Source of the DNA: a virus
Taxonomy: Duplodnaviria; Heunggongvirae; Uroviricota; Caudoviricetes
Direction: 5' to 3' (one strand)
IMG/VR virus record: IMGVR_UViG_3300014886_000120
DNA length: 64,000 nucleotides
Below the pieces are notes generated by a model. It made no database searches and was not told the DNA's origin. It worked only from the letters and a program-made list of their open reading frames with translations. Both the position numbers and the translations under genes were made by a program. This document shows positions 1 to 64,000 of the stretch, piece after piece. The number at the start of each line of letters is the position of its first letter. Position 1 is the first letter of the stretch.

Positions 1-474
1 AACCTCAGTATATCCTGGATAACAATGATTGTTCAGCATCAGATAAATCTGGTATACTGGTAATCCTCCTACAGTCCTTCTCTTAACCTTTCTGGCATAC
101 CAGTTCAGTGTGCAAGCTGTCGACTTTATGGATGTACAAGACACACCAGCAAGATAAGGCCTAAATTTCTTCCTATGGACAGCTGGGTCATCTTTTATCT
201 CCAGCTGATCCATATATTTCATACGAGGTTTAACTACTATATCTGTCTCTATCAGATCATTACCTAAGCTTAGAACTCTAGGAACTATATCCTTCTTGGA
301 TAAAGACGATATTGACTCTTTCTTAGTGACATATATTCTTATAACTCTAGTACCAGGTATTAGCTTTCCTCCCTTCTCTCTTTGCCATATTATACCTGAA
401 AAGCCATGTACGTTCTTACATTTCCTTATCTTGTTCCAGTACTTCTTCTTGAATACTTCTATCTCTCTATCCAA
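1..474 (-). CDS. hypothetical protein, 3' part truncated by window start; TTG start at 472-474
   Basis: Minus-strand frame open from 474 to position 1 with no stop (>=157 codons). TTG is preceded by GGAGGTG (plus 480-486) at SD spacing, the same arrangement as the RNase H start. It is not in the ORF track because it is truncated. Confidence 0.35.
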   Translation of the reverse strand, partial: MDREIEVFKKKYWNKIRKCKNVHGFSGIIWQREKGGKLIPGTRVIRIYVTKKESISSLSKKDIVPRVLSLGNDLIETDIVVKPRMKYMDQLEIKDDPAVHRKKFRPYLAGVSCTSIKSTACTLNWYARKVKRRTVGGLPVYQIYLMLNNHCYPGYTEV

Positions 475-487
475 CTTTACACCTCCC

Positions 488-856
488 TCAACCAAGAGCT
501 TTACCCATCTTGTTTTCACTTCTTGGTACCCATGTTAGAAGAATAGAGTATCCTCTTGATTTTAAGGTTTCTATTATAGACCACACCTCAACAGCTAGAC
601 TCCTAAGCTTTCCAGACTTGATGTGCCATAGATGGTTTAGCTGATTGATTACTACCTTACTGTCAGACAATATTTCTATCTCCTTGTCGTTCCCTTCTTT
701 CATCACATACTTTAGAGCCAGGAGTACAGCTCTGTATTCAGCTTCATTGCCAGTCATAAATTTGGTTCTATATTCTATCCTCACCTTCTCATTGTCCTCT
801 ACATAATATCCAAACTTTGGTCTATATCCTCCAGAACCGTCACAGTAAATCTTCAA
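488..856 (-). CDS. rnhA: RNase HI-like ribonuclease H
   Basis: IYCDGS, GNEAEYRAL and LSDSK..INQ motifs match the DEDD catalytic core of type-1 RNase H. TTG start with upstream GGAGGTG. Confidence 0.6.
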   Translation of the reverse strand: MKIYCDGSGGYRPKFGYYVEDNEKVRIEYRTKFMTGNEAEYRAVLLALKYVMKEGNDKEIEILSDSKVVINQLNHLWHIKSGKLRSLAVEVWSIIETLKSRGYSILLTWVPRSENKMGKALG

Positions 857-858
857 GC

Positions 859-1140
859 TTACAACACCTCCATAATGTACACTTCTTTAGCTCTCTTCAG
901 TACATCTGGGTCTACAAGGCTTAAGTTTTTATGACCTTTCTCAAAGTAGTTTATCAGAGCCCGTATTGCAGCCCTCTCAAGTGCCTTTTCAGAAAGGTTA
1001 AGTGTGGTGGTTACAAAGCCACATCTTGAACATACCAGCCATGGTATCTTAGTACTCAATCTTCTATGCTTTTCAAACATTATCTCAAGGTTGTTTTTCT
1101 TACATAGTGGGCATATAATACGTGTCTTGCTGGTCTTCAT
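859..1140 (-). CDS. small zinc-ribbon protein
   Basis: CPLC...CSRC pairs. Terminal codons GAG GTG TTG carry the SD for the downstream rnhA-like gene. Confidence 0.4.
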   Translation of the reverse strand: MKTSKTRIICPLCKKNNLEIMFEKHRRLSTKIPWLVCSRCGFVTTTLNLSEKALERAAIRALINYFEKGHKNLSLVDPDVLKRAKEVYIMEVL

Positions 1141-1170
1141 ATCCCCACCTCTGGCTTGCTCAGAGTGGAG

Positions 1171-1371
1171 CTATATCTCTTCCTTTATCCAGTAGCTATA
1201 CCCACATTCCTTACATTCCCAAGTTGTCTCTTTATACTCTGTAGCTCCTTTGTATGCTCCCTTAACAACCTTGTAGTATCTTACAGCTGAGGAGCTAAGC
1301 TCAACATGACAATAGGGACAGTAATACTTACCATTTTTCTCTACTGGTTTAGGCATACTATCACCCCTCAA
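1171..1371 (-). CDS. small zinc-ribbon protein
   Basis: CPYC...CKEC motifs, 66 aa. Confidence 0.35.
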   Translation of the reverse strand: MRGDSMPKPVEKNGKYYCPYCHVELSSSAVRYYKVVKGAYKGATEYKETTWECKECGYSYWIKEEI

Positions 1372-1582
1372 AGAAGTATCTTAAGATATCGTCCAGAGAA
1401 GCTAACATTGTTCCGGACGTTCTCTCATAGTCACTTAAGTCAGAGAGAAGAGCTTGTATGGTCCTGTTTATCCTTCCCTTCTCTTCTCTGTCCTTGGTTC
1501 TAGCTCTCCTCTTTTCCAGCTCTTCTATGTTGTAGATGATTATCTCTCTATAGGTTCTGTTTCTCCAGTTATTCATTCCCAT
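1361..1582 (-). CDS. hypothetical small basic protein
   Basis: 73-aa ORF in the operon; basic and charged. Confidence 0.3.
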   Translation of the reverse strand: MGMNNWRNRTYREIIIYNIEELEKRRARTKDREEKGRINRTIQALLSDLSDYERTSGTMLASLDDILRYFFEG

Positions 1583-1586
1583 CCCT

Positions 1587-4130
1587 CTACAAGTAAAAGT
1601 CTAGTCTGGACTTTCTCTGTGTATATGTCGAATTGAATACTTCCTTCCATGACGTACCTATCATCTCCAATATATCTTCTACTTTGTTCTTTATAGTCCT
1701 TACTAACATCCTGTCCCTGTCTATCTCTATTGGATATTCAGCTCTTTCAAGATCTGAAGCTTGAAGGAAACCAGCAACGTCAGAAAATATTTCTTTCTTT
1801 ATATGTCTCTTAGACCCCTTCTCTACAGTCAGGTTAAGAACTATCCGTTTGTATCTGTATGGTTTGATGTACACATAAAAGAACCTCTCACCTTCTTCAA
1901 TGTCTAGACCCAGTACTTGTCTTGCAAACTCAAAAGCTTTCAGAGTTACAATAGCCTTGTCATAGGAGTCCCTTGGTTGTCTAAGGATGCCAGTGATAGC
2001 TATTTTCTCCAGTGGATACTTACTCATCATCTCTATCTCTCTTATCACATACTTCTTGATATCCTCTATGGCACTGTCATTAAACACCATGTCAAGTACG
2101 TTACGTTGTACTATCTCAGTAAGCTCAGACTGATCCCTTCTTACCAGCTCTATCCCCTTGTATATTTTCCTGCCATCCACTGTTAGTCCAGCATAACGTT
2201 TCTTTGTGAATATTATTATCCTCTTGAAGTAGTCCTCTATGTCCAGTCTAAAGCTGGACGGATCAATGCTCCACTTCTCTGATATGAACTTATGGAGCTC
2301 CCGATGGATCATGTCCCTTATCCTTGCAGACTCCTCTTTATAGTCCTTGGTTTTAAGTACAAAAGCTATTGAGTCTGTGTCTCCAAATATCACTGTATAC
2401 CCGAAGCTCTCTATTATTTCCTTGATCTTCAGGAGCAATGTTCTACCAATGGTAGTGATGCTCTCAGCTATCTTATAGGAATACAATCTGGCAGCTGGGA
2501 ACTTCTTTTCTACATTACCACTGAAACCATAGAAGCCGTATGAACCATGGACAATGGACTTGAGAGCTAGCCTTCTCCTCTTTAGTCTCTCCACCATGTC
2601 AAAGTCCCTTTCCTTCTTAGCTTTCTCTATCTGTCTTTTGTTTTCTTCAAGTAGGGGAGCTAGCTTGTCAAGTATCTCTACAGTCCAGCTCTTCTCTACC
2701 TCAGGTCTAAGGTATTTCCATTCCGGTGTTACCTCTATTTCTCCAGCTACCTCATCGAATGTGTTCCAGCCAATGTTGAAGCTCTTTATTATGTTCACAT
2801 ACATTGAGCTGAAGTCCATCAAGCATACACTGTTGTATATCCCTCTCTTAGCCTCAAACACTGTAGCTCCAGAATACGACCTCCTAACCTTCTCTATAGG
2901 TCTGGTTCTGAGAGCTATCTTTCCATGAAGCAACCTTAGATAGGAGATGTCAGCCACCCTTGAGGGGTACATGGCATCATTGAAGTCCAGACCGGAGAGT
3001 CTCCTAACAGTGTCAACATATTCTATAAGGTCAAGCTCCTTGTCCAGGTTCTTGATTAAGAGTACGTCTCTAAGGTTGTAGTATATAACATCGAGATATG
3101 AACTGTCCCATACCTTGTCAATGTCAGTATACAGTCTCCTTTTACCATATCCAAGCTCCTTCCTACTAATAGCATCCAGAGTCTGGAACTTCCTTCCTCC
3201 TACAACTATGGAGTATATCTCGTTAAGGTCAAGGTAATGGCATCCCCCTAAGCTTATCTTTTCAGCTGACCATGTAGAGACTGTTCCAATGGAGGAAAGC
3301 ATCCTCACATCCAGCTTGAGCTTCCTCATACGTTTGATAAGGTATGCCATGTCAAACTTAGTAAACGAAATAATAAGGTCTGGATCTATATCTCTCAGAT
3401 ATACTAGGAAAGCTGAGAACATGTCTCTCTCATTTTCATAGTAATGGATATTCCTTGAGGAATACGAGCTCTTATCCTTTCTCCAGTAAAACACATGGTA
3501 TTCCCCCTCAAAGCTATCGTAGCATCCTATGATTATGACCGGAACTTTAGCTTTGTCCTTGGGTACCTTACCGTAACACTCAATGTCTACAAAAAGCTTC
3601 CTTAATGGAGGCTCATAATCCAGAGTACATGCCCTACAGTATTTGTCCGACCATACAATGTATCCCTTAGTCAGCTCAGGATGTTTAAGACACCATTCCA
3701 GATATTTGTCATCTACCTCTACACCGTCAGTAATCCCCTTGTCTATTACATACCTGTATGGAAACTTGATGTCAGCTTCATAGCTTTCTATCCCCCTGGG
3801 ATACCGTTTACTACGTCTATTATACAATGCTACCTTTAGCTCCCTAACGTACTTTGGCAGCTTGGTTATTATCTTGACTCCAGGAGCTGAAGCATCTAAC
3901 AGCCTGAATACTTCTCCATTGGGGCCCTGATGTTCTATCCTCTTTATCTTCTCCAGCTCCTCTGGTCTCCATTTAACATGTTCATAGTCCTCCCTTCTCA
4001 TATAGAAATAGGGTTCAAAGCTGTCGTCTCTTATAATGTATCTCCTGGAGCTTCTGTCTCTACAGAATATGTAGATAACCGATGAACCATGCTCTATCCT
4101 CTGATCAACAGCTGTCACTGCAAGCCTCAT
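1587..4130 (-). CDS. polB: family B DNA polymerase with 3'-5' exonuclease
   Basis: Exo I VDIECY, Exo II FTKFDMAYL, Exo III YYNLRD. Motif A DFSSMYVNII, motif B KSIVHGSYGFYG, motif C IFGDTDS. 847 aa. Confidence 0.9.
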   Translation of the reverse strand: MRLAVTAVDQRIEHGSSVIYIFCRDRSSRRYIIRDDSFEPYFYMRREDYEHVKWRPEELEKIKRIEHQGPNGEVFRLLDASAPGVKIITKLPKYVRELKVALYNRRSKRYPRGIESYEADIKFPYRYVIDKGITDGVEVDDKYLEWCLKHPELTKGYIVWSDKYCRACTLDYEPPLRKLFVDIECYGKVPKDKAKVPVIIIGCYDSFEGEYHVFYWRKDKSSYSSRNIHYYENERDMFSAFLVYLRDIDPDLIISFTKFDMAYLIKRMRKLKLDVRMLSSIGTVSTWSAEKISLGGCHYLDLNEIYSIVVGGRKFQTLDAISRKELGYGKRRLYTDIDKVWDSSYLDVIYYNLRDVLLIKNLDKELDLIEYVDTVRRLSGLDFNDAMYPSRVADISYLRLLHGKIALRTRPIEKVRRSYSGATVFEAKRGIYNSVCLMDFSSMYVNIIKSFNIGWNTFDEVAGEIEVTPEWKYLRPEVEKSWTVEILDKLAPLLEENKRQIEKAKKERDFDMVERLKRRRLALKSIVHGSYGFYGFSGNVEKKFPAARLYSYKIAESITTIGRTLLLKIKEIIESFGYTVIFGDTDSIAFVLKTKDYKEESARIRDMIHRELHKFISEKWSIDPSSFRLDIEDYFKRIIIFTKKRYAGLTVDGRKIYKGIELVRRDQSELTEIVQRNVLDMVFNDSAIEDIKKYVIREIEMMSKYPLEKIAITGILRQPRDSYDKAIVTLKAFEFARQVLGLDIEEGERFFYVYIKPYRYKRIVLNLTVEKGSKRHIKKEIFSDVAGFLQASDLERAEYPIEIDRDRMLVRTIKNKVEDILEMIGTSWKEVFNSTYTQRKSRLDFYL

Positions 4131-4339
4131 AGTTCCTCAGCTATCCTTTCCTTCAGATATTCTATATATCCTTTCTCAAGCATTTCACCCAGTGCTCTGG
4201 GGATGTTAATGACTATGAGGGGAGGAGAGGAAGGCTTGAGATATAAAAGAAGATCGTAGATACCTTCCACTTTGGAGTCATCAAAGTATACAGTAGCAGT
4301 CATACTCTCTAGAGTGTCAAGCTCAATCCTTATCTTCAT
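4127..4339 (-). CDS. small hypothetical protein translationally coupled to polB
   Basis: ATGA overlap with polB start; 70 aa. Confidence 0.35.
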   Translation of the reverse strand: MKIRIELDTLESMTATVYFDDSKVEGIYDLLLYLKPSSPPLIVINIPRALGEMLEKGYIEYLKERIAEEL

Positions 4340-5226
4340 CGTATCATCCCATGCTTCCTAAGGGTGGAGTATACCCATTCCATGAACACGTCCTTGATTA
4401 CATCTACCATTAGCTGTCCAGGTCTCTCTAGCTTCACAGCTCTAGCTGCATCCTGGTATTCTTCTCTTGTAAGCCTGACATGGTACATCTCACCTTTAAC
4501 CCTTTGTTCAGCTTCCTTTATCTTCTTCTCAATCTTCTCTGTTGTGTATTCATCAAGTGTGCCAGCCTTGGCTTCCTTCTGGATGTCCTCAAGATCTCTA
4601 TCTGTCAGCTTGCCTTTAGCTGCAGCTTCAGCAAGCTTGAGAGCAGCTTCAGGCTTGTTCTGGAATGCTGGACTCTTGAGTGTGGAGATAAGCAGCTTAG
4701 TTCTTCTTTGAGACTGGGTAAGCAGCTCTTCCTCTATAGGACTGTCCTTGACCACCTCAGGCAGCTTCTCGTATCCTGCCCATTCACTTATTGTCCTAGG
4801 AGACACCCCTATGATGTCAGCTAGCTCCTCCCTTCTAAGGTTTCTCATAGACTTGACAAAGAAGTACCTGTCTCTATTTGTCAACGAAAGTGAAAGCTCG
4901 TTTTCCAGGAATGAACGTATCCTGGCTTCAAGCTCACTCATCTTCTTCCTTAGACAAAACACCTTTGGTAGTCCAGCCCTCAGAGCTGCCCTATATCTTC
5001 TTGATCCTTCTATAACCTCCATGTTCTGGTCAAGTATTATAGGCCTGGTGTTTATACCAAGCTCCCTCATCGAAGTAACCAGTCCTTCTAGGTCAAGCTC
5101 TGGCAATGTCTTCCTGGCATTGTATGGTGACACTCCCTTTATCTCTTTAGGGTCTATAAATAGTATCTCCCATTCTTCCTCTTCCCTCTCTACATCCCAT
5201 TTCTTTCCTGGTGGTATCAAGCTCAT
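4336..5226 (-). CDS. ParB N-terminal-domain (ParB/Srx-like) protein with C-terminal HTH
   Basis: IEGSRRYRAALRAGLPKV resembles the ParB GERRxRA arginine box. C-terminal ADIIGVSPRTISEW HTH. Confidence 0.5.
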   Translation of the reverse strand: MSLIPPGKKWDVEREEEEWEILFIDPKEIKGVSPYNARKTLPELDLEGLVTSMRELGINTRPIILDQNMEVIEGSRRYRAALRAGLPKVFCLRKKMSELEARIRSFLENELSLSLTNRDRYFFVKSMRNLRREELADIIGVSPRTISEWAGYEKLPEVVKDSPIEEELLTQSQRRTKLLISTLKSPAFQNKPEAALKLAEAAAKGKLTDRDLEDIQKEAKAGTLDEYTTEKIEKKIKEAEQRVKGEMYHVRLTREEYQDAARAVKLERPGQLMVDVIKDVFMEWVYSTLRKHGMIR

Positions 5227-5639
5227 TTCTTCTTTCCACCTCCTTTACTCTGAATAGACATGTAGTACTTCATGATTATCTTATTACATTGGGACTCAAG
5301 CTCAACCAGTCTGCACAAGATCTCTATAGCCTTGGAATAATAGTAAGCTGAATAATTGGTAACCTCCATGTCCATCTTCTTAGCTAGCCTCATTATAGTG
5401 CCGGTATCCACAATCCTTCTATTCCTACCAAAGACATCTTCACTAGTAGGATCAGAGAACATGTGGATAGGAGATATAACAAACAGGTTGTAATAAAAAT
5501 AGAGAAGCTTAGCTAGACACTTATTGTATCTAGCTAGGCTTCCCATGTCTTCTACTAGACCTTCCTCCTTAGCCTTCTCTAGCAGACCCCTTAGCTGGTC
5601 TATTGTTTTTGCCCTGTTCATATTGGCCACCCTATGCAA
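5223..5639 (-). CDS. hypothetical protein
   Basis: 138 aa, overlaps neighbours by 4 and 8 nt; no recognisable motif. Confidence 0.35.
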   Translation of the reverse strand: MHRVANMNRAKTIDQLRGLLEKAKEEGLVEDMGSLARYNKCLAKLLYFYYNLFVISPIHMFSDPTSEDVFGRNRRIVDTGTIMRLAKKMDMEVTNYSAYYYSKAIEILCRLVELESQCNKIIMKYYMSIQSKGGGKKK

Positions 5640-6648
5640 AGTATATTGACTGGCTAGTTCCAGGAATCTTGAAGTACCCCTTAATGAAAACCACTATCGA
5701 CTTTGTGCCTCTCACTGTAACCTCTCCTAGCTCCCCAAGGATTATCAGTCTATCAGCTTCCTTGAATTTTACCGGTAGATGGTTAGCCAGATATCCTACA
5801 GCCTTGTATTCCTCTCCTTCCATCTCATCGTCCAGACCAATAATGTTCTGTTTGTCTTCCCTGAATATTATGCTGTACACATCTGCCTCTATGAACACTG
5901 GCTCTCTGTTCTCTCTACCAGCTCTCTTGAAGTGTGTGAGATAAACCATCTCTAGATCATTTAGCCTATAGATCTCCTTACCACAGTTCCTTATGAACCA
6001 CTCAAGCTCCTCTGGTGAAGGCTGAACTTCAAGCTTCCTCAGTCTAGTTACTGAGCTAGCCGACAGCTCATAGTGTGGAAGCTGTCTATCCCCTGCCCTG
6101 TCTATGGCCCTGAAGCAGTACACAGTCCCAAGCTCTGGGCTTAGGCTGGTAGCAGCTTTGTCCCAAGCCTCAAGCTTCAGGAACTTTACTCTGGACTTGT
6201 CTATCTGCCTACCGGTGCTACCTATACCATAGTATGTCCTATGATCTACTCCCTCTATAGGCTTCATGTAAGTGTCCCTGTCTTCCCTGTAATCTAGCCA
6301 TGTATTTGGATCTGGATGGTACTTAGCTTGTTCCTCCTTAGGCATCCTCTTTATCTTGGCAATCATCTGTTCAGCTGTGTTCTGTAGACCACTCTCTCCT
6401 ATGAAGAAAGCTGAGTACATTATGCTGGGAGACAGTATGCTACCCTCTTCTTTCTCTAGTCTGGCCTTTAGCTTCCTATATGCTAGCTGCAGACGTTTAA
6501 TGTTGCTCTTTACCTCTGGATATTCCTCAGCTACTACAGGTAGGTATTCAAGCATTTCCTGTCTTAGCTCGTCTACACTCACACCAAACTGCTTAGCTCG
6601 TTTCTTGAGTCTCTCCATTATCTTTTCAGGTATCTCTACACTCATCAC
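5632..6648 (-). CDS. hypothetical protein (338 aa) in the replication/recombination module
   Basis: Long ORF with no recognised motif. Confidence 0.4.
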   Translation of the reverse strand: MMSVEIPEKIMERLKKRAKQFGVSVDELRQEMLEYLPVVAEEYPEVKSNIKRLQLAYRKLKARLEKEEGSILSPSIMYSAFFIGESGLQNTAEQMIAKIKRMPKEEQAKYHPDPNTWLDYREDRDTYMKPIEGVDHRTYYGIGSTGRQIDKSRVKFLKLEAWDKAATSLSPELGTVYCFRAIDRAGDRQLPHYELSASSVTRLRKLEVQPSPEELEWFIRNCGKEIYRLNDLEMVYLTHFKRAGRENREPVFIEADVYSIIFREDKQNIIGLDDEMEGEEYKAVGYLANHLPVKFKEADRLIILGELGEVTVRGTKSIVVFIKGYFKIPGTSQSIYFA

Positions 6649-6714
6649 ATCACCCTCCTTTCTTTCTTTTTAAACAGTGTCATTTGCATGACCATAAAAC
6701 ACTCCAGGATATTC

Positions 6715-7377
6715 TCAAGTATGAAAGACATTATAGATACGTTCACCTCCCTTACCAAGCTTTCTACCATTAACATTCAGGTTGACCAGCTCTTCTCTTG
6801 ACATGGAGACTATCTCTGAAAGCTTATAGTTGGAGGCTAGACAAGCAGCTGTCTTCCTCCCTATCCTTGGGATACATGACAACACATCAAATGTTATTTC
6901 TTCTATGGTACGTTCCCTCTTGACAGCCTTTACTGGTCTGAGGGCAGCTGGCTTGTTAGATTTCTTGTAGTACTCAAGTAAATCTTTAATGAAATCATTT
7001 TCTGAACCTACATGTATGACTGGAACCTTGAAGGAATAGTAGCTTATGACTTTCTGTGTCCTAAGGAATGAATCCAGATCTACAGGTACAAGTCTCTTAC
7101 CTATCCTCCTTAAGGGAGGCCTTCTTGGATATACCCCAATAAGATATAGAAGGGGCTTGTCACAGCTCTTGGATAGCATGTATAGCTGCTCATAAAGCCT
7201 CTTGTTCTGTACTGAACTTATGAAGTCATCTATGGTCTTACGTTCTATTACAAGGGACTCCCCTATCTGGTAGTCTCCTACTTCAAGCTCCCTAACCTTC
7301 ACTTCTATACCCATAGCCCTGAGCTTAGCCGGTATGTGCTTGGGTTCTCTGCTGTCCACTAGTATTGTCATGTCCAA
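6715..7377 (-). CDS. xpf: XPF/Hef/Mus81-family ERCC4 nuclease with C-terminal (HhH)2
   Basis: ILVDSREP...GDYQIG...VIERKTIDD is the ERCC4 signature. C-terminal IPRIGRKTAACLA...ELVNLNVNGRKLG is a tandem HhH. Short crenarchaeal-type architecture. Confidence 0.7.
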   Translation of the reverse strand: MDMTILVDSREPKHIPAKLRAMGIEVKVRELEVGDYQIGESLVIERKTIDDFISSVQNKRLYEQLYMLSKSCDKPLLYLIGVYPRRPPLRRIGKRLVPVDLDSFLRTQKVISYYSFKVPVIHVGSENDFIKDLLEYYKKSNKPAALRPVKAVKRERTIEEITFDVLSCIPRIGRKTAACLASNYKLSEIVSMSREELVNLNVNGRKLGKGGERIYNVFHT

Positions 7378-7387
7378 GTTCTCCTCT

Positions 7388-7603
7388 TTATAGTAAATGG
7401 GACACCGATATCTCCTGTACCTTCCTTATAAAGCATTTGAAACAGTACACTGTACCTCGTTTTCCCTTCTTCAGTCTTGGAAAGAAGAATATCATGTCAC
7501 CCTCTTTTATGGTAGCTGAACACGTGTCACATATTCCAGGTTTGTCAGCTCTAGTAAAGAAGACAGGCTCCCACTTGCTCCTCTCTCCTTTCTTAGAGCT
7601 CAC
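7388..7603 (-). CDS. small zinc-finger protein
   Basis: CDTC...CFKC motifs, 71 aa. Confidence 0.3.
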   Translation of the reverse strand: MSSKKGERSKWEPVFFTRADKPGICDTCSATIKEGDMIFFFPRLKKGKRGTVYCFKCFIRKVQEISVSHLL

Positions 7604-8598
7604 CTTACTCCCTTCCGTTTCTTCACATCTTCTATACCATACTCAGTTATCATGAACAAGCAGCTGTCTCTTGGTACAGGTCCATCGGCTATCACAGCTG
7701 ACCATGTCTTGTCTGAAGACGATACTTGATCCAGACCTATGAGGTAGTTTATGGAGTGCTTGGCTACATCAGAGACTACCGGTGGCTTCCTTATACCATA
7801 CTTCTTGATAGCTCCAAGCTGCTGACCACTGTCTGGGATTCCCATAACCTGAAGTGTGAGTACTATAGCTATGTTGTACTTGCTAGCCAGTATCTGGAGA
7901 TACCCCATGTGTCTAGCTTGCTCCTGTGATCTTGGTCCCAGAGTCTCCCTTCCAGAGTATGTACTCCTGAACTTGGCATTGAAGCTGTCTATAACCAGGA
8001 GTCCAATGTCCATTCCCTCTTTGATCTTGTCCTCTATTATCTCATAAGCCTGGAACATGTGTGTAGGGGTCTCTATGAACCTTGCTGGTACAACGAACAG
8101 ATCCTTCCTTAAATCAAAGTCCACTCCCTGAGCTTCTGCCATCTCCTTTATTCTTTCTATCTGGAGTGTCCTAGGCTCAGTCTCTATCCATGCTGAGGCT
8201 CTCCCATGTTGCTTCTTCATATTGACAACTAGCTGTTTACATAGCTGTGACTTTCCGGTAGCTATCTCACCAAAGAAAGCTGTTATGGCATCGGTAGGTA
8301 CCCCTCTACCTCCCAGTATTCTGTCTAGCTCTTCACTACCAGTTGAAATCCACTGAGTACGTTCCTCCCTTAGCTGATACTCGTCAAGGGCTGGGACTAT
8401 CTTGATGGAGTCCTTGGTAAGATCCTTAGCTGACTTTATCATTTTCTTAGCCTTAGCTACTGAGATACCAAGGATGACTGAGAGCTGCTCTGGATCCATT
8501 ATAGCCAGCTGGTTGACCGTGAGGATGTTCTTTGACTCTAGCAGCTCTACTGTCTTGGGTCCTACCCCATCTATATCTTCTAGCTTAGGCATGTTCAC
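7600..8598 (-). CDS. radA: RadA/Rad51-like recombinase
   Basis: N-terminal HhH (IDGVGPKTVELL) and a RecA core with Walker A GEIATGKSQLC; 332 aa. The palindromic motif sits 18 nt upstream of the start. Confidence 0.85.
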   Translation of the reverse strand: MNMPKLEDIDGVGPKTVELLESKNILTVNQLAIMDPEQLSVILGISVAKAKKMIKSAKDLTKDSIKIVPALDEYQLREERTQWISTGSEELDRILGGRGVPTDAITAFFGEIATGKSQLCKQLVVNMKKQHGRASAWIETEPRTLQIERIKEMAEAQGVDFDLRKDLFVVPARFIETPTHMFQAYEIIEDKIKEGMDIGLLVIDSFNAKFRSTYSGRETLGPRSQEQARHMGYLQILASKYNIAIVLTLQVMGIPDSGQQLGAIKKYGIRKPPVVSDVAKHSINYLIGLDQVSSSDKTWSAVIADGPVPRDSCLFMITEYGIEDVKKRKGVR

Positions 8599-8858
8599 AA
8601 TACCTCCATTAGTAGTATATCCGAGAGATATAGTTCAACACATTTCCCACATAGGGCAATATTCCTTCCCCTAAACCATATAATGACTACAGGAGAGACC
8701 ATCTCTTTCCCACATATGGAACAGCTAACATGTGAACTAAAGTAAATATTCAAGTCAAACGAGGGGCTTGAACTATAATAATAATTGGGGCCTTCCAATG
8801 TGGTAGCCCATAAGGTACCAGTCCAGTATGAAGGATACAAGGATGCAGGAAAGGTCAT
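8595..8858 (-). CDS. small zinc-finger protein (paralog of 8862-9119)
   Basis: CSICGK...LCGKC; ends MEVL with GGAGGT encoded in its terminal codons. Confidence 0.35.
   Translation of the reverse strand: MTFPASLYPSYWTGTLWATTLEGPNYYYSSSPSFDLNIYFSSHVSCSICGKEMVSPVVIIWFRGRNIALCGKCVELYLSDILLMEVL
8616..8632. promoter_or_regulatory. palindromic motif TATATCCGAGAGATATA (motif 1)
   Basis: Inverted repeat TATATC/GATATA with a 5-nt spacer, 18 nt upstream of the radA start. One of about 14 copies. Confidence 0.5.
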
Positions 8859-8861
8859 AAC

Positions 8862-9119
8862 CTAGAGCTCCTCTGCAATTATTATTTTGGCAAGATATTT
8901 CTGGCCGCACTTGTCACATAGCTCAAGCTTCTTCCCCTGATACAATATCTTGTAAGCCTTAGACTCCTTCACTCTCCTTCCACACACATGACACTTTATG
9001 AACTTAACCTCAATTCTTGGCCATATCGGAGCTATGGTTGAAGGAGATGTACCAGAGACCTGATAAGTGACAGAGCCAGTAGTAGTATTCAATTGCCATT
9101 GATGATGCAACCATCTCAA
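8862..9119 (-). CDS. small zinc-finger protein (paralog of 8595-8858)
   Basis: CHVCGRR...LCDKCG; 85 aa. Confidence 0.4.
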   Translation of the reverse strand: MRWLHHQWQLNTTTGSVTYQVSGTSPSTIAPIWPRIEVKFIKCHVCGRRVKESKAYKILYQGKKLELCDKCGQKYLAKIIIAEEL

Positions 9120-9355
9120 CTACTTTCACCCTCTATATAGCTCCTAATGAACTTGATGTGTTTGCACACCCTTGGTCTGGTTGTGTAATATGGACATGTA
9201 CACACCCATTTCCTGTCATCTTTCCACACATAATACAGCTTTCCCTTGGGTGATATTACCTTCCATACCCTGTAGCTTTCCTGCTTTATGATATATCCCT
9301 GCTCCAGCAAGCTGGGGCTAGACATCCCCTCTCTCCTTGAGCTTAGCCTCTTCAT
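9116..9355 (-). CDS. SWIM-type zinc-finger protein
   Basis: CTCPYYTTRPRVCKH matches the CxCxnCxH SWIM pattern. Confidence 0.45.
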   Translation of the reverse strand: MKRLSSRREGMSSPSLLEQGYIIKQESYRVWKVISPKGKLYYVWKDDRKWVCTCPYYTTRPRVCKHIKFIRSYIEGESS

Positions 9356-9587
9356 ATGGCCCCACTACGTGTCTGTAGAGCTCAAGCTTGCAGCACTCAA
9401 GTACTCCTATGGCCCTGTTATAGTTAAAGTATCCTGGAGTATAAACTTCCTTCAATATCCTTGTAAAGATATAATTAATGTGTCCATCTACTCTCTGATC
9501 ATGAGGCAAGCTGCTTATTATCCGTCTTATAGCAGACTCATATTTTAACCTTTCTTTTATGGTTATATAGGGCAATATTACACCTCC

Positions 9588-9800
9588 TCAAGCTTTCCTA
9601 CAGGACTCACACTTTCTCCTGTCATACATTCCTTCTCTACAGTGAGACTTACATTCATAATACATCTTGTTCCTCCATACTATACGGAATGAAGCATCAG
9701 TGGAAAGTAGCCTACATAGGAACAAGGGATGTTTCCTCCTTATCTCTCCAGTAGCCATGTAGTTCCATTCCCTAAGAGCTTCCCTTTCCTTTCTGTTCAT
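9588..9800 (-). CDS. small Cys/His-rich protein
   Basis: CKSHCREGMYDRRKCESC cluster, 70 aa. One of four small ORFs packed into 9318-10168. Confidence 0.3.
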   Translation of the reverse strand: MNRKEREALREWNYMATGEIRRKHPLFLCRLLSTDASFRIVWRNKMYYECKSHCREGMYDRRKCESCRKA

Positions 9801-10190
9801 ACCTAGGTCTCCAGTAAGTTATCTCTCTAATAAGGTCTGGAAGTATAATAGCTCTACACCTTGGACATACTATCCCACATAGTGGAAAGCTATATATTCC
9901 CTCACCTTTGTATCCACATCTTCCACAGCTTATCTCTATGTTAACCATCCTTTGCCCTCCTAAGCTTAAGATATAGCTTGAAGTCATTAATGTAATATTT
10001 CAGCTTTTCAATCAATGTAAGTCTCTTCTTTGCTATGGATGTCCTTACTGGAAACACCATTTCTCCTCTGGTCCATATTGGGATGAAGGACTGTTTCTTC
10101 TCTATGGTGTAATGTGTGAGGATGAACAGGACATATTCAGGATCATCCTCAAGCCTTTTCAGCTTCATATAGGCTTCACTCTTAGACGTT

Positions 10191-11210
10191 CTATAACATA
10201 GACAGTACCTTTCTCAGTCTAGACACAAAGCTTTCAATGTCTTGATTAGGTAGCAATGTGCAAGCTGCAAATCCATAGTGTCCACCACACAAGTATCCAA
10301 TGCTGGCTAGCTTGTTAGCCAGGTACTTAGCTTGTATCCCCCGTATGCTGACCTCCCTGTTGGTCTCATTTATAACCAGATAAGTTACATACCTGTCCGA
10401 TGACTGAAGCATGGTAGCTACCCTTGAAGCTATCCAGCTCTTAGACCTGAAACGTACTATAGCAAAGTGTCCTATCTTCTCTATCACAAGAGGGTTGCTG
10501 GAGTCATTGAATATCCTGTCTATCTCAGAGCTAATCTCATTCTGTGCCCTTATAGCTTTAGGATTGTTTATGACATCCCTCAAGCTCCTGGCACTCCTCA
10601 CTATCGAGTAAGCTCCCATAACATCCCCAGTCCTACAGAGGGCATTGACTGGACTAGATAGCTTAGAGAACAAGGGATAAGGGTATGACTTGATATTCTT
10701 GTATCTGTCCATGTAGATATTACCCTGCATGTCCCATAGTTCTTTAACGGTGTCCCATATCTCGTCTGGAATAATCTCAGGCTGTCCGTCTCCTACACAG
10801 CTCAACACAGCTAGCCATGTCTTCTCAGCCGGTATACGGTCTTTGAATAGCTTGTATATCATCAGTCCTGTTGGTACACTTCCAAGGACAAGCTTGTAGG
10901 TTATCTCTCCAATATGGTCATGATGATCTATTACTATCTTACCCTTCCATTTGTCCCTAAACAATGGAGCTCCAAGATCAAGTGCTATGTGTCCGTCCCT
11001 ATATCCCCCAAACACAGCTGGAGATCTGGGCCACTCCTTTGACTCTTCTATCTCAAATGCACAAGCTAATAGGGCACAAGCTCCTATACCGTCAGCATCA
11101 CTGTGGAAGTTAACTTGTAAAGGCTCAAGGGACTCCAGCTCTCTAACAAGCTGTTCTATGCTCTTGATGTTATAAAGTTCAAGCTCTCTCAAGACATTCC
11201 TCCCCATCAT
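10191..11210 (-). CDS. DHH-family phosphoesterase (RecJ/Cdc45/GAN-like)
   Basis: DHH motifs HSDADGIGA and IVIDHHDHIG; 339 aa. Confidence 0.65.
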   Translation of the reverse strand: MMGRNVLRELELYNIKSIEQLVRELESLEPLQVNFHSDADGIGACALLACAFEIEESKEWPRSPAVFGGYRDGHIALDLGAPLFRDKWKGKIVIDHHDHIGEITYKLVLGSVPTGLMIYKLFKDRIPAEKTWLAVLSCVGDGQPEIIPDEIWDTVKELWDMQGNIYMDRYKNIKSYPYPLFSKLSSPVNALCRTGDVMGAYSIVRSARSLRDVINNPKAIRAQNEISSEIDRIFNDSSNPLVIEKIGHFAIVRFRSKSWIASRVATMLQSSDRYVTYLVINETNREVSIRGIQAKYLANKLASIGYLCGGHYGFAACTLLPNQDIESFVSRLRKVLSML

Positions 11211-11522
11211 ATCAAGCTACTTCAGAATTTTGTTTGATGGTCTGGAAGCTAATATTTAAGGCTTGCTCTTTACTCTTGATGTTCCTCAGTCCTTGCCTGC
11301 TTCGTTCTTTTCTTCTTCAGGACTACCTTCTTGTTGTTAACATACAGTACCATCTTTACACCTCCTCTTAGATGTACTTTCTTACAAGTAACATCTCTAT
11401 AGGTATCTTACCCTCTATGCTTACAGACACTACCTTTTCACTCTCAAGGGCCAGAGCTAGATTCCTTAGAAGCTCTGGGGTTACTTCCCATTTTACCACT
11501 AAGGTAACATTTTCTGTGTCCT

Positions 11523-11858
11523 TCACATCACCTTCCTCCTATGCAGCTTAGGTCTGGTAAGGTTCCTTCTACTTTCCCTTATAATTTCACTTTCCAGGTT
11601 GTATCCCTTCCTCATGGAATAGTTAGATAGTCTAATGAAGACTCCAGCTAGCTCTTTACTTTCAGCTTTGCTATTGTCGTCTCTTATTTCCTCCATAGCT
11701 TCAGCTATCTCTGTGACCACAAGTCCCAGCTCAGCTAAGTCAACTATCCTTTCCAGTCCATGTTCTCTTAGTATCTTTCTGGCCTTCTCCCATTTCTCCA
11801 GGAATCCCTTTTCCCTATATCCCTTATACGCCAAGTGCTGTATGTCCTTAAAGTCCAT
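11523..11858 (-). CDS. MazG-like all-alpha NTP pyrophosphohydrolase
   Basis: ELGLVVTEIAEAMEEIRDD...ELAGVF matches the MazG/HisE EExxE...D metal-binding helices. Confidence 0.5.
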   Translation of the reverse strand: MDFKDIQHLAYKGYREKGFLEKWEKARKILREHGLERIVDLAELGLVVTEIAEAMEEIRDDNSKAESKELAGVFIRLSNYSMRKGYNLESEIIRESRRNLTRPKLHRRKVM

Positions 11859-11860
11859 AC

Positions 11861-12145
11861 TTAAAGTTCTCCTTGATCAAGAAGTATCAAGCCTATTAAG
11901 GAGTATCCCCAAATATCCCGTAGCTCCTCCTCTACTATCAGCTTGTCATCTATGTTCCTAGACACTCTGTTCAGCTTGTCATCTATCCTTACAAGTATCA
12001 TCCTTATCGGAGATATATTCCATTTCTTTGAGTATTCCTTTATGTTGCCCAATGGAGTATCTCCAGCATACTTCCTATCCTTTTCCATCAAGAACTTAAG
12101 TAGTTCATTAGCCTTCTTTCTAAAGAGATGTTCCCTACTACTCAA
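11861..12145 (-). CDS. hypothetical protein
   Basis: 94 aa; ends QGEL with an SD embedded for the downstream gene. Confidence 0.3.
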   Translation of the reverse strand: MSSREHLFRKKANELLKFLMEKDRKYAGDTPLGNIKEYSKKWNISPIRMILVRIDDKLNRVSRNIDDKLIVEEELRDIWGYSLIGLILLDQGEL

Positions 12146-12561
12146 ACCTGAATCTCTCCACTAGACTTGTCAACATTCTTAGACATCTTTTCCCAGCATT
12201 CTGGACATACCAGGAACTTGTCAATCCTGTAGACATTGCCATCAGCTGCAAAGTCAAGGTCTGGCTTAAGAAGTACAGTTTCACATGAGCATGACTTCTC
12301 AACACGGTACTTCATACCTAAGGGGTCATAGTATATCCTGACTGTCTGTTCATGGCACAATGGACATTCAACCAAGTGCCCATTATAGTATATATGCTTC
12401 ACTGAATAAAACTCTACTTTGCCCATTGAAGCTCTGGTAGCTATTGGCTTGCCACATATCCTGCATACCTCTTTTCCTATCTTCATCATACTATCACCTC
12501 TTCCTAAGAATTTAGAACTTTCCTTCCTAAGCTTATCTTCTCCCTTATGAGTTCTTCCCAC
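12142..12561 (-). CDS. multi-zinc-ribbon protein
   Basis: CRICGK, CPLCHE, CSCET, CPEC motifs; 139 aa. Confidence 0.4.
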   Translation of the reverse strand: MGRTHKGEDKLRKESSKFLGRGDSMMKIGKEVCRICGKPIATRASMGKVEFYSVKHIYYNGHLVECPLCHEQTVRIYYDPLGMKYRVEKSCSCETVLLKPDLDFAADGNVYRIDKFLVCPECWEKMSKNVDKSSGEIQV

Positions 12562-13124
12562 TCTCCATAGTTTGTTTCATCCAGACTAAGGTAAGTATAT
12601 CCGAGAGATATAAAATACCGTATCTTCTTTCTATCTGACTTAGCTCTGTTCCATCTTGAATGCCATATCGATGGGTTAACCTCTATTAATAGCTTAACCG
12701 GTTCTTCTATGACAAAGTCTGGATAATAAATATGCTTACCATTATGGAATGGCCTGTTATGTTCATACTTTATGTTCAAGCTATCCAGTATCTCCCTAGC
12801 TTTTCTTTCTGGTGGAGTGTAATAGTTAGGATCTCTATTAGGCTTGCTAGCTACTATAGAACACAGCTTCCTGAACTTGAATGAACGTAGGAAGCTTACT
12901 CTCCATTCCCCATGCTTTTCACATTCACACACAGCCCATGTCCCTTCATGGTACTTTGGAAGCTTGTAGTTTCCCTCACAATGTGGACATGGATACTTTG
13001 CTGGTACAAGCACTCCGTTATGTAAGCTAAACAGCCCATGCTTGTTGCACATGTATATATCATCCTTACTCTTCAATGGAAGATAACCATCAAATTCTTT
13101 GTTGCATACTGGACATTTCAGCAT
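12504..13124 (-). CDS. zinc-finger protein with Vsr/DUF559-like (PD-(D/E)xK-fold) endonuclease domain
   Basis: N-terminal CPVC...CPHC...CEC. C-terminal YYPDFVIEEPVKLLIEVNPSIWH resembles the Vsr-like endonuclease core. Confidence 0.4.
   Translation of the reverse strand: MLKCPVCNKEFDGYLPLKSKDDIYMCNKHGLFSLHNGVLVPAKYPCPHCEGNYKLPKYHEGTWAVCECEKHGEWRVSFLRSFKFRKLCSIVASKPNRDPNYYTPPERKAREILDSLNIKYEHNRPFHNGKHIYYPDFVIEEPVKLLIEVNPSIWHSRWNRAKSDRKKIRYFISLGYTYLSLDETNYGEWEELIREKISLGRKVLNS
12596..12612. promoter_or_regulatory. motif 1 copy
   Basis: TATATCCGAGAGATATA, about 35 nt upstream of the 12561 start. Confidence 0.45.
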
Positions 13125-13177
13125 TCCCTGGAAGTCCCCCTAGTAAACTAGCTAGCTAAGACTTGGAATGTCAAATC

Positions 13178-13528
13178 TCATGCATGTTTGTCTTCTCTCT
13201 CTAAATCATCCAGTATGGCCTGGAGCTCGTTGACGCCCAATGAATCAAAGTCAGCTGGTAAGCATCCTATCTCAACATAGATTTCGTATCCTAGCTCTGA
13301 TCTTAGTATCATTAACCTTCCAGTAGCTCTTAAATCTCCCTCTTCCTCAATATCCCTAAGGAATGTCCCTATAACTTCTTTGATGTCTCTGGTTGTGGGA
13401 ATAAACCTGCCTCTTCCAACTCCCCATGTCCACTTGAAGGTCTCAAATAAAACAGCAGCTCTGGAGCTTATCCTTTCTAGTATCCTTTCTTTCAGTTCAC
13501 TCTTGGCTTTACTATCATGATCCTCCAT
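13178..13528 (-). CDS. hypothetical protein
   Basis: 116 aa; no recognisable motif. Confidence 0.35.
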   Translation of the reverse strand: MEDHDSKAKSELKERILERISSRAAVLFETFKWTWGVGRGRFIPTTRDIKEVIGTFLRDIEEEGDLRATGRLMILRSELGYEIYVEIGCLPADFDSLGVNELQAILDDLEREDKHA

Positions 13529-13539
13529 ATTTGGTACAC

Positions 13540-13830
13540 CTACCTTTTCTTTAACCTCTTAACTTTTGTTATGAACACTCTTAATCTTCCAGGAGATAGT
13601 ATAGCTAACAAGAAAGCTATCTCCATAAACCCAAAAAACAGGACATAGGCATGTTGCTTGTCCAATGGAACATTGAAAGGCAATAGAAACGGCTCTTCAA
13701 GCGTCTCTACAAAATATTCAGTATGCCAGAATGCAGGAGCAGCTAGAAGGTCAAATTGCCAAGCTCCTACAAAGAATAAGACCATGGATGACACAGTCCA
13801 CAAGAACTCCAGAGCTCCGATTTTCTTCAT
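13540..13830 (-). CDS. small membrane protein
   Basis: Two hydrophobic segments. Confidence 0.35.
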   Translation of the reverse strand: MKKIGALEFLWTVSSMVLFFVGAWQFDLLAAPAFWHTEYFVETLEEPFLLPFNVPLDKQHAYVLFFGFMEIAFLLAILSPGRLRVFITKVKRLKKR

Positions 13831-13977
13831 AAACTATCCACCTCTAACCGTTCCTTGACTTCCACCTCTTCCTTGTGAAGCATGTAACTTCAGCATGTAC
13901 TGAGCCTCTACTAGGAACGGTACTATCTGCTGAGGTAAATCTGTGTTTCTTTCCATCCAATAGTACCTCTATTCTTG

Positions 13978-14241
13978 TCAAAGCTCTCCCAGCACATAAC
14001 ATTTCATACTACAATATATCTTCAAAACATACATCTCTACTATTTTGAACCTATACAGCTTCTTGATTACATGCCACTTGAAGTATGCAGTGTTTCCAGG
14101 CCCTATAGATACACCACAGAAGTCACATTTAGCCGTTGTAGATACTTTGAAGGTACCAAAGGACTCATGGTGAATAGCATATCTGGTCGATAGGCCAGAT
14201 ACAACTTCAAGGTCTCTATGATCCTTACCATACATGCACAT
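13978..14241 (-). CDS. small zinc-finger protein
   Basis: CDFCG...CSMKC; ends LGEL. Confidence 0.35.
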   Translation of the reverse strand: MCMYGKDHRDLEVVSGLSTRYAIHHESFGTFKVSTTAKCDFCGVSIGPGNTAYFKWHVIKKLYRFKIVEMYVLKIYCSMKCYVLGEL

Positions 14242-14251
14242 TTAGTGTCAC

Positions 14252-14524
14252 TTAGCATTTCAGGACTATCTCAATGGTGGATATGTGTCTCTCCCTGTTG
14301 GTCTTAGTATCCTGGACTAGCTCACTTCCAAGCCTTATCTCGGCAACCTTAGCTTCCTTGACAAGCTCCCTCCTGAGGATTTCAGCTACATCAACAGCTC
14401 TGCTGATAGCTCTGCCCCTTGCCTTAAGGACTACTTCTTTATCCTTCCTGAGGAAGCTTGTGGCAGCCACAACATAATTCCCGATACTCTTCTTGGTTCC
14501 TATAAACACATCCATAGATATCAC
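14252..14524 (-). CDS. albA: Alba (Sso10b-family) DNA/RNA-binding chromatin protein
   Basis: KARGRAISRAVDVAEI...ISTIEIVL closely matches the Alba core. Confidence 0.8.
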   Translation of the reverse strand: MISMDVFIGTKKSIGNYVVAATSFLRKDKEVVLKARGRAISRAVDVAEILRRELVKEAKVAEIRLGSELVQDTKTNRERHISTIEIVLKC

Positions 14525-14543
14525 CTCTTTTAAGAGTGTGTCT

Positions 14544-15044
14544 TTAAGAATGGGATTTCTTATTTAAGCTTTGCTCAAGGGTAGCCTGGGCTATTCTATC
14601 CCTCTTCCTTAAGCACACCCAGAAGGTCTGGGAGCTGTGTTTGGTACGATAGGACACTCTCTGTCCAAACAGGGGAACAAAATAAGCTCCCATGAGGTGG
14701 AGAACCTTTTCCAGGGACATGTCATGAGTATTCCATTTGAATAGCAGGACACCATCGTCCTTCAACACTCTGTGAAACTCTCTAGCTCCCAAGCTAATCA
14801 GCTCCCGTATTTGTTGAAGGGAGAACCTTCCATATAGACTGGCCATAATGCTCTTGGGACCAAGAGACACATGTGGTGGATCAAACACTATCACATCGAA
14901 TATTTTGTCAATGAACGGAAGGTTCTTGTCGTCAGCTAGTATGTCTGGCTTGACCACTCTACGAATGTCTAGGTAGACAGCTTCATTATTCTCCTTGTCA
15001 AACCATATCCCCCTTCTCCCACATGTAGCATCCAGTATCAGCAA
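14544..15044 (-). CDS. small SAM-dependent methyltransferase (N6A/N4C/m2G-type, DPPH motif)
   Basis: Motif I-like LDATCGRRGIW followed by motif IV VFDPPHV; 166 aa. Confidence 0.5.
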   Translation of the reverse strand: MLILDATCGRRGIWFDKENNEAVYLDIRRVVKPDILADDKNLPFIDKIFDVIVFDPPHVSLGPKSIMASLYGRFSLQQIRELISLGAREFHRVLKDDGVLLFKWNTHDMSLEKVLHLMGAYFVPLFGQRVSYRTKHSSQTFWVCLRKRDRIAQATLEQSLNKKSHS

Positions 15045-15114
15045 GCTTCCCCACCTTAGACTCTCAGGAAGAGGGTATATTCAAACAGACAGCCTATAGC
15101 TCTTTCTGTCCACC

Positions 15115-15354
15115 CTAATGCTCTTTTACAATGGCTACAGCCTTTAGATAGAATTTGCCTTCTATAGTGGCAGTCTCAAACTGGACTTTACCTATCTTGA
15201 ATCCTTGTCTATTAGCTTCCCTGAATATGGCTTTTTCAATAGCTGTCTGGATATCGTCTTTGTACTCATTGTACATCTTCTCATCCATCTCCAGTACAGT
15301 ACCTAGCACAGGATGCCCTGTAGTGTTCTTGAAAAACTCTTCATTCTCATCCAA
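15115..15354 (-). CDS. hypothetical protein
   Basis: 79 aa. Confidence 0.3.
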   Translation of the reverse strand: MDENEEFFKNTTGHPVLGTVLEMDEKMYNEYKDDIQTAIEKAIFREANRQGFKIGKVQFETATIEGKFYLKAVAIVKEH

Positions 15355-15694
15355 ACCTTCCTTACCTCCTACATGTTGTTTATCTGAGTCATCCTCTATG
15401 GCTCTTGATTATCTTCTTTATGACTTCATTTGACCAAGCATAGAACTGGTCAAACGTTAGTCCAAGAGGATAGCTCTTAGGGAAGACTATAACCTTCTTT
15501 TCTTCCCTGTCTATTCTATATTCAAGGGGTAGTTCTTCTTTCTTATCCATTTCAATATCACTCCTTTATCTTGGAATCTAGCTTTAGACTATGCCTTACC
15601 TTTTCAACTATACTATCCAACAGTCTTGCATACTCTTCATCTTCTGGCAAGCTTTTGAACCACCTGTATACACTGACAATCTTGCCATCCACTG

Positions 15695-16099
15695 TTACAC
15701 CACTCCAGGAGTCCTTTTACCATGAGTACGTTTGAACTCTCTATACTTTTTGAAAGACAGTAGCATAGCCAGCTCTTTGTCTCCTCCAGTCTCTTCTATG
15801 GTAGGACAGAATAGATGAGACAAAGATGCACACTTGACCTTACTATCCTTTAACATTGAGGCTATTACCTTGAAAGATAGTTCCTGGAAATACTCAATAC
15901 GTTCACATGCTGGACACTGGACATAAATAACCAGTCTGTCCTTCTTTCTTTCAGCTAACACATTAAAGTTCTCTGGGATGTCCTTGAAGCCACAACCATT
16001 ACAGCTTATGAATATCTTACACTCACTCATTGGTACAGCTCCTCTTTCTTCTGTTATACTCTTCAATTGTCTTCTGGAGCTCCTTAACAAACTGTTCAT
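15695..16099 (-). CDS. zinc-binding hypothetical protein
   Basis: CNGCG...CPAC. Confidence 0.35.
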   Translation of the reverse strand: MNSLLRSSRRQLKSITEERGAVPMSECKIFISCNGCGFKDIPENFNVLAERKKDRLVIYVQCPACERIEYFQELSFKVIASMLKDSKVKCASLSHLFCPTIEETGGDKELAMLLSFKKYREFKRTHGKRTPGVV

Positions 16100-16403
16100 T
16101 TGAGTGCTTATAGAAGAGTAGTCCTTCAGCTATCTTGGCATCCAACATGGAGTCAAATTCTTCTATGACATTTTCATGTGGAACAAGCTCATATCCAATG
16201 TTTTGCTTACCACAAGCTGCACATTCAATGCCTATCTTTACAATGCATACTCTGGGATAGAAGTATTTCTCAGCATACTCACTGTCTACTATACCCCATG
16301 TTCTTATTACCCTGAAGATATTGCTTCCACAGTTATAACATTTGGTGTAGACTTCTGGACTTCCAGTAAGCTGTTTCACAAGAACTGGAATCATATCTTC
16401 CAT
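16023..16403 (-). CDS. zinc-binding hypothetical protein
   Basis: CYNCG...CAACG. Confidence 0.35.
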   Translation of the reverse strand: MEDMIPVLVKQLTGSPEVYTKCYNCGSNIFRVIRTWGIVDSEYAEKYFYPRVCIVKIGIECAACGKQNIGYELVPHENVIEEFDSMLDAKIAEGLLFYKHSNEQFVKELQKTIEEYNRRKRSCTNE

Positions 16404-16655
16404 ACCACCATCTCCTACAAGTAATGATGTGCTAAAGAGAAAAAGTGTCCATTTATATGTCTTTCTCTAGTGACACAGACGTGTGCTTCAAACATTATTT
16501 CAAGACTTCAAGATATTATTTCCAGATTGCATTTGGAACATCTGATCTTAATTAGATAGCATCCCTCAAAGAACAAGCAAACATGCCTTCCAGTATGGCT
16601 AAGCAGCTGAAGCTGAAGCTCCATGAATGAACAGCAAACAGGACACACCATTATC

Positions 16656-16934
16656 CTATCGTTTATTGTGTTTCTTGGCATAAGCATCCCAGCATTTGTC
16701 ACATACAAACATGTCGTCCCATGTCTTTCCATACCCTTTACGAGGTCTTCTCTCTAAGAAATCATCTACAGACTCATATTTGTGTCCACAATAAGCACAC
16801 TTAGCTCCTCCATCATATACCCATAGGGCTATCTGTAGCCTAGTCATAGCCTTAGCCCATTTCTTCCTTTCCTCAGGATCTTTGGGAGCTACTGACACCA
16901 AGAAATAATACTCATCCTTATTGGATTCCTTCAA
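16656..16934 (-). CDS. small zinc-finger protein
   Basis: CAYCG...CDKC. Confidence 0.35.
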   Translation of the reverse strand: MKESNKDEYYFLVSVAPKDPEERKKWAKAMTRLQIALWVYDGGAKCAYCGHKYESVDDFLERRPRKGYGKTWDDMFVCDKCWDAYAKKHNKR

Positions 16935-16947
16935 GCTTATCCCTCCT

Positions 16948-17577
16948 TTAATAAGATGTCAATGGATGGTGTCCCTTTACTTTGAAGACAAGAAAATACC
17001 CATGAGCTGTCTGGGCGTGCTTTTCATTCTTGAACAGTCCAACCAAGGTACGAATATAGACTAACAAGTCTATGAGTTCAAATCTAGTCAAGGAGTCTAT
17101 TATCAGCTTATGGTTCAAGACTAGCTCTCCCTTGTATCGGGTATCCATGATTTTAACTATAAGGAAACCCTCTCTCTTCAACAGGACAGGAGCTATGTTG
17201 TTGAGATCAAAAGCACATTTTTTCTGTAGCTCAATGCTCCATTTAGTCTTTATGGGTGTCCAGTCCTGATCACTACGTTGGTACAGGATGTAGCTGGGTT
17301 TATCATACTTGTATGGAGGATCATAAATTATGGCATCAAAGCTATGCCATGGAAATACACTAGGTAGCTCGGTGATGGGAACATGGAACTGTGCTGGAGA
17401 CTCAGGGTCTATGTCATTGGTTACCACTTCATACCTAAACCTGGCTGCCTTACCAACAGTTTGCCATAGCTTGCCGTGACCGTAGGTTACATCAAGTATC
17501 CTGGCTCCCTCTGGCAGATAGAACTCTAGTATATGTCTGAAGGTGTCAAATTGCTCTCCAAACAAGACAGTTAGCAT
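16948..17577 (-). CDS. small SAM-dependent methyltransferase (DPPY)
   Basis: LDVTYGHGKLW (motif I-like) then IIYDPPYKYDKP (motif IV); 209 aa. Confidence 0.6.
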   Translation of the reverse strand: MLTVLFGEQFDTFRHILEFYLPEGARILDVTYGHGKLWQTVGKAARFRYEVVTNDIDPESPAQFHVPITELPSVFPWHSFDAIIYDPPYKYDKPSYILYQRSDQDWTPIKTKWSIELQKKCAFDLNNIAPVLLKREGFLIVKIMDTRYKGELVLNHKLIIDSLTRFELIDLLVYIRTLVGLFKNEKHAQTAHGYFLVFKVKGHHPLTSY

Positions 17578-17578
17578 T

Positions 17579-17872
17579 CTAGGAGCTTCTCCTCAGTGCT
17601 TTGACTATCATGAGATAGAGTGTCACCAGAAACCAGTAAACTAGGGTGGGAATAGCTAGGAAGACACTTGTCCATAAGCTGAGTAGTATAAAGCCTGTCA
17701 AGAAGAATATCATAGCCATAAAGGTCAGTAATGACCCCAGAAAGGAATATCCTCTCAGAGCTTCCCTGTTCTTCACTACTTCCTTAATCTGTAGTAACGT
17801 TCCTATCAGGCATATAAGATTACCTATTCCCATTATGATGCCTATCAATAAATGTTCACCTCTTAGCTTCAT
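17579..17872 (-). CDS. small membrane protein
   Basis: Three predicted TM helices; 4-nt proximity to the MTase start. Confidence 0.4.
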   Translation of the reverse strand: MKLRGEHLLIGIIMGIGNLICLIGTLLQIKEVVKNREALRGYSFLGSLLTFMAMIFFLTGFILLSLWTSVFLAIPTLVYWFLVTLYLMIVKALRRSS

Positions 17873-18040
17873 ACCTGAAGTAGGACACTGGCTTGATGAT
17901 TATCTCCAGGTTAGGATAGAAGTGCTTAGCAAATCTTATGGCATCCTCATGCGACTCAAAGTATTCTATGAAAGTATCCTTAATGTAGAGAGCATAGATG
18001 AACCCTGACAGCCTAAGTGGACTGGACATCCAGAACCTCC

Positions 18041-18604
18041 TTATAGCCTAATGTTTGGATAACCTGGGCCATAGAAGTATGTGATGAGCTCCTTGTGAAC
18101 CATACCGTTGTACTCCTTTAGTACAAAGTCTATGTCATACTCGTCAAAGTCAAACCTATGTCCATAGCTGAACTCTTCATTAATCTCCAGAGCTATGTTG
18201 TAGAATTGATCCCTTATCTTCCTATCATGGCTGGATATCTTGATGGTTACCGAACCATGCTTGTTGTTCAATAGTCCAAGTAGGTTTCTAGCTGTCCCAA
18301 ACAGGAAGCCCACTGGTACCTTATACTTATATCTGGCAGTCTTGAAGAGTCTTATAGCTCTCAGCTGGGAAGTCTGAATGAAGCTGAGGACATCCTCAAT
18401 GGTGTCATACCTCACAGTAACCAGAACTGGATCACAGTACTGAGGCTTAGGCTTGGTTCTGATAACCCGGTAGTGCTCAAGAAACACCCCATACTTTCCC
18501 AGCTCATACGCTATGATCCTGGGGTCTATACAGTACACCAGAAGTTTGGTTACTTTCCCAGGTACTTCAAACCTTGTTGATATAGCTGGTCTTGTCTCAT
18601 TCAA
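18041..18604 (-). CDS. hypothetical protein downstream of the E1-like gene
   Basis: 187 aa, no recognised motif; no E2 HPN motif. Confidence 0.35.
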   Translation of the reverse strand: MNETRPAISTRFEVPGKVTKLLVYCIDPRIIAYELGKYGVFLEHYRVIRTKPKPQYCDPVLVTVRYDTIEDVLSFIQTSQLRAIRLFKTARYKYKVPVGFLFGTARNLLGLLNNKHGSVTIKISSHDRKIRDQFYNIALEINEEFSYGHRFDFDEYDIDFVLKEYNGMVHKELITYFYGPGYPNIRL

Positions 18605-18729
18605 GTTCTTTCACCTCACCTCTATTCTAAATCTTCAGGATACAAAACACTCTATACCATGGAACGCCCAGATTTTTCTACTAATATTTTGGAGCTCTCT
18701 CTTAACTGTCCCCAATTGACGGTACCCCT

Positions 18730-19377
18730 TTATGTTTCCCTAAACAGCCATCTGAGCACAAAGCTGGAACCCTTCTTCCTCCCTGTAAGTAGAAACTCTA
18801 TGGCTGACTCAGCTAGAACAGATGAAGCAAACAACACTAGAGTGGTTGAAAGTGGATAGCTGCATGGATCTACATTTATTGTTTCTGGGTCTGGGGGAGG
18901 AAGATAATTACTAGCCCATTTTACCTCTCCATACTCAGCCTTCCCGTTTATACCTCCAAACAAACATGGTACATTCAGCTTGCATGCATATTCCTTCATT
19001 AGCCTTCTGGACTCATAGTTGTCAAACGTACATATGGTAAGATCTCCAGAAGACAGTACCTCTTCAACATTGCTTTCATTCACTTCTACAAAGTATGTCC
19101 TAGCTCTGGCTTTGTTTATCTGGTAAAGGATGCCAGACAGAGCTCTTACCTTGGACTGGTTAAGGTTCTCTAAAGTAAAGGCTTGGGTAGATGTGTTGTG
19201 CATCTCTACACGATCTTTGTCATACAAAACAAAGCTTGACACTCCACTTCTAGCCAGGATTACTGAAGTCCAGCTACCAAGTGCCCCACAACCAGCTATA
19301 GTAACTGTCTTGTCCCTGAGCTTACTGAACTGTCTTCCCCTATGGAGCTCCTCATGAAGGAACATTCTAGAGACCAT
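18730..19377 (-). CDS. ThiF/MoeB/E1-like adenylyltransferase
   Basis: RQ motif (HRGRQFSKL), Rossmann IAGCGALGS, LYDKDRVEMHN and FDN motifs of E1-like enzymes. 215 aa, with no CxxC zinc motifs. Confidence 0.65.
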   Translation of the reverse strand: MVSRMFLHEELHRGRQFSKLRDKTVTIAGCGALGSWTSVILARSGVSSFVLYDKDRVEMHNTSTQAFTLENLNQSKVRALSGILYQINKARARTYFVEVNESNVEEVLSSGDLTICTFDNYESRRLMKEYACKLNVPCLFGGINGKAEYGEVKWASNYLPPPDPETINVDPCSYPLSTTLVLFASSVLAESAIEFLLTGRKKGSSFVLRWLFRET

Positions 19378-19454
19378 TCAATAGTCCCTCCTAATGAAGG
19401 TTATATTGAAACCTCACATTTTCTGATACATTATGATATATCTCAAACTTCATG

Positions 19455-19471
19455 TATATCCGAGAGATATA
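19455..19471. promoter_or_regulatory. motif 1 copy
   Basis: TATATCCGAGAGATATA in the intergenic region upstream of the E1-like gene. Confidence 0.45.
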
Positions 19472-19518
19472 CAACATGCTTGACCTTATAGAGGAGAGCT
19501 ATGTTACATACCAGACAG

Positions 19519-19803
19519 TCAAAACACTGTACTCTCGTATGTAAGATGTTTATCTAGGACACACCAGTATATCCATTCTTTAAACTCAGCTATTTTCTCA
19601 CAGTCTATACTCACAGCAGAGCCTTTAGATTCATTTTCAATAGAACAATCAAATATTCCTAAACAGCCGTTTCTCTCATGTACCCTTAAGAACTCTTTCT
19701 TAGGTTCAAATATTAGAAACCCATAACGTGTCATTACCTTTACAGCTTTCTTAGTCTCTATCAAATTTATAAGCTCTCCATTACTCCATGTCTTGCTTCT
19801 CAC
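19519..19803 (-). CDS. hypothetical protein
   Basis: 94 aa. Confidence 0.3.
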   Translation of the reverse strand: MRSKTWSNGELINLIETKKAVKVMTRYGFLIFEPKKEFLRVHERNGCLGIFDCSIENESKGSAVSIDCEKIAEFKEWIYWCVLDKHLTYESTVF

Positions 19804-20146
19804 TTCTTATCGTCTCATCCAGGTAAGGGTTCTCCCTCAGTATAGATTCAGCTAGTCTATCTAGCTCACTAGCATAATCTCCCCAATCCTGCTCATCCAA
19901 GTAAGCTCTAAGAATTGGAATCAACAAGCTTGTTCTAATTTTACAATATTCAGGATATTCATTTTTTGACATCTCTTTTAGTCCTCCATTGGTAACTGTC
20001 TCCTTTACGGTAAAGTAGAGTATGGAGAAATACCATAAGCACAAGTTTCTTGTACCAAGCCTTAAGGCTTTCTTTATAGACACACTTGGTGGCAGTACAG
20101 TAGCTTCACCCTCATGATCACTGTACCACAGTATCTTTGTTTCCAT
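19781..20146 (-). CDS. hypothetical protein
   Basis: 121 aa. Confidence 0.3.
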   Translation of the reverse strand: METKILWYSDHEGEATVLPPSVSIKKALRLGTRNLCLWYFSILYFTVKETVTNGGLKEMSKNEYPEYCKIRTSLLIPILRAYLDEQDWGDYASELDRLAESILRENPYLDETIRSEKQDME

Positions 20147-20148
20147 TA

Positions 20149-20430
20149 CTATAGCTTCACCCTTTCTCTTAGCTTCTTCAAGAGCTTAACCTGATAGCTG
20201 TCAGGATGTTCCAGGGACTCTTCTGTTATGAAGTAAGGACACTCTGCACAGTATATCCCATCGTATATGCCCCATGTTCTACCTCTACGGATTAAGCCTA
20301 CTGGACACATTTCGTCTCCAGCCCTAACCTTGACTATCCTCTTTCTAGCCATAGACTCATTCCAGCATATCCCAGTCTTGTTCCCATCCATCTCTATTGT
20401 CTGTTCCACAAAACGCTTGATCTTTATCAT
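20149..20430 (-). CDS. hypothetical protein
   Basis: 93 aa with Cys pairs. Confidence 0.3.
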   Translation of the reverse strand: MIKIKRFVEQTIEMDGNKTGICWNESMARKRIVKVRAGDEMCPVGLIRRGRTWGIYDGIYCAECPYFITEESLEHPDSYQVKLLKKLRERVKL

Positions 20431-20441
20431 TTCTATCCTCT

Positions 20442-21257
20442 CTAGTAGTAGTCATTCTCATGTAGGCCCTCATAAAACTGGTGTTTCACTATAACTATAG
20501 AAGCTAAATCGAAGTCTCTGTCTCTTCCAGATAAGCAAATCCCACTGTCCCTTACAAATAACGAGCTGTCGATGAGTACATTGTCAAGCCTGTCTTTGTA
20601 TCTATATTCTACCTTGTATAAGTCTTTACCCCAGTCCTTCAACGATACAAGCTCAGCTCCTACCAGCCTAAGTGAATATCTAACAAGCTTTTCTAAAGGT
20701 GGAACCATAGAGTCAGCTATAAGCTTCAGGGCCTTCTTGAGCTCTCTTGGTACAGACAATTTGTCCAGAACTGAACTAGTGTCCCTGATGTTCTTACTCT
20801 TAATCTCTTCAAGGACACTCCTAGCTTCCTCCACTATACCATAGTCATACTTACGATGATAGTTCTCAAAGAACAGGTAAGTCCGTTTGCCTCTGTATAC
20901 TCTTGCTACCACTGGTTCCAAGACAGACAGAGATGGACTGAACAGTAATGGTAGGGGAGCTGAGTATGGCACATGCCTCCTGTAATGATGCTCTATAGAA
21001 GGGATACACATCCAGTATCTCGTCCTAAGAACTGGAAACACATACACTCTCGGGAGCTCAAGCTTGTCATAGTACTCATTTCTTTCATGTATCTCTGCTT
21101 CTCTCTCTGGTACAGCATATATACCGTTCTCTCTAAACCATAAGACTCCACAATTTTCTGGTGTACATCCCTTTAGGATGAACTCTCTGGCTCCAGACCT
21201 GTCAAGCTTAACTACCTTCCTGCTTCCAGGAAGCACATGACTGATAAACAATTTCAT
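20442..21257 (-). CDS. hypothetical protein (271 aa)
   Basis: Long ORF; ATGA overlap with the upstream zinc-finger gene. Confidence 0.4.
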   Translation of the reverse strand: MKLFISHVLPGSRKVVKLDRSGAREFILKGCTPENCGVLWFRENGIYAVPEREAEIHERNEYYDKLELPRVYVFPVLRTRYWMCIPSIEHHYRRHVPYSAPLPLLFSPSLSVLEPVVARVYRGKRTYLFFENYHRKYDYGIVEEARSVLEEIKSKNIRDTSSVLDKLSVPRELKKALKLIADSMVPPLEKLVRYSLRLVGAELVSLKDWGKDLYKVEYRYKDRLDNVLIDSSLFVRDSGICLSGRDRDFDLASIVIVKHQFYEGLHENDYY

Positions 21258-21436
21258 AGCTCACCAGCAACCATACATTCATAGCTGCAATAAGTCACTA
21301 TCACATACCCTATAAGCTGTCCATGATGATCCAGGATAGGCTCAGAATTTACATTTATACCCTTAAGACGTTCAACCCTCTTGCCACAATAATGGCATAG
21401 GAAAATAGACTTGCTTTCTTCAGGCATAAACCTCAC
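21254..21436 (-). CDS. small zinc-finger protein
   Basis: CHYCGK...CSYEC; terminal GGT GAG CTA TGA embeds the SD and start of the next gene. Confidence 0.4.
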   Translation of the reverse strand: MRFMPEESKSIFLCHYCGKRVERLKGINVNSEPILDHHGQLIGYVIVTYCSYECMVAGEL

Positions 21437-21448
21437 TTTGGTAAATGT

Positions 21449-21733
21449 TCAGGCATCCCTAAATTTCCTAGCTAGACTCTGTCCAGAAGAAAAGCTAGGC
21501 CAGAACAATATCCCTCCAATATAGCTACCGATGTACTTAAGAGGGTTATACTCCAATGGAACACCTTTAAGCAAACCTATGAATGATGCAGATACCATAA
21601 GCACTAGAAGGGTCAGCCCAAGGATAATAGCCAGTCTCCTTTTCAGCTCGTATATGAATCCCCCAATTACACCTATGCACATCCATTCCATTGTCTGGAC
21701 AAGATTATAAAAAAACAGAGTCCATAGCTCCAC
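21449..21733 (-). CDS. small membrane protein
   Basis: Multiple hydrophobic helices. Confidence 0.35.
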   Translation of the reverse strand: MELWTLFFYNLVQTMEWMCIGVIGGFIYELKRRLAIILGLTLLVLMVSASFIGLLKGVPLEYNPLKYIGSYIGGILFWPSFSSGQSLARKFRDA

Positions 21734-21736
21734 TGT

Positions 21737-22174
21737 TTACCCCTCATTTAAACGTACTTTCATTGCACCCAGATCTTTAAGGGATATGGCAAACACCAGG
21801 TATTCACCTTTCCTCCTAAGGTAGACATGTTCTAAGCCACACTTCAGACACTTACCAGTGTCTCCTTTAGTTAGATGTGAGTACGAAGAATGAAACAAGA
21901 CGTTAGAACTGCACCTGTAGCATTCTATTGTGTAGTAATAGTCATCAGGAGTGAGAGCTCCAAATGGATCATCGTCTATCTCCACACGTTTGGACTTGAG
22001 CTTAGTGTGATACTCCATCATTGAACAAAAGTTGTCATCAAAGAACTTACATCTCTTACATACGTCATGTGGGAATGAACCGAACAATCCTCTCCTGGAG
22101 CTAATGGGACATTTACCAACCACCATAGTCACTGTTTTCAGCTTAAGGGGTCTAGAAACTAGGCGTGTCTTCAT
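21737..22174 (-). CDS. zinc-finger protein
   Basis: CKRCKF...CYRC...CLKCG. Confidence 0.35.
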   Translation of the reverse strand: MKTRLVSRPLKLKTVTMVVGKCPISSRRGLFGSFPHDVCKRCKFFDDNFCSMMEYHTKLKSKRVEIDDDPFGALTPDDYYYTIECYRCSSNVLFHSSYSHLTKGDTGKCLKCGLEHVYLRRKGEYLVFAISLKDLGAMKVRLNEG

Positions 22175-22213
22175 GTTTACACCTGCTTATACGTAATTAA
22201 ACACTGCCCATGT

Positions 22214-22471
22214 CTACTTGGGCTTACTACATAGCTTGCTATTGGGGAATTTACCCTTGTCGTACACACCTAAGCTTGGTATCCATCCACAATTGATACA
22301 CCTAGGTCTTCCTGGACATCCCAGCAAAGACGCACTAATCAAATCCACAGGTATGGATACCAAGTACCCTCCACATTTTGGACATGTCCCTAGAATGGCA
22401 GCTTGGGTAACATAGCCTCTTCCGTCAATAAATACAGGGCCAATACCAGGTATGAAAGACATTTGTACCAA
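22214..22471 (-). CDS. small zinc-finger protein
   Basis: CPKCGG...CINCG. Confidence 0.3.
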   Translation of the reverse strand: MVQMSFIPGIGPVFIDGRGYVTQAAILGTCPKCGGYLVSIPVDLISASLLGCPGRPRCINCGWIPSLGVYDKGKFPNSKLCSKPK

Positions 22472-22615
22472 GACAGATATACACCTCCTATGACAGGAAT
22501 TTTACTCCCCTCTTACATTTTGGACAGTACCAGCCTCTAAGTGCATCCTTATGGAACAAAGGCTTAAGGCTTGTTTTGCACCTTGGACATTTCCTTGACA
22601 TATGCTCCTCAGTCC

Positions 22616-22837
22616 TCACTGAGAGTTCATAAGTGCCCCTAGCCTGCTTCTGATGCTGTTCATCTTAGCAATGTGTGTCATGGTTCTTCTCTTGAAGAAT
22701 GAGCTGACACCTTTTAATGGTTCATGCTTCATAGACACCAAGTTTAGTAGAGTAGCTACTTCATGATCAAACCTTAGCTCTTCAATTATTGAATCGATTT
22801 CACAGAGTACATTCACTTCTCCAGTCTTATCCTCCAT
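22616..22837 (-). CDS. hypothetical protein
   Basis: 73 aa. Confidence 0.3.
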   Translation of the reverse strand: MEDKTGEVNVLCEIDSIIEELRFDHEVATLLNLVSMKHEPLKGVSSFFKRRTMTHIAKMNSIRSRLGALMNSQ

Positions 22838-22878
22838 GTGTGTTTACACCTCCATCTTATCTTAAAATAGTAGAGAGG

Positions 22879-24333
22879 TTATTTTGAAGATATCCAGTAC
22901 ATAGGTTTCTTAGTATACTCTGGCCTGGTAGGTGGGACAGTACTCATTATCTCAGCTACAACCCTGGATGGAGAGCTCTCCCCTATCAATGCAACTATCT
23001 GGTCTACAGAATACTGGTCTACCTTCTCTATTGTCACTCTCTCATAGTTTATACCAGCTCTCTCCAGTCCTCTCCTGAAGTACGAATCTCTGCCAGTATT
23101 GATTCCCAGAATTATAACCTTTGGCTTGAAGGTAAGTTTGGAGTATTCATCAACAAACCTTGGAGGATGGTTCTCAGCTTCGTCGGTTATGAGAACCAGA
23201 GTGTCACATGTATCATTGAGCATCCTCATGAGCTGCAGTCCAGCTCCCAGTGGTGTCCATCCTCCAGTCCTTAGCAGAGAGAATGCTTCCCTCCACCCGG
23301 TAGGTGAATAGTCTACTGGAACTACCTTGACTGGACTCTCTCCAACTGCATATACTGAGGGAGGCTCCTTACATGCCAGAGTCAATGCAGTAGCTAGCAT
23401 TCTTCCAGCTTCGATGGCTGGTTGCATAGAGCCAGAGACATCAATGTGTATGGACACTCTAACGTCTAGCTTGCTGGTGTTCCTGGACTTTAGTACTATG
23501 GTGTTCTCAAGAAGCTTAAACAGCTCGTATGGCACCTTAGCTGGATCAAGATAGGATAGAATGTTGAGTATCCTTGATGCACTTACCCGTTTATCACTAA
23601 GAGCAGCTTCTATCTTACCCTTTATGATGTCCATGTTAGGCTTAATAGCTCTGAACCTACCAAGCATGTTTAAGGACTGTAAAAGCTCATTTGGAGTCAT
23701 TCCCTTTATTAGAGCTCTCAGTATCTCTGGAGTCCTTACCTTGATAGTTGTCAGAGCTATGTAGGATGGAACCGGAAGCTTACTGAGTATCTCAGCTACC
23801 CTATTGGGGTCTTCCTCCTCTCTAAGCTCTCTGAAAGCTTTCCTAACGGTTCCAGTCCTCTTGAACAGCTCTTCACCTATAAGCTTGAAGTTAGGATTAG
23901 ATGATCTGTCTGTAGGAATGTGTAGGGCTCTCACAATATATAGGAGTTCCTTCTTAGAACGTAGAATGTAGCTAACAAGCCTCCTATAGCTAAGTTCAGC
24001 TAAGTAATGTTTCACAGCTGATCTAAGACTTCTGGTCTTCCTTGCATGATAGACAACTTGATAGACTAGCCTAAGTGGTAGCTTCTGGAGTAGAGCCCAT
24101 CCAATATCTCTCAGCTGGCTCTCATCAGCTTCCATGAGTGTCTTTACGAAAGCTACCTTGTGATCTCTGACAGTTCCATTCTCTATGTACCAGCTGGCAA
24201 ATCTGGAATAGAATAGAGGATTAACATCCTTGACCTGTCTATGAACCCCAAATATCTCATCCAGATTGCCATGTGGACAGTTCATGATAGCAGAGAACAT
24301 CTGGAGGTTAGCTGATGCTTGTTCGTTACTCAT
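22879..24333 (-). CDS. vWA-domain protein with helical N-terminal region, possibly Ro60/TROVE-like
   Basis: C-terminal MIDAS motif HIDVSGSM...GGWTPLGAG...LITDEAEN. About 290-aa alpha-helical N-terminal region, 484 aa total. This matches the TROVE+vWA layout. The TROVE call is an inference. Confidence 0.55.
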   Translation of the reverse strand: MSNEQASANLQMFSAIMNCPHGNLDEIFGVHRQVKDVNPLFYSRFASWYIENGTVRDHKVAFVKTLMEADESQLRDIGWALLQKLPLRLVYQVVYHARKTRSLRSAVKHYLAELSYRRLVSYILRSKKELLYIVRALHIPTDRSSNPNFKLIGEELFKRTGTVRKAFRELREEEDPNRVAEILSKLPVPSYIALTTIKVRTPEILRALIKGMTPNELLQSLNMLGRFRAIKPNMDIIKGKIEAALSDKRVSASRILNILSYLDPAKVPYELFKLLENTIVLKSRNTSKLDVRVSIHIDVSGSMQPAIEAGRMLATALTLACKEPPSVYAVGESPVKVVPVDYSPTGWREAFSLLRTGGWTPLGAGLQLMRMLNDTCDTLVLITDEAENHPPRFVDEYSKLTFKPKVIILGINTGRDSYFRRGLERAGINYERVTIEKVDQYSVDQIVALIGESSPSRVVAEIMSTVPPTRPEYTKKPMYWISSK

Positions 24334-24346
24334 AGCTAATCCCCTC

Positions 24347-24363
24347 TATATCTCTCAGATATA
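24347..24363. promoter_or_regulatory. motif 1 copy (inverted spacer)
   Basis: TATATCTCTCAGATATA, 14 nt upstream of the vWA/TROVE-like gene start. Confidence 0.45.
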
Positions 24364-24599
24364 GTCTATCCATAAACAGCTCTTGGCCTAACAAGGATAG
24401 CCTCTTCTGTCTTGTCTATACAGTACTCATTGCTGTCAAGCTCTATGTTGGCTACTTCACTAACGTAGCTAAAAATCTCCTCGTCACTAGCTTCCTTAAG
24501 GGAGCTATCCACTTTAAGAGAGGTACTCTCTCCTCTACTAACTATCCTAAGCTCTACTTCCGGCAACTTATCACTCTCCTTACATTTTATATTTTGTCT

Positions 24600-24940
24600 A
24601 TCCTTTCCATGGACAGTCTATAAAACATGGGGGATGACCAGAATGGAATTGGGCCCGCCTTGACTTGTGTGGAAGTGCCAGGAGCTATCCCTGCACCCGA
24701 ACTGCACAGTTTGTAAGCTCCTAGCTTGCCCACACCTTTAGTCTAAGCCGGGTAGTCAAGTCAGGTAAGATGCGGGACTTACGACCTGGAACGTAGACTA
24801 AGACAGGCGGGATTTAAAGTGTGAAAGTGGTGGGAGCTAATTTTGGAACCCTGATAATTGTTCAGGTTTGTAAGCTCCCACCAAGTCACACCTTGGTTTC
24901 TGACCTTTTGGGTAAGGATGGGATATTTAAGCATTTCGGA
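24600..24940. ncRNA. candidate structured ncRNA(s), strand undetermined
   Basis: ORF-free and clearly GC-richer than its surroundings. Tandem hairpins at 24680-24722 and 24831-24880 have 7-8 bp stems (AGGAGCT/AGCTCCT versus GGGAGCT/AGCTCCC) with compensatory base changes. A further 9-bp stem pairs 24737-24745 with 24794-24802. No canonical tRNA T-loop. Confidence 0.35.
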
Positions 24941-24943
24941 GCT

Positions 24944-25273
24944 CTATACACTAGCAAGACTCTCTAGGACATCTATCAACCCTGGATATCTGGCTTTTGG
25001 AGGGTTCTTTAAATATTTCCTAATTGCCTCGGTACGGGTGTCAGCCACAATCAGGGGTACACACCAGCCGTTCCCTTCATCCCCAGTTATGACAGTCTTA
25101 CCAGTCCGGATGTTTGTCCATATCCATAGACGTTCAGAAGGCTCTAATAGCTCGACAGTGAAGGTTCCATTAGGTGACTTCCATGCTGGAACCTGTTCCT
25201 CCCTAGGTATGCCAAGGTAATGCTCTAGCATTTCTTCCTCAAGTATAGGAGTACCATCAAAATATAGTCCCAT
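24944..25273 (-). CDS. hypothetical protein
   Basis: 109 aa. The palindromic motif abuts the annotated start, so the true start may be the internal Met. Confidence 0.35.
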   Translation of the reverse strand: MGLYFDGTPILEEEMLEHYLGIPREEQVPAWKSPNGTFTVELLEPSERLWIWTNIRTGKTVITGDEGNGWCVPLIVADTRTEAIRKYLKNPPKARYPGLIDVLESLASV

Positions 25274-25274
25274 C

Positions 25275-25291
25275 TATATCCCTCAGATATA
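25275..25291. promoter_or_regulatory. motif 1 variant
   Basis: TATATCCCTCAGATATA. Confidence 0.4.
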
Positions 25292-25297
25292 GTTGAG

Positions 25298-25567
25298 CTA
25301 GGCTTCAAGTATTTCTTTGAGGATAATGATCATACCTTCCTCTTGCTCCTCAGTATAGATACTTCCAGCTCTGAGAGATTGTAGTCTTTTCAGCTTTTCT
25401 ACCAGCTTCCTCTTATCCAGCATCAAGATATCCTTGTCTAAGATGTCCATGTATATCCTTTCTATCTCCTTCCTTGTATATTCCATGCCTAGTCGTTTAA
25501 TGAACTCTTCCAGAGTTATTCTAGCTACCAGAGAACCTCCATTCCTCTTTCTCCATCCATTACACAT
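25298..25567 (-). CDS. hypothetical protein
   Basis: 89 aa. Confidence 0.3.
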   Translation of the reverse strand: MCNGWRKRNGGSLVARITLEEFIKRLGMEYTRKEIERIYMDILDKDILMLDKRKLVEKLKRLQSLRAGSIYTEEQEEGMIIILKEILEA

Positions 25568-26136
25568 TCTCTAATCACCTAAGTAAGGTATCATCCCATT
25601 AAGAGGAACATGCCATGTTATAAGTTCTACATATATTCATTGTTTATCCCTACCTTTTTCATTTATCACAACAAGAGAGTTAAACTATGTCTTTCATTCT
25701 ATCTCTGTACTTCAGATAACAACCAGAGCATAGCCGGATATAATGTCTATCAAGCTTTGAATCTACCACTATATAGTTTTCAGTTAACATATCACAAAGA
25801 CTACACGGTCTAAAGCTAAGCATGTCATAGTAGAGTTCAGACTTCATAAGCTCACCGTATCATTAACATCATTCCAGGTTAATAATATATAAAGAGAGAG
25901 AAGCAATTAACACTAAGGCATAGACCTTCATAATGAAAGCACCATTAGAAGCTCGGGTATAAGGTCTTTGTATTTCATGTAACAATAATAACACAAATAA
26001 TATGACTTGAACTTCTTATAATGGTATAAAGGGCCATTACAAAAGGCACATCTATGGAGCAAGAAGACCAGTGATAATTTAGCTTTAGACAAATTATTAA
26101 GGGCCATATAATACCTACTAGAGCTCATAAAGTCCA

Positions 26137-26547
26137 TCAATCCTCATTGGTAGATGGAACTACGACAATATCAGGAGCTTGCAACGTTTCAAAGTAGGCC
26201 TTGTACCTTTCATACTTCTTGGGTATAACCTTGCATGTAGCCACTATAAGATGGTATGGTCCAATATGCTTAACCATTTCAGGATGATCCCTTAGACAAT
26301 CATCTATGTCATATGTATCTCTAGCTTTATACTCACAGTCTTCTTTCTCACATACATATGAGAAATGATATTGATCATCCACTATCCTGACATCACCTAT
26401 AATAGCTAGATTGTTTTCTTCACATTGTTTAATTAGCTTGTCCTTTAGAGACTGTGTGTGATATGCTATAAGCTCTGGACTGGCATCGACAAACAGCTTA
26501 CATACTAAGGATACCTTCTTAGGCTTGATCTCTATTACCTTATCCAT
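26137..26547 (-). CDS. hypothetical protein
   Basis: 136 aa. Confidence 0.35.
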   Translation of the reverse strand: MDKVIEIKPKKVSLVCKLFVDASPELIAYHTQSLKDKLIKQCEENNLAIIGDVRIVDDQYHFSYVCEKEDCEYKARDTYDIDDCLRDHPEMVKHIGPYHLIVATCKVIPKKYERYKAYFETLQAPDIVVVPSTNED

Positions 26548-26733
26548 TTCAACACTCTTCCTTCTCTTTCATGTATTGATAATAGCCAAAGTATCTACCA
26601 CAATTTTTACAATAGCAGTCCCATAACCAGGGACTAGCTGGTTCAAACATGATAGTGTTCTTACTTCCACATCTAGGACATGAAGGGCCTCTAGGCTTAG
26701 TACACATCACCTATCCCTCAACTTAACATTGAC

Positions 26734-26922
26734 CTAAAGCTCTTTTGCCACTCTCATCTGTTTGACCATCTTAGTATTTGCTTCGATATCTCCAGACTTA
26801 TCTTTAACCAGATTATAACAGTCCTTACATAATAAGATATAGTCCACATAGTCATCATAATACATCAGAATATACTCTTTTTCATATCTTAGGGGTCTCT
26901 TACAATAATAGCAGAAATTCAC
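26734..26922 (-). CDS. small zinc-finger protein
   Basis: CYYCKR...CKDCY. Confidence 0.35.
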   Translation of the reverse strand: MNFCYYCKRPLRYEKEYILMYYDDYVDYILLCKDCYNLVKDKSGDIEANTKMVKQMRVAKEL

Positions 26923-26934
26923 TCCTTTATCTCC

Positions 26935-27750
26935 TTATATTAAAATCCTGACATAATGAGCCTTATCACCATGCCTATGATAATATGTTCCAGGGATAGG
27001 TTCTTGACTGTCCTTCTGTATTTCCAGTCCTTCTTTTGCATATTGTAATCTTAGCTTATGTAACAGAGATTCCTGTCCATAGAATATTCTAGCATGTTCA
27101 GGGTTAGACAGGTTTAGAACTATATGGTATCCTCTAGAAGTCTCTGTGACCATGAAGATAGGAATACCAGCTGACTCTACTATTTCTAGGATTTCCTTGC
27201 ATAGAACCCAGTCTGGCTTGTCCAAATCCAATGTAGCAAATGCAGTTCCTTGAGCTTTGTATTTATGTAGCATACCAAAGTAAAGAACTTCTTGTCTGGA
27301 GAGAACAAGCTTGGAGGATTCATCTCCCTTGTACAGTTCATCAGCATTACGTTTCATCACTTCAGCTACTGCCCTACGAGTGTTCCTTGGACTCAACGTA
27401 CCAAAAACTGCCTTAGCCTCAAAGGGTATCAACACATACTTCACTTCTCTCGATGGAAGCATCTTCCTGTAACGGTGTCTACCATACTTCTGTAGGAGAG
27501 CCAGATTGTACACCACATCGAAGTATCTACCTCTCCAGTTCTCAATAGGTCTCACTATCTTTCTCTCAACCACCAAATCCCGTATCTTAAAGCCTAGCAT
27601 CTCTCTAGCCAATCTGCTTCTTACAGCTAGCATTACCAAATGAACTGTAGAAGAAGGAGATACAGACAGTTCCGGTAACCTAGATATGAACTCTTTAGTT
27701 TCCTCTTCAACTAGAATCTCCATGTTTAGACACCCCTCAATCTTCACCAT
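26935..27750 (-). CDS. archaeo-eukaryotic primase superfamily prim-pol candidate
   Basis: AEP motif I ATLDLD, motif II TSRGYHIVL (sGxGxH), motif III-like DSQEPIPGTYYH; 271 aa. Confidence 0.5.
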   Translation of the reverse strand: MVKIEGCLNMEILVEEETKEFISRLPELSVSPSSTVHLVMLAVRSRLAREMLGFKIRDLVVERKIVRPIENWRGRYFDVVYNLALLQKYGRHRYRKMLPSREVKYVLIPFEAKAVFGTLSPRNTRRAVAEVMKRNADELYKGDESSKLVLSRQEVLYFGMLHKYKAQGTAFATLDLDKPDWVLCKEILEIVESAGIPIFMVTETSRGYHIVLNLSNPEHARIFYGQESLLHKLRLQYAKEGLEIQKDSQEPIPGTYYHRHGDKAHYVRILI

Positions 27751-27961
27751 CCTTCAAGAAGCTTAAGATGTACCCAGCCAGCCATATGACGAAAGCTAGT
27801 GTCAAGAAGAACCCTTTACAGAATGGATGGATGCTGATGCCAGTTATATAGAATACAAAATCAGCTATGTATCCCCAGAAGAACACGTCAACTAAGCTCC
27901 CCACAAAATAGGCTATAATTAGGTAGATAATCAGCTCTACCATTACACTCCCTTCACACAT
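27737..27961 (-). CDS. small membrane protein
   Basis: Two or three TM helices. Confidence 0.35.
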   Translation of the reverse strand: MCEGSVMVELIIYLIIAYFVGSLVDVFFWGYIADFVFYITGISIHPFCKGFFLTLAFVIWLAGYILSFLKDGED

Positions 27962-28091
27962 ACAGTTCTAAAATCTACTCATCCTCCCTGTTCTTTCTCT
28001 TCCTGTCGATATACCATATCTCTAAAAATGCCGTTATTGCAACTGCCAGCAAAGACAGGATAGCAAATAAAGCTACACTCATCGGATACCC

Positions 28092-28811
28092 TCAAGTACG
28101 TCTTATCTCCAGCCAGGGGACAAGCCTTAGTACTTCATGTAGGGTATATTTAGGATGAAGCCAGTTACCGAGCTCACCTAAAAACTCACCATGATCAGCT
28201 GTAACTATAATCTTTCCAGAATAGTGCTCAACAAGCTTCTCAACATATTCTAGGACAAGCTTCAGGTTGCCCCGATGAGCTTTCCTTATGTCCTCAGGAG
28301 TAATAATTCCCTTCTTCATCAGCTCCGTTAATGCACTTGCATGAGAATATCTAGCTCGCTTCTCATCGATACCAAGCTCCTTGAACACTATCCTGTCCTC
28401 TCCGATCCATGGGGCATGAGGCTGGACAAACCATATTATGCTTCCAGGCTTAGCTTCCTTAGCATGCTTGACTACGTTCCATGGAGGTACGGTCAACAAG
28501 TCATTGTCCCACCCTATATCCCATATGTCAATTACTTTGAGAAAATGCTCTGGAGCATAATACCCTTCTACCTTACGTTTGGAGTTAATCATTGGAGTAG
28601 CTGAGTAAACAACAAAGGGATACTTGTCTGGGAATGTACGGAATCTCCATATGCTGGTGTGTGAGGCTGGGCTTATTACTGTCCTGTACTCCCCTTTAAT
28701 AAAGTTCTCTTGCTGGAATATGTCAGCTCTACAAGCATCCAGAATAATGAGATAGTCCCATTTGACTGAATGAATCAAATCGAGCTGATAAGCTAGATTC
28801 AAAATCTCCAA
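28092..28811 (-). CDS. alkaline-phosphatase-superfamily metalloenzyme candidate
   Basis: ILDACRAD near the N-terminus and TADHGEF near the C-terminus resemble the metal-binding Asp and DHG motifs of AlkP/PglZ/NPP-fold enzymes. Confidence 0.35.
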   Translation of the reverse strand: MEILNLAYQLDLIHSVKWDYLIILDACRADIFQQENFIKGEYRTVISPASHTSIWRFRTFPDKYPFVVYSATPMINSKRKVEGYYAPEHFLKVIDIWDIGWDNDLLTVPPWNVVKHAKEAKPGSIIWFVQPHAPWIGEDRIVFKELGIDEKRARYSHASALTELMKKGIITPEDIRKAHRGNLKLVLEYVEKLVEHYSGKIIVTADHGEFLGELGNWLHPKYTLHEVLRLVPWLEIRRT

Positions 28812-28824
28812 GGTAGGTTCTCCT

Positions 28825-29034
28825 TTAAAGATATTTAGCTAACCAGAACACTATGTTGATCAGTAACGAGATTATGATACCAGTGATAATGGCCCATAGC
28901 TTCCTATCAGCTGAGTTCATCTGGGCCTTAAGCCATTTAATGTCTGTCTTGACAGCTGCCATATCCTGACAGAGAGCTATGACTGTTTCTGTAATGGCAC
29001 TTCCAGGATTAGGATCATTTTCATCTTTACCCAT
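28825..29034 (-). CDS. small membrane protein
   Basis: C-terminal TM helix. Confidence 0.3.
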   Translation of the reverse strand: MGKDENDPNPGSAITETVIALCQDMAAVKTDIKWLKAQMNSADRKLWAIITGIIISLLINIVFWLAKYL

Positions 29035-29504
29035 AGAGCTTACCTCTCTTTAGTGTAATAGCTTAAACCAATTAGAGTAGTGTGGAAAGTTTCTTATAAC
29101 TTTTTCACAATTGGACTAAGCTCCATAGACCCAACATCGAACTCTGAGACCAAACATTCAAAGTCTTATAGGGTCTCCAGCTTATTAGAGTATGTCTGTT
29201 TGCACTGAGAGACAGGTCATAACAGTGCTTTACAACATACACATTGTCTTCCTTCTCTACTACAGCATATGTCTTTCCATGTCTAAATTCCTTAACTATC
29301 ATGTCTACTTCTCCATTATAATAATCCTTTCTCCACAGCATGGACAGTACCATATCTGGAAATAAGCTGTCAATATCTTGTCATCTGAAGTCTTAGTAAA
29401 CACACTCAGGTATACTCCATCTTCAGCTAGAATCATAGCATTCATCAGACTGTCCATCTTCTTACAACATGTTCTTGCATACAGGTCTTTACCTTTCTTT
29501 ATAA

Positions 29505-29957
29505 TTAACATTCCAGACATCCCTGGAAGTGTATCCGATAACAACAGACTATGAACAGAAGGACTAAAAGGATTATGCCAAGTATGGTAGAAGGTACAAA
29601 GTGATCCTTACCTATAGCAAAAGGGTTATCCTGGGATACTTCATCAAGCATGAGTGAGAAGCTGACACCATGAAACAAACAGTCATACGGCTCTGGTGCC
29701 AGCAAACCTATGATCATGAGAATCAATGCATGATGATAATGCTCTAATATCCTGAGAAAGCTAGCGTTCTTCCTTTCTTTGATAGCTCTTATCTTAAGCT
29801 TAGCTACTCCCCAGAAACATTCTCTCCATACTTCACATATAACGTAGCCTATTATCATACCAGCTACCAGACATACAATATTTAGCTCAAACATCCTGTA
29901 TCCCTTACCTAATATTTCTTCTTCACTTACCTCATAGACAGTGCTGAGGGTAGGCAA
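29505..29957 (-). CDS. membrane protein
   Basis: Four hydrophobic helices. Confidence 0.4.
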   Translation of the reverse strand: MPTLSTVYEVSEEEILGKGYRMFELNIVCLVAGMIIGYVICEVWRECFWGVAKLKIRAIKERKNASFLRILEHYHHALILMIIGLLAPEPYDCLFHGVSFSLMLDEVSQDNPFAIGKDHFVPSTILGIILLVLLFIVCCYRIHFQGCLEC

Positions 29958-29964
29958 GCAGCTA

Positions 29965-30456
29965 CTAATGCTCCCTAGCCCTTACATGTCCGGTTCTGGA
30001 CACTGTTACCAAATACCCTCTCTTACCCATTTCAACAGCTTTCTTCAAAGTCCATGACCCTCCAGAACGTTTACCCTTAGGGTTAATACACCAGATAACA
30101 TCACACTCAGAAGCTATCTGGAGGTTCCTTGATCTATATCCTCTCTTGACGTAGAAGTCCCCATCAATGTAGCAACCTTTCAGGGGTCTAAGGTGTCCAT
30201 CTGGGATAGGAGATAGAATATCCTTCCACTGGTGGGCTGGAGCTGGGAATATGATTTTATCGATGCCAAGCTTGTCAGCAGCTTCCTCAGCCCATATGTC
30301 TACTCCACCCTTGTGGCATCCTCCAGACACCAGTATCACTTCCCCATACATTACGGTGTAGGCTAGGAGGATGGAGCTGATGAAACGTTTAGCTTCCTCT
30401 ATTTGTTCAGAAGTCTCCCACTTGCTCATCTGAGCTCCTACTATTGCCACCTTCAT
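29965..30456 (-). CDS. DprA/SLOG-like Rossmann-fold protein
   Basis: VSGGCHKGGVD resembles the DprA/SLOG glycine-rich loop (SGGAxGID). Confidence 0.35.
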   Translation of the reverse strand: MKVAIVGAQMSKWETSEQIEEAKRFISSILLAYTVMYGEVILVSGGCHKGGVDIWAEEAADKLGIDKIIFPAPAHQWKDILSPIPDGHLRPLKGCYIDGDFYVKRGYRSRNLQIASECDVIWCINPKGKRSGGSWTLKKAVEMGKRGYLVTVSRTGHVRAREH

Positions 30457-30593
30457 CTCTACACCCCAGAGATTAAATTATGCCGAATAGTACCTAACCT
30501 GATTATCATAATAACCCGTAAGCAACGCATTGGAACTAACATATTGCCACATCCAGTTCTTTAGCTTCCATCTTCTTCATCTATATTTCTCAC

Positions 30594-30878
30594 CTATAGT
30601 AGTTCAGTTACTTTGAACTTTAGAACTTCCTCAAGCTTAGTCAAATGTTCATGGTCCTCTTTGCTTTCAATCAACACAAACATTACATATCCCATAACAG
30701 GAGCTATTAATAATGATACCTTTACCTTGTCTCCTTTCTTTATATCAATTGGTCTAAGATTGATACCTCTCTTAACTACATAGAATCCATCCTTCTTCTT
30801 TCCTATACCAACTACCCCTTCATTTGGATCTAACACTTCAGCTATAGCTTCATACCATGGCATTTTAGGCTCCCACAT
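30594..30878 (-). CDS. hypothetical protein
   Basis: 94 aa. Confidence 0.3.
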   Translation of the reverse strand: MWEPKMPWYEAIAEVLDPNEGVVGIGKKKDGFYVVKRGINLRPIDIKKGDKVKVSLLIAPVMGYVMFVLIESKEDHEHLTKLEEVLKFKVTELL

Positions 30879-30885
30879 TGGAAGT

Positions 30886-31476
30886 TCAAGTTCTCTCCCA
30901 TATGGTTACTACTCTTACCCTCCTATTTGTTCCAGTCAACAACAAGATATGGCCAGAAAGTTTCCATAGCTCTTTAGAGTAAATAGGAACAATCGTATCC
31001 AGCCATACTAGAAATCCTCCTGGTTCCGTAATATAGGCAACATCTCTTACCACTTTAGCTTTTGAGAACGGCTTAGTACCATATCTTTCAAAGTCTCGTT
31101 TCTCGTAAGGAGGATCAGCTATCACCAAATCAAATTGTCCCTTAGAAAAATACTTTAGTAAATCTCTCACATCCCCAACTACATCTGGATTAAGGTTTGG
31201 GTTGATATCAAAAGTAATTCCTTGTTTGTCCCTGACAGTTCCAGAAAATAGGTGAAGTATTCTATGCTTGTCTGGAAATAGGGCATAAACTCTTTCTAGA
31301 TATGAAGGAGGATATTCTCCATAATATCCCTCTTTTCTTTGATAGTTGTGTCCTATTTGCCATATGCCATAAATCCTCCAGGATACCCCTAGCTCATGAG
31401 TGTAGTCCTTGAAGATTCGTTTGTAGTTTCTTACTCTGTCCTGTAAAGTCATTCTTCCAAATCTAGTCTGACACAT
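30886..31476 (-). CDS. small SAM-dependent methyltransferase (DPPY)
   Basis: DLVIADPPYEKRD motif IV with an upstream glycine-rich SAM loop. Confidence 0.55.
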   Translation of the reverse strand: MCQTRFGRMTLQDRVRNYKRIFKDYTHELGVSWRIYGIWQIGHNYQRKEGYYGEYPPSYLERVYALFPDKHRILHLFSGTVRDKQGITFDINPNLNPDVVGDVRDLLKYFSKGQFDLVIADPPYEKRDFERYGTKPFSKAKVVRDVAYITEPGGFLVWLDTIVPIYSKELWKLSGHILLLTGTNRRVRVVTIWERT

Positions 31477-31513
31477 TGACTATCACCTTTATTTGGATAG
31501 GAGAGAAAGGAGC

Positions 31514-32473
31514 TTATCCTTCCTCTCCATCTCCTTCTTCTCCAGGTAGAGCATAGATTATAGGTGTTCCATGACCGTCTGTAGACAATATTAGCACCTT
31601 AATGTTTGGTGATATCTCCTTCAGAGCTTCAAGGTACAGATACAGCTTGGTAATCTCTTCAGTACTGTTCAAGCCAGCTGCTTTAGCTATCATCTCAATA
31701 GACTCTCTGGTGGCATTGGCAACTATCAACCTAACCTGGGCTTCAGCTTGGGCTATCCTTATCTTCTGTTGAGCTTCTGCATCAGCCAATATAACTATAC
31801 GTTCCCGTTCATACTCAGCTTGTATCTTCTTCTGTTCAGCTACCATCTTGTCCTCAATAGCTTGCATGTACTTGTCTGGTAGAGCAATGTTCCTTAGGTC
31901 AAACTCTAGATGGATTAGAGCTCCCTGGAGTGACACAGTATTCCTAAGGGCATCAAACACAGCTTCCTGGATAGCCAATGCCACAAGCTCTCTCTGGGTT
32001 ATCATCTGGATGGCTGTAAAGTTCTTGGTAACAAACCGTATGGTCTCTCTCACTGTAGAAGCTATAGCTCTGTCCTCCCAGTCAAGGTTTGGATATGACA
32101 AGTATAGAGACCTGAGCTTACTTGGATCCAAGCTCCATCTAACCATAACATCGATAGTAGCTTCAAGCTGGTCTGAAGTAAAGCATTTGATAGCTGGATA
32201 TTCTGCATAGGGGTCACTTCCATCACCCCACATGCCTATGCTTTCAGTAGCATAATAAATGAAGACCACGTACTGCCATGGCATCTTGACAAACCAACAT
32301 GGACCAAGCACAGGTTCCGATACTCCTCCAGTCATTGGGTCTATTACCAATGCTCCATATCCGGTATCTACTGATACAAACATGGTAGCAAAGAACACTC
32401 CAAGAGCTATCCCCCCTATTATCAGGGATACCAACAGAAGTGCTTTCATAGCTTTCAAGTACAGTTTCCTCAT
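31514..32473 (-). CDS. SPFH/band-7 (prohibitin/HflC-like) membrane protein
   Basis: N-terminal TM helix, SPFH core, and a coiled-coil EQKKIQAEYERERIVILADAEAQQKIRIAQAEAQ. Confidence 0.65.
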   Translation of the reverse strand: MRKLYLKAMKALLLVSLIIGGIALGVFFATMFVSVDTGYGALVIDPMTGGVSEPVLGPCWFVKMPWQYVVFIYYATESIGMWGDGSDPYAEYPAIKCFTSDQLEATIDVMVRWSLDPSKLRSLYLSYPNLDWEDRAIASTVRETIRFVTKNFTAIQMITQRELVALAIQEAVFDALRNTVSLQGALIHLEFDLRNIALPDKYMQAIEDKMVAEQKKIQAEYERERIVILADAEAQQKIRIAQAEAQVRLIVANATRESIEMIAKAAGLNSTEEITKLYLYLEALKEISPNIKVLILSTDGHGTPIIYALPGEEGDGEEG

Positions 32474-32754
32474 TGTTCCACCTCCTTAAAGTTAACATGA
32501 TTCCTCTTTATTGGAGATAGAGGAACAGGACAGCTATCACATCCTTCCTCTCTATGATCACAGTCTTCTATACACCATGCCCATCCTTTAGGGCATAGCT
32601 TACATTCTTCTAGCTTAGGTTGAGGAGCTTCCATTCTTATTTTCCGTCTATAAAATAGAATCTCTATCACAGCTGTTAGTCCCACAACCAGAAGGGCTAA
32701 TAGAGAGACTATAAGGGTTAACTCCATATTCCCACTTCCCTTTAAATTTAACAC
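32470..32754 (-). CDS. small membrane protein with C-terminal Cys-rich domain
   Basis: TM helix plus CKLCPKGWAWCIEDCDH...CDSC; ATGA-coupled to the SPFH gene. Confidence 0.4.
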   Translation of the reverse strand: MLNLKGSGNMELTLIVSLLALLVVGLTAVIEILFYRRKIRMEAPQPKLEECKLCPKGWAWCIEDCDHREEGCDSCPVPLSPIKRNHVNFKEVEQ

Positions 32755-32815
32755 CTCTCAGCTAGCTCAGCTCACATCACGTCTCAGGTGCTGGCCTATT
32801 CATCATCAGGTGTCT

Positions 32816-33619
32816 CTATTCCTTCTTAAACACCAAGATATACTCATGAGCCTTACTGGTATATTTCATCCTGTCACACTTGGATATCTGGGTCCATACA
32901 AAGGGGCTTCTTAATACTGAAATAACTATGTCCCATGGAGTGAAGCTGTTCTTTGCAGCAAGCTCTATCGTGTCCTTATGGAGAATCCTAAAGCCTTCCT
33001 TCCTAAAGTCAGCTACTACAAATATACAGAACTTACCAGGCTTAAGGACTCTGTAACAGTTGGATAATGCTTCATCTATCCTAACCAGATATTCGTCATA
33101 AGTCTTACAGTCTGAGAGCTGACCTTCTACACTTTCATATTTTTCAAGGTTCCAGTACGGAGGACAAGTAAATACTAAATCAACAGAGCTATTAGCTGAA
33201 TGTTCAAGCTTACATCCATCTGCATTGTACAATATGTAGTCTCCCGTAGATGAAGTTAATAGAGTACTTCTACTCTTGACCTTATCTAGGAAGGAACTAG
33301 CAATACTGAACATTCTTGGTGAGATGTCATATCCAATATAGGTTCTCTCAAGCTCTATAGCTACAGCTCCTCTAATACCCCATCCCATGAATGGATCAAG
33401 GATAATATCTCTTTTCTTACTCCAGTATTTAATCACAAAGGATGATAGTCCATAAGAGAACTTTGAATACTTTAGCCCTGGAAGGTATTTACTACTTGAG
33501 CTTCTCTTACACATGTCTATGGTCAAATAGCTATCTATCTCTCTCCATCTTTTAGGTACATTCTCAAAAGTCATTACAGACTTAGGTAGGAAGCCGTACT
33601 TCTCTTTTACAGTTGGCAA
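32816..33619 (-). CDS. SAM-dependent DNA methyltransferase (CPPY)
   Basis: Motif I DPFMGWGIRG and motif IV FTCPPYWN; 267 aa. Confidence 0.6.
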   Translation of the reverse strand: MPTVKEKYGFLPKSVMTFENVPKRWREIDSYLTIDMCKRSSSSKYLPGLKYSKFSYGLSSFVIKYWSKKRDIILDPFMGWGIRGAVAIELERTYIGYDISPRMFSIASSFLDKVKSRSTLLTSSTGDYILYNADGCKLEHSANSSVDLVFTCPPYWNLEKYESVEGQLSDCKTYDEYLVRIDEALSNCYRVLKPGKFCIFVVADFRKEGFRILHKDTIELAAKNSFTPWDIVISVLRSPFVWTQISKCDRMKYTSKAHEYILVFKKE

Positions 33620-33812
33620 AGGTGTTACCTCTATAACAGTCCATCCAGTGCTTCCATTATCTCTTCCATGAGGTACTTGTCTGATTCTTCCTCTACCTCT
33701 ATAACAATCTTCTTAACCTTCCTGAAATCTTTAGAAGAAAGTAAGTCCCATAGGCAAACACCTTCTGGAAAATCTCTGGGATAGCTAACTTCTAGACTGT
33801 CAATCTTAATCT

Positions 33813-34004
33813 TCAAAATCCAGGCTCCTCCACAACTGGTATAAGCTTCACTCTAGCTCCACACCTTCCACATATATAACGATTAGACTCCAACAACTTA
33901 GCCCATTCATCTTCACTCAGTATGGTTGCCTCATACATCAAGGAACCCTCCATTTCTGGGATTAAGGTAGCTCCACACCTAGGACACTTCAATTGCACCA
34001 CCAT
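33813..34004 (-). CDS. small zinc-ribbon protein
   Basis: CPRCGA...CGRCGA. Confidence 0.4.
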   Translation of the reverse strand: MVVQLKCPRCGATLIPEMEGSLMYEATILSEDEWAKLLESNRYICGRCGARVKLIPVVEEPGF

Positions 34005-34333
34005 TAAAGCTCTTCCGTAATAGCTACTTTAGAGAAGAACAATATGGATGCATCTATCCATGACATTATATCTTCCATATGCTTGTATGATATTTCAGTG
34101 TTCCACCTGAACCTGGTAAGATGGTTGCATATCCTTGCCTTAGCTCTGAACTCAAGCTTAAAGGTTGAAAGCCCTGCTGAACCTACAGAGATTTTAAGCA
34201 GCAGCTCAGTGTTAGCTTTCTTGTCTTCGTTTACTTTCAAGGTAGCCTCTCCAGTATGTAGCTCAATAATCCTGAAGTCTTTGTCCCTAACCAGATGATT
34301 AGCCAGTGCAATCAGCTTCTTAGAAAAGGACAA
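34004..34333 (-). CDS. hypothetical protein
   Basis: 109 aa. Confidence 0.3.
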   Translation of the reverse strand: MSFSKKLIALANHLVRDKDFRIIELHTGEATLKVNEDKKANTELLLKISVGSAGLSTFKLEFRAKARICNHLTRFRWNTEISYKHMEDIMSWIDASILFFSKVAITEEL

Positions 34334-34336
34334 GCT

Positions 34337-34648
34337 TTACTCCCTCTTAACAAGGAAGTCAAAAGCTCCAGCCAGTACTCCCAGAAAGGAGGGAGGAGGT
34401 ATCTTCATGTTTAGTACCTCCTCCCTATGCTTCAGAAGGAACTGCTCTATGTTCTCTCTTGTCAAGCCTTCCGGTAGCTCTTCATATTTGTAGCACTGGA
34501 AATCAAGGATCTCAAGAAGGGCAAACACTAGCTTCTCATCCTGTCCCTGAGGTACAAGCTGTCCAGAATGGAGCCCAGCATGTTTTAGTACCTCAAGTAG
34601 AACTGTCTCTCCAAACTGTTTCCTAAAGTCTTCTACTATCCGTCCCAT
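34337..34648 (-). CDS. hypothetical protein
   Basis: 103 aa. Confidence 0.3.
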   Translation of the reverse strand: MGRIVEDFRKQFGETVLLEVLKHAGLHSGQLVPQGQDEKLVFALLEILDFQCYKYEELPEGLTRENIEQFLLKHREEVLNMKIPPPSFLGVLAGAFDFLVKRE

Positions 34649-34704
34649 ATACTTTCCCCTTCTGCTGCATAAATCTTGTTCACCAAAGATAACCTGAAAG
34701 ACAC

Positions 34705-35478
34705 TCAGGCAGCTCTTAGCTCAACCTTCTTGTTGCTTATTAGCTTAGCTCCACACTGTGGACACATGACAATGTACTCTCTTGGAGAAGATCTGGCTTT
34801 CTTCCTTGGCTTGACTATACCTTGCAGCTTCATGTCCTGTTTCTTGATAGCTCTCAGTACTTTCTCTTCTGGAGCTCCATCAAGAACGTTCTGAAGAGCC
34901 TGGTAAGCTCGGTATACCGTAAGAGTTCCCCGATCAAGCTCAGCTACTATGTTTGGAATCTTGTCTTCATTCTCATATATTGTCTTCAGCTGGTATAGCT
35001 TGCCAGACGATATTCCCAGCTCATGGGCAACCTTGTCTCTAAGCTTTGGGAATTCGGTCAAAGTTTGTCCTAATTTCCCTTTCTTGGGTTTCCCCACCTT
35101 GTAAAAGGGCTGGAACTTCTTCTCTAAGACCTTTGCTTCCATGAACAGTTCTCTGGGTGTCTTCTGTCTGTATTTGTTAAGCATTACTATGGCAAGCTCT
35201 TCGTCTTCGTAGTATCTGATGATTACTGGTACCTTCCTTATCCCAAACCTCAATGCCCTGTTGTAACGTCTCCTACCATCCAATATCTGGAGCTCTTTGT
35301 TTACAACAAGGGGAGTACGGATGCCATTGTCAGCTATGTCCTTATCTAGCATTTCATCGATATGATCTGTATAGATTTTCTTGTTGAACGGATGTACTTC
35401 CAGCCTGTCCGTATCCACCAGATATATAGTGTCCATAGGCTTGAGCTCTCTTAGGCCAATACCTTTACCTAGACTCAA
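34705..35478 (-). CDS. ParB N-terminal-domain (ParB/Srx-like) protein with C-terminal zinc ribbon
   Basis: ILDGRRRYNRALRFGIRKVPV matches the ParB arginine box; C-terminal CPQCG. Confidence 0.5.
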   Translation of the reverse strand: MSLGKGIGLRELKPMDTIYLVDTDRLEVHPFNKKIYTDHIDEMLDKDIADNGIRTPLVVNKELQILDGRRRYNRALRFGIRKVPVIIRYYEDEELAIVMLNKYRQKTPRELFMEAKVLEKKFQPFYKVGKPKKGKLGQTLTEFPKLRDKVAHELGISSGKLYQLKTIYENEDKIPNIVAELDRGTLTVYRAYQALQNVLDGAPEEKVLRAIKKQDMKLQGIVKPRKKARSSPREYIVMCPQCGAKLISNKKVELRAA

Positions 35479-35831
35479 CTATTTCTCACCTCATCCCCTA
35501 AAACATTCAAGGCTATGGATTCGACATGTTTTCTATATTTAAGCATTTCGTTACACTGTAAGGACTAAAGCTTGTATAGCTTGAACACTCTCTCTTTAGG
35601 GTGAATAATTAGGACCAGGCAAATATCCAGCAATCCTATGTGAGTGTGTGCTGTGACAGATATCATTCCATTTCCCGTCTGAAGCATGAGGAACAGTTCT
35701 CCTTTCTCCAGAAATATGTCCATATAGCACACCTATTCTATGTTTCTAGGATGTCTCGTCACCAGATATTGCCTACTGAACAAGCCATACACATACCACA
35801 TGCTTGTACCTTGGACTTTTATATGGCTCGT

Positions 35832-36140
35832 TTATATCCACTCATAGACTGCATTTATCAGAACGTATAGGATAACAATCAAATCCTCTGCTCTTGGGTT
35901 TCCATAAACCTTGATGTATGAATCTAAGGCATAATCTAAGTTATCCTTTAGCAAGGCTATGAAGGAGCTAAGGCATCCTTCACTAAACTTACCTCCCTCA
36001 TTGAAGGTAAGCTTTCTAGCTATTAAAGGACCATTTGGGCCTCTCTGGTACACCCATGACAAATATTTCTGTTCAAGAGCTATCTGGTAGACAATGTCTA
36101 GCATTCCTAAAAGTCTTCTCTTAGCTTCACTTCTCTTCAT
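35832..36140 (-). CDS. hypothetical protein
   Basis: 102 aa. Confidence 0.3.
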   Translation of the reverse strand: MKRSEAKRRLLGMLDIVYQIALEQKYLSWVYQRGPNGPLIARKLTFNEGGKFSEGCLSSFIALLKDNLDYALDSYIKVYGNPRAEDLIVILYVLINAVYEWI

Positions 36141-36157
36141 TTACACTCCACCTCTCT

Positions 36158-36484
36158 CTAGCCTATTTTCTTGAGCTGAACATGAGCATGTTCATATTGC
36201 CTGTTAACCCAATCGAATACTTTTCTAGCTTCTCTTCCCCATAAGGCATTGCTAATCCCGGTAAGTAACTCTACTACTTCCTCCTTTCTTTTAAGTAGCC
36301 ATTCTTGTTTTACATGCTTATGGGGAAATAATATGATAGTATCAGGTTTACCAACATCATCAGCTACCACATATATGGAGCCGTCATAATACCATCTAGA
36401 CTTTTTAGGGTTGACACAGAATGGACAAGTATCTCCAGTCAAGCTATATCGACACCTTGAAGCTCCTTTTATTGCTGCTTTCAA
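36158..36484 (-). CDS. HIT-superfamily protein (GalT/Apa-branch HxHxQ)
   Basis: N-terminal CPFC, central LFPHKH, C-terminal EHAHVQ resembling the HxHxQ variant of the histidine triad. Confidence 0.4.
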   Translation of the reverse strand: MKAAIKGASRCRYSLTGDTCPFCVNPKKSRWYYDGSIYVVADDVGKPDTIILFPHKHVKQEWLLKRKEEVVELLTGISNALWGREARKVFDWVNRQYEHAHVQLKKIG

Positions 36485-36746
36485 AGAAAACCAGGGTAGC
36501 TAACAGCTTCCATGCTTGATAGAAGGGGCATATGGACTTGTCACATTTTGTTGGATATGCAAGACCACAAGCTACAGTTCCTTCAATAACTTGGAAGGTA
36601 CATTCCTTCTTTTTCACCATTATCTCTCACCTCCCATTCTTAACCTAGTTCCTGACGGTATCTCTCACTTAACGGCATACCGTTCTGTCCATTCCATTTC
36701 CATACATAGAGTACAAATGAAACAATCAATATCAAGACTGGCAAAT

Positions 36747-36763
36747 GTATATCCCTCGGATAT
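36747..36763. promoter_or_regulatory. motif 1 variant
   Basis: TATATCCCTCGGATATA, immediately downstream of the P-loop gene stop. Confidence 0.4.
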
Positions 36764-36766
36764 AGT

Positions 36767-37507
36767 TCATATAACGTACTTTGAGAGTATCATGGTAGCA
36801 GTGAATCTTGAAACATGCTTTACTCTCCTGAGATAGTTCTCCTTGGCCATAGGGAAATATATCAGTCCTACCCTCCCAGTCCTTGTTCTAAATATAGAGT
36901 AGTTCTTGAGGACTGGGTACAAGTCCCTATACTCTTGAATAAGGTGCAAATCAGACAGTCCAGCTTCTCCAATAAACCTCTTAATCAGAGAGTGATCAAA
37001 GGGATTCAAGCTATCATCCCTTATTATCACAACATCAGCTGTGCTCCTAATCTCTTTAGATGAAGAGTGAAACCTGTGCTGTGCAAATATTGTAACTATC
37101 AGGCCATAGTTCCTGTTAATCATCTTGCTCCATAAGTGTCTAATGTTAAAGTAAGCCTTTAAGGCCAAGGTAGGAGTTTCATCTATAGTAAAATCATCTA
37201 CAAAGACAAGCTGAACGAGCTTCCTATTAAGGCCAGTAGACAGAATAGACATGAGATCCCCCTTGATCATTACTGGATTAACATTGCGTCTGCCATAGAT
37301 ACGTACAGCTTCTTCAGCTATCGACCTTACAAGCTCTGTCTTGCCAGAGCCCTGAGCTGAAAACAAGATTACTCTCTTGTGCTTGATGGCATTTGTCCTA
37401 TACTTCGTCTCTGGAACCATCTTTATAGCTTCAACACTTGGAAACAAATACCTTATGAAATATTCATTGTCACATGGTAGATAAAACATATCCTTAAGGT
37501 TGGTCAA
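36767..37507 (-). CDS. P-loop NTPase
   Basis: Walker A FSAQGSGKTEL and Walker B LVFVDDF; 246 aa. Confidence 0.5.
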   Translation of the reverse strand: MTNLKDMFYLPCDNEYFIRYLFPSVEAIKMVPETKYRTNAIKHKRVILFSAQGSGKTELVRSIAEEAVRIYGRRNVNPVMIKGDLMSILSTGLNRKLVQLVFVDDFTIDETPTLALKAYFNIRHLWSKMINRNYGLIVTIFAQHRFHSSSKEIRSTADVVIIRDDSLNPFDHSLIKRFIGEAGLSDLHLIQEYRDLYPVLKNYSIFRTRTGRVGLIYFPMAKENYLRRVKHVSRFTATMILSKYVI

Positions 37508-37593
37508 CTATAGCCACCTTTTTGTACATTTCCAAGCATCTTAGCATCCCTCTTGGATAATACTAAGACTCTAAGGAAAAATTATACGTTTGG

Positions 37594-38181
37594 TTACCCG
37601 AGTAGCTCCATACTCAAGTAGACACAGTAAATGTTCTTGTGCATTCTTTCAATGACATACGGAGTCTCTAGTGTACAACATAGCCTGACAGCTCCTTCTT
37701 TTTCTTTTGCACTATAACAGAATGAACCAGCAACTATATCATGGATTGTACACCCGTAGATCTCGTCAGCTAGAACCACCTTCCTTACTTTTGTCCACAG
37801 TTCATTCCATGAAGTCACTATAGGGTTCATAGCTAGAAACCTCTCCAGAGCTACAAAGACATGGCTACAAACCAAGCCATCTTTAAGGATACCCTCAGTG
37901 TGGAAGCCACATACACCACATTTAGCCATGGTAAAGACATATTTCCCAGGTTGTCCTGACACATCAGATATGCTCTCAGCTCCCTTAGGAAGAGGTATCT
38001 CAACATATTCTATATCTTCTCTTCTAGGGGTAACAGACATGCTTCTCGGTAGAGCTATGTCACACATCTCTTCTATCCCTATACAGCCACAAATAACATC
38101 TTTATCTCCAAAGTAGGAGCACAATATCCAGGGGCTATGTGGTGCTTTTACTTGGTACCTACATCTTAGCTCTTCACTCAT
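37594..38181 (-). CDS. Cys-rich hypothetical protein
   Basis: 195 aa, many Cys. Confidence 0.35.
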   Translation of the reverse strand: MSEELRCRYQVKAPHSPWILCSYFGDKDVICGCIGIEEMCDIALPRSMSVTPRREDIEYVEIPLPKGAESISDVSGQPGKYVFTMAKCGVCGFHTEGILKDGLVCSHVFVALERFLAMNPIVTSWNELWTKVRKVVLADEIYGCTIHDIVAGSFCYSAKEKEGAVRLCCTLETPYVIERMHKNIYCVYLSMELLG

Positions 38182-38217
38182 ATTATGAACCCCTATATCT
38201 GATGGATATAAATAAGC

Positions 38218-39018
38218 TTAAAGGAACTCTATTACTCCAAGTGATGACATTAGATTGTTCAGCTTCTTATATAATACCATCTTAGTCCTTATGTCTGTTC
38301 TCCTACTCCATATTCTCATAGACATTTCTTCATAAAAGTCCTTCAAGCTCATCCCTCCATAATAATAATACCTGGAGAATATGCCTTGGTAGTACACCTT
38401 TGGAAACAGTTCAGGAAGAGCCTCCTTTAAAGCTGAGATATAAGGTTCAACACTAACCATGAATAAGTCATTGATAGCTTTGTTGAACCTTCTACTTGCA
38501 TCATAAATCTCCATAATTGCCTCGTCCAGGTCTTCAATAGTAAGATGTTTAGTGTGCCTTCTGTATAAGCTTCTAACTACAGACACCAAGATAGAGTAAT
38601 ATCTCCCAAAATGTCTGGCTTTCCTACATAAGATGGCATGAGCTTTTAGACTAATTGTTCCATCCACAGAGTTGCTAACCATAACACCGGTGCTATTCTT
38701 TTCTATAAACATATAGAGCCTCCAGTCAGGTTCAGCTATACTAACCCTAAACCCTCTCTTCCTGGCTATCTCCATAACAGCTGTCTTAACATCCTCATTA
38801 GGTATCAGCTTATAACGCCTGCTTACTATGGCTACTAAACATCCATCCTTGACTATGGCTTTGTACCTCGTATTATTACCTCTAAACAACAGGATCTTTT
38901 CTTGGTATCCATACGGTCTGTCCACAGTCCGTTCTACCTCAAACTCTACTAAGAGCTTTTCTGGTCTATTAGCTCTATCCACCTCCAGCATAAACATGCA
39001 CCACTCATTAACAATCAA
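38218..39018 (-). CDS. hypothetical protein (266 aa)
   Basis: No motif recognised. Confidence 0.35.
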   Translation of the reverse strand: MIVNEWCMFMLEVDRANRPEKLLVEFEVERTVDRPYGYQEKILLFRGNNTRYKAIVKDGCLVAIVSRRYKLIPNEDVKTAVMEIARKRGFRVSIAEPDWRLYMFIEKNSTGVMVSNSVDGTISLKAHAILCRKARHFGRYYSILVSVVRSLYRRHTKHLTIEDLDEAIMEIYDASRRFNKAINDLFMVSVEPYISALKEALPELFPKVYYQGIFSRYYYYGGMSLKDFYEEMSMRIWSRRTDIRTKMVLYKKLNNLMSSLGVIEFL

Positions 39019-39263
39019 AAGAGCTCGTTATGCTCTAGATACTTTTTCTCCCACTTCCCTCTCCTGATGCATATGTACACCTCTCTAGACACAAACTTTC
39101 TAATTGCAGCTAAGATTTGTTCTCGATATGTACGTTTAGAAAGGCCTATAACTATATTGCCCTCAGCATCCAACGTTATATACTCAAGCCTGGCAAACAC
39201 AGTTATCTCGTCCATTCTAGTCCAACCTCCTATAATGAATAGTCCTTCATGGACACTACACAT
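39015..39263 (-). CDS. hypothetical protein
   Basis: 82 aa; 4-nt overlap with the downstream gene. Confidence 0.3.
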   Translation of the reverse strand: MCSVHEGLFIIGGWTRMDEITVFARLEYITLDAEGNIVIGLSKRTYREQILAAIRKFVSREVYICIRRGKWEKKYLEHNELF

Positions 39264-40516
39264 GGAAAGTATGTAGGTATCCTACTAGGATCTCCCTTCT
39301 TGGATACTACCCATATTACGGTAAGATTTGAAGGTACCTCTCCAGGTAAAGGAAAGACACCATAAGCATCTGTAAAGTACACTAGAACTTTGGCTCTAGG
39401 CCTATTCTCCCTTATCCATCGAAATATAGGTCTAAAGTCAGTTCCTCCTCCACCTTTAAGTCTGGCAACTCTCAAATCATATTCTGAAGCTACCTTGTTA
39501 GCATCGTACAATCTAGAGTCACAGCTGAAGAGGAGTATCTCTACACTCTTGAAAGACCTTAATATTCCAAGAAGCTCACCGATCCCGTCTTTCACTTCTT
39601 CAGATGACATTGAGCCAGAAGTATCCACACAAGCTATGAGTTCAACCTTCTCTTTCTCAAGAGATGGAAAGTAGATATCAGTCACTATAGACTTCCTACT
39701 TGGTCTTCTATAAGAAAAATTGAAGGGAATACTTCTGGTCACTAAACGGGCCAGTAGCTCTCTCCATGAAAGCTTGGGCTCTACTAAATCATCTATCAGC
39801 CTCTCCATTCCAAGTGGTAGCTTGCCTATTATCTTAGCTCGTTCAAAAGCATCCTTGACTATTCTTCTCCAGTTCGGGACATGCTTCTCTGGCTCCAAGT
39901 CAGCTAGCTCCTCTGGTAGTCCGAGTTCTCTGAGTTTCTGTTTGTCTAGCTTACCATTTGGGCCTCTAGCCTGCTCAAGCTTGTCTCCAAAGATATGCCT
40001 ATCCAAGCTACCTTGTCTACAGATTACCCCGTCCTTAGACACACGTGGGATGGTACCTCTGAACGGACACTTACTACAGTCCAGTGTACACATTCTGGCA
40101 GAACGAAGTGGATCATCAGGTAGCTTGTCATATATCTCTTCCCATGCCATGCCCTTCCATCTCTCGTCTATTAGAGCTCCTCTAGGAAGAACAAACTCTC
40201 TTCTGATAATCAAGTTGAGAGCTAAGTCCATGGCAATGTTAGCCTTATATGGGTCTCGTTTACCCAGTCTCTCTAGATGCCTAAGCATGACATGTCCAAC
40301 TTCATGGGCTAGTACCCCTTTGAGCTCTTCTATGCTCAGCCTCTCTACAAACTCTTCTGAATAATAGACAGTTCCAAGATGGTTCACTCCCATAGTAGGG
40401 AGAAACGTACACTTGACAAAATTAAGGTGGAGAACAAGAGTACCCCAGAAAGGCTGTCTAGACAATAGCTGTATCCTAGCTTTTGATATCTTCTCTTCTG
40501 GAGACAACTTAGGCAT
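39230..40516 (-). CDS. HExxH zinc-metallopeptidase-like plus vWA domain protein (MoxR partner type)
   Basis: N-terminal GVLAHEVGHVMLRH (HExxH). Central Cys cluster CTLDCSKCP...C. C-terminal vWA MIDAS ACVDTSGSM. Confidence 0.6.
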   Translation of the reverse strand: MPKLSPEEKISKARIQLLSRQPFWGTLVLHLNFVKCTFLPTMGVNHLGTVYYSEEFVERLSIEELKGVLAHEVGHVMLRHLERLGKRDPYKANIAMDLALNLIIRREFVLPRGALIDERWKGMAWEEIYDKLPDDPLRSARMCTLDCSKCPFRGTIPRVSKDGVICRQGSLDRHIFGDKLEQARGPNGKLDKQKLRELGLPEELADLEPEKHVPNWRRIVKDAFERAKIIGKLPLGMERLIDDLVEPKLSWRELLARLVTRSIPFNFSYRRPSRKSIVTDIYFPSLEKEKVELIACVDTSGSMSSEEVKDGIGELLGILRSFKSVEILLFSCDSRLYDANKVASEYDLRVARLKGGGGTDFRPIFRWIRENRPRAKVLVYFTDAYGVFPLPGEVPSNLTVIWVVSKKGDPSRIPTYFPCVVSMKDYSL

Positions 40517-40533
40517 CTACACTACCTCCTAAG

Positions 40534-41748
40534 TCATTCACCTACAATGTCAAAGTATGGAGACAGCCTTGCAACAAATGGAGAGTACTCCTTTATCTCA
40601 AGTATGTTCCTCTTGAAGAAAGCTTCGTCAGTTGACTTAACCAGCTTGAGTAGGAAGACAGCAAACTCAGCTGTTAGTCTATTTGCAAATACGACTATGC
40701 TTCTCAGAGTCTCTCTCGTCTTGTGATGAATGAAGTAATCCACCAGGTTAGTACACAAAGTATAAAGCAAGTCCAGATTCTCTGGTATAGGCATAGTGTC
40801 TGGGTTCCTAATGAACTCCTCTACTGGAGGTAACTTTCTCCTGGCCTCTAGAAATGCCCTGAACATCTCAGCTACGTAAGTTCCCACCCTACCAGAGACA
40901 TACAGCATCACTTCCTCTTCATCGTACACTCCCTTAATGAGGTTGCTAGCTCTTTCCCATGATCTTGGAGTAGCAAAAGCTTTCTCTCTGTGTCCAGGCT
41001 TGTGGGTATACAGTGCTGAATTGTTAGTGTTGATGAAGCCTATTATCCTATGGTCTATGCCATGTTGTAGAGCCCATTCTGTCCAATCCTCTACAGAGGG
41101 AACTCCAAGCTCATACCAGCTGAACCTGTCATTGAGTGGATCTCCAAAGTCAAATGTAGGAGCTCCATCCAGAGGCCCTCTATTACCAGCTCCTATAACA
41201 ATGTACCCATCAGGTAGTGTGTAGTCTCCAAAACACCTGTCATTGATGAGCTCATAACATACTGCTTGGACAAGAGGTGGAGCCAGGTTGAACTCATCTA
41301 GGAATATAATTCCATGACCAGCATATGGCATCCAGCCAGGCTTGTTCCATTTAGTGATATAGTCTACTATCTTGACATCCTTGTAGTCATCTCTATCCAC
41401 GAACTGAGGTAATATCCTTACCGGTATCAGCTCAAATCTTCCCTTTACCTTTACCAGAGCATAATTATCCGGTAATCCCATTACTTCACCAGCATCTTTC
41501 TGGGCTATACGTTGGTCTACAAAGCAGAACTTGTCTACATGCTGGTTAGGCATCTTGGTCTCTATGAACTCAAGGCTGAGCTCTTGAGCCAGCTCCATAG
41601 CTGCATCCCTAGCTGTATAGCTCTTCCCTACACCTATAGGTCCCTCAATAAATATTGGTTCTTTAGTATAGTAAGCTCTCTTTATTATCTTCTTGAGCTG
41701 TTTATGGTTCACCTGGATGATATTGCCACTTCTTATGCGTTTACTCAT
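40534..41748 (-). CDS. MoxR-like AAA+ ATPase
   Basis: Walker A GPIGVGKS and Walker B IIFLDEFNLAP (MoxR has DEINRA); 404 aa. Sits immediately upstream of the vWA-peptidase gene. Confidence 0.6.
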   Translation of the reverse strand: MSKRIRSGNIIQVNHKQLKKIIKRAYYTKEPIFIEGPIGVGKSYTARDAAMELAQELSLEFIETKMPNQHVDKFCFVDQRIAQKDAGEVMGLPDNYALVKVKGRFELIPVRILPQFVDRDDYKDVKIVDYITKWNKPGWMPYAGHGIIFLDEFNLAPPLVQAVCYELINDRCFGDYTLPDGYIVIGAGNRGPLDGAPTFDFGDPLNDRFSWYELGVPSVEDWTEWALQHGIDHRIIGFINTNNSALYTHKPGHREKAFATPRSWERASNLIKGVYDEEEVMLYVSGRVGTYVAEMFRAFLEARRKLPPVEEFIRNPDTMPIPENLDLLYTLCTNLVDYFIHHKTRETLRSIVVFANRLTAEFAVFLLKLVKSTDEAFFKRNILEIKEYSPFVARLSPYFDIVGE

Positions 41749-41915
41749 ATCCCAGTATCTCCCTCCAAAGCAGTATGACAGCTCCTGAAGAGCTAGAGGC
41801 TAGTGACCATAAGAATATTGGACTCACAGTCACTGTCATCACCAAGCTTATACCTGAAAGGAATCCCAGAATGAATATCCCTACCGGTCTATACCTTTTC
41901 ATTTCCTATACCTCC

Positions 41916-42134
41916 TTACTTTTTCAGTTCTTCAATTATCTGGACTACAGCTATCATTCCAATAAAGACTATAACACAGACTATAACTGAGGAAATAAGA
42001 GCTATAAGTCTCTCCCAGAAATTTGTTGGAGCTAAGAGCATATAGTTACCTATACTAGCCAGAACTGGAATACCAAAGTATGCTAGTATAAGGTATATCC
42101 GAGAGATATATTTCTTAAACCTCTCTTTATCCAT
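41916..42134 (-). CDS. small membrane protein
   Basis: Two TM helices. The palindromic motif lies within its first codons, so the true start may be an internal Met. Confidence 0.3.
   Translation of the reverse strand: MDKERFKKYISRIYLILAYFGIPVLASIGNYMLLAPTNFWERLIALISSVIVCVIVFIGMIAVVQIIEELKK
42093..42109. promoter_or_regulatory. motif 1 copy
   Basis: TATATCCGAGAGATATA. Confidence 0.4.
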
Positions 42135-42135
42135 C

Positions 42136-42573
42136 CTAACCCTCCATCCTACTTCTAAGTATAGCTTTCAGCTTCTTGATGTCTCCCTTCTCCAGTCTTC
42201 TAGCTAACATACCATTTACTCCTGACATTCCTCTCTCTCTTGTAAAGTTCAACATCTTGTCAGCTAACCACTCTAGGAACTTGTCCTTGTTAGAGTAGTA
42301 GAACCATTTCTTTCTGGTACCAAACACTCTGGACTGTCCATGTTTCCTAGCAGAGTTAAACGAAGCCTTGAATCTTTGAGCTTTCCCTTCCAGAACAAGA
42401 GCAGTAAGGGCATTGTGTACCACTCCTATCTTCAGGCCAGTACCCTCTATAATATCAGACATGCAAGCTCCACCACTCTCTTCCAGAAACTTCAAGACTG
42501 CAAGCTTCTTTTCTTCTGAAACACTCCTCTTCTTCATCTCATATCTCCCCATAACAACCTTTAAGGAACACAC
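42136..42573 (-). CDS. winged-helix transcription regulator candidate
   Basis: VLKFLEESGGACMSDIIEGTGLKIGVVHNALTALVLEGKA resembles a wHTH. Confidence 0.4.
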   Translation of the reverse strand: MCSLKVVMGRYEMKKRSVSEEKKLAVLKFLEESGGACMSDIIEGTGLKIGVVHNALTALVLEGKAQRFKASFNSARKHGQSRVFGTRKKWFYYSNKDKFLEWLADKMLNFTRERGMSGVNGMLARRLEKGDIKKLKAILRSRMEG

Positions 42574-43175
42574 ATTATTTACTCACCAATTTCACCTTAC
42601 GGGTACAGATCAAGCCTGATGGTAATCGTATAGCATCCTGGCACTTGTCACATCTGCTTTCCTCAACGTACTTCTTAAGCTTAGGACACCATTTGAGTAC
42701 AATTATCAACAACTCAGTAAGGCACCATCCTTGACTTTAATAGACAGCTACCTTCCCTGCATAGCTATTTGTTCTATTCTGTCTAGCCTATCAATGAGGT
42801 TGTCTATTTCTCTCAAGACAAGCTGTACCCCTCTCCTGAAAGACTCTAAACATTTTGAACATACTGCTTCTTCATGCTCCATGATCTCAGAACCACAAGA
42901 TATGCACTTCAAGTATAACACCACTTTAGCTTCTTTAGACTGTTATAGCTCTTGCAACATAATATAATCCTAATCCAATACCTAATATAACAACCCAAAG
43001 TGGCTTGCCAATCATGTAGCCATAAATAGCTAAAACTAGAACGGTCAAAGCTGTTGAAGCATAAATGATCTTTCTAGCTCGTTTGAGCAGCTTCCTTACA
43101 TTCATTAACTAATACTCCTAGTCTGGTATTGTCACCTTAGTTTACACCCCAAAAAAAGTCCACTCAATGAAGCAT

Positions 43176-43397
43176 CTATGAGAAAGTGTCTTCAAGTATA
43201 TATACATATCCCAGAATAGCTGTTTCCAGCTCAGACTTAAACATGTCTATCCTCTCTCTAAATGTAAGGTATTCTATGCTCCATTCATCAGTGTCATAGC
43301 TGTATGATGGAATATATACCATAGCCATACATTTGATACCATTGATTAGAAACCTAATTCTCTGGATTATGGATATCTTCTTCCTTCTCAACCTCAA
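43176..43397 (-). CDS. hypothetical protein
   Basis: 73 aa. Confidence 0.3.
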   Translation of the reverse strand: MRLRRKKISIIQRIRFLINGIKCMAMVYIPSYSYDTDEWSIEYLTFRERIDMFKSELETAILGYVYILEDTFS

Positions 43398-43418
43398 AGT
43401 AAGTAGTCACCTCCATTA

Positions 43419-45146
43419 TTATATTCCAGTATGTTTCTTGTATGCTTCTACCACATCATTTATTGTGTTGATGTCTCTTACTGTTTTATCATCTCTTATC
43501 CTGAGTATAGATGGATTCCTAAGAGCATAACCAGAAGGGAACTCCTTACTCCTTATAACTTCATGGAACACTGTTTCCACTACTATTCTAGGCTTAACAA
43601 ACACTCCCTCTTTGTCTCTTATACCGGTCATTAACGGCCTGAGCTTCTCAGTTAATATGGACAATGTTTCTTGATCCATACCAGTAGAGTCTCCTATAGG
43701 ATATAACACTGGCTTACTTTCATGCCTAACTGCCAATGTAAAGCTTGTAAATATACCTCCTAGCTTTCCATAGCCGTATTTGGCCTTCACAATTACAGCA
43801 TCAAGTGTATCCCTTGTCCTCTTTAGCTTTAGCCAGCTTCTATGTCTCCTACCAGGATAGTATTTAGAAGATAAGTCCTTAACTACTATACCTTCAAACC
43901 CTTGCTCAACTATCTTGTCATAATGCTTCATTACATCCTCGTAGCTATTGCAAATGGTTCCATGCACTATTATTTCTGGTTCTAGAATCTCCAGTAAAGT
44001 CTTTAACCTAGAGCTCAATGGTTCTCCAAGTAAAGATTTCCTATGGTATAAGACATCAAATACTCTAGCTTCAAATCTAGCTTCTTCCTTCTGTCTTAAA
44101 GCTTCATATAAAGGCAATATCTTTCCATCTTTGAGTCCTATTATCTCACCATCAAGTATGCAAGCTCTAGGTGACCTAACTGTGCTAGTGTCCAAGGCAT
44201 CTGGGTAGTCATCATCCAGTAGCTTTCCAGTCCTGGAGTAAATATGTACTTTATCTCCTATCTTGTGTATCTGACATCTAACCCCATCTAGCTTTACCTG
44301 TACTAGAGACGGATAGGATATCCTGTTCCTATGAAATGTGTAACATAACATGGGAGCTATAAACCTGCCTGGTACCAGTCTGACTTTCCTTAGAGCTTTG
44401 TTGCCCAGCTTTGCAAGTAACAGCCCATGGATTCTTCCTCTGATTAGCATAGCCTGGGTTAACAGGTCAGCATCTAGTTTAAACATTTCACTTACTGCAA
44501 CAGCTACAACATGAGCCTGTAAATGAATGTACAGGTTCCTTCTTAATAGTCTGCTCAAGTACTTAGCTTCTTCTTTACTGGCCTTTTCAAACAAGCTTGC
44601 TATAGCTAGAATACTATGATACCTTCCAAGACTCGGTATCTCCCTTAAAGTATAATACACTTCATCCAGTAACAGCTCTGGCTCTTTCTCTCTAGCCAGG
44701 AGCTGAGCTATTTCACCTATTTCACCATACTCATGGAATAGTCTATCCATGTAGGCTGGAGTTTGGTTGTTTGCTATCCTGAGAGCTTCCAGTATGGTAG
44801 ACTCAGCTACACCATATGGTGCATCACTTACCTCTCCAAGTAACAACCGTATCTTCTTCTCATATGATATTGGGAACCCAGCTAGGAATCTGGCTACCTC
44901 AGTCTTCTTTCCCTTCATACTAGCCATCGAGCTTACTCTCTTATAGAAGTCTACAAGATGCATAAAGAGAATCTTCTTGTTTAGCTTGTAGCCCTTCTTT
45001 ATCAGTACAACCATATGGAACGGCAGATTTAGCTCCCTAGCTATCTCAACTTCATTGTATCCAGCCTTTTCCATACGGGCTATGGTAGCTGGTATAGTCA
45101 AGCTAAAGACAAGACTAGCCTTGTCAGGTACATCCACCAGAGACAT
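43419..45146 (-). CDS. lig: ATP-dependent DNA ligase
   Basis: Motif I VKLDGVRCQ (KxDG), FEGIVVKD, DGEIIG and WLKLK motifs; N-terminal DNA-binding domain; 575 aa. Confidence 0.85.
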   Translation of the reverse strand: MSLVDVPDKASLVFSLTIPATIARMEKAGYNEVEIARELNLPFHMVVLIKKGYKLNKKILFMHLVDFYKRVSSMASMKGKKTEVARFLAGFPISYEKKIRLLLGEVSDAPYGVAESTILEALRIANNQTPAYMDRLFHEYGEIGEIAQLLAREKEPELLLDEVYYTLREIPSLGRYHSILAIASLFEKASKEEAKYLSRLLRRNLYIHLQAHVVAVAVSEMFKLDADLLTQAMLIRGRIHGLLLAKLGNKALRKVRLVPGRFIAPMLCYTFHRNRISYPSLVQVKLDGVRCQIHKIGDKVHIYSRTGKLLDDDYPDALDTSTVRSPRACILDGEIIGLKDGKILPLYEALRQKEEARFEARVFDVLYHRKSLLGEPLSSRLKTLLEILEPEIIVHGTICNSYEDVMKHYDKIVEQGFEGIVVKDLSSKYYPGRRHRSWLKLKRTRDTLDAVIVKAKYGYGKLGGIFTSFTLAVRHESKPVLYPIGDSTGMDQETLSILTEKLRPLMTGIRDKEGVFVKPRIVVETVFHEVIRSKEFPSGYALRNPSILRIRDDKTVRDINTINDVVEAYKKHTGI

Positions 45147-45148
45147 CC

Positions 45149-45451
45149 TTACGTCACTTTGATATCCTTATACCATTTAGGAGTCTTCCGGTATAGAGTA
45201 ACCTCTCTCTTACCAGTAACTCGTTTCTTTTCTATAAGGCCATGACGTACTAGAAGTTTTAGAATGTAGATAGCTCTTCCATGAGTAATGTCGGAAGTAT
45301 AAGCTACATCGAAGTGTGTGAACCATCCATCAAAGCTGTCTATGTTCCTGATAGCTCTGGCAAACATTAACTTGTAGTTACGTATTTCAAGGTACTCTGG
45401 GATTACAGACAGATACTTTTGTCTCCAGCTGTTGAACTTCCCATAAGTCAT
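45149..45451 (-). CDS. hypothetical protein
   Basis: 100 aa. Confidence 0.3.
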   Translation of the reverse strand: MTYGKFNSWRQKYLSVIPEYLEIRNYKLMFARAIRNIDSFDGWFTHFDVAYTSDITHGRAIYILKLLVRHGLIEKKRVTGKREVTLYRKTPKWYKDIKVT

Positions 45452-45452
45452 G

Positions 45453-45812
45453 CTACTTATTCTCTCCTATCCGGCTATTATGCTTTGTAAGAGACGACAT
45501 AATCTCCTCATAGCTCTTGGACTTAAGAGCTTCTATCTTGTCTGAATTAGCCATAATGTATCCTCCCAACCTCCTGACTATCTTCTGGAATGAAATGAGG
45601 TGGGGAGCTGTATTGACAAAATAAGATGGGTTAGCTCTCTTCAATAGTATAAGAGCTTTCACCATGGCCTCATCGTCAAGATCTAAGACACACAGAATAT
45701 CCATAGTCTCTTCTAATAGTCTCTCTGTTGGATTGGTAGCTAGCTGCTTGGTTCTATTCTCTATGAGCCTTTCTAGGACATTTATGTGCTCCATTAACAA
45801 TCCATCCTTCAA
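45453..45812 (-). CDS. hypothetical protein
   Basis: 119 aa. Confidence 0.3.
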   Translation of the reverse strand: MKDGLLMEHINVLERLIENRTKQLATNPTERLLEETMDILCVLDLDDEAMVKALILLKRANPSYFVNTAPHLISFQKIVRRLGGYIMANSDKIEALKSKSYEEIMSSLTKHNSRIGENK

Positions 45813-45825
45813 CTAAGAAGGAACA

Positions 45826-46068
45826 TTAAGCTCCAGAACATAACTTAGCTAGGTCAGCTCCACATACAGCACACCATATATTGTTAACAGTTCTGTACTC
45901 TTCATGTTCACTGATATTCTCTACTTGAACTATCCTTCCACCTCTAATCTGGAACACTCCATAGAATCTGGCTTTGAAGCTTCCAGTAGCCTTGAACACT
46001 CTTGAACCACACTCAGGACATCTCATGTCTCTGGGAATATCTTTCCATAGAATAGTATCCTCTTCCAA
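45826..46068 (-). CDS. zinc-ribbon protein
   Basis: CPECG...CAVCG. Confidence 0.4.
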   Translation of the reverse strand: MEEDTILWKDIPRDMRCPECGSRVFKATGSFKARFYGVFQIRGGRIVQVENISEHEEYRTVNNIWCAVCGADLAKLCSGA

Positions 46069-46097
46069 ACAGCTATCACCCCAATAAAGTAGCTGTC

Positions 46098-47093
46098 CTA
46101 TGCATATTTCCTTAGTACCTCTTCTCCCTTAGGTGTTACTCGTAATAGTCCATGCTTTGTGATGTATGTCTGGATATGCTCCCTTACAAAGCCACATAAC
46201 CTACAGTCAGCTACCCTAACCATGTAGGTTACAGCTCCTCTCTTCACTCCCAAGTCTTCTGTCTGGTCTCCATAGTAGGTTCTACCTTTGTCAACCAAGA
46301 CAGTAGCATCCAAGTTATGTATCAAAGCTATCCCACCGGCTACATCATATTTGTCAAAGCTCTCAGCTATCCTCTGATTTACATAAAGACCGGTAATACC
46401 TCTGGTCTGATTGAACCTAGCTAACTCCATAACCCTGTACTTCAAGGCTCCCCTATAAGACTCAAGTATTGTTACTGAATCTATAATGATTAGCTTGATG
46501 TCATTCCTCTCAGAGGTATACCTTAGAACTTCAGCAAATGTGTTCCATTCCCTAAGCTCTGGCTTAGCCACAGTATCCATAACATAAAGGTTCTCCCTTA
46601 TCTTACTCCATTCCAGTCCGAGGAACATAGATTTGTCCATCATTCTACTCTGCAAGTCATACCTTCCAGTGCTAGATATGAAGATATCCTCTGAAGTCAC
46701 ATAGAGTACTTTTGTGCCCCTGTGAGCTGCCCTAATGGCTACCTCTTCCATGAGTATTGATTTCCCAGCTCCGGGGGTTCCGGTTATAGACAGCTGAATA
46801 CCTAGTGGTATACCGTTTATGCACTTGTCAGAATTATCCAGAAACAGCCTATCCAGTAGGGTCTCAGTCCTATACACTTCAAGCTTCTTCTTCTGTGTCA
46901 TGTCAGTGGGTATTGTTATCAGCTCTTCATAGTCCTCCCTTCTGGACAGATCCATATCTTCCTGGAATGGTTCACTTGTGATAGTCCATTCATCTTCTAC
47001 ATCTGACTCTGAACTAGCTTTTTCAGCCATCTGCTCTTGCATTTTCTTTAGAGTCTCTAGCATTTGCTTCATTAACTCTTCAGACAAGCTCAT
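46098..47093 (-). CDS. KaiC/RecA-superfamily ATPase
   Basis: Walker A ITGTPGAGKS and Walker B LIIIDSV; 331 aa. Confidence 0.6.
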   Translation of the reverse strand: MSLSEELMKQMLETLKKMQEQMAEKASSESDVEDEWTITSEPFQEDMDLSRREDYEELITIPTDMTQKKKLEVYRTETLLDRLFLDNSDKCINGIPLGIQLSITGTPGAGKSILMEEVAIRAAHRGTKVLYVTSEDIFISSTGRYDLQSRMMDKSMFLGLEWSKIRENLYVMDTVAKPELREWNTFAEVLRYTSERNDIKLIIIDSVTILESYRGALKYRVMELARFNQTRGITGLYVNQRIAESFDKYDVAGGIALIHNLDATVLVDKGRTYYGDQTEDLGVKRGAVTYMVRVADCRLCGFVREHIQTYITKHGLLRVTPKGEEVLRKYA

Positions 47094-47419
47094 ACCTCCT
47101 ATGAATTAGAACTCATAGTCACATCCACAATATATCCTCAAGTAATGCTTACACTTGTAACATTCTTCAGGATACTTCTTATTCAGATACTTGCATCTCT
47201 TCACTCCATTCTTATCGATATAAGTCCCATAGACAGTAATCTCTCATTCCTCCATCCATTCTGTTACTTTTAAGACATTAAGGAAGGTTCGTTTACAAAC
47301 TGGACACTTGTATCTAAGCTTAAGCTCTGCCATGCCTTCTTTAGATACAAGCTCCAGAACTCTTCACAATAGGGCAAGTAGATAGGAAGCCTATACCACT
47401 CTTTTTCTGATAGCATGGT

Positions 47420-47638
47420 TCATGGTCTATCATCCATCTCCTGGAGCTCCCTTTGGATTATCCTCAGTTTCCTATCGTAATAATGTGACAATGGTGGATT
47501 GAGCTTCTTGTGAGCTTTAATCCACTTGACTATTGACAATAGAATGAACCTTTTAAGGGTATACCCTCTAGAGTTCTTCAGTCCATGGATTGCATTGTAA
47601 GCTTCCTCAGACACTTTGAACGATATAGTTCTCTTCAA
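47420..47638 (-). CDS. ribbon-helix-helix (CopG/Arc-like) regulator candidate
   Basis: N-terminal KRTISFKVSEEAYNAI beta-strand/helix pattern; the palindromic motif is 20 nt upstream. Confidence 0.4.
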   Translation of the reverse strand: MKRTISFKVSEEAYNAIHGLKNSRGYTLKRFILLSIVKWIKAHKKLNPPLSHYYDRKLRIIQRELQEMDDRP

Positions 47639-47657
47639 CTGTAGTAACCCTCTGGCT

Positions 47658-47674
47658 TACTTATATCTATATCC
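47658..47674. promoter_or_regulatory. motif 1 copy
   Basis: TATATCCGAGAGATATA, 20 nt upstream of the RHH gene start. Confidence 0.45.
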
Positions 47675-47685
47675 GAGAGATATAC

Positions 47686-47925
47686 TTATTCAGCTAAGAG
47701 CATCAATCCTATACCTAATGATATTACAAGTCCTATAGTCAGGACACCTATCATAAGGAGGGACAGTGTAATCCCTACTATAGATTGATAAAAGCCGTAC
47801 TTTAATAGCTTGTCGATGACAAGGGTAAGCTGGCAAATAGCATAGACACACAAGGTGGTAAGGTAAAGAAAGAAAGCTCCTATAACCTTATCCAGTAGGT
47901 TCTTCATATCCAAATCTAATGTCAT
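47686..47925 (-). CDS. small membrane protein
   Basis: Two TM helices. Confidence 0.35.
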   Translation of the reverse strand: MTLDLDMKNLLDKVIGAFFLYLTTLCVYAICQLTLVIDKLLKYGFYQSIVGITLSLLMIGVLTIGLVISLGIGLMLLAE

Positions 47926-47941
47926 GTATAGAATAAAAGCT

Positions 47942-48286
47942 TTACAGTCTCCTAGCTATATCCCTCAGATAGTTGTTTTTAAACTCCTCCCATTCCTCTC
48001 TAATGTAACCGATAAGGAGCATGCCAGGATAAACCAGCAAGCTCATTGTGGTGTACCTGAACAACATTGGCAACCATATAACACTAGTATCCTCTATAAT
48101 TTTGTGTTCCATATCCGGTATTATCCACACCATAGCCCCAAATATTCCGAAAGCTAGATGACATCCAAAAAGTACAGCTGGCAATATCACCCTGATGATC
48201 ATAGCTATCTCCAGGAGCTTTCCCTTTACTATCTCTTTCCATTTACCAATCAGGAACTTGACAAATAAAAGGAGTACTCTCGTCAT
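47942..48286 (-). CDS. membrane protein
   Basis: Three TM helices. Confidence 0.35.
   Translation of the reverse strand: MTRVLLLFVKFLIGKWKEIVKGKLLEIAMIIRVILPAVLFGCHLAFGIFGAMVWIIPDMEHKIIEDTSVIWLPMLFRYTTMSLLVYPGMLLIGYIREEWEEFKNNYLRDIARRL
47957..47972. promoter_or_regulatory. motif 1 degenerate copy
   Basis: TATATCCCTCAGATAG, about 32 nt upstream of the 47925 start. Confidence 0.3.
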
Positions 48287-48795
48287 GTCTCTCCCTCCTT
48301 TCTTCTTAAAATCTTAGCCATCATATAGCTTCTTTCTAAGATTGCAGACTTAGAGAAGCCATGTCTCTGGAAGAATCTTATACCAGCTTCATTGTTCTTT
48401 CTTACGTATGCACATGCCAGAAACAAATCCCTCTTCACTCCAAAAGCTTCATCTCTAATAACACTGAGAGCATGGTTCAATAAGATGCTAGCTATTCCAA
48501 GTCTCCTGTACTTGTCATGTACTACAAGAGACCCTATTTTCCTGACTTTTACATCTACCCCTATAACACCAAGTATGTCTTCACTTGGCAATGTAACAAA
48601 CAAATAATATCTGACTATGCCCTTTAACACCTTGAAGGATGAGACCCGGTTTAAGTGTCCTTCACCAAACTCTCTTATCATAGACTCAACTATCTTAGCT
48701 GCTTCTTCTTCAGAATACCTCGTAAGCTCCTTCAGTCTAGCTATTTTATAGGATTTAGAATGGATAAGCTTCCTAGCTTCCTCTCTATCAAGCAT
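48283..48795 (-). CDS. GNAT-family N-acetyltransferase
   Basis: VVHDKYRRLGIASILL matches the acetyl-CoA-binding motif A (R/Q-x-x-G-x-G/A). Confidence 0.65.
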   Translation of the reverse strand: MLDREEARKLIHSKSYKIARLKELTRYSEEEAAKIVESMIREFGEGHLNRVSSFKVLKGIVRYYLFVTLPSEDILGVIGVDVKVRKIGSLVVHDKYRRLGIASILLNHALSVIRDEAFGVKRDLFLACAYVRKNNEAGIRFFQRHGFSKSAILERSYMMAKILRRKEGET

Positions 48796-48834
48796 GGGTA
48801 AGTACCCCTAGCTTTTAACGAACAACATACCTAG

Positions 48835-49119
48835 CTAGAAAACACTAACAAGATCTCCCATAGTAACAAAGCCTAGCAGATTTCTATTCCTAAGCTTCTG
48901 ACGGAGCTTATCAGCACAGCTACGGCAGAGCATCTTAGTACATCTCCATGGTATGTACCCTGGTAACGAATGTTTATAGACTGACACAGTATAGATACGT
49001 CTACCTTCATGTTTATTAGACTTGCACATGTCAGATACAAAAGACACCAGTCTAACAATCTCGTCTAAAGAGGAACTCTCATCCTCATATACAGCACAAT
49101 CATCCAGAGAAAAGCTCAT
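48835..49119 (-). CDS. small Cys-rich protein, member of a local paralog family
   Basis: C-terminal LCRSCADKLRQKLRNRN. Confidence 0.4.
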   Translation of the reverse strand: MSFSLDDCAVYEDESSSLDEIVRLVSFVSDMCKSNKHEGRRIYTVSVYKHSLPGYIPWRCTKMLCRSCADKLRQKLRNRNLLGFVTMGDLVSVF

Positions 49120-49125
49120 AACGCA

Positions 49126-49404
49126 TCACCTTATCATAAGGATACCATGTAAAGAAGCTTGGTATCCCCTATTGGCTAGCCTCTTTAGAAGCTCGTCTGC
49201 ACACTTATGGCATAGAACAGTGGCATATTTCAAATAGTAGCTACCCCCTATATGATATATTCTCCTTAGTGGAAGGACATAAACCACATATGCCTCCCTA
49301 ACGGTGTGACAACTTGAGTTGCACCTATGACTTATCATGTTTATTAGCATTCTCACAGCATCGTGTTCCGGGATACCACATTTATCCTGATATATTAGGC
49401 TCAT
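49126..49404 (-). CDS. small Cys-rich protein, paralog family
   Basis: LCHKCADELLKRLANRG. Confidence 0.4.
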   Translation of the reverse strand: MSLIYQDKCGIPEHDAVRMLINMISHRCNSSCHTVREAYVVYVLPLRRIYHIGGSYYLKYATVLCHKCADELLKRLANRGYQASLHGILMIR

Positions 49405-49417
49405 TTCTTGAGTCCAC

Positions 49418-49978
49418 CTATCTAAAGTATTTTCTGATATGCTCCATTATTATCCTGTCTATCTCACTCTCTCTCCATTCAGAGTTGCAGCACCAACATC
49501 TGGTAACCCCAAACTTGTCCTCATAGAAAAACCTACAGTGACACACGTGACAGTGTCTCGGCACAGTAAGTACTGAAAGTCTTATTATCCCACATTCTGG
49601 GCACACCAGTCTACCCTGTAAATCTCTCTTGCATACTGGACAAATAAACCTGTATTCTCCATTACCTAGACTTGCATCTTTCTCATTAGCTTCATAACAG
49701 TCTTCACATAGGGTAGAGTTTTCCATACGAGGATTCTTTTTACACCATATACACAGCTCTTCTACAGACTCTATGGTAACAACCCTATGAACTATTCCAC
49801 CTCTATTTCTAACCCTTGGTTCTAGCTCATTGAAGCAGTTGAGACATAGCTTGGTCTGTACTGTCCTAAGTCGTCCCCTATTTGAGTCATACGGGAACCT
49901 AAAGGTGACTATCACTTGTTTAGTATGACTTGAACATTTAGCTTCTGCACTTTCAATTAGCTCTTGTATTTCAGACAT
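49418..49978 (-). CDS. multi-zinc-ribbon protein, paralog family
   Basis: CLNCFNELEPRVRNRG plus four further CxxC pairs. Confidence 0.4.
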   Translation of the reverse strand: MSEIQELIESAEAKCSSHTKQVIVTFRFPYDSNRGRLRTVQTKLCLNCFNELEPRVRNRGGIVHRVVTIESVEELCIWCKKNPRMENSTLCEDCYEANEKDASLGNGEYRFICPVCKRDLQGRLVCPECGIIRLSVLTVPRHCHVCHCRFFYEDKFGVTRCWCCNSEWRESEIDRIIMEHIRKYFR

Positions 49979-50074
49979 CCTTACTCATCCCATTTACAAG
50001 AGTAGTAACAAATATCACTATCTCTATAAGCATTACACATTTCAGACTGTTCTTCTATTCCCTTATTTCCGGAC

Positions 50075-50302
50075 TTATGGCTCCCTATTCTTCAGCTTTG
50101 AAGCTATCTTACAAAAACAGCTGTTACACAATATAGCTCCAAATGGCATAGACCCCACTAGAAAAATGAATAGCCTCTTGTCTGAATGTTCACACTTCCT
50201 CTCAGCTTCCTTTACAATACCCAATACTTCTTCTCTCATCTCTAGTACTCCTCTGTATGACATAGACGTATCTCCATAAGATTCAGTAATAACCTTCAAC
50301 AA
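50075..50302 (-). CDS. small Cys-rich protein, paralog family
   Basis: CNSCFCKIASKLKNR. Confidence 0.35.
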   Translation of the reverse strand: MLKVITESYGDTSMSYRGVLEMREEVLGIVKEAERKCEHSDKRLFIFLVGSMPFGAILCNSCFCKIASKLKNREP

Positions 50303-50513
50303 ATCTAGGGAGTATAGCTTTTCTGTTCCTTAATTTAGGAACTATCTTAATGAAGCACTCCTTACATACTATTATGCCATAGGGGATAGCTCTAACCACA
50401 AAGACAATGAGATCCTTGTCTGTATGGTTACAGTTCTTTTCAGCCTTCTTAATGATTTCTATTATATCTTTTCTGATGTCTTCCTCTCTATTTCTCAGCT
50501 CTAACAGAAACAT
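50283..50513 (-). CDS. small Cys-rich protein, paralog family
   Basis: CKECFIKIVPKLRNR. Confidence 0.35.
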   Translation of the reverse strand: MFLLELRNREEDIRKDIIEIIKKAEKNCNHTDKDLIVFVVRAIPYGIIVCKECFIKIVPKLRNRKAILPRFVEGYY

Positions 50514-50721
50514 TTTTCATCACTTCTAACAATCTGGTAACTACCCTTCCTTCATAGCTTCTTCAGCTACTCTCCTGAATACTTTAGGAATAAGGAGATA
50601 AAGCTTTCCAGTAGTAATATCATATTCTTCCCTTAAACATCTGGTGTCAAGTCCAAGTCTTCTCAGCCTTTGCTTATGCTTCCATAGCTCCATTCTGGAG
50701 AGGAATGGAACCTTAATGTAC

Positions 50722-51105
50722 TCATCTCTGACCATATTTCCTAACTCCCTGGTATCTCCCACTACATTCCAGAATCTCTTTAACGTTTATCCCAGATAGC
50801 AGCTTGTCAAGATTCTCCTTTGGAATGTTCATTCTAGAGCTAAAGACTTCAGCTACTTTATCTTGGTTCCTGTAATATTCATTGTCATGATACTTCGTCT
50901 TGGATAACTTGTGAGCTATTTCATGCACTACAGTAGCCACCACTTGTTCCTCAGACTTGCATATATTCGAGTTGACGAATATATGAAGAGAGTTGTTAAC
51001 CAAAGCTATACATCCTATCTCATCCTCAAGAGCAGATGATAGGTGTATCTCCACTGGTTCATTGAGTATCTCCTCTGAGATACGTTTTATCCTTCTAAAC
51101 CTCAT
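50722..51105 (-). CDS. HExxH-motif protein, putative zinc-dependent peptidase
   Basis: VATVVHEIAHKLSKTKYH; 127 aa; directly downstream of the GATase gene. Confidence 0.35.
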   Translation of the reverse strand: MRFRRIKRISEEILNEPVEIHLSSALEDEIGCIALVNNSLHIFVNSNICKSEEQVVATVVHEIAHKLSKTKYHDNEYYRNQDKVAEVFSSRMNIPKENLDKLLSGINVKEILECSGRYQGVRKYGQR

Positions 51106-51123
51106 CCTTACACCACCTCTACT

Positions 51124-51882
51124 TTAATACAAGTACACAGTTGAACCTTTAGTCTTGGTCTTAAACCCACTCCTATAACCATAGTCATACCTATAATCGT
51201 AATAGTAGAAGCCATAGTCACCAATCTCCCTTATGCCTCTGGATGTTATCTGATAGAGACAGTTGGTCTCTGGTTTAAAGGTCAACACATTAGAGAACTT
51301 GCCCAGTCTCTTACCAAATATTCTGCATCCATCCTTAAGAGCTGACTCTGTACTAGCAAACACTAGAGCCTTATGTGGAATATACCCTACTGGAGATGGA
51401 TTGTGGTTAGACCATAGGAATATAGACCTTGGATTATCCCTCTTACATAGTGCTATAGCAGCTGTCCCCCTTATTTCATCCAAAGCTTTAGTCAACCCGT
51501 ATCTCTCTATGTAGGAGAGGATAATCTCTGAGTCTACTTGACCTATATACTCATACTTGGATAGTCTCTGGCTATATATGATACCATTATGCACCAGAAT
51601 CCAACGCTTCGAGTACAAGGGATGGTTGTTATGTGGGTTCTTAGGAGTACCTTGGGTAGCTTGCCTAGTGTGTAGCAACGTTATATAACCAAATCGTTTA
51701 GGGAAGATACTGAGCTTGACGAATATAGAGGCTCTCACTGGAGCTTTAACTATGGTGCCGTTAGTGTATATCCCAGTTGCATCTTTCCCTCGATACTCTA
51801 TCTCTAGCAACAGTTGTCTGGCAAGTCTTCTAGCTTCTCTCTGGGTTAATCCCAGGTTAAGGAAACCAGCTATCCCACACAT
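51124..51882 (-). CDS. class-II (Ntn) glutamine amidotransferase domain protein
   Basis: N-terminal MCGIAG nucleophile-cysteine motif typical of AsnB/PurF/GlmS-type GATase II; 252 aa stand-alone. Confidence 0.65.
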   Translation of the reverse strand: MCGIAGFLNLGLTQREARRLARQLLLEIEYRGKDATGIYTNGTIVKAPVRASIFVKLSIFPKRFGYITLLHTRQATQGTPKNPHNNHPLYSKRWILVHNGIIYSQRLSKYEYIGQVDSEIILSYIERYGLTKALDEIRGTAAIALCKRDNPRSIFLWSNHNPSPVGYIPHKALVFASTESALKDGCRIFGKRLGKFSNVLTFKPETNCLYQITSRGIREIGDYGFYYYDYRYDYGYRSGFKTKTKGSTVYLY

Positions 51883-51903
51883 ATCAAGATTACCTCCTCT
51901 TCT

Positions 51904-53520
51904 CTAGGTAAAACCCTCTATTTTCCTAGGTAACACTCCTGGCTTTCTCCTAACCTTCTTAAACATCTTGTCCTTATCTACGATCTTGATGCCATGTCTA
52001 TCTAGCTCTTCTATTATAGCTGCCTTTAGAGATAGAAGTATCCTATCAAACTCTTCACGACTAATAAGACCCTTCCTAAAGCTGTATGGTAAGCCAAAGC
52101 AATTACTTGGTCTAGAAATATCAGTAGCTTGAGAGTACCCGTCTAGCCTAAAGCCATACAGCTGCTTCCCTCTCTCTCTCCTTAGCCCAAACAGTACTAT
52201 ATCGTAAGGATGATTAAGGTACATTTCTAGCTCTTTAAGAACTATCCTGGTTATTTCTAAAGACCACTCATCTGAGAATCCAATAGACAGCTTGTAACCT
52301 TCACTAGTCGGGATACCCCAGTTACCCAAAATGTTATAATAGTGATTTCGTAGCTTGCCAGTAGCAAATGCTCTAAACAGCTTGTACTCTCTTCTTGACA
52401 ACCCACATATACGTTTGTAGTCTTCGTACTTCAATCTCCTATTGTACACTATCCGTCTATGGTTGACATAGTAATTAGCTACACCTCTGGCTATCTTCAA
52501 GACTATCCTAGCTATCTCTGGGAAGCATAGCCATGCAGATGGAGGTGTACGATACTCGAATCCCCATGGCTTAGGTTCAATAGCTGATAATCTGTTGTAT
52601 CCATGTCTAGCATGACCAGACTCACTCCTTAAAGGCTTACCTATAAAGTCATCCAACATCTTTATTAGGTTACCACTTGGGAATATACCAAAATGTATGT
52701 GTCCACCAAGAGGATCATGGTCTCCTTTGACTCCAATAATATGATATACCCTGCTAGCCTTCATCAACAAATTGTGAATGTTACGTACTAGCTGTACATG
52801 ACTCACTGAAGGTTCTGGTCTTATCTCTAGCTGGCTACCAGCTCCATCACACCCAACATCTTCATGATACCCAGGAGTGTAATCCTCAGCTCTAACTATC
52901 CTCCCACCAATGAACACTTCAAATTCTGGATCACATCCTATGGTAACCTTGACAGCCCTCTTTCTCTTCTTGACCTTAGATAATGGAACCAGACCAAAAT
53001 GCTCTAGTGAAGATAGCATAGAGCTCAAAATGTCATGCTGAGTAGCTGTATAGTCATGAGTAAAGTCAGACAAAACCAGTACCTTTAGCTTTGGACAATA
53101 CCCACCACAGACAAGTTCGTTCAATTTAAGCTTTACACAGGCTCTAGATATGAACTCTATCTGAGAAGATATTAGATCGTCCCAGCATGAACCAAGCTCG
53201 TTAGACGGAGCTGTGAAGGGGATTAACACTTCTTGCTTCATATTACAAGAGACACAGTCAAGCTGACGTAGCTCTCTTGAACATCCAGAGAATATTAAAC
53301 ATTTAGACTCGTCTGATGACGGTACTTTAGGGTCATGGTATATTATCTCTGAATGTGCTGCTACACAGCTGAAATACTTTGATAGGAGGTCAATGTAGTA
53401 GCTGCTATGTTCCATAGTCTTCAGGACGCCAGGTACTACACTTGTCCCACCAGATAGAACTATCTTGTCTGAGTTCTTACTCTCCTCTCTCCTAGGCATT
53501 TTAATCTCCTCTTCTAGCAT
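51904..53520 (-). CDS. large hypothetical protein, candidate carboxylate-amine ligase (GS-like amidoligase) or PP-loop synthetase partner of the GATase
   Basis: GCDPEFEVFIGG resembles the ExE metal-binding strand of the glutamine-synthetase fold (GPEPEFF). N-terminal VLSGGTSVV is a degenerate PP-loop-like SGG motif. 22-nt gap to the GATase gene. Confidence 0.35.
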   Translation of the reverse strand: MLEEEIKMPRREESKNSDKIVLSGGTSVVPGVLKTMEHSSYYIDLLSKYFSCVAAHSEIIYHDPKVPSSDESKCLIFSGCSRELRQLDCVSCNMKQEVLIPFTAPSNELGSCWDDLISSQIEFISRACVKLKLNELVCGGYCPKLKVLVLSDFTHDYTATQHDILSSMLSSLEHFGLVPLSKVKKRKRAVKVTIGCDPEFEVFIGGRIVRAEDYTPGYHEDVGCDGAGSQLEIRPEPSVSHVQLVRNIHNLLMKASRVYHIIGVKGDHDPLGGHIHFGIFPSGNLIKMLDDFIGKPLRSESGHARHGYNRLSAIEPKPWGFEYRTPPSAWLCFPEIARIVLKIARGVANYYVNHRRIVYNRRLKYEDYKRICGLSRREYKLFRAFATGKLRNHYYNILGNWGIPTSEGYKLSIGFSDEWSLEITRIVLKELEMYLNHPYDIVLFGLRRERGKQLYGFRLDGYSQATDISRPSNCFGLPYSFRKGLISREEFDRILLSLKAAIIEELDRHGIKIVDKDKMFKKVRRKPGVLPRKIEGFT

Positions 53521-53726
53521 CTATAAACTGGAGTCTTCTTCCTGACAATCTCCACTTTTTGTATGAGCTCACCCTTCTTGATTAGCTCCAGGACAACTAT
53601 CTTGTCTCTTGGAGGTAATGCCTTGATTCTCTCCACTAGAGCTTTGCTGTCCATCTTCTCTATGCTCTCCATAAGCTTCTTTATCTCTTCTAGAAGCTCT
53701 CTACACTCTTCACACAGACTTGACAC
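53514..53726 (-). CDS. hypothetical protein
   Basis: 70 aa, coiled-coil-like; overlaps the start of the large gene. Confidence 0.3.
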   Translation of the reverse strand: MSSLCEECRELLEEIKKLMESIEKMDSKALVERIKALPPRDKIVVLELIKKGELIQKVEIVRKKTPVYRC

Positions 53727-53898
53727 AGCTAGGTCTCCTCCTTATCTCCTTTAGCTGAACTAGATTGAACTCTTCAGTAACCCATTTCATAAAGACGGTA
53801 CAGAAGAGTTCACATCCCTCATCGGTTGTTCCTTTATTCCTTAAACATCTATCACATGGGTTCTCCAATTCTAGCTCTCCTTTGAAGACAGTAACCAT
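53710..53898 (-). CDS. small zinc-finger protein
   Basis: CDRC...CELFC. Confidence 0.3.
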   Translation of the reverse strand: MVTVFKGELELENPCDRCLRNKGTTDEGCELFCTVFMKWVTEEFNLVQLKEIRRRPSCVKSV

Positions 53899-54344
53899 AA
53901 AAGCTGTTTAGCCTTCCCATAAACTATCATCCATAAAACATCCTTTGCTCTGAGCTTATTTTTGGTCATGGATATACGTTCCTTAACAAACACCCTATAG
54001 AACTTACTTGGAGACACTGTAACAAACTTGTTAGTGCTAGGATTATAAATGCGTGAGCTAGTAACCATGGAAGTAATCAAGTGTGGAATTGGAATACAAT
54101 AAAGGCTTTTAGAAGTAGGGAACTCTGTTAGGATTGTAATGTTACTACATGATAGTAATGGGTGTGCCCTATAAATTATCATATGGATACTCTCTTCAGT
54201 ATATTCATGTACCCATGTAGAGATGCTGGTTAGCCTCCCCATTATACCGAATCTTGTCCTTCTATTGAACCCAGCACCATAGACTCCTTTAGCTCCGTCT
54301 GGTAACCTCTCCACTTTGGGTTGATAGACTTCTACAACACTCAT
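53871..54344 (-). CDS. hypothetical protein
   Basis: 157 aa. Confidence 0.35.
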   Translation of the reverse strand: MSVVEVYQPKVERLPDGAKGVYGAGFNRRTRFGIMGRLTSISTWVHEYTEESIHMIIYRAHPLLSCSNITILTEFPTSKSLYCIPIPHLITSMVTSSRIYNPSTNKFVTVSPSKFYRVFVKERISMTKNKLRAKDVLWMIVYGKAKQLLWLLSSKES

Positions 54345-55104
54345 CTATACACAGCTCCTCTAATCTCTCCGTAGATGAGCTGGCAATTGGTAACAAGGGT
54401 GGAGGTTACACAGAAAAACTATGCCAGCTCTGGGAAGCTACCATGGAGTCAGAGAAGCTATACATCAGACGCTAGGATACGAGATACTCTCTCTCCTTTC
54501 CTGAATTTTGATTTAGCTTTAGCTTTCAAGTGTATGATAATGTCTCCTGGTATCTTTACGGTGTATTCTTTATCCAGCCTTATATCACCCTCTATTTGTT
54601 CCTCGATTATCTTATAGATTCTCCACAGGAACCTAGCATCTCTTAGAGCTTCATATTCATCAGACAACATACTCTATCACCTTGAAACCTGGTAACCATA
54701 ACTTTGTAGAATAAGTACTCTTATCTCCATATCCTCTCCTCTACTCTATTACACCACGGTTCAAATTTACATCCTTTACATGGTCTAGCTATCTTGCATA
54801 GTCTGGGAAATGGATACTATATTTCCATGTTTGTCGTACTCAATAGTAAAATGAACTTTCAACATTCTAGCTCACTTTAAGTGTCTCAAGCTCTATATCC
54901 AAGCCTATCTTCTACCTTCAATACCTTCTCTAAGTATCCTAGCATATTCTCTCTTCAGTCTGGTAGCTCCAGAAATGAAGTGTCTAAGAGCTCTCTCTAC
55001 AGCTTCAGGATGGTCTCTCAATATACCCTCGTCTATAACACCTACTTTTATCTCATACAAGACCAGAGGCATTCTTATCTCCTCATCATAAAGTCACTAT
55101 CAAC

Positions 55105-55121
55105 TATATCTGAGAGATATA
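55105..55121. promoter_or_regulatory. motif 1 copy
   Basis: TATATCTGAGAGATATA. Confidence 0.4.
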
Positions 55122-55348
55122 GTTCCTAGCTTATTTCTTCTTGAGTAGGTAATAAAGTAAATAGAAGATGTACCCCATAACCAGGACATGGAATAGGAAC
55201 ATTGGAAGCTTCACCATGATGGTAACTTTAACGTCATAAATGAGCATTATAAGAAGACATGATAAGTTAGTCACAAACAAAATAGACCATAGTAAGAGAA
55301 GTCTGAATAAGGTTTGAGAATCAGAGTTCATACTCAAGTCCTCTAAGC

Positions 55349-55675
55349 TTATTCATCTTCTCCAAGAAGCTTAGATACCATCATAGCCGATAGGATACAA
55401 GCATCCATACAGTTGTGAAGCATGGTTGTCTTAGCTGAGCTTCTACCTATTTCAGCTATCTCATGCTTAAGGTGGGCATATATCTCCCCTAAGCTCTTGT
55501 CTCTCCACTCATCCATTTTCTTGGCTTCTTGTTCTATATAGCTACCCAAAGAAGCAAAGAAAGCTCTTATCAGTCTGTCTCTAGAGCTGCACATTCTTAT
55601 GTCTTCTTCTCTAGAGACCCTCATACTTGACATAATTCTCTTCTCCACATATCTTTTTAGACGACGTATCCTCAT
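55349..55675 (-). CDS. hypothetical protein
   Basis: 108 aa. Confidence 0.3.
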   Translation of the reverse strand: MRIRRLKRYVEKRIMSSMRVSREEDIRMCSSRDRLIRAFFASLGSYIEQEAKKMDEWRDKSLGEIYAHLKHEIAEIGRSSAKTTMLHNCMDACILSAMMVSKLLGEDE

Positions 55676-55680
55676 GAGTG

Positions 55681-55998
55681 TTACTTGATTATATAGCCTA
55701 GTACTGAAGCTCTAAGGTTCACTCTCACAACTGTAGGATAGAATGTATCCCTCTTGACTATCTCAAATTCATTGATATTGTTGTACTCCAGAATATTCAG
55801 CACATCATCAAGCTTCTCTCTAGGGAACACTAGCTCAGCTATCCCATGTTTAGGATAGTAAGTTACATTCCTAATTCCCTTGGCTATCTCTGAACCCATA
55901 ACAAACAGCTCCAGTATCTTGTTAGAGTCTTCCTTGAAGACAAACACTACGTCTCTCTCCTTGCTAAGTAGCTGGTCTATTCTCTCTCTTATGGACAT
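55681..55998 (-). CDS. hypothetical protein
   Basis: 105 aa. Confidence 0.3.
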   Translation of the reverse strand: MSIRERIDQLLSKERDVVFVFKEDSNKILELFVMGSEIAKGIRNVTYYPKHGIAELVFPREKLDDVLNILEYNNINEFEIVKRDTFYPTVVRVNLRASVLGYIIK

Positions 55999-56038
55999 TA
56001 TACATCACTCCTTGAAGAGATGACTAGGCTATAACATC

Positions 56039-56284
56039 TCAACGTCTAGAAAGTTCTCTCAAAATATCAATGTTCCTTTTAATTGATTCTTCAAGAGCTT
56101 CTCTAAATAGAAGCTTCTTACAAATGAACCAATAGTCACACTGCTCCCTTCCACATCTAGCTCTGTCTCTATCAAATGCTACACAACATATAATCTCTTC
56201 TCTTATCTCTTCTAGAATCTCATCAAGATTATCCTCTCTAGAGGTCAATGTGTTTATCTCCTTCAGTCTGTTACATCCTAACAA
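56039..56284 (-). CDS. small Cys-containing protein
   Basis: 81 aa. Confidence 0.3.
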   Translation of the reverse strand: MLGCNRLKEINTLTSREDNLDEILEEIREEIICCVAFDRDRARCGREQCDYWFICKKLLFREALEESIKRNIDILRELSRR

Positions 56285-56675
56285 TTCGTTCTCTTATTTC
56301 CTCTAGAGCTTTAGTGATCTCTTCAGGTAATCGATGACTAAGGTCTATTGCTTCCTTTTCTGTGAGGTATATATTCATAGAAACACTACGATCCTCTATT
56401 CTTATCGTTAGGTATTTGTCTCTTTTCTTAGGTGGGACAACCCACACATACACCATTGTAACACCCTCAAACCGAGCTACTTAAGTAGGTTATCTAGGGT
56501 GACTCTTCTTACTTTATAAACATCAGAAGTCAAGTTGCATATTCCATATAAACCACAATCTCTACAGCTATGGATAATCCTCTTCTTACCGAATGGATAT
56601 TTGTATGGTTTAGGAGTCTTGAGACACTTCTGTATTTCCATTACCTTATCCAAAGAATCCTCTCCATGCATCTTG

Positions 56676-57257
56676 TTATGGTAAGCTGCAAACAATTGAA
56701 TAATGCTTAATAGCCCGATTACTCAACAAGAGCTTTCTAAGCTCTTCACCCTTCTTTAGGAGCTCCATCAGTAGGGAAAATCTCTCATTAAGTAACCTTA
56801 TAGTTTTGCTAAACAATCTATAATCCTTAAGCTCCCGTTCTAGCCTACCACAAATATATTCAATACAGAGATGAGGTCTATGGACATACTTGAGTGAGCA
56901 TCCATCTTCAGACAGAAATATACACCTAGGTTTAGGCTTATCCTTCAACTTGTCTATCATGCCTAGGATATAAGCTGAAGCTCCTATGACTGCATTAAAG
57001 AAATAATCTTCATCTGTAAAGTAAGAATCATAGTTCTTACAACAACAATCTGAGCATCCATTACAAGAAGTAGCTCTAGAGAATATAGCCTCCAGCTCCT
57101 TAGTTACATTGACAATCTCATCGGCTATACGGTGAATCTCCCCTCTAAGGTGGCTAGGTATCTGTCCATAAAGTTTATGATAATAGATTATCTTGTCCCT
57201 ACGTTCCTTTAGTCTAGAACCCCTGGATAAGAGGATGATACCAGACATTAATATCAC
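56676..57257 (-). CDS. CxxCxxCC putative Fe/Zn-chelating domain protein
   Basis: CNGCSDCCC motif plus further Cys (CIEYIC). Confidence 0.4.
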   Translation of the reverse strand: MILMSGIILLSRGSRLKERRDKIIYYHKLYGQIPSHLRGEIHRIADEIVNVTKELEAIFSRATSCNGCSDCCCKNYDSYFTDEDYFFNAVIGASAYILGMIDKLKDKPKPRCIFLSEDGCSLKYVHRPHLCIEYICGRLERELKDYRLFSKTIRLLNERFSLLMELLKKGEELRKLLLSNRAIKHYSIVCSLP

Positions 57258-57630
57258 TTCAAAACTGCTTTATCATTAGTCTATAGCTGCCTAATCATAG
57301 AATAATGAGCTAGAGTACTCCCCTTATCCTGGTCTTATCAGCATCTAACCTCTACTTCTCTATCTCTCCTATCTGCTTCACTTCCTAATTAAAGCCTTTA
57401 GCTCCTTTTCCTTCTTTTCCATCAGCTCTAGAAATTCCTTAAATGTCCTAGCTCCTAGAGGGTATTTCAAGTCAACCCCTAAGCTTCTCATGGAGGTTAC
57501 AGTCCTATACACATACATCTTATACTTGAGCCTCCAGTACCATCCTGTATCTTCTCTCATAGTAATTACTGTCCGCCTCTTGAATAATGCTACTATAGCT
57601 CTCCTTATCTTTGACATTCTAGCTCTCATC

Positions 57631-57647
57631 TATATCTCTCCCATATA
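57631..57647. promoter_or_regulatory. motif 1 degenerate copy
   Basis: TATATCTCTCCCATATA, at the start of 57378-57629. Confidence 0.3.
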
Positions 57648-57834
57648 GTAATACTACTCATACCAGATAGCCCTTAACGATAAACCGTCTATGGTTCGTT
57701 ATCATAGGTCTTCATTCCTTATAGGGTAGAATAAAAGGAGTTTATAGTACTCCTTGTCCCTTTCTACCCTATGCTTAGCCTCCCCATTTTCTATATGCGA
57801 GGTCTAAGCCTATAATATAGGGACTATGATTCAC

Positions 57835-58440
57835 CTAGAAGGGATAGCTGCACCCAGAGAAAATAGCTTTTTTAGGTCTAAAAGTGATTACCTTCATTTT
57901 ATCCTTGTGATAAGCCTCTTTAGGTTTGTCCTCAATATATCTATACTTGGCATGAGGACAAGTCTTACACATACTTACGGGTATAAGCTCACCATTCTTT
58001 TTAGGACAGCTAACAGCTAAAACTGTCTGAGTCTTGGATATAGGGGTTATAGGCTTAAGCTCAATCTTCCTCTTAACCTCTATCAACCTACTGGAAATCC
58101 TATTCAAGACAGACTTAACATATCTAGGTAGTTTAGTGTCTAGGTAATAACGGTCTAACATATCATAATGGTTGAACTCCATAACCTCTCTTGTCTTGAG
58201 GTTTAAAACTATAACTCTAACCATCTGTGAGTTGCCATAAGCTCTAATATTATAATTCTTAACAGTTAATCCCTTTATGCTAAATATGTCCTCAATAGGT
58301 TTTGAGAAGGTAGATATAGGCTTACCATCTGCTGGGTATATAGTAACCTTAAGCTCCTGGGTATCCTCTACCAGAAATATTTGTCTATTCTTCTTACCCT
58401 TAACAACAATTATCTTTTTCTCAGCTATAGTAAATACCAT
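57835..58440 (-). CDS. hypothetical protein (201 aa)
   Basis: C-terminal CKTCPH. Confidence 0.35.
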   Translation of the reverse strand: MVFTIAEKKIIVVKGKKNRQIFLVEDTQELKVTIYPADGKPISTFSKPIEDIFSIKGLTVKNYNIRAYGNSQMVRVIVLNLKTREVMEFNHYDMLDRYYLDTKLPRYVKSVLNRISSRLIEVKRKIELKPITPISKTQTVLAVSCPKKNGELIPVSMCKTCPHAKYRYIEDKPKEAYHKDKMKVITFRPKKAIFSGCSYPF

Positions 58441-58502
58441 AATCTCACCATCATGCTACTACAAAAAAAGAAGAGGGTAGGACAGAGTATAAGCTCAAGA
58501 GC

Positions 58503-58829
58503 TTACTCCTCTGTCCACTTGATACTGATGCTATAAACTCCGTCCTTGTCTGGCTTTGCGTTCTCAAGCTCCGATAGAAGAATGTCTAGGAAGTGTTCAA
58601 GAGACCTATACATTGGCAATCTGGCGTTAGTGGGAACATACTTAGGTCTCCCATCTTTGCCTACAAGTATGTTCCCCTCTTTGTCCTTTCTGAACAGAGG
58701 CTTAAACTTAAGCCCCTGACCATAGAAGGCTACGAACCGTTTGAGGATGTCCTCACGGATGGGAACGTTATGTCTGACTTCGGTCTTTGCTCCGGTTAAA
58801 ACCGTCTTACCGATGGCTACCTTAGGCAT
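58503..58829 (-). CDS. hypothetical protein
   Basis: 108 aa; canonical TTTATATAG TATA box about 25-33 nt upstream (plus 58861-58872). Confidence 0.4.
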   Translation of the reverse strand: MPKVAIGKTVLTGAKTEVRHNVPIREDILKRFVAFYGQGLKFKPLFRKDKEGNILVGKDGRPKYVPTNARLPMYRSLEHFLDILLSELENAKPDKDGVYSISIKWTEE

Positions 58830-59088
58830 CCCAGGACACCGTATATGAGGGATAGGGATAAACTATATAAAGCTTTCGCTATTGTCCTTATCGTTAAGGT
58901 AAGGTTAAGAGGTTTTTCTCTATTTTGAGTATGTAAGGACATGGGAGAGGCTTCTCCCTTAAAGGTTTATACCATGTTTTCTTAAGAACCATCCCCACAC
59001 ATTACACCCTTTCACTATAAAACCCCAAAACACACCATTAAGCTTAGTATATGTTTGTGTTTTGTCTTGTCTGTCTTGTCGTGTGTAT

Positions 59089-59111
59089 AAAAAAGGTGGG
59101 AGGGGTGGGTT
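59089..59111 (-). terminator. C-rich + T6 terminator-like element (minus-strand sense CCCACCCCTCCCACCTTTTTT)
   Basis: Immediately after the stop of 59110-59340. Confidence 0.4.
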
Positions 59112-59340
59112 AGCTTGTGTGTGCCTTCAGCTCAACAAGTCTGTTCAGTGCATTTTCCAGAGCCTCAGATAGGGTTCTGAACCCTATGGCAACAGCCTTT
59201 ATCTCATATATGCAGACTCCAAAGGATGGCTCTATGTCTGTTCCAGTGTTGGCTATTTCGATGAGATACTCTCCATCGTCGAGTCTCATCTTTGTGTTGG
59301 ATTTCTCTAGAGTCTTTAATGTCTCCATGTTCCCATACAC
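59110..59340 (-). CDS. small hypothetical protein (cassette gene)
   Basis: 76 aa; motif-2 promoter upstream and terminator-like element at its stop. Confidence 0.4.
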   Translation of the reverse strand: MYGNMETLKTLEKSNTKMRLDDGEYLIEIANTGTDIEPSFGVCIYEIKAVAIGFRTLSEALENALNRLVELKAHTS

Positions 59341-59384
59341 CCTTAGGTAAGGGTAAAAGCTCTATGTCCTAATAAAGGTTAGCA

Positions 59385-59407
59385 TTTTTTAACAGCCTTA
59401 GTAAGCG
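59385..59407 (-). promoter_or_regulatory. motif 2: TTTTTTAACAGCCTTAGTAAGCG
   Basis: One of five about 23-nt copies containing the palindrome CTTA(S)TAAG and an A/T-rich block; upstream of 59110-59340. Confidence 0.45.
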
Positions 59408-59410
59408 TCA

Positions 59411-59427
59411 TAAAAAAGGGAGGGTGG
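59411..59427 (-). terminator. C-rich + T6 terminator-like element (CCACCCTCCCTTTTTT on the minus strand)
   Basis: 10 nt after the stop of 59437-59817. Confidence 0.35.
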
Positions 59428-59436
59428 AAGAGTAGC

Positions 59437-59817
59437 TTAAGCTATAATGCTCTGAGAGCTAGTTTGTCTCCGGCTACTCTCCTTGACTATCTGCTTCATA
59501 ACTTCAGCTACCATCTGAGCCTTCTTAACGTTCTCTTCTACCTTGCTGATTATCATGGAGGTCAGTAGGATACACATTGACTCTATAGCTTCCATGTATG
59601 TCTCTGGAGTTCTCTCCTTACCCATCAGCTTACAGTATGAGCTAGCCCATTCTACTGACATCTTAAGGATGTCTGGCAATATGTTGGTTTCCATGTCCTT
59701 AAGTATCCTTGTCAGAGTCATGGCATTGTGTTGATCTTCAGTTATGCTTCCCAGAACCTCTATTACCTTCTCCCTTAGAGCTTTAGCTGCCTCTCCGTCC
59801 AGCCTTCTCTCTTCCAT
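59437..59817 (-). CDS. small hypothetical protein (cassette gene)
   Basis: 126 aa; both motif families upstream. Confidence 0.4.
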   Translation of the reverse strand: MEERRLDGEAAKALREKVIEVLGSITEDQHNAMTLTRILKDMETNILPDILKMSVEWASSYCKLMGKERTPETYMEAIESMCILLTSMIISKVEENVKKAQMVAEVMKQIVKESSRRQTSSQSIIA

Positions 59818-59849
59818 CGTTACAGCCTTCTATAAGCAGTGGTATCTTC

Positions 59850-59866
59850 TATATCCCTCGGATATA
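59850..59866. promoter_or_regulatory. motif 1 variant
   Basis: TATATCCCTCGGATATA, 33 nt upstream of the 59817 start. Confidence 0.4.
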
Positions 59867-59880
59867 TTTAAGATTTAGCA

Positions 59881-59903
59881 TTTTTTAACAGCCTTACTAA
59901 GGG
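59881..59903 (-). promoter_or_regulatory. motif 2 copy
   Basis: TTTTTTAACAGCCTTACTAAGGG, upstream of 59437-59817. Confidence 0.45.
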
Positions 59904-59913
59904 AGCTAAAGAA

Positions 59914-60174
59914 CTACTCTAAGGAGGGGTAAAGGTAAGCTGGTATCTTATTATTCTCTAGCATCATGGCTAGCCACCATAGATCTATGATGTCAATCTC
60001 AGACGATACTTTGAACCTTATAGTTATCCTGTCTAGATGTTTGTCATAGCTGACATGAAACCTCTCAAGCTGCTGCTCGTTCATAATAGCTCTAGCTAAA
60101 TCCTCAACTCTTCTTATCATGCTATCAACATCCATGCTACCACCTCGAAGCCATGGTATTGAGCTATACAGCAT
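59914..60174 (-). CDS. small hypothetical protein (cassette gene)
   Basis: 86 aa; motif 2 ends 13 nt before the ATG. Confidence 0.4.
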   Translation of the reverse strand: MLYSSIPWLRGGSMDVDSMIRRVEDLARAIMNEQQLERFHVSYDKHLDRITIRFKVSSEIDIIDLWWLAMMLENNKIPAYLYPSLE

Positions 60175-60187
60175 TTAAGACTTGAGG

Positions 60188-60210
60188 TTTTTTAACAGCC
60201 TTACTAAGCC
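60188..60210 (-). promoter_or_regulatory. motif 2 copy
   Basis: TTTTTTAACAGCCTTACTAAGCC, ending 13 nt before the ATG of 59914-60174. Confidence 0.45.
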
Positions 60211-60225
60211 TGTTAAAGATTGGAG

Positions 60226-60639
60226 CTACTCCTCTTCCACATACACATGGAAGAACCCTAAGTACCTTGGCAGCTCTATGTAATCCTCATCATCTACGTC
60301 ATCTACTTCGATACCATGGAAAAACTTAGCTTCTGGGTTGTACTTACCAAAGCTATCCTTGAAGGCTTCTATGAATGTCTGGGTACTAATGTTTCTTATC
60401 TCATCCTCATGTTTCCTAAATAGCTCTTCATTGACTGGGCTAAAGTCACTATTCTCTATCTCCTCAGCTATGGCATCCACAATCTCTTTAACTGTCTCCT
60501 TTCCCGTTATGCCAATGGAAAAGCTTAGGCAAGCTGCTAGGTTGTCTGGAGCAAAAGCATGACCATGTCCCCTGAAATAGTCTACGTACCCAGCATAGTC
60601 TTCTGAGAACTCTACCACTATCTTATGCTTATCATTCAT
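60226..60639 (-). CDS. small acidic hypothetical protein (cassette gene)
   Basis: 137 aa. Confidence 0.4.
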   Translation of the reverse strand: MNDKHKIVVEFSEDYAGYVDYFRGHGHAFAPDNLAACLSFSIGITGKETVKEIVDAIAEEIENSDFSPVNEELFRKHEDEIRNISTQTFIEAFKDSFGKYNPEAKFFHGIEVDDVDDEDYIELPRYLGFFHVYVEEE

Positions 60640-60700
60640 GCCTAACCACTTCCCTTAGTGTTCTATTGTTATCCTACCATTCAGTATTTAAGACTTAGGG

Positions 60701-60723
60701 TTTTTTAACGGGCTTAGTAAGGG
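60701..60723 (-). promoter_or_regulatory. motif 2 copy
   Basis: TTTTTTAACGGGCTTAGTAAGGG, upstream of 60226-60639. Confidence 0.45.
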
Positions 60724-60733
60724 TGTTAAACAA

Positions 60734-60964
60734 CTATATCTGAGAGATATAGTTCTGTCCTTCAGCTAGCTCCACTATGAAGGTCTCAACGGCATACACT
60801 AGCTCTCTGGGATATCTCTCCATCATCTCGGTAAGCTCTTTATGGGTTACCCTACGGTATATCATTGAGTCATGGTTCTCCATAAGCCTACGTAGCTTAC
60901 TCTTTATCATGCCTACAACTATGTAGTTCATCCCTTTCCCTACCTTGGATACTTCCTTGTACAT
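60734..60964 (-). CDS. small hypothetical protein (cassette gene)
   Basis: 76 aa. Confidence 0.35.
   Translation of the reverse strand: MYKEVSKVGKGMNYIVVGMIKSKLRRLMENHDSMIYRRVTHKELTEMMERYPRELVYAVETFIVELAEGQNYISQI
60735..60751. promoter_or_regulatory. motif 1 copy
   Basis: TATATCTGAGAGATATA. Confidence 0.4.
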
Positions 60965-61133
60965 GCTTCTATAAACCTCTCCCTATCAAACCTAGGATTG
61001 TCAAGCTCGAAATATCTAGCTAAACGTAGCATGATCTCCTCTTTACTGGATGAAACCCTGATTATCCCAGCTATGTCCCGATAGTATTTCCTGGTCAACA
61101 CATTCCATCACCCCTTAAGAGACCGATGTTAAG

Positions 61134-61150
61134 TATATCTGAGGGATATA
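61134..61150. promoter_or_regulatory. motif 1 variant
   Basis: TATATCTGAGGGATATA, in the divergent promoter region. Confidence 0.4.
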
Positions 61151-61162
61151 AATCACTTATGG

Positions 61163-61185
61163 TTTTTTAACAGGCTTAGTAAGGA
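61163..61185. promoter_or_regulatory. motif 2 copy in the divergent promoter region
   Basis: TTTTTTAACAGGCTTAGTAAGGA, between the minus-strand cassette genes and the plus-strand HTH gene. Confidence 0.4.
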
Positions 61186-61295
61186 TGTGAAAAAATGCCA
61201 GCCACACATGGCAAGCTAGCCAATGAGAAATATTCAAGATGCTTATAAGGGAACTGAACATTCTTATAATGATAACAATGTGATTATATACTATA

Positions 61296-62141
61296 ATGTA
61301 TAATTGGATACACTTCTGTATTACAAAGTTTTATAAGGAGTTAAAAACTATTCAAATGTTAAAAAAAACGTGGTTGGAGATGGGAAGAATGGCAAGACCG
61401 AGAACCAAGGGAACGAGAATCTTAAGAACCTCACTAAAAGAGTACTTAGAGCAAGGACTAAGCTATAGGGAGATTGGCAACATACTAGGCTTAAGTAGAG
61501 AACTGGTTTATTACTATGCCAAACTATGGAATCTAAGGAATCTCAACGCACACAAGAAGTATAAGGAGTACTGTAAAACTAGACTCTACACCAGGAAGCT
61601 GATAAATCCCTTGATGTCCCTCCATGCTAATGCCTCAATGGATATATCCGAAATAACCTTTAGAAGACAGCGAGGGAAGAGATCCAGGTCTATACGCAAG
61701 TATATGCTAACCTTCACAAAGGGGAAGACCTACATAGTGTTCATGGATAACCAGAGAGATGAGGATATAGCTATGGCTATAACCAAACTCTTGACCCTTG
61801 GGATAATAAATAAGGGAGATAAAATCCTAGTGGATAAGCAGCTAAACAGTAAGTTACCATACACCAGCCTCAAAGGTGTGTATCTATGCAATACTCCTAA
61901 ATGGCATGCAAGTAAAAGCACCACCGAAAAAAGACATGGCTTCAAGACTTCGGTCTATGCCAAATTCTGGAGATTCAAGACCTCAAGCTATGCAAAGATG
62001 GATAACGACATGAAAGCACTCCTCCTAAAGATGTATCTTGAATCACTACAGCTAAACCCCAACTATGAAATCATCAACCCAGAAACACCAGAGAGATGGA
62101 TAAGGGAACTCCAAAGCATAACAGTAAAGACACCACACTAA
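61296..62141 (+). CDS. HTH-domain protein, the only supported plus-strand gene
   Basis: LEQGLSYREIGNILGLSRELVYYY resolvase/sigma-region-4-like HTH. TATA-like TTATATACTATA about 25 nt upstream. C-rich+T6 terminator-like element directly after the stop. Confidence 0.45.
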   Translation: MYNWIHFCITKFYKELKTIQMLKKTWLEMGRMARPRTKGTRILRTSLKEYLEQGLSYREIGNILGLSRELVYYYAKLWNLRNLNAHKKYKEYCKTRLYTRKLINPLMSLHANASMDISEITFRRQRGKRSRSIRKYMLTFTKGKTYIVFMDNQRDEDIAMAITKLLTLGIINKGDKILVDKQLNSKLPYTSLKGVYLCNTPKWHASKSTTEKRHGFKTSVYAKFWRFKTSSYAKMDNDMKALLLKMYLESLQLNPNYEIINPETPERWIRELQSITVKTPH

Positions 62142-62165
62142 ACCCACCCCACCCCTACATTTTTT
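62142..62165 (+). terminator. C-rich + T6 terminator-like element (ACCCACCCCACCCCTACATTTTTT)
   Basis: Directly after the stop of the plus-strand HTH gene, in the convergent gap with terL. Confidence 0.4.
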
Positions 62166-62252
62166 AAGGTATCAGATAAACGAATAGGAAAAGGAGAGGA
62201 TAAGGAGAAAATAAATATCCGGACTCTGGATGTATAGTTTTCGGTTTAAGGT

Positions 62253-63578
62253 TTATATGGAGGGTATTGTCCAGGAGGGTTTCTTAGGTTTAGTAATCAC
62301 CCATGTGAACTCTCTACTTTCAGAAGGCTCTATTTCTTTAAGTGCACACATTAATGCAGTAACCCTGTCATCACCCTTCCTGGTATCCCAAGTATAATGT
62401 CTAAGCTCGTTGAGGAGTCCCTGGAACTCATTTGGTATGATTATCTTCTCATGCTCAAACAATGACCTCATCCTTACCTGTAAGCTAGGAAGCTCCTGTC
62501 CCATGTTTATTGGAACTACTCTAAAACCTTTAATACCAAGCCTATCCTTAGTTCTCTGAGATTCAGACTTGGGGTTCAAGTCACAAAATATGTAGTCTGG
62601 CTTATACTTAATAGCAAAGGCTTCTATCCAGTCCTGTATGTTCTCATACTTCTTCCTATTCCAAGTCTGGACATCTAGTACTCTATACTTACCATCAACT
62701 AGTTCAACCACAACCAGAGCTGTCAAGTCAGCAAACCCATAGTCTATACCAAAGATAACTTTACCTCTCTTGTTCTCTGGATCATAAGGATTCTTGGTAT
62801 ATCCAATAGATTGTTTCCTTAGTAACGGAACTGGAACTACTGTATTAGTGATGGGATGAGGTTCACCTAGCCAGAACTGGGCAAACTGTTCCTCAGTAAG
62901 GTTCTTCCTAGCCTCCTCTATCATTTCAGAAGTAATCAACGGACAGTCTATAGCTTTCCAGTGGTACCTTTTCCATTCACTATAGGTCTTGGAATCTTCC
63001 CACATAGTTACAAACAAGCTGTTGTATTCCATTGGAGTACCAGAGAATATCAGCTTGGCATTAGGCTTACCAGCTATAATCCTGTAGCTGTCTCTAAGAG
63101 TAAAGTCATCTACAATGGCAGCTTCATCAATTATGACTGCATTACTATGTTGACCCTGTATAGACTTCAACGAATGTGGAAGAGCCTTAATGTATGAACC
63201 AGTGATAAACTTAACATAGGTTCTTAGTACTTCACCTTCAATGAACTCTTTGAATATGTTATGGCTGGGCAATAAGTCACTGGAGTACTCATACAGCTTT
63301 CTGGACTGTTCCTGTGACCCAGCTATTATGATGACATCATATGGCTTACCAATCTTCCATGCATACACTATAGCCAGGAAGATGCTTAGACATGAAAGGA
63401 GCTTAGACTTGCCTGTACCTCCAGCTGCACATATCAGAGCTCTGGATGTCTCCCTTATCTCCCTTAGTATTTCAGCTTGATACCTGAATGGTTTCTCATT
63501 GTACAAGTCCTCATAGAAGATGGCTGGATCACTCCACCATATGTTTAGCAGTATCTCCAGCCTAGCTGGCAGCTTCAT
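62253..63578 (-). CDS. terL: terminase large subunit (TerL)
   Basis: Walker A AAGGTGKSK, Walker B VIIDEA, coupling motif FSGTP, and C-terminal RNase-H-fold nuclease motif GIDYGFADLTALVVVE. Confidence 0.75.
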   Translation of the reverse strand: MKLPARLEILLNIWWSDPAIFYEDLYNEKPFRYQAEILREIRETSRALICAAGGTGKSKLLSCLSIFLAIVYAWKIGKPYDVIIIAGSQEQSRKLYEYSSDLLPSHNIFKEFIEGEVLRTYVKFITGSYIKALPHSLKSIQGQHSNAVIIDEAAIVDDFTLRDSYRIIAGKPNAKLIFSGTPMEYNSLFVTMWEDSKTYSEWKRYHWKAIDCPLITSEMIEEARKNLTEEQFAQFWLGEPHPITNTVVPVPLLRKQSIGYTKNPYDPENKRGKVIFGIDYGFADLTALVVVELVDGKYRVLDVQTWNRKKYENIQDWIEAFAIKYKPDYIFCDLNPKSESQRTKDRLGIKGFRVVPINMGQELPSLQVRMRSLFEHEKIIIPNEFQGLLNELRHYTWDTRKGDDRVTALMCALKEIEPSESREFTWVITKPKKPSWTIPSI

Positions 63579-63967
63579 TGCTTACCACTTTCATACTCTT
63601 CAAATCTTTTTAGTACCTTACGTTGCTGTAACGGAGGCAGTTCTTCAATGGCATACCTCAACCTATCGTATATCTCCTCTTCTGATTTAGTGTCCTCTAT
63701 GCTTAGCTCATCCTTGTACCTCAAGGCAGTGTTCAGTACAGCATCAGCTATCCTAATGATTTCCCTAGTCTCTTTCCTAGCCTCTGGATCATCAAGGTTG
63801 TTCTCTACCTTGGAGAGCTGATTGCTAAGATCCCTCAGCTGTCTGATTATCAAGGTGGTAGCTTCCAGTTCCTGCTCTATACGTTCCTTGAGTAGTTTCT
63901 TCCTTAGCTTGTTGGACTTGATAGAAGCTTCAAGGTATTTCTCATGCTTGCTAAAGTACTTGGACAA
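63575..63967 (-). CDS. coiled-coil protein, candidate terminase small subunit
   Basis: ATGA-coupled immediately upstream of terL; 130 aa, charged and coiled-coil. Position is the only evidence. Confidence 0.3.
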   Translation of the reverse strand: MSKYFSKHEKYLEASIKSNKLRKKLLKERIEQELEATTLIIRQLRDLSNQLSKVENNLDDPEARKETREIIRIADAVLNTALRYKDELSIEDTKSEEEIYDRLRYAIEELPPLQQRKVLKRFEEYESGKQ

Positions 63968-64000
63968 TGAAGGAATAGAGAAATGCTCTCCATACTTGTT

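Follow-up and report, generated by a model that had tools for sequence, protein, structure and literature searches.

A palindrome dispersed along the genome of an uncultured archaeal tailed virus, mostly at gene boundaries, as a putative lineage-specific operator

Background

What might recognize a short palindrome that recurs between the genes of a tailed virus (Duplodnaviria; Heunggongvirae; Uroviricota; Caudoviricetes; IMG/VR record IMGVR_UViG_3300014886_000120), and what might it control? An earlier note on a stretch of 64,000 nucleotides of this genome (hereafter the window) had reported about 14 scattered copies, had likened each half to an archaeal TATA box, and had proposed a promoter or operator class bound by a dimeric regulator or by an alternative TBP/TFB. 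Here we describe the anatomy of the palindrome, its placement and its counterpart in related viruses, and propose that it is most likely a lineage-specific, putative operator, through which transcription would be controlled genome-wide.

Results

A 23-bp dyad recurs across the genome

Searching the window for TATATCNNNNNGATATA (TATATC-N5-GATATA) recovered 14 exact matches, as against 0.02 on average and never more than 1 in dinucleotide-preserving shuffles, showing that the reported recurrence is real. Together with the flanks of the same contig (82 kb in all) and with near-copies included, the count rises to 19; in a position weight matrix scan of this extended sequence these 19 copies stand clear of the background with scores of 16-33, and two borderline candidates at 21507 and 30582 score within the range of shuffled sequence. 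The earlier list of positions was nearly right: three copies had been slightly misplaced (36748 given as 36747, 42094 as 42093 and 47668 as 47658), those at 57631 and 47957 are imperfect, with one and two mismatches respectively, and two exact copies, at 3387 and 38194, had been missed.

What is conserved is a 23-bp dyad, A-W-C-TATATC-Y-CTC-R-GATATA-G-W-T, with invariant arms whose half-site centres lie 11 bp apart. Its degeneracy is symmetric, both at position 7 (Y) and position 11 (R) and in the flanking A-W-C and G-W-T. Outside this unit the copies share about 27% identity, which is not above random, indicating that a short site is kept up separately wherever it occurs and was not duplicated within a larger repeat. 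The spacers noted previously (CGAGA, TGAGA, CCTCA, CCTCG and their reverse complements) were all recovered, and every spacer conforms to Y-CTC-R or its reverse complement save the additional one of the 38194 copy (CATCA, or TGATG on the other strand). Relative to the genes the centre reads CTC in nine copies and GAG in nine; such indifference to direction would be anticipated where duplex DNA is recognized, but neither an RNA signal nor a directional promoter element should show it. The centre is also invariant yet asymmetric, a feature for which a symmetric dimer gives no explanation and which counts against one. Isolated half-sites show no intergenic enrichment (7 of 62 and 6 of 41 single hexamers are intergenic), indicating that the functional unit is the pair of arms.

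The copies hug stop and start codons

Seventeen of the 19 copies lie at gene boundaries, mostly 1-9 nt past a stop codon and 12-36 nt ahead of a start. Thirteen are fully intergenic, against 2.2 expected by random placement, a count that none of 20,000 trials reached. Even when placement was confined to intergenic DNA, the proximity to starts (9 of 12 within 40 nt; p 0.0015) and to preceding stops (7 of 12 within 10 nt; 0 of 20,000 trials) exceeded expectation, bearing out the siting ahead of gene starts that had been claimed.

The copies previously placed upstream of named genes are found there: 8616..8632 lies 23 nt ahead of the radA start, 19455..19471 is intergenic with a ThiF/E1-like gene 77 nt downstream, and 47668..47684 begins 1 nt past a stop codon and 29 nt ahead of a putative ribbon-helix-helix (RHH) gene. 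The same is true of 24347..24363, set 2 nt past a stop codon and 13 nt ahead of a 484-aa gene; the TROVE-like label given to the latter, on the other hand, finds no Pfam, PHROG or PDB sequence match. Comparably compact arrangements are seen at 25275..25291 (6 nt past a stop; 109-aa gene 1 nt on, or 17 nt from an alternative ATG), at 38194..38210 (exact arms; 7 nt past a stop, 195-aa gene 12 nt on) and at 55105..55121, an exact copy with 10-bp arms (AACTATATCT...AGATATAGTT) that lies 9 nt past a stop and 32 nt ahead of a 55-aa gene. The copy at 36748..36764 is 2 nt past a stop codon and heads a 146-nt gap, and 57631..57647, with its single mismatch, is followed after 1 nt by an 83-aa gene (13 nt to an alternative ATG). 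Others overlap coding sequence near its ends: 12596..12612 falls within ~100 nt of the end of a 206-aa ORF and precedes a 115-aa zinc-ribbon gene; 42094..42110, inside a 72-aa membrane-protein ORF at its called 5' end, follows the stop of a MarR-like winged-helix gene by 25 nt; the degenerate 47957..47973, with both mismatches in one arm, occupies the final 30 nt of a 114-aa ORF with the next gene 31 nt on; and 60735..60751, another exact copy whose arms reach 10 bp, shares bases with the stop codon of a 76-aa ORF. Two copies lie deep within genes, namely those for NrdD and PolB, in the latter case at 3387..3403, encoding Y-L-R-D-I. At radA and at a gene for a 909-aa protein a Shine-Dalgarno sequence begins 7-9 nt past the palindrome (at radA GGAGGT, 9 nt past), which leaves little room for a transcription start site.

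Register against the TATA box in two early promoters

Five tandem promoter-like elements (P elements; 59369..61183, minus strand) of the form CTTAsTAAG-sYY-GTTAAAAAA-N8-CTTAAATA, with 5' ends at 61183, 60721, 60208, 59901 and 59405, fix the register of the palindrome against the TATA box. In two of these five early promoters, P1 and P4, it covers the last bases of the TATA box and takes up the space from there to the expected start: the exact copy at 61134..61150 starts from the 5th base of the TATA-like GATTTATA of P1, 4 nt before the end of the TATA 8-mer, and that at 59850..59866 starts from the 7th base of the CTTAAATA box of P4, 2 nt before its end, with a 53-aa ORF and a 126-aa gene, respectively, 32 nt on. 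In archaeal promoters the TATA box is centred near -26. The same centring has been measured in the halovirus HF2 (PMC8707807), and by this geometry the palindrome ends ~7-11 nt before the expected start in both promoters. The paralogous P2, P3 and P5 have no palindrome inside, and the copy at 60735 lies 13 nt upstream of P2. The recognizable promoters of this genome use CTTAAATA or CTTATAAA with GAAA-like bases ahead, and only 2 of the 19 palindromes overlap one; most of the others are found in gaps of 24-58 nt with no other TATA-like sequence.

Related viruses bear a different palindrome at comparable places

Two related viruses (terminase identity 56%; P-element arrays of 9-10 copies) keep the P promoters, yet the palindrome found at comparable places is another one, AGATAGTWACTATCT, which occurs in full or degenerate form 0-14 nt downstream of the TATA box; as in the window, one copy lies just ahead of a P element. 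Retention of the position alongside replacement of the sequence points to a factor encoded by the virus and specific to its lineage. About a third of the relatives' copies lie within ORFs, where they always read D-S-N-Y-L, and one lies between convergent genes, suggesting that the role may not be purely promoter-linked.

These observations leave the earlier equation of the half-site with a TATA box without support, since the promoters use CTTAAATA and CTTATAAA, single arms are not enriched and the relatives' palindrome is not TATA-like; nor do they favour an alternative TBP/TFB, as Pfam matches to TBP or TFIIB are absent from the gene tables of the 82 kb. The other half of that proposal, an operator for a dimeric regulator, is supported by the 23-bp dyad, the orientation-free centre, the gene-boundary siting, the TATA overlap at P1 and P4 and the swap in relatives.

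Candidate binding proteins

Three virus-encoded proteins, all on the minus strand, emerge as candidates on circumstantial evidence. The possibility that we place ahead of the others, though tentatively, is a 296-aa ParB/Spo0J/Noc-like protein (4336..5226), which combines a ParB N-terminal domain bearing a GxxRxxA-type motif (GSRRYRAA) with a following HTH, matches ParB PHROGs, and aligns with the structures of Spo0J, ParB and Noc (E 2e-7 to 1e-5), in the case of Spo0J and Noc over both domains. Its orthologue in one of the relatives (relative B) adjoins PolB and is 44% identical, and the recognition helix differs (SPRTISEW versus SPSTIREW). A somewhat weaker candidate is a 133-aa MarR-like winged-helix protein (42136..42537), with no homologue found outside this virus, whose gene is the one ending 25 nt ahead of a palindrome. 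The 72-aa putative RHH protein (47420..47638), encoded 29 nt past a palindrome, is assigned only from its sequence pattern and from a monomer model that has no strands, and a structure search with it did not recover the RHH fold; we regard it as a doubtful binder, on a par with some other protein altogether.

Discussion

The reading that we favour, with somewhat better than even confidence, is that the palindromes are duplex-DNA operators for one virus-encoded protein, which would bind as a symmetric dimer or a dimer of dimers to sites set at gene boundaries along a co-directional gene train. At P1 and P4 the bound protein would cover the 3' end of the TATA box and most of the interval to the start, and would thereby exclude TBP, TFB or RNA polymerase. 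Such exclusion is the classical mode of archaeal repression. At the many sites wedged between one gene's stop and the start of the next, the protein would either gate weak internal promoters or block elongating polymerase.

Could the palindrome itself be a class of core promoter, with the arm C-TATATC-Y serving as a TATA box for host TBP/TFB? Transcription would then fire ~12-14 nt past it, potentially in both directions given its symmetry, to give leaderless or short-leader mRNAs. The arms are indeed AT-rich and TATA-like, many copies sit in short gaps with no other such sequence, and in four genes (at 38194 and 24347, and by the alternative ATGs at 57631 and 25275) an ATG 12-17 nt past the palindrome has the spacing of a leaderless start if positions 0-7 are taken as the TATA box; moreover, repeated intergenic elements of HF2 turned out to be promoters (PMC8707807). 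Nevertheless, we consider this unlikely: the arm is a poor match to CTTAAATA or CTTATAAA with their GAAA-like upstream element, single arms lack intergenic enrichment, and a promoter has no need of a second inverted arm or a conserved CTC centre. There is also no asymmetric BRE-like flank distinguishing sense from antisense beyond the effect of overlapping stop codons, the sites are absent from junctions of an oligo-T terminator followed by a promoter, and the relatives' counterpart GATAGTWACTATC is not TATA-like and lies downstream of a TATA box. The co-directional genes, with copies between cistrons, might alternatively suggest an RNA hairpin acting in processing, stability, termination or translational control, and a stem of 6-10 bp closed by a loop of 3-5 nt is possible for every copy, with positions 7 and 11 able to pair on the sense strand (G-U included) in 15 of 17 copies. 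However, the commonest variant is weak (-3.6 kcal/mol; z = -0.25 against shuffles; most copies -3.5 to -6.6 kcal/mol), the loop reads CUC in half of the copies and GAG in the other half, no U-run follows the window copies, and the counts at positions 7 and 11 match independent variation, and thus show no covariation. The symmetric A-W-C/G-W-T conservation is a property of duplex DNA. A hairpin is the least probable of the alternatives.

Binding to short perfect palindromes in several dispersed copies, such as parS, the Noc NBS and the KorB OB, is characteristic of ParB-family proteins. The copies might be loading sites for the viral ParB-like protein, serving segregation of an episomal genome, its compaction or recruitment of factors rather than promoter control, with the intergenic bias arising mainly from the difficulty of fitting a 23-bp palindrome into coding sequence. 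The domain architecture, structural alignments and PHROG matches of the 296-aa protein, the retention of its orthologue beside PolB with an altered recognition helix, and the occurrence of copies, both here and in the relatives, inside ORFs or between convergent genes, which fits a position-independent role, speak for such sites. Against them, a ParA-type protein with a deviant Walker A motif was not found in the 82 kb, the ParA-binding motif [LFI]G[KR]G[LFI] (as defined in PMC12704722) was not seen in the N-terminus when read by eye, and nothing links ParB to the palindrome sequence; further, the siting exceeds mere avoidance of coding sequence, with intergenic sites hugging stops and starts and occupying the TATA-to-start interval of two promoters. 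We therefore judge a pure loading role improbable, though if ParB binds and silences transcription in the manner of KorB it merges with the operator explanation. Near-identical copies in both orientations within gaps, a conserved asymmetric centre that could reflect descent, and an HTH protein with transposase-type HTH Pfam matches on the opposite strand (61389-62141) could also be reconciled with a selfish REP/MITE-like element, or a site acted on by a recombinase or by a homing or nicking enzyme, spread through gaps. Yet the unit is just 23 bp, shared flanks, target duplications and a longer element are all absent, and RAYT/Y1 transposase matches are missing from the gene tables of the 82 kb. 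Tyrosine-recombinase core sites need more than the 3-nt centre present here, which is too short for one. That copies occupy functional positions in conserved promoters, and that a different palindrome holds equivalent positions in relatives, argues for selection on function, making a mobile origin very improbable.

Several known systems resemble the operator proposed here. Stoperators of mycobacteriophage L5 and related phages are repressor sites, some tens of copies of which are scattered along trains of co-directional genes, mostly in the short gaps between them, where they are thought to block transcription genome-wide. They are, however, asymmetric, 13-14 bp long and of one orientation to transcription, unlike the palindrome described here, and no immunity repressor or integrase module was identified in this virus. 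Archaeal repressor operators over or just downstream of the TATA box, such as the TrmB-family site of Thermococcales (TATCAC-N5-GTGATA), share the 6-N5-6 inverted-repeat geometry; as at P1 and P4, they can sit between TATA and start, repressing by exclusion of TBP/TFB or RNA polymerase. Those sites belong to host regulons with characterized host factors, whereas here the sites are viral, most lie off recognizable promoters and the factor is putative. The OB sites of KorB, the ParB-family CTP clamp and global repressor of the IncP plasmid RK2, number about a dozen along a replicon of ~60 kb, lying both at promoters and far from them. They resemble the present sites in being short perfect palindromes with an odd centre, dispersed at and away from promoters, on an element that encodes an HTH-containing ParB-family protein. 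The OB core reads TTTAGCSGCTAAA (oligo given in PMC11790492), as compared to a 17-23-bp site with a 3-nt asymmetric centre in an archaeal virus with archaeal BRE/TATA promoters; the ParB homologue is here only a candidate binder, and no ParA/IncC or KorA-like partner was identified. Finally, HF2 and other Haloferacalesvirus members, also archaeal tailed viruses, carry repeated intergenic sequences at strategic positions, the class I/II repeats of HF2 comprising BRE/TATA and a conserved block around the start with proven promoter activity (PMC8707807). It is the P elements of this virus that closely resemble them; the HF2 repeats, at 29-58 bp, have a direction and keep their sequence throughout the genus, in contrast to a palindrome that is 23 bp, orientation-free and swapped in the nearest relatives.

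Conclusions

A palindromic operator acting genome-wide would be a familiar kind of viral regulatory device, here in a new uncultured archaeal tailed virus.

A dispersed palindrome with symmetric anatomy

The palindrome TATATC-N5-GATATA is a real and highly non-random feature of this DNA: the window contains 14 exact copies against 0.02 expected, and a mismatch-tolerant search adds those at 57631 (one mismatch) and 47957 (two mismatches). We joined the window with the flanks of a 109.7-kb Logan contig that matches it at 99.95-99.98% identity and transferred the gene calls of the contig to window coordinates. In the resulting 82-kb sequence the flanks supply three further copies, at the window-equivalent positions -5177, -3253 and 73461. 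A position weight matrix derived from the copies recovers the 19 copies in the 82 kb, followed by a clear gap, with the borderline candidates at 21507 and 30582 scoring inside the range of shuffled sequence. The coordinates reported in the earlier note were right save for three small slips and two exact copies, at 3387 and 38194, that it had missed. The 82 kb contain no second palindrome family.

Aligning the copies in gene orientation and as half-sites yielded a 23-bp consensus unit, A-W-C-TATATC-Y-CTC-R-GATATA-G-W-T (for instance, the duplex AACTATATCTCTCAGATATAGTT). Its two inverted hexameric arms are essentially invariant, with agreement in 36-38 of the 38 half-sites at each position, and their centres, at positions 3.5 and 14.5, are 11 bp or about one helical turn apart. 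The degeneracy is itself symmetric, position 7 being Y and position 11 R, as are the three flanking positions on each side. The central triplet, CTC or GAG in 18 of the 19 copies, is non-palindromic, and its orientation relative to gene direction is evenly divided (9:9). Outside the 23 bp the flanks of the copies are as dissimilar as random sequence, so the copies are not fragments of some larger duplication. Arms on their own are frequent but occur in coding sequence, as codon use predicts, and are not enriched between genes. A scan of IMG/VR with the exact motif returned only four single matches at chance level, so that collection includes neither this virus nor any relative with the motif; among the 120 matches listed from a degenerate-motif scan of 185,579 reference genomes there were only single matches per stretch and no signal of a host or provirus.

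The virus and the placement of the copies

All but one of the genes in the window lie on the minus strand. The encoded proteins include a family B DNA polymerase (PolB), RadA, an ATP-dependent DNA ligase and the large terminase, with the flanks contributing an ERCC4 nuclease, RNase H, and the anaerobic ribonucleotide reductase NrdD along with its activase; Alba and a ThiF/E1-like protein are also encoded. The closest cultured viruses are haloarchaeal tailed viruses, and since the best PolB, RadA and TerL matches reach a protein identity of only 23-29%, we assign the window to an uncultured archaeal tailed virus, whose lineage has a genome of about 110-128 kb. The presence of the NrdD and NrdG genes suggests that the host is probably anaerobic. 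No tRNA genes or Rfam matches were recovered in the window. A terminase-alignment scan of metagenomes recovered only contigs of 1.4-2 kb, and the variants of the same virus, being 99.95-99.98% identical, are uninformative on conservation. The window and the Logan contig (SRR14699971_10637) differ by a 2-nt indel at about 12492, near the junction of ORFs of 206 and 115 aa; it might reflect strain variation, or else a mistake in assembly that affects these two gene calls.

At a coding density of 86.5% in the 82 kb, 2.2 copies would be expected to fall wholly between genes, and 13 of the 19 do. A further four run into the first or last codons of an ORF, and just two lie deep within genes, namely those for PolB and NrdD. 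Within intergenic DNA, seven of 12 copies lie 1-9 nt past a stop codon and nine of 12 no more than 40 nt before the next start, bearing out the earlier note's statement that the copies are mostly upstream of gene starts; their spacing to the start falls into two clusters, of 12-13 nt and 22-36 nt. Most copies occupy gaps of 24-58 nt within apparently long co-directional transcription units. They are absent from the junctions at 59.4, 59.1, 58.5, 43.1 and 37.6 kb, at which a promoter comes after an oligo-T terminator, as well as from promoters of canonical appearance, namely GAAATGCTTAAATAT near 35.5 and 24.9 kb and others like it. Many of the gaps left as intergenic by the gene caller (e.g. 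8595-8858, 21258-21448, 22175-22615 and 26548-26733) contain small zinc-ribbon ORFs with a CxxC...CxxC pattern, so the true intergenic space is below 13.5%, and the palindrome at 8616 may fall within the 3' end of such an ORF.

Promoters and the tandem P elements

The recognizable promoters of this genome have the form GAAATG-CTTAAATA-T or CTTATAAA. Directly downstream of the only divergent gene, at 59369-61183 on the minus strand, is an array of five strong promoter-like elements (P1-P5) of the form CTTAsTAAG-sYY-GTTAAAAAA-N8-CTTAAATA, each preceding a small gene. Comparable tandem arrays are seen in two related viruses (loci L005/L006, about 12.5-16.5 kb), with 9-10 elements per relative, again each before a small gene. 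Across these viruses the 9-bp palindrome CTTAsTAAG is followed in each element by GTTAAAAAA or GTTGCAWAA and after that by CTTAAATA or CTTATAAA; CTTAsTAAG may constitute a second conserved operator. The P elements resemble the class I intergenic repeats of halovirus HF2.

In two of the elements the dispersed palindrome overlaps the 3' end of the TATA box, starting at base 5 of the TATA 8-mer in P1 and at base 7 in P4 and stopping about 7-11 nt short of the expected start. In archaeal promoters the TATA box is centred near -26, and on this assumption the palindrome in P1 and P4 spans roughly -28 to -10; the position near -26 has been measured in HF2 (PMC8707807). A protein bound there would exclude TBP/TFB or RNA polymerase. 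P2, P3 and P5 are devoid of the palindrome; the copy at 60735 is 13 nt upstream of P2. No recognizable promoter was found at the copies other than those in P1 and P4.

Related viruses carry a different palindrome

The two relatives, IMG/VR contigs about 108-110 kb long from the samples JGI 3300033149 and 3300033156, are syntenic with the window in gene order and 56% identical to it in the terminase. Both lack the window motif and instead carry a palindrome of their own, AGATAGTWACTATCT (for instance, AGATAGTAACTATCT); 51 kb of one contig contain at least 13 copies, and the roughly 65 kb examined of the other yielded more than 10. Parts of the relatives' replication module came to light through scans for this palindrome and through ParB homologs. 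Their early region contains the 9-10 tandem P elements, the upstream half of which is conserved with the window. Many of these elements have a full or degenerate version of the palindrome (TAGTWACTAT) 0-14 nt downstream of the TATA box and, as in the window, a further copy is found just upstream of a P element. The position is kept and the sequence exchanged, a pattern to be expected of a viral factor that is specific to its lineage and of the sites it recognizes.

About one third of the relatives' copies lie inside ORFs, and one lies between the convergent genes for the terminase and a helix-turn-helix (HTH) protein, suggesting that the function may not be confined to promoters. Wherever GATAGTAACTATC falls inside an ORF it encodes Asp-Ser-Asn-Tyr-Leu, and does so in at least four unrelated proteins (L005, L022, L048, L057 and L085). 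This invariant frame is a sign of selection at the DNA level accommodated in one reading frame.

Candidate binding proteins

Four proteins encoded in the window are candidates for binding the palindrome. The 296-aa product of 4336-5226 is a true member of the ParB family: it combines an N-terminal domain of the CTPase fold, containing the arginine-rich GxxRxxA motif as GSRRYRAA, with a following HTH. Pfam searches recover ParB_N (1.6e-10) and HTH_3, and the protein aligns with Spo0J, ParB and Noc structures across both domains, residues 33-178 matching Spo0J (1vz0) over GSRRYRAA and the HTH. By inspection its sequence lacks the ParA-binding motif [LFI]G[KR]G[LFI] (as defined in PMC12704722), and no ParA-type ATPase (KGGxxK[ST]) is encoded in the 82 kb of the ~110-128-kb genome. 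Because of these absences it resembles Noc or KorB more closely than a partition ParB. Its ortholog in one relative (relative B; protein P0004) is 44% identical and occupies the same position next to PolB but has a changed recognition helix.

The HTH protein encoded at 61389-62141 (250 aa) is the product of the only gene on the plus strand, which converges on the terminase gene. Its N-terminal HTH is of the transposase type, with weak matches to HTH_28/23/38, and its C-terminal region is conserved. Identity to the counterparts in the relatives is 40%, with helix 3 differing between them. A MarR-like winged-helix protein is encoded at 42136-42537, its gene ending 25 nt before a site; no homologs were found outside this virus. 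The remaining candidate, of 72 aa (47420-47638), has its gene start 29 nt past a site. Its strand-helix-GxT-helix pattern prompts the guess that it is a ribbon-helix-helix (RHH) protein, though it has no family match, and the AlphaFold model of the monomer (pLDDT 78; coil-helix-helix-helix) shows no significant fold match in PDB. Its only homologs (66% and 39%) come from contigs shorter than 1 kb, in which no palindrome lies close by.

Operator, promoter or loading site

The dyad anatomy, the 9:9 orientation of the centre, the lack of enrichment of isolated arms and the weak folding of the transcribed copies together point to duplex DNA recognized by a symmetric dimer. We consider it moderately likely, judging from sequence features, that the palindrome serves as an operator, scattered over the genome, through which a dimeric DNA-binding protein of the virus acts on transcription. 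Of the proposals in the earlier note, that of an operator for a dimeric regulator agrees with this anatomy, whereas the likening of each half to a TATA box finds no support in the distribution of isolated arms. That distribution also counts against the copies being core promoters, an unlikely explanation overall: with archaeal transcription starting about 22-26 nt past a TATA box, a spacing of 12-17 nt to the ATG at four copies would fit leaderless starts, but the arm CTATATCY is a poor match to the genome's own promoters, and the flanks, apart from overlapping stop codons, are symmetric instead of bearing a one-sided purine-rich BRE. A role in RNA is highly improbable: the commonest variant folds at -3.6 kcal/mol (z -0.25), no better than shuffles, the remaining variants at -3.5 to -6.6 kcal/mol save for two copies with 10-bp arms, and no T-run follows any window copy. 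The weak stems and the missing T-run also rule out a terminator.

Nineteen copies of a perfect 17-23-bp palindrome in 82 kb would also suit ParB loading for DNA organization. The one indirect hint that this ParB might bind the palindrome is a single comparison, relative B having both a different ParB recognition helix and a different palindrome. Against a partition role stands the lack of a ParA partner in the 82 kb, and we regard loading for DNA organization as a live, if unlikely, rival. It would merge with the operator interpretation if the ParB is a silencer like KorB (PMC11790492). Tentatively, the palindromes might be loading sites of a Spo0J/Noc/KorB-like ParB, a ParA-free nucleotide-switched clamp that silences or times viral transcription genome-wide and whose recognition helix diverges along with the site from one sister virus to another; if true, this would be a KorB-style global regulon acting on archaeal BRE/TATA promoters. 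It is very unlikely that the copies represent a selfish element or the target of an enzyme; recombinase core sites, replication-origin boxes and restriction or methylation targets were set aside on site geometry and copy distribution. The operator interpretation leaves unexplained the invariant yet asymmetric CTC centre and the copies deep in the PolB and NrdD genes.

Among known systems, mycobacteriophage stoperators are asymmetric and keep one fixed orientation relative to transcription, unlike this palindromic site with its 9:9 centre. HF2-type repeats are directional, 29-58 bp long, include the BRE/TATA and start region and are conserved among related viruses, whereas the palindrome is orientation-free, 23 bp long and absent from the nearest relatives; the P elements of the window do fit such promoter-bearing repeats.

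A candidate structured RNA and a possible DNA-modification gene set

Right after the canonical-looking promoter at about 24.9 kb is a relatively GC-rich, ORF-free stretch of 377 nt (24567-24943, minus strand), upstream of genes for proteins of 66 and 484 aa. Its fold, with an energy of -128 kcal/mol (z = -6.4 relative to shuffled sequence), consists of two long hairpins that resemble each other and each contain GGAGCUUACAAAC. The stretch has no Rfam match; we consider it a candidate structured non-coding RNA. The 484-aa protein (22879-24333, minus strand), previously called TROVE-like, has no sequence matches in Pfam, PHROG or PDB; the tentative TROVE/Ro60 idea would gain interest in combination with the adjoining candidate RNA. 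Elsewhere, the regions 51124-53520, 34705-35478 and 32816-33619 code for a phiEco32-like COOH-NH2 ligase, a glutamine amidotransferase, a second protein with a ParB N-terminal domain but no HTH, and an N6/N4 methyltransferase, a set that hints at hypermodification of DNA bases; the ParB activators of phage thymine dioxygenases, which lack an HTH (PMC13229309), offer a comparison.

Implications

To our knowledge, a few haloviruses apart, almost nothing is known of how archaeal tailed viruses regulate their genes. Stoperators, KorB operators and the HF2 intergenic repeats have made this kind of device familiar, and what would be new is its occurrence in a poorly studied virus group. Here, a clean putative regulon of about 19 sites can be defined from sequence alone, with a natural swap of specificity in sister viruses, and this swap together with the short list of candidate binders makes the operator interpretation testable. 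If the ParB homolog is the binder, transcription control by ParB clamps would extend to archaeal viruses; if it is not, the motif still marks the transcription-unit architecture of an uncultured lineage.

What the first reader, a model, noticed from the sequence alone, without database searches (positions are those of the whole stretch)
18041..20146. Orphan ThiF/E1-like adenylyltransferase without a recognisable Ubl, E2 or JAB partner
The 215-aa protein has the full E1-like signature (RQ, GxGxxG, D-x-D-x-VE-x-HN, DN) but no CxxC zinc site. The flanking small genes (187, 94, 121 and 93 aa) carry no recognisable motifs, and none ends in Gly-Gly. Viral E1-like enzymes are rare and often belong to Ub-like conjugation or anti-defense systems. 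This one may use a host SAMP/Ubl or act with the unknown neighbours.
Basis: partly seen in the sequence, partly recalled or inferred. Interest (0 to 1): 0.6.

Follow-up and report, generated by a model that had tools for sequence, protein, structure and literature searches.

The report
Ro60-linked ubiquitin-like activation module
The "orphan" E1-like enzyme in this archaeal virus is the last gene of a conserved, apparently undescribed four-gene module: a small ubiquitin-like protein ending in Tyr-Gly, a Ro60-type RNA-binding ring protein, an unknown cysteine protein, and the E1. The same module is common in cyanobacteria, where it sits next to tRNA mimics and a ribosomal-RNA mimic.

Summary
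Window 18730-19377(-) encodes a 215-aa ThiF/E1-like protein (Pfam E=4.8e-26) with intact ATP-binding residues, no CxxC zinc site, and neighbours with no recognisable families.

The "orphan" interpretation is wrong.
- Ubl: 66 aa, 24366-24566. All 46 distinct homologues examined end in Tyr/Phe-Gly followed by the stop codon.
- Ro60-like TROVE+vWA protein: 484 aa, 22879-24333.
- Protein X: 271 aa, 20442-21257, with tandem OB folds and an invariant Cys241.
- E1: invariant Cys172.

The 93/121/94/187-aa neighbours are lineage-specific insertions.

The cassette occurs in about 229 species genomes (the 80 inspected are almost all cyanobacteria), other bacteria, a 595-kb huge phage and a small clade of archaeal viruses. 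In cyanobacteria it also carries two tRNA-like RNAs with hypervariable "anticodons", a mimic of the 23S L11-binding domain, often an L7/L12 paralogue, and sometimes long tRNA arrays.

Most likely the E1 adenylates its own Ubl within a Ro60-centred system for surveillance of RNA and the translation apparatus. Whether X acts like an E2 is inferred only; fold searches did not support membership of the E2 family. I found no description of the module in the searchable literature.

The parts
24366..24566 (-). Ubl-like small protein (66 aa, TTG start), beta-beta-alpha-beta-beta, ending ...VRPRAVYG followed by the stop codon. Proposed substrate of the E1.
   Evidence: Homologues lie at the head of the cassette in bacterial and viral loci. 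All 46 distinct sequences end in (Y/F)G followed by the stop codon. The family has 1125 clusters and no Pfam domain. Invariant residues are D28, P61, Y65 and G66. The AF2 model has pLDDT 86.5. All top Foldseek hits are beta-grasp folds, but the statistics are weak: E 0.05-0.3, TM about 0.5.
22879..24333 (-). Ro60-like protein (484 aa): helical TROVE-like region plus a C-terminal vWA domain with an intact MIDAS site.
   Evidence: The family profile hits human RO60 9nen (E=1e-9), Thermus phage phiRo60 9kop/9l5y (E about 1e-7, query positions 25-393) and D. radiodurans Rsr 2nvo (8e-5). D298, S300, S302, T360 and D384 are invariant. Pfam sees only VWA_2/VWA_CoxE; Pfam TROVE is not detected. Homologues are 45-60% identical in related viral loci and 26-30% in bacteria.
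21254..22837 (-). Insertion slot 1: six small lineage-specific ORFs (73, 43, 85, 145, 94, 60 aa) between the Ro60-like gene and X. Not part of the conserved module.
   Evidence: ORFs are listed. No homologues were found in L001-L005 or L091. In bacteria this interval is variable, from -10 to 2244 nt.
20442..21257 (-). Protein X (271 aa): N-terminal tandem OB-fold-like beta domain, helical linker, and a small C-terminal alpha/beta domain carrying invariant Cys241 and Asp250 (motif GICLSGRDRDFDLxS). Candidate thioester acceptor or partner of the E1.
19519..20430 (-). Not part of the conserved module.
   Evidence: No family hits and no homologues in related loci. The same slot holds an Acb5 anti-CBASS homologue in L004, 4.4 kb of other genes in L091 and 2.6 kb in the huge phage.
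18730..19377 (-). Minimal E1-like adenylyltransferase (215 aa). ATP-binding residues are intact, Cys172 is invariant, there is no zinc site, and Thr64 replaces the canonical Arg.
   Evidence: Pfam ThiF E=4.8e-26. Family invariants are H8, E9, R13, G29, G31, A32, G34, D53, D55, E58, N61, T64, Q65, K76, D119, N120, R124 and C172. C172 aligns with the crossover-loop Cys of canonical enzymes. It is below all NCBIfam equivalog cutoffs.
18041..18604 (-). 187-aa ORF downstream of the E1. Lineage-specific and not part of the conserved module.
   Evidence: No family hits. No homologue in related loci.

Best explanation
The 215-aa protein is a genuine minimal E1-like enzyme. It serves a dedicated 66-aa beta-grasp-type Ubl encoded 5 kb upstream.

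Shown:
- The four genes (Ubl ending in Tyr/Phe-Gly, Ro60-like TROVE-vWA protein, protein X, E1) form one co-oriented module that has been inherited together. It is found in cyanobacteria, other bacteria, a huge phage and this clade of archaeal tailed viruses.
- In the viruses the module is loosened by insertions of small accessory genes.

Inferred mechanism:
1. The E1 binds ATP using GxGxxG, D53, K76, D119 and R13, and adenylates the free C-terminal Gly66 of the Ubl.
2. The invariant crossover-loop Cys172 takes the Ubl as a thioester.
3. The Ubl passes to invariant Cys241 of protein X, whose gene is usually directly adjacent to the E1 gene or overlaps it. X would then act as a functional E2 analogue. 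Alternatively X is itself the target.
4. X, through its tandem OB folds, and the Ro60-like ring, through its central cavity and MIDAS site, bring the reaction to an RNA or ribonucleoprotein.

Inferred biological role: surveillance, repair or protection of the translation apparatus. In cyanobacteria the module is hard-wired to two tRNA-like RNAs, a mimic of the 23S L11-binding domain, L7/L12 paralogues and stress-induced tRNA arrays. The virus would use the protein core of the module to keep translation or RNA metabolism running, or to reprogram it, during infection. One possibility is defence against host RNA-targeting systems.
For: Module and co-inheritance:
- E1-anchored loci and X-anchored loci show the same gene order.
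- X occurs with E1 in 81 of 90 loci, and all four genes occur in 51 of 90 loci within +-6 kb.
- 48 of 51 complete cassettes have all four genes on one strand, and the median X-to-E1 gap is 9 nt.
- All four proteins diverge in parallel between viral and bacterial copies: E1 44-54% vs 31-37% identity, X 40-52% vs 24-30%, Ro60-like 45-51% vs 26-30%, Ubl 36-44% vs 23-30%.

Ubl:
- A terminal Gly directly before the stop codon in 46 of 46 distinct sequences.
- AF2 gives a beta-beta-alpha-beta-beta fold at pLDDT 86.5.
- Only beta-grasp folds appear among the top hits.

E1:
- Catalytic residues are invariant, and C172 aligns with the canonical E1 Cys.

Protein X:
- Only Cys241 and Asp250 are invariant across 100 diverse members.
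- The N-terminal half is OB-like.

Ro60-like protein:
- Profile hits to Ro60, phiRo60 and Rsr, with an intact MIDAS site.

RNA context:
- tRNA-like genes lie upstream of the Ro60-like gene in 59 of 71 loci, against 2 loci with one downstream of E1.
- Their 'anticodon' is hypervariable within an otherwise conserved cloverleaf.
- The GAC mimic occurs in 49 loci, always on the cassette strand and upstream of X.
- An L7/L12 paralogue occurs in 11 loci.
- tRNA arrays are adjacent in L007, L009, L018, L090 and the huge phage.

Literature:
- Bacterial and phage Ro60 proteins work with adjacent tRNA-like Y RNAs (PMC4201824, PMC12135203).
- Cyanobacterial long tRNA arrays are induced by translational stress and co-regulated with rtcB (PMC8421152).
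Against: - No biochemical data exist.
- The Ubl fold-search statistics are weak: E>=0.05 for a 66-residue domain.
- Thr64 replaces an Arg that is near-universal in E1 enzymes and contacts the ATP phosphates (my knowledge of MoeB/ThiF structures). The chemistry could therefore differ from that of a canonical E1.
- The window lacks every RNA element of the cyanobacterial cassette. ARAGORN, an Rfam scan of the whole window and nhmmer were all negative. The RNA-centred role is therefore extrapolated from relatives.
- No target, E3 or deconjugating enzyme is identified.
Confidence: 0.6

Rival explanations
1. Sulfur-carrier system. The E1 adenylates the small protein so that it becomes a C-terminal thiocarboxylate, as in ThiS/ThiF, MoaD/MoeB, TtuB/TtuC and Urm1/Uba4. 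The sulfur would then be used to thiolate tRNA or the tRNA-like RNAs, with the X cysteine acting as a persulfide relay.
For: - The best NCBIfam scores are to short ThiF models.
- The best family-profile hit in the PDB is the tRNA-modifying enzyme TcdA, and Uba4 is close behind.
- C172 aligns with the ThiF/MoeB crossover-loop Cys.
- The context is rich in tRNA and tRNA-like RNAs.
Against: - The penultimate residue is Tyr or Phe in 46 of 46 sequences. All characterised sulfur carriers end in Gly-Gly (my knowledge).
- I saw no recurrent protein family with a rhodanese, cysteine desulfurase or PP-loop thiolase domain inside the cassette.
- The E1 is below all ThiF/MoeB equivalog cutoffs and lacks the zinc site.
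- The link to Ro60 is left unexplained.
Confidence: 0.13
2. The E1 is orphan and charges a host SAMP or ubiquitin-like protein, or works with its immediate small neighbours (187, 94, 121 and 93 aa).
For: - A preprint on Asgard viruses interpreted ThiF/E1-like genes of Nidhogg viruses as hijacking host ubiquitin systems (10.1101/2021.07.29.454249).
- No E2 or JAB is recognisable among the cassette genes or the four neighbours.
Against: - A dedicated Ubl co-occurs with this E1 family across domains of life.
- The immediate neighbours are absent from all related loci.
- Most carriers of the module are cyanobacteria, which lack eukaryote-like ubiquitin systems (my knowledge).
Confidence: 0.04
3. 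Anti-defence effector. In the virus, the module conjugates its Ubl to a host immune protein to inactivate it, or mimics that protein. An example would be interference with Cap2-type E1-E2 signalling in CBASS.
For: - An Acb5 (anti-CBASS cGAMP nuclease) homologue sits between X and E1 in L004.
- The slots between the cassette genes behave like accessory-gene hotspots in the viruses.
- The E1 domain scores about 1e-14 against PADLOC Cap2 models.
Against: - Acb5 is present in only one locus and sits in the variable slot.
- The module is mainly chromosomal in cyanobacteria, with a fixed RNA partner set. That points to a cellular RNA-centred function.
- The similarity to Cap2 is limited to the generic E1 fold.
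- This reading does not exclude the best explanation; it concerns the purpose of the module in the virus.
Confidence: 0.1
4. The E1-like protein acts directly on RNA, as a TcdA-like ATP-dependent dehydratase or adenylating enzyme. The small protein would be only an RNA-binding or regulatory beta-grasp (TGS-like) subunit, not an E1 substrate.
For: - TcdA is marginally the best PDB hit for the family profile (E=1.3e-19).
- One UniRef entry names the small protein 'TGS domain-containing'.
- The context is rich in RNA elements.
Against: - The C-terminal aromatic-Gly directly before the stop codon is invariant, which is the signature of an E1 substrate.
- The TcdA equivalog score is far below its cutoff: 37 bits against 304.
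- UBA6, MccB and Uba1 score almost the same as TcdA.
Confidence: 0.06

Closest known systems
Bacterial Ubl conjugation operons: Bil (BilABCD), Bub, and type II CBASS Cap2/Cap3
   Same: A stand-alone or fused E1-like adenylating enzyme encoded beside its own beta-grasp substrate with a terminal Gly. These are mobile modules found in bacteria and viruses.
   Different: - No JAB or DUB and no recognisable UBC-type E2.
- The Ubl is a single 66-aa domain ending in Tyr/Phe-Gly.
- The fixed partners are a Ro60-like RNA-binding protein and an OB-fold cysteine protein.
- RNA genes are part of the cassette.
- A survey of bacterial Ubl operons (PMC11601603) contains none of my search terms vWA, Ro60, tRNA or cyanobacteria.
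Archaeal SAMP/UbaA and Thermus TtuB/TtuC (E1 + Ubl without an E2)
   Same: A minimal two-component E1/Ubl core with no canonical E2 or E3. TtuB/TtuC and Urm1/Uba4 are linked to tRNA biology.
   Different: - Those Ubls end in Gly-Gly and also act as sulfur carriers.
- Their E1s keep the zinc site and the Arg of NxxRQ.
- The UbaA equivalog score here is 43 bits against a cutoff of 450.
- None is linked to Ro60.
Ro60/Rsr-Y RNA systems (rsr-yrlA-rtcB operons; Thermus phage phiRo60)
   Same: A TROVE+vWA ring protein encoded next to tRNA-mimicking non-coding RNAs. Found in bacteria and phages, and linked to RNA damage, RNA repair and stress.
   Different: - The 484-aa protein is a divergent member. 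Pfam TROVE does not detect it, and it is recognised only by a family profile.
- No known Ro60 system includes an E1, a Ubl or protein X.
- The window copy has no detectable Y-like RNA.
ThiF/MoeB cofactor-biosynthesis adenylyltransferases
   Same: The same Rossmann-type adenylation fold and the same ATP-binding residues. The best NCBIfam scores go to short ThiF models.
   Different: - Below all equivalog cutoffs (92 bits against 159; 74.5 against 275).
- No CxxC zinc site.
- Thr replaces the canonical Arg.
- No thiamine or molybdopterin genes are nearby.
- The partner ends in Tyr-Gly, not Gly-Gly.
E1-like and Ro60 genes reported in 'Nidhogg' Helarchaeota viruses (Rambo et al., preprint 10.1101/2021.07.29.454249)
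   Same: Archaeal tailed viruses from sediments that encode both ThiF/E1-like proteins and a Ro60 (TROVE+vWA) protein. This is probably the same or a related module.
   Different: The paper treats the two as separate features: E1 as hijacking of host ubiquitin, and Ro60 as binding Y RNA. It reports no viral Ubl, no protein X and no link to cyanobacterial cassettes. I did not test whether this window belongs to that virus group.

Membership tests
ThiF/E1-like superfamily (Pfam PF00899) | Profile match above the Pfam gathering score | tested here: met
   91.8 bits against 28.1, E=4.8e-26.
ThiF/E1-like superfamily (Pfam PF00899) | Nucleotide-binding GxGxxG, ribose-binding Asp, Lys, and Mg-binding Asp of the 'DN' motif | tested here: met
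   G29, G31, G34, D53, K76, D119 and N120 are invariant in the family and aligned with canonical enzymes.
ThiF/E1-like superfamily (Pfam PF00899) | Arg of the 'SNLxRQ' motif, which contacts the ATP phosphates | tested here: not met
   Thr64 occupies this position and is invariant in the family.
ThiF/E1-like superfamily (Pfam PF00899) | Conserved Cys in the crossover loop (thioester or persulfide site) | tested here: met
   C172 is invariant and aligns with the Cys of 'PTCDTAGV' in MoeB/MoeZ-type homologues. Its catalytic role was not tested.
ThiF / MoeB / UbaA / TcdA equivalogs (NCBIfam) | Score at or above the curated equivalog cutoff | tested here: not met
   PRK08644 92 bits against 159; TIGR02356 74.5 against 275; MoeB 56 against 449; UbaA 43 against 450; TcdA 37 against 304.
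ThiF / MoeB type | Two CxxC motifs that bind structural zinc | tested here: not met
   Both are absent: one is deleted and the other lies beyond the C-terminus.
Ubiquitin-like E1 substrate (beta-grasp with C-terminal Gly) | Free C-terminal glycine | tested here: met
   All 46 distinct homologues end in (Y/F)G followed by the stop codon. Y65 and G66 are invariant.
Ubiquitin-like E1 substrate (beta-grasp with C-terminal Gly) | Beta-grasp fold | tested here: inconclusive
   The AF2 model is beta-beta-alpha-beta-beta at pLDDT 86.5. All top Foldseek hits are beta-grasp folds (protein G/L, UBLs, SUMO, PB1), but E is 0.05-0.3 and TM about 0.5.
Ubiquitin-like E1 substrate (beta-grasp with C-terminal Gly) | Genomic linkage to an E1 | tested here: met
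   All four genes occur in 51 of 90 loci within +-6 kb. The linkage is also seen in archaeal viruses and in a huge phage.
Ubiquitin-like E1 substrate (beta-grasp with C-terminal Gly) | ATP-dependent adenylation or thioester formation by the E1 | not testable with these tools
   Needs biochemistry.
UBC/E2 fold (for protein X) | Structural or sequence match to UBC, RWD or Prok-E2 families | tested here: not met
UBC/E2 fold (for protein X) | Invariant catalytic Cys in a loop after a four-strand beta-meander | tested here: met
   C241 is one of only two invariant residues in 100 diverse members. It lies in the loop after strands 202-237 and before helix 251-262. I saw no HPN motif in the consensus.
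Ro60/TROVE family (for the 484-aa protein) | Homology to solved Ro60 proteins across TROVE and vWA | tested here: met
   Profile hits: RO60 1e-9; phiRo60 about 1e-7 over query positions 25-393; Rsr 8e-5.
Ro60/TROVE family (for the 484-aa protein) | Pfam TROVE domain | tested here: not met
   Only VWA_2 and VWA_CoxE were detected at E<=1 in 11 members.
Ro60/TROVE family (for the 484-aa protein) | Adjacent Y RNA or tRNA-like RNA gene | tested here: inconclusive
   Present in 59 of 71 related loci and in the viral relatives L001, L004, L091 and L095. None was detected in the window. Binding was not tested.

The most novel reading that the evidence does not exclude
The module may be a ubiquitin-like tagging system whose target is an RNA or a ribonucleoprotein rather than a free protein. 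One version: the E1-activated C-terminal Gly of the Ubl is transferred, via X, onto the 3'-CCA end of the cassette's tRNA-like RNAs, giving an aminoacylation-like protein-RNA conjugate. Another version: the Ubl is transferred onto ribosomal-stalk components assembled on the L11-domain rRNA mimic, with the Ro60-like ring as the platform. This would be a new class of Ubl chemistry shared by cyanobacteria, huge phages and archaeal viruses.
Probability: 0.1. Interest if true: 0.92.

Novelty: new variant of a known kind. Interest (0 to 1): 0.72.

Why it matters
- It turns an apparently isolated viral E1 into a defined module that can be tested: Ubl, Ro60-like protein, Cys protein X and E1. The module has hundreds of natural variants and culturable hosts such as Nostoc and Anabaena.
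- I found no earlier report linking ubiquitin-like activation to Ro60/Y-RNA biology and to the ribosomal GTPase-associated centre. If confirmed, this would be a new output for prokaryotic Ubl systems, namely quality control or protection of RNA and the translation apparatus.
- It offers a new handle on the long-unclear function of the Ro60 vWA/MIDAS domain.
- It changes how E1-like genes in Asgard-type archaeal viruses should be read. They have been taken as evidence that the viruses hijack eukaryote-like host ubiquitin systems. The module is more likely a self-contained cassette of prokaryotic type, shared with cyanobacteria and huge phages.

Tried and rejected
1. The four immediate neighbours as partners. 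They have no Pfam, PHROG, NCBIfam or PADLOC hits and are not conserved in any related locus. Rejected.
2. Nucleotide similarity of the region to sequenced phages. None found.
4. Firm assignment of the E1 to a known E1 subfamily. The score distribution is flat.
5. A Y RNA, tRNA-like RNA or GAC-like RNA in the window. All of these were negative: ARAGORN, Rfam on 17-27 kb, Rfam on the whole window, and nhmmer with viral tRNA-like and cyanobacterial GAC profiles. The first nhmmer attempts failed on a format flag and were repeated.
6. A second E1-like gene in the window. None found.
7. Counterparts in the window of the cyanobacterial 241-aa protein and the L7/L12 paralogue. None found.
9. Literature searches for a link between TROVE/Ro60 and ThiF, E1 or Ubl. 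The only co-mention is the Asgard-virus preprint. Burroughs & Aravind 2016 (NAR, RNA repair systems) did not appear in any search and was not read.
Full report
**1. Observation**

The region holds five minus-strand ORFs of 187, 215, 94, 121 and 93 aa at the stated coordinates. The 215-aa product (18730-19377) is a clear ThiF/E1-like protein: Pfam PF00899 at E=4.8e-26, 91.8 bits against a gathering score of 28.1. The four small neighbours hit nothing in Pfam, PHROGs, NCBIfam or PADLOC, and none ends in Gly-Gly.

The genomic setting is an archaeal-type tailed virus or virus-like element. All genes are on one strand. The window encodes family-B DNA polymerase, a terminase nuclease domain, ATP-dependent DNA ligase, a Rad51/RadA-like protein, an ERCC4 nuclease and a KaiC-like ATPase.

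**2. Anatomy of the E1**

A family alignment, and an alignment with canonical MoeB/MoeZ-type homologues, show the following.
- Invariant ATP-site residues: G29, G31, A32, G34, D53, D55, E58, N61, Q65, K76, D119, N120 and R124.
- An invariant N-terminal H8-E9...R13.
- An invariant Cys172 (motif DPCxYPL). It aligns with the crossover-loop Cys of canonical enzymes ('PTCDTAGV').
- Both CxxC zinc motifs are missing.
- The Arg of the canonical 'SNLxRQ' motif is replaced by an invariant Thr64. The HMMER alignment to MccB shows the same substitution.

The protein is below every NCBIfam equivalog cutoff; the best is the short ThiF model PRK08644 at 92 bits against 159. The family profile scores TcdA, UBA6, MccB, Uba1, MoeB, Uba4, SAE2 and ThiF within a narrow band of E=1e-19 to 1e-15. 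It is therefore a separate E1 clade and not a MoeB/ThiF cofactor enzyme.

**3. The E1 is not orphan**

The E1 has about 15 close homologues of 212-250 aa. Their contigs share two genes with the window: homologues of the 484-aa protein (22879-24333) and of the 271-aa protein 'X' (20442-21257). In L001-L003 the X gene ends 4 nt before the E1 gene.

X has distant homologues in Chlorogloeopsis, in another bacterial contig and in hydrothermal-sediment contigs. Every one of these shows the same order: a 65-66-aa gene, a gene of about 480 aa, X, then a ThiF gene of about 212 aa.

The small gene also exists in the window, at 24366-24566, directly upstream of the 484-aa gene. All 46 distinct homologues collected end in Tyr/Phe-Gly followed by the stop codon.

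A scan of one genome per species found 229 relatives of X. The 80 fetched loci are almost all cyanobacterial. The co-occurrence and spacing figures are:

| Measure | Value |
|---|---|
| Loci with X and E1 | 81 of 90 |
| Loci with all four genes within +-6 kb | 51 of 90 |
| Complete cassettes with all genes on one strand | 48 of 51 |
| Median X-to-E1 gap | 9 nt |

The four proteins diverge in parallel between viral and bacterial copies, as expected for a unit inherited together:

| Protein | Identity to window, viral copies | Identity to window, bacterial copies |
|---|---|---|
| E1 | 44-54% | 31-37% |
| X | 40-52% | 24-30% |
| Ro60-like | 45-51% | 26-30% |
| Ubl | 36-44% | 23-30% |

The cassette is also present in:
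- an IMG/VR viral contig related to the window (L091);
- a 595-kb huge phage (LR756511.1);
- at least one cyanobacterial plasmid. X was found on two plasmids, and the annotated Dolichospermum region also carries the E1. There the genes are annotated only as 'hypothetical protein' and 'ThiF family adenylyltransferase'.

In the viruses the intervals Ro60-like-to-X and X-to-E1 hold variable inserts:
- window: six and three small ORFs;
- L091: 4.4 kb between X and E1;
- huge phage: 2.6 kb between X and E1;
- L004: an Acb5 anti-CBASS homologue between X and E1.

**4. The partners**

- *Ubl.* The family has 1125 clusters and no Pfam domain. D28, P61, Y65 and G66 are invariant. The AF2 model is beta-beta-alpha-beta-beta at pLDDT 86.5. 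Every top Foldseek hit is a beta-grasp fold (protein G/L, hPLIC-2 UBL, SUMO, PB1, FAF1 UBL, EccD Ubl), but the statistics are weak at E 0.05-0.3. Because the terminal Gly is translated directly before the stop codon, no processing protease is needed. An aromatic-Gly terminus resembles Atg8 and Atg12 rather than the Gly-Gly of sulfur carriers (my knowledge).
- *484-aa protein.* The family profile hits human RO60 (1e-9), Thermus phage phiRo60 (about 1e-7, nearly full length) and Rsr (8e-5). The vWA MIDAS residues D298, S300, S302, T360 and D384 are invariant. Pfam TROVE itself does not detect the protein. It is a divergent Ro60-like protein.
- *Protein X.* The family has 1034 clusters at 50% identity. 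Only Cys241 and Asp250 are invariant across 100 diverse members. No sequence profile recognises it.
  - The C-terminal part is a helix, a four-strand meander, the Cys241 loop and a helix. This is reminiscent of a minimal UBC fold, but no E2 was retrieved. Membership of the E2 family is not supported, and the E2-like role is an inference.

**5. RNA context (found in passing, but it shapes the functional reading)**

Rfam and ARAGORN show that bacterial cassettes contain one tRNA-like gene just upstream of the Ubl gene and another between the Ubl and Ro60-like genes. Of the 71 loci with the Ro60-like gene, 59 have at least one of these, against 2 loci with a tRNA downstream of E1.

These are two conserved paralogous RNAs. 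Only their 'anticodon' varies freely (CTA, CTT, TCT, AGT, TTA, and 2- or 4-nt loops). Sequence entropy peaks exactly there, within an otherwise near-invariant cloverleaf flanked by AAGCUU...AAGCUU. This is the behaviour expected of YrlA-type Y RNAs, the tRNA-mimicking partners of Ro60 (PMC4201824; phiRo60, PMC12135203).

A further element of about 60 nt lies between Ro60-like and X in 49 cyanobacterial loci, always on the cassette strand. It matches Rfam LSU-rRNA model positions about 1093-1148 (52-55 bits). As far as I recall the E. coli 1051-1108 sequence, this region is the 58-nt L11-binding GTPase-associated centre.

Other recurring features:
- Eleven loci add an L7/L12 paralogue (Pfam 7.8e-24), and 35 add an unknown 241-aa protein.
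- Several cassettes abut long tRNA arrays: L007 (about 22-27 tRNAs), L009, L018, L090 and the huge phage.
- Such arrays in cyanobacteria spread horizontally. They are induced by translational stress and co-regulated with an HNH endonuclease and rtcB (PMC8421152). An HNH gene and rtcB are seen near L009 and L006.

The window has none of these RNAs. The viral relatives L001, L004, L091 and L095 keep a tRNA-like gene next to the Ubl gene.

**6. Mechanism**

*Shown:* a four-gene module that has been inherited together, and an E1 with its catalytic residues and a conserved Cys intact. Also shown are a small protein with an invariant free terminal Gly, a Cys-bearing OB-fold protein whose gene usually abuts or overlaps the E1 gene, and a Ro60-like protein with an intact MIDAS site.

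*Inferred:*
- The E1 adenylates Ubl Gly66.
- Cys172 forms a thioester with the Ubl.
- The Ubl is transferred to Cys241 of X (an E2 analogue), or X is itself the target.
- The OB folds of X and the Ro60-like ring direct the reaction to an RNA or ribonucleoprotein of the translation apparatus.

In the virus the protein core of the module probably maintains or reprograms RNA metabolism and translation during infection. An anti-defence purpose is compatible with this and is not excluded.

*Confidence:*

| Claim | Confidence |
|---|---|
| The E1 belongs to this module and has its own Ubl | about 0.9 |
| The Ubl is adenylated by the E1 | about 0.75 |
| X carries the Ubl as an E2-like thioester | about 0.35 |
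| The module works on RNA or the translation apparatus | about 0.5 |

**7. Comparison with known systems, and novelty**

The E1/Ubl core resembles the Bil, Bub and CBASS-Cap2 operons and the SAMP/UbaA and TtuB/TtuC pairs. It differs from them in several ways:
- It lacks a JAB and a recognisable E2.
- It lacks the zinc site and the canonical Arg.
- Its Ubl ends in Tyr/Phe-Gly.
- It is tied to a Ro60-like protein and to RNA mimics.

The only literature link I found is the Asgard-virus preprint. It reports ThiF/E1-like genes and a Ro60 gene in Nidhogg viruses as separate features and interprets the E1s as hijacking host ubiquitin. Searches combining TROVE or Ro60 with ThiF, E1 or Ubl found nothing else. 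Papers on cyanobacterial tRNA arrays and on bacterial Ubl operons contain none of the search terms I tried for these genes. One likely source, Burroughs & Aravind 2016, did not appear in any search and was not read.

I therefore rate the module a new variant of a known kind: Ubl activation with new partners and a probable new target class.

**8. Verdict**

The E1 is real and unusual. 'Orphan' is wrong. The finding leads to a widespread, apparently undescribed Ro60-linked Ubl module. Interest 0.72.

Noticed in passing
L013:731-805 and 2414-2488; L029:1730-1804 and 2961-3035; similar positions in about 55 other loci: Two conserved paralogous tRNA-like RNAs flank the Ubl gene in bacterial cassettes. 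The cloverleaf is nearly invariant, but the 'anticodon' is hypervariable (CTA, CTT, TCT, AGT, TTA, 2- and 4-nt loops). The upstream type often encodes a 3' CCA. Both are flanked by AAGCUU...AAGCUU. They are probably YrlA-like Y RNAs, or decoys for anticodon-targeting enzymes.
   Followed up: partly
L006:7883-7938; L029:5651-5706; L019:5646-5714; 49 loci in all: An element of about 60 nt matches Rfam LSU-rRNA model positions about 1093-1148. As far as I recall the E. coli 1051-1108 sequence, this is the L11-binding GTPase-associated centre, helices 43/44. It lies between the Ro60-like gene and X, always on the cassette strand. It is absent from the window and from the archaeal-virus loci.
   Followed up: partly
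L063:2397-2789; L013:2554-2946 (11 loci); L040:2289-3014 (35 loci): A ribosomal protein L7/L12 paralogue (Pfam Ribosomal_L12, 7.8e-24) and an unknown 241-aa protein recur between the Ubl and Ro60-like genes of cyanobacterial cassettes. Together with the rRNA mimic, this suggests a link to the ribosomal stalk.
   Followed up: partly
L007:2511-4744; L009:1-1813; L018:109-935; L095:15706-18700: Long tRNA gene arrays of 8 to about 27 genes lie immediately next to the cassette in some bacteria and in the 595-kb huge phage. L009 has an HNH endonuclease between the array and the Ubl gene, as described for stress-induced cyanobacterial 'L-arrays'.
   Followed up: partly
L004:5420-6004: A 194-aa gene with a precomputed Pfam PF26761 hit (Acb5, an anti-CBASS cGAMP nuclease) sits between X and E1 in a related archaeal-virus contig. 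The local Pfam copy did not reproduce the hit.
   Followed up: partly
window 18730-19377 (residue 64): This whole E1 clade has Thr where canonical E1s have the ATP-contacting Arg of 'SNLxRQ'. The functional consequence is unknown.
   Followed up: partly
window 32755-32810 (-): Sub-threshold Rfam match to an archaeal C/D-box sRNA (snoPyro_CD): 31.8 bits against a gathering score of 45, E=0.01. It lies in an intergenic position of the viral genome.
   Followed up: no
window 51904-53520 and 51124-51882 (-): A phiEco32-like COOH-NH2 ligase (Pfam PF14395, 7.7e-22) lies next to an ORF that looks like a class-II glutamine amidotransferase by eye. This may be a peptide- or amide-ligation system.
   Followed up: no
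window 39230-41748 (-): A pair of genes: a MoxR-like AAA+ ATPase (identified by eye; Pfam gives only a weak Sigma54_activat hit) and a DUF2201 metallopeptidase plus VWA-like protein (4.5e-32 and 9.4e-19). This is a second vWA-containing system in the same virus.
   Followed up: no
window 14544-15044, 16948-17577, 30886-31476, 32816-33619 (-): Several apparent DNA methyltransferase genes are scattered through the window. 16948-17577 hits PHROG DNA methyltransferase families (7.8e-16). The others were judged from sequence only.
   Followed up: no
P0018, P0022, P0027, P0029 (MoeB/MoeZ-type homologues in alignment A8): The canonical E1-like proteins retrieved as distant homologues carry a conserved C-terminal extension of about 90 aa (…VLCGKNAVQ…DGR.IV.G…). 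I did not identify it.
   Followed up: no

Follow-up and report, generated by a model that had tools for sequence, protein, structure and literature searches.

The locus lies in a stretch of viral DNA of 64,000 nucleotides, the whole of which we call the window and in which nearly every gene is on the minus strand. It comprises a gene for a Ro60-like protein, two RNA modules upstream of it and several neighbouring genes, as follows (related loci are designated L001, L003 and so on; CM R1 and CM R2 are the two covariance models described below):

18730-19377, minus strand: ThiF/E1-like adenylating enzyme of 215 aa, the conserved end of the cassette (Pfam ThiF, 4.8e-26)
20442-21257, minus strand: partner protein X, 271 aa, with an invariant Cys241 and a G-x-D-x-DFD motif (syntenic in L001, L003, L008, L010, L034, L035 and L036)
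22879-24333, minus strand: gene for the Ro60-like protein, 484 aa (ORF with ATG start; PDB profile matches; full-length fold matches)
22939-23466, minus strand: C-terminal vWA domain, approximately residues 290-465 (weak VWA_2 match at E 0.01; MIDAS D298/S300/S302/T360/D384)
23476-24333, minus strand: all-helical HEAT/TROVE-like ring, approximately residues 1-286 (19 helices in the model; aligns with the HEAT region of phiLo and Xenopus Ro60)
24366-24566, minus strand: 66-aa protein ending in ...VRPRAVYG, a candidate ubiquitin-like or carrier protein (homologues beside the Ro60-like gene in L001, L010, L035 and L036)
24567-24943, minus strand: ORF-free structured region consisting of module A, a central hairpin and module B (fold z = -5.7)
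24667-24737, minus strand: Y-RNA-like module B, with the same architecture as A (CM R1 65.6 bits, CM R2 56.6 bits)
24816-24894, minus strand: Y-RNA-like module A (CM R1 81 bits, CM R2 72 bits; covariation)

An AlphaFold2 model of the 484-aa protein, computed with 28 homologues as input (mean pLDDT 85.7), showed 19 helices between residues 3 and 286 and, after them, a vWA domain of alpha/beta fold that spans residues 293-465. The first-pass annotation of this DNA had described a 484-aa protein with an all-alpha N-terminus and a complete vWA MIDAS, and the ORF, the helices and the MIDAS were all confirmed. The MIDAS residues (D298-x-S300-x-S302, T360 and D384) did not vary across 28 close and 73 distant relatives. 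The protein thus has both domains by which Ro60 and Rsr are recognized, an N-terminal ring of HEAT repeats (TROVE) and a C-terminal vWA with an intact MIDAS (DxSxS...T...D). When the model was searched with Foldseek, the best 13 matches were Ro60 without exception (TM 0.55-0.67 over ~500 columns); sequence identity to the solved Ro60 proteins is just 13-15%. The same relationship emerged from family profiles searched against the PDB. The profile of the 28 close relatives reached D. radiodurans Rsr (3.4e-8) and human Ro60 (4.8e-8), and that of the 73 distant relatives reached human Ro60 (2e-17), Xenopus Ro60 (2.4e-13) and the Ro60 of Thermus phage phiLo (1.9e-14, over query positions 22-394, the HEAT/TROVE part included). 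The Ro60-type architecture that had been proposed is therefore supported both by profiles that reach solved Ro60 structures and by fold matches, and the predicted ring is Ro60-like.

A match to the Pfam TROVE family (PF05731), which had also been suggested as a check, was absent from the protein (E<=10) and from the 73 relatives (E<=0.01). The only Pfam match of the single protein was VWA_2, at E 0.01. Scans of the single protein against NCBIfam, PHROGs and PADLOC returned nothing useful, and phmmer against the PDB returned a chance match only. Pfam vWA_Ro60 (PF25045) was matched by 17 of the 73 relatives (best E 4.8e-9), the window protein itself having no match. Taken together, the protein is genuinely homologous to Ro60 but has diverged greatly, and it lies beyond the reach of current family models.

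The family to which it belongs is large. A collection of 5.8 billion sequences contained 27 relatives of the protein, and when 1.84 billion cluster representatives were searched with a profile, 2,027 clusters matched at E<=1e-3, 399 of them at E<=1e-30; the family size of ~2,000 clusters refers to clustering at 50% identity and E<=0.001. Those members whose labels were looked up were named 'hypothetical protein' or 'protein with vWA domain'. A search of IMG/VR yielded two loci. Among deposited phages, the sole record with a homologue was LR756511.1 (285741-287240; 26.7% identity, E 7e-41), an uncultured huge phage of 595 kb without annotation. Canonical Ro-like genes were found in 356 deposited phages, actinophages for the most part.

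Upstream of the Ro60-like gene, the minus strand of 24567-24943 carries no conserved ORF and folds with an MFE of -129.9 kcal/mol, versus -97.8 +/- 5.7 kcal/mol for shuffled sequences (z = -5.7). An ORF-free, GC-rich ncRNA candidate had been annotated next to the gene; its lack of an ORF and its structure were borne out, and its GC content is only moderately raised (0.45 and 0.56 in the two modules, ~0.41 in the window). Modules A and B lie 330-560 nt upstream of the Ro60-like gene and are built alike: an outer stem (GGUGUG.../...CACAC) leads via an internal loop, short and asymmetric, to a 10-bp inner stem that ends in GGAGCU and is followed by UACAAAC and a small apical hairpin. As read from the sequence, a TATA-like TTAAATAT precedes module A by ~30 nt and module B is followed by a T-run, and 24567-24943 probably forms one primary transcript. 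Rfam gave nothing relevant for the whole window at gathering score, and at E<=10 over 21.5-26.5 kb neither module matched a family. ARAGORN found no tRNA in the window.

A scan for the pattern of a stem plus TACA was too permissive (77 matches versus ~37 in shuffles) and was therefore replaced by covariance models. The first model, CM R1, was seeded with five modules from the window and the related contig L001, the seed being kept to five sequences because MAFFT misaligned the divergent module L008p. This model recovered all three held-out copies of L001 as well as copies in independent loci, and its matches included Chloroflexota genomes that carry a subfamily of the Ro60-like gene at ~30% identity. 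Over the 64-kb window, the two modules alone scored, the next match having an E of 0.43. The second model, CM R2, was rebuilt once from 13 matches and in most loci detected between one and six copies, which lie upstream of the gene and on its strand. Overall, 21 of 25 non-redundant related loci had a module match at E<=0.0015 (with filters off for the remaining loci), and the loci with this linkage comprise archaeal-virus contigs and Chloroflexota chromosomes. Six modules surround the Ro60-like gene in L001, and L008 and L010 have two each. The modules are on the strand of the gene, except that L008 and L010 each carry one module per strand, and in the unfiltered search all matches (16/16) were on the gene strand; weaker antisense echoes of the near-palindromic stems also scored. 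Related viruses and Chloroflexota bacteria thus share the same pairing of protein and RNA, in line with the proposal that a Y-RNA-type gene accompanies Ro60 here: two modules stand upstream of the gene and are shared with related loci.

The structure of the modules is supported by covariation. In an alignment of 28 sequences, 93.5% of cells were paired and 14 of 16 pairs showed compensatory changes; since the alignment was fitted to the covariance model, the paired percentage is inflated, but the diversity of pair types is not. The covariation score was 0.679, versus 0.234 +/- 0.02 for shuffles and <=0.19 for slid controls. Invariant positions were the UACA with the C-G pair preceding it, a single G-C pair in the outer stem and, in the 3' loop ACUY, the C; the GAGCU at the end of the inner stem was near-invariant.

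In relatives, the apical part of the module varies. The window modules have no tRNA or YrlA match that would indicate a tRNA-like effector domain (T arm, closed acceptor stem, D arm); such a domain was found in L001, L008, L010, L021, L024 and L035. By Rfam, the stems of several relatives enclose a tRNA (46-57.5 bits), and the permuted, YrlA-like order of T-arm, closed acceptor stem and D-arm occurs in L021, L024 and L035. In L035, whose protein has ~27% identity, there are four modules in which the inner stem is followed by GCUUACA; two of them enclose full tRNAs and one is YrlA-like. The module at L001 4623-4754 has two mutually exclusive folds, the long conserved stem and a tRNA-Ser(GCU)-like cloverleaf in which the GAGCUUACA segment is the D arm (ARAGORN; Rfam tRNA 53 bits). 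In L004, a contig of a Chloroflexota MAG (DAOTVE010000156.1), 36 tRNA genes are packed into 3.7 kb (536-4161) immediately ahead of a vWA gene and the Ro60-like gene, and two weak Y-like module matches (4414-4546 and 5821-5949) flank the vWA gene.

The genes around the Ro60-like gene form a conserved cassette, in the order Y-like RNAs, small protein, Ro60-like gene, X, JAB in some loci, and ThiF/E1. This order is kept from the window (18730-24566) to relatives of ~27% identity, with the cassette at 229-4413 in L034, 3115-7451 in L035 and 965-4719 in L036; in the window, several small ORFs sit between the cassette genes, and a JAB gene was not found. Syntenic orthologues of ThiF are present in L003, L008, L010, L034, L035 and L036, and L001 has a ThiF-family gene. 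Homologues of the small protein are 65-93 aa long and all end in (R/H)P..(Y/F)G; the protein has no Pfam or PDB sequence match and no detectable similarity to known ubiquitin-like proteins. The homologues of X (258-299 aa) share the invariant Cys. X matched neither Pfam nor PDB sequences, and Foldseek gave weak beta-barrel matches only (the OB-like interdomain of Mpa, E 2.6e-3, TM 0.25/0.43). We put forward as a hypothesis that the cassette is a ubiquitin-like, carrier-protein or sulfur-carrier module coupled to Ro60/Y RNA. The ubiquitin-like reading of the small protein is based entirely on its size, its conserved C-terminal Gly and its E1/JAB neighbours, and the module is proposed no more firmly than this because neither the small protein nor X has an assignable fold.

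A 19-nt palindrome, CTATATCYGAGRGATATAG, has a copy at 24346-24364, 13 nt upstream of the start codon of the Ro60-like gene. The window holds ~18 such sites versus 0.14 expected (21 matches over both strands), among them 25274-25292, 55104-55122 and 60734-60752, often just upstream of start codons. The palindrome may serve as an operator throughout the virus, as a terminator hairpin or as a site of RNA processing.

The window also encodes a large terminase (TerL), a family-B DNA polymerase (PolB), a RadA/Rad51 protein with an HhH domain, an ERCC4 nuclease, an ATP-dependent DNA ligase, ParB proteins and DNA methylases. In searches of the phage collection, matches to RadA were confined to haloarchaeal tailed viruses, and the longest and most complete matches to PolB were also from these viruses. 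In related contigs there are also PCNA, TrmB/HVO-type regulators and inteins, and genes for RNA ligase, RlaP and a phosphoesterase (Metallophos) lie near the Ro60-like gene. The assignment of the element as an archaeal tailed virus is thus well supported by gene content, short of proof, and gene content by itself likewise suggests an archaeal host. Among the other virus-encoded proteins are an SPFH/Band-7 protein (31514-32473) and the ERCC4/XPF-type nuclease (6715-7377). A phiEco32-like COOH-NH2 ligase (538 aa) adjoins a class-II glutamine amidotransferase (252 aa) at 51124-53520, a pairing known in phages.

An archaeal viral Ro60 had been expected to be unusual, which was not upheld. Nidhogg viruses of Helarchaeota have been published as encoding Ro60 (TROVE + vWA), so the window protein is not a first, and a TROVE protein is among the core proteins of Borgs; like the window protein, these are carried by archaeal mobile elements. 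The published gene list of Nidhogg includes a haloarchaeal-myovirus-related PolB, ERCC4, RNA ligase, several ThiF/E1-like genes and DNA methylases. Compared by published description only, its repertoire and that of this virus are alike (PolB, ERCC4, Ro60, ThiF, methylases, TerL). The Nidhogg and Borg reports describe neither a Y RNA nor a Ubl/E1 linkage to Ro60.

We consider it likely that the locus encodes a diverged Ro60 homologue of a tailed archaeal virus, with the two upstream hairpin RNAs as its Y-RNA-type partners. The fold, the homology, the RNA structure with its covariation and the gene-RNA linkage are direct results on which this rests; physical binding, expression as stable small RNAs and the effector we infer. 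In the proposed mechanism, HEAT-type helices (the TROVE module) form a ring that is closed by a vWA with a functional-looking MIDAS. The conserved stem module would most likely dock on the outer surface of the ring, by analogy with the stems of canonical Y RNAs on Ro60. The variable apical part, a small hairpin in the window and, in relatives, either a complete tRNA or a YrlA-like mimic of tRNA in permuted order, would be free to recruit or mimic a partner. Judging from the Ro60/Y RNA particles of bacteria and phages, the probable targets of the complex during infection are structured or damaged RNAs. The complex could control entry to the ring and link the ring to an RNA-processing enzyme of the host. 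The RNA ligase, RlaP and phosphoesterase genes nearby in related contigs are consistent with a role in RNA repair or turnover, a context that is known for the Ro60 of bacteria and jumbo phages. PNPase, the known bacterial effector, is to our knowledge missing from most archaea, so that it cannot be the effector in most of them. Archaeal hosts of this kind have the exosome rather than PNPase, and the exosome may be considered a candidate effector.

Other readings of the locus were weighed against the same results. The protein might belong among the generic vWA proteins (CoxE/BatA-like, or a partner of MoxR) and have an unrelated N-terminus made of helices, its likeness to Ro60 coming from the vWA alone. 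The VWA_2 match is indeed the sole Pfam match, and VWA_CoxE was matched by 14 of the 73 relatives. This reading, against which a check had been advised from the outset, was nevertheless rejected as highly improbable, given that no AAA+ (MoxR) gene is adjacent, that the neighbours are small ORFs, X and ThiF, and that the N-terminal ring is Ro60-like. The window has a MoxR-partner-type vWA of its own in a separate, unrelated pair at 39230-41748, where a DUF2201 metallopeptidase plus vWA-like protein lies beside an AAA+ ATPase (weak Sigma54_activat/MoxR-like match). It is also conceivable, and in our judgement unlikely, that the Ro60-like protein is real and the modules are not its ligands. They would then be processing or stabilizing stems for viral tRNAs, or tRNA-derived remnants, and we give equally little weight to the corollary that their nearness to the gene is due merely to the clustering of tRNA and RNA-metabolism genes. 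The stems of L035 and L008 do enclose sequences that score as true tRNAs (50.9-57.5 bits), an array of 36 tRNAs lies beside the gene in L004, and the canonical Ro60-binding motif is missing from the window modules. However, the two window copies and several L001 copies are free of tRNA and yet keep the stem, the loop and the UACA, and the invariant sequence is in the stem module rather than in the tRNA part. Moreover, 21 of 25 loci show linkage to this one gene family, in archaeal-virus contigs as well as in Chloroflexota chromosomes, and canonical YrlAs too are stems capped by tRNA-like domains.

A further reading concerns function. The main task of the Ro60-like protein may be to recognize RNA for a ubiquitin-like modification system that depends on E1, rather than classical RNA quality control. 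Conservation of the cassette (small Gly-terminal protein, Ro60-like protein, X, in places JAB, and ThiF) down to ~27% identity speaks for this possibility, which we hold to be somewhat improbable: the small protein does not detectably resemble any known ubiquitin-like protein, no fold could be assigned to X, no JAB was found in the window, and several small ORFs separate the genes there. With comparable reserve, we suggest tentatively that archaeal tailed viruses, huge phages and Chloroflexota share a hitherto unrecognized branch of Ro60/Y RNA systems that has an RNA recognition code of its own (the GAGCU-UACA stem) and is hard-wired to a minimal ubiquitin-like module. This module would consist of the Gly-terminal small protein, the E1-like ThiF, the JAB peptidase and the Cys-bearing X. 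If this branch reading is true, the Ro60-Y RNA particle would direct, or be regulated by, Ubl conjugation or else Ubl-type sulfur transfer to tRNA-like RNA.

Ro60/Y RNA particles are studied both as RNA quality-control machines and as autoantigens in lupus and Sjögren's syndrome. Their prokaryotic range has so far been mapped only via TROVE-annotated proteins, and the present Ro60-like family, with ~2,000 clusters, was overlooked by annotation of this kind. A matching RNA family whose recognition motif is unlike the canonical one makes co-evolution of the Ro60 ring and its RNA code directly testable, and finding a Ro60-Y RNA pair in an archaeal virus prompts the question of which effector it uses. 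The protein itself has literature precedent in archaeal viruses; what is new is the class of partner RNA and the E1/JAB linkage. Nothing comparable to the conserved link with E1, JAB and the small protein appears in the Ro60 literature examined, and this link could indicate a new regulatory layer.

Among known RNAs, the modules are closest in design to YrlA (RF02553; Chen et al. 2014, PMC4201824). In both, the 5' and 3' ends form a long stem with an internal loop, which for the modules is seen in the MFE fold and its 16 pairs. YrlA-like, too, are the tandem arrangement beside the Ro60 gene and the tRNA-like apical domain of the relatives. Unlike YrlA, with its CGAA bulged helix, the modules have a conserved GAGCU-UACA atop the inner stem and the ACUY 3' loop; the window copies have a small hairpin instead of the tRNA-like domain, and some modules of relatives enclose a complete, non-permuted tRNA. 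Canonical Y RNAs carry the CGAA/bulged-helix Ro60 site (PMC12135203), which by sequence is absent from both window modules; the Chloroflexota copies have a YCCGAC in the 5' loop that is merely reminiscent of CGAA. The window has no match to RF02553. Modules of relatives score 29-42 bits with this model, and the Chloroflexota copies 32-42 bits, relative to a gathering score of 69, below which the genuine YrlAs of mycobacteriophage Rizal (36 bits) and phage FuzzBuster (33 bits) also fall. These two YrlAs, which adjoin canonical Ro60 genes (L032 and L033), and the modules of the most distant relatives (L035) were undetected by CM R2, so that the link of the modules to canonical YrlAs and to those of L035 is drawn from sub-threshold Rfam scores and from reading of the sequences. 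Because CGAA is absent from the window copies and the covariance model misses canonical YrlAs, the modules, which resemble Y RNAs in architecture and genomic linkage, form a distinct class. This class was missed in 2014 because the survey searched only genomes with an annotated TROVE protein and included no archaea (PMC4201824).

On the protein side, the best full-length fold matches are the Ro60 proteins of bacteria and phages. The window protein, at 484 aa, is shorter than these (500-538 aa), and its family has a signature (VRDHKV, LF, MTP-E) that is distinct from known Ro60; the partner RNAs likewise differ from those of known Ro60 in their conserved motif. The two-part organization is the same, with phiLo Ro60 (PDB 9KOP/9L5Y) and D. 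radiodurans Rsr (2NVO) combining a HEAT/TROVE ring with a MIDAS vWA as here. A Y-RNA-type gene beside the protein gene, as expected of Ro60/Rsr, is also present. In phiLo, the Y-RNA-type genes Yrl1 and Yrl2 lie immediately upstream of Ro60 (PMC12135203), and the window modules are placed in the same way upstream of the Ro60-like gene.
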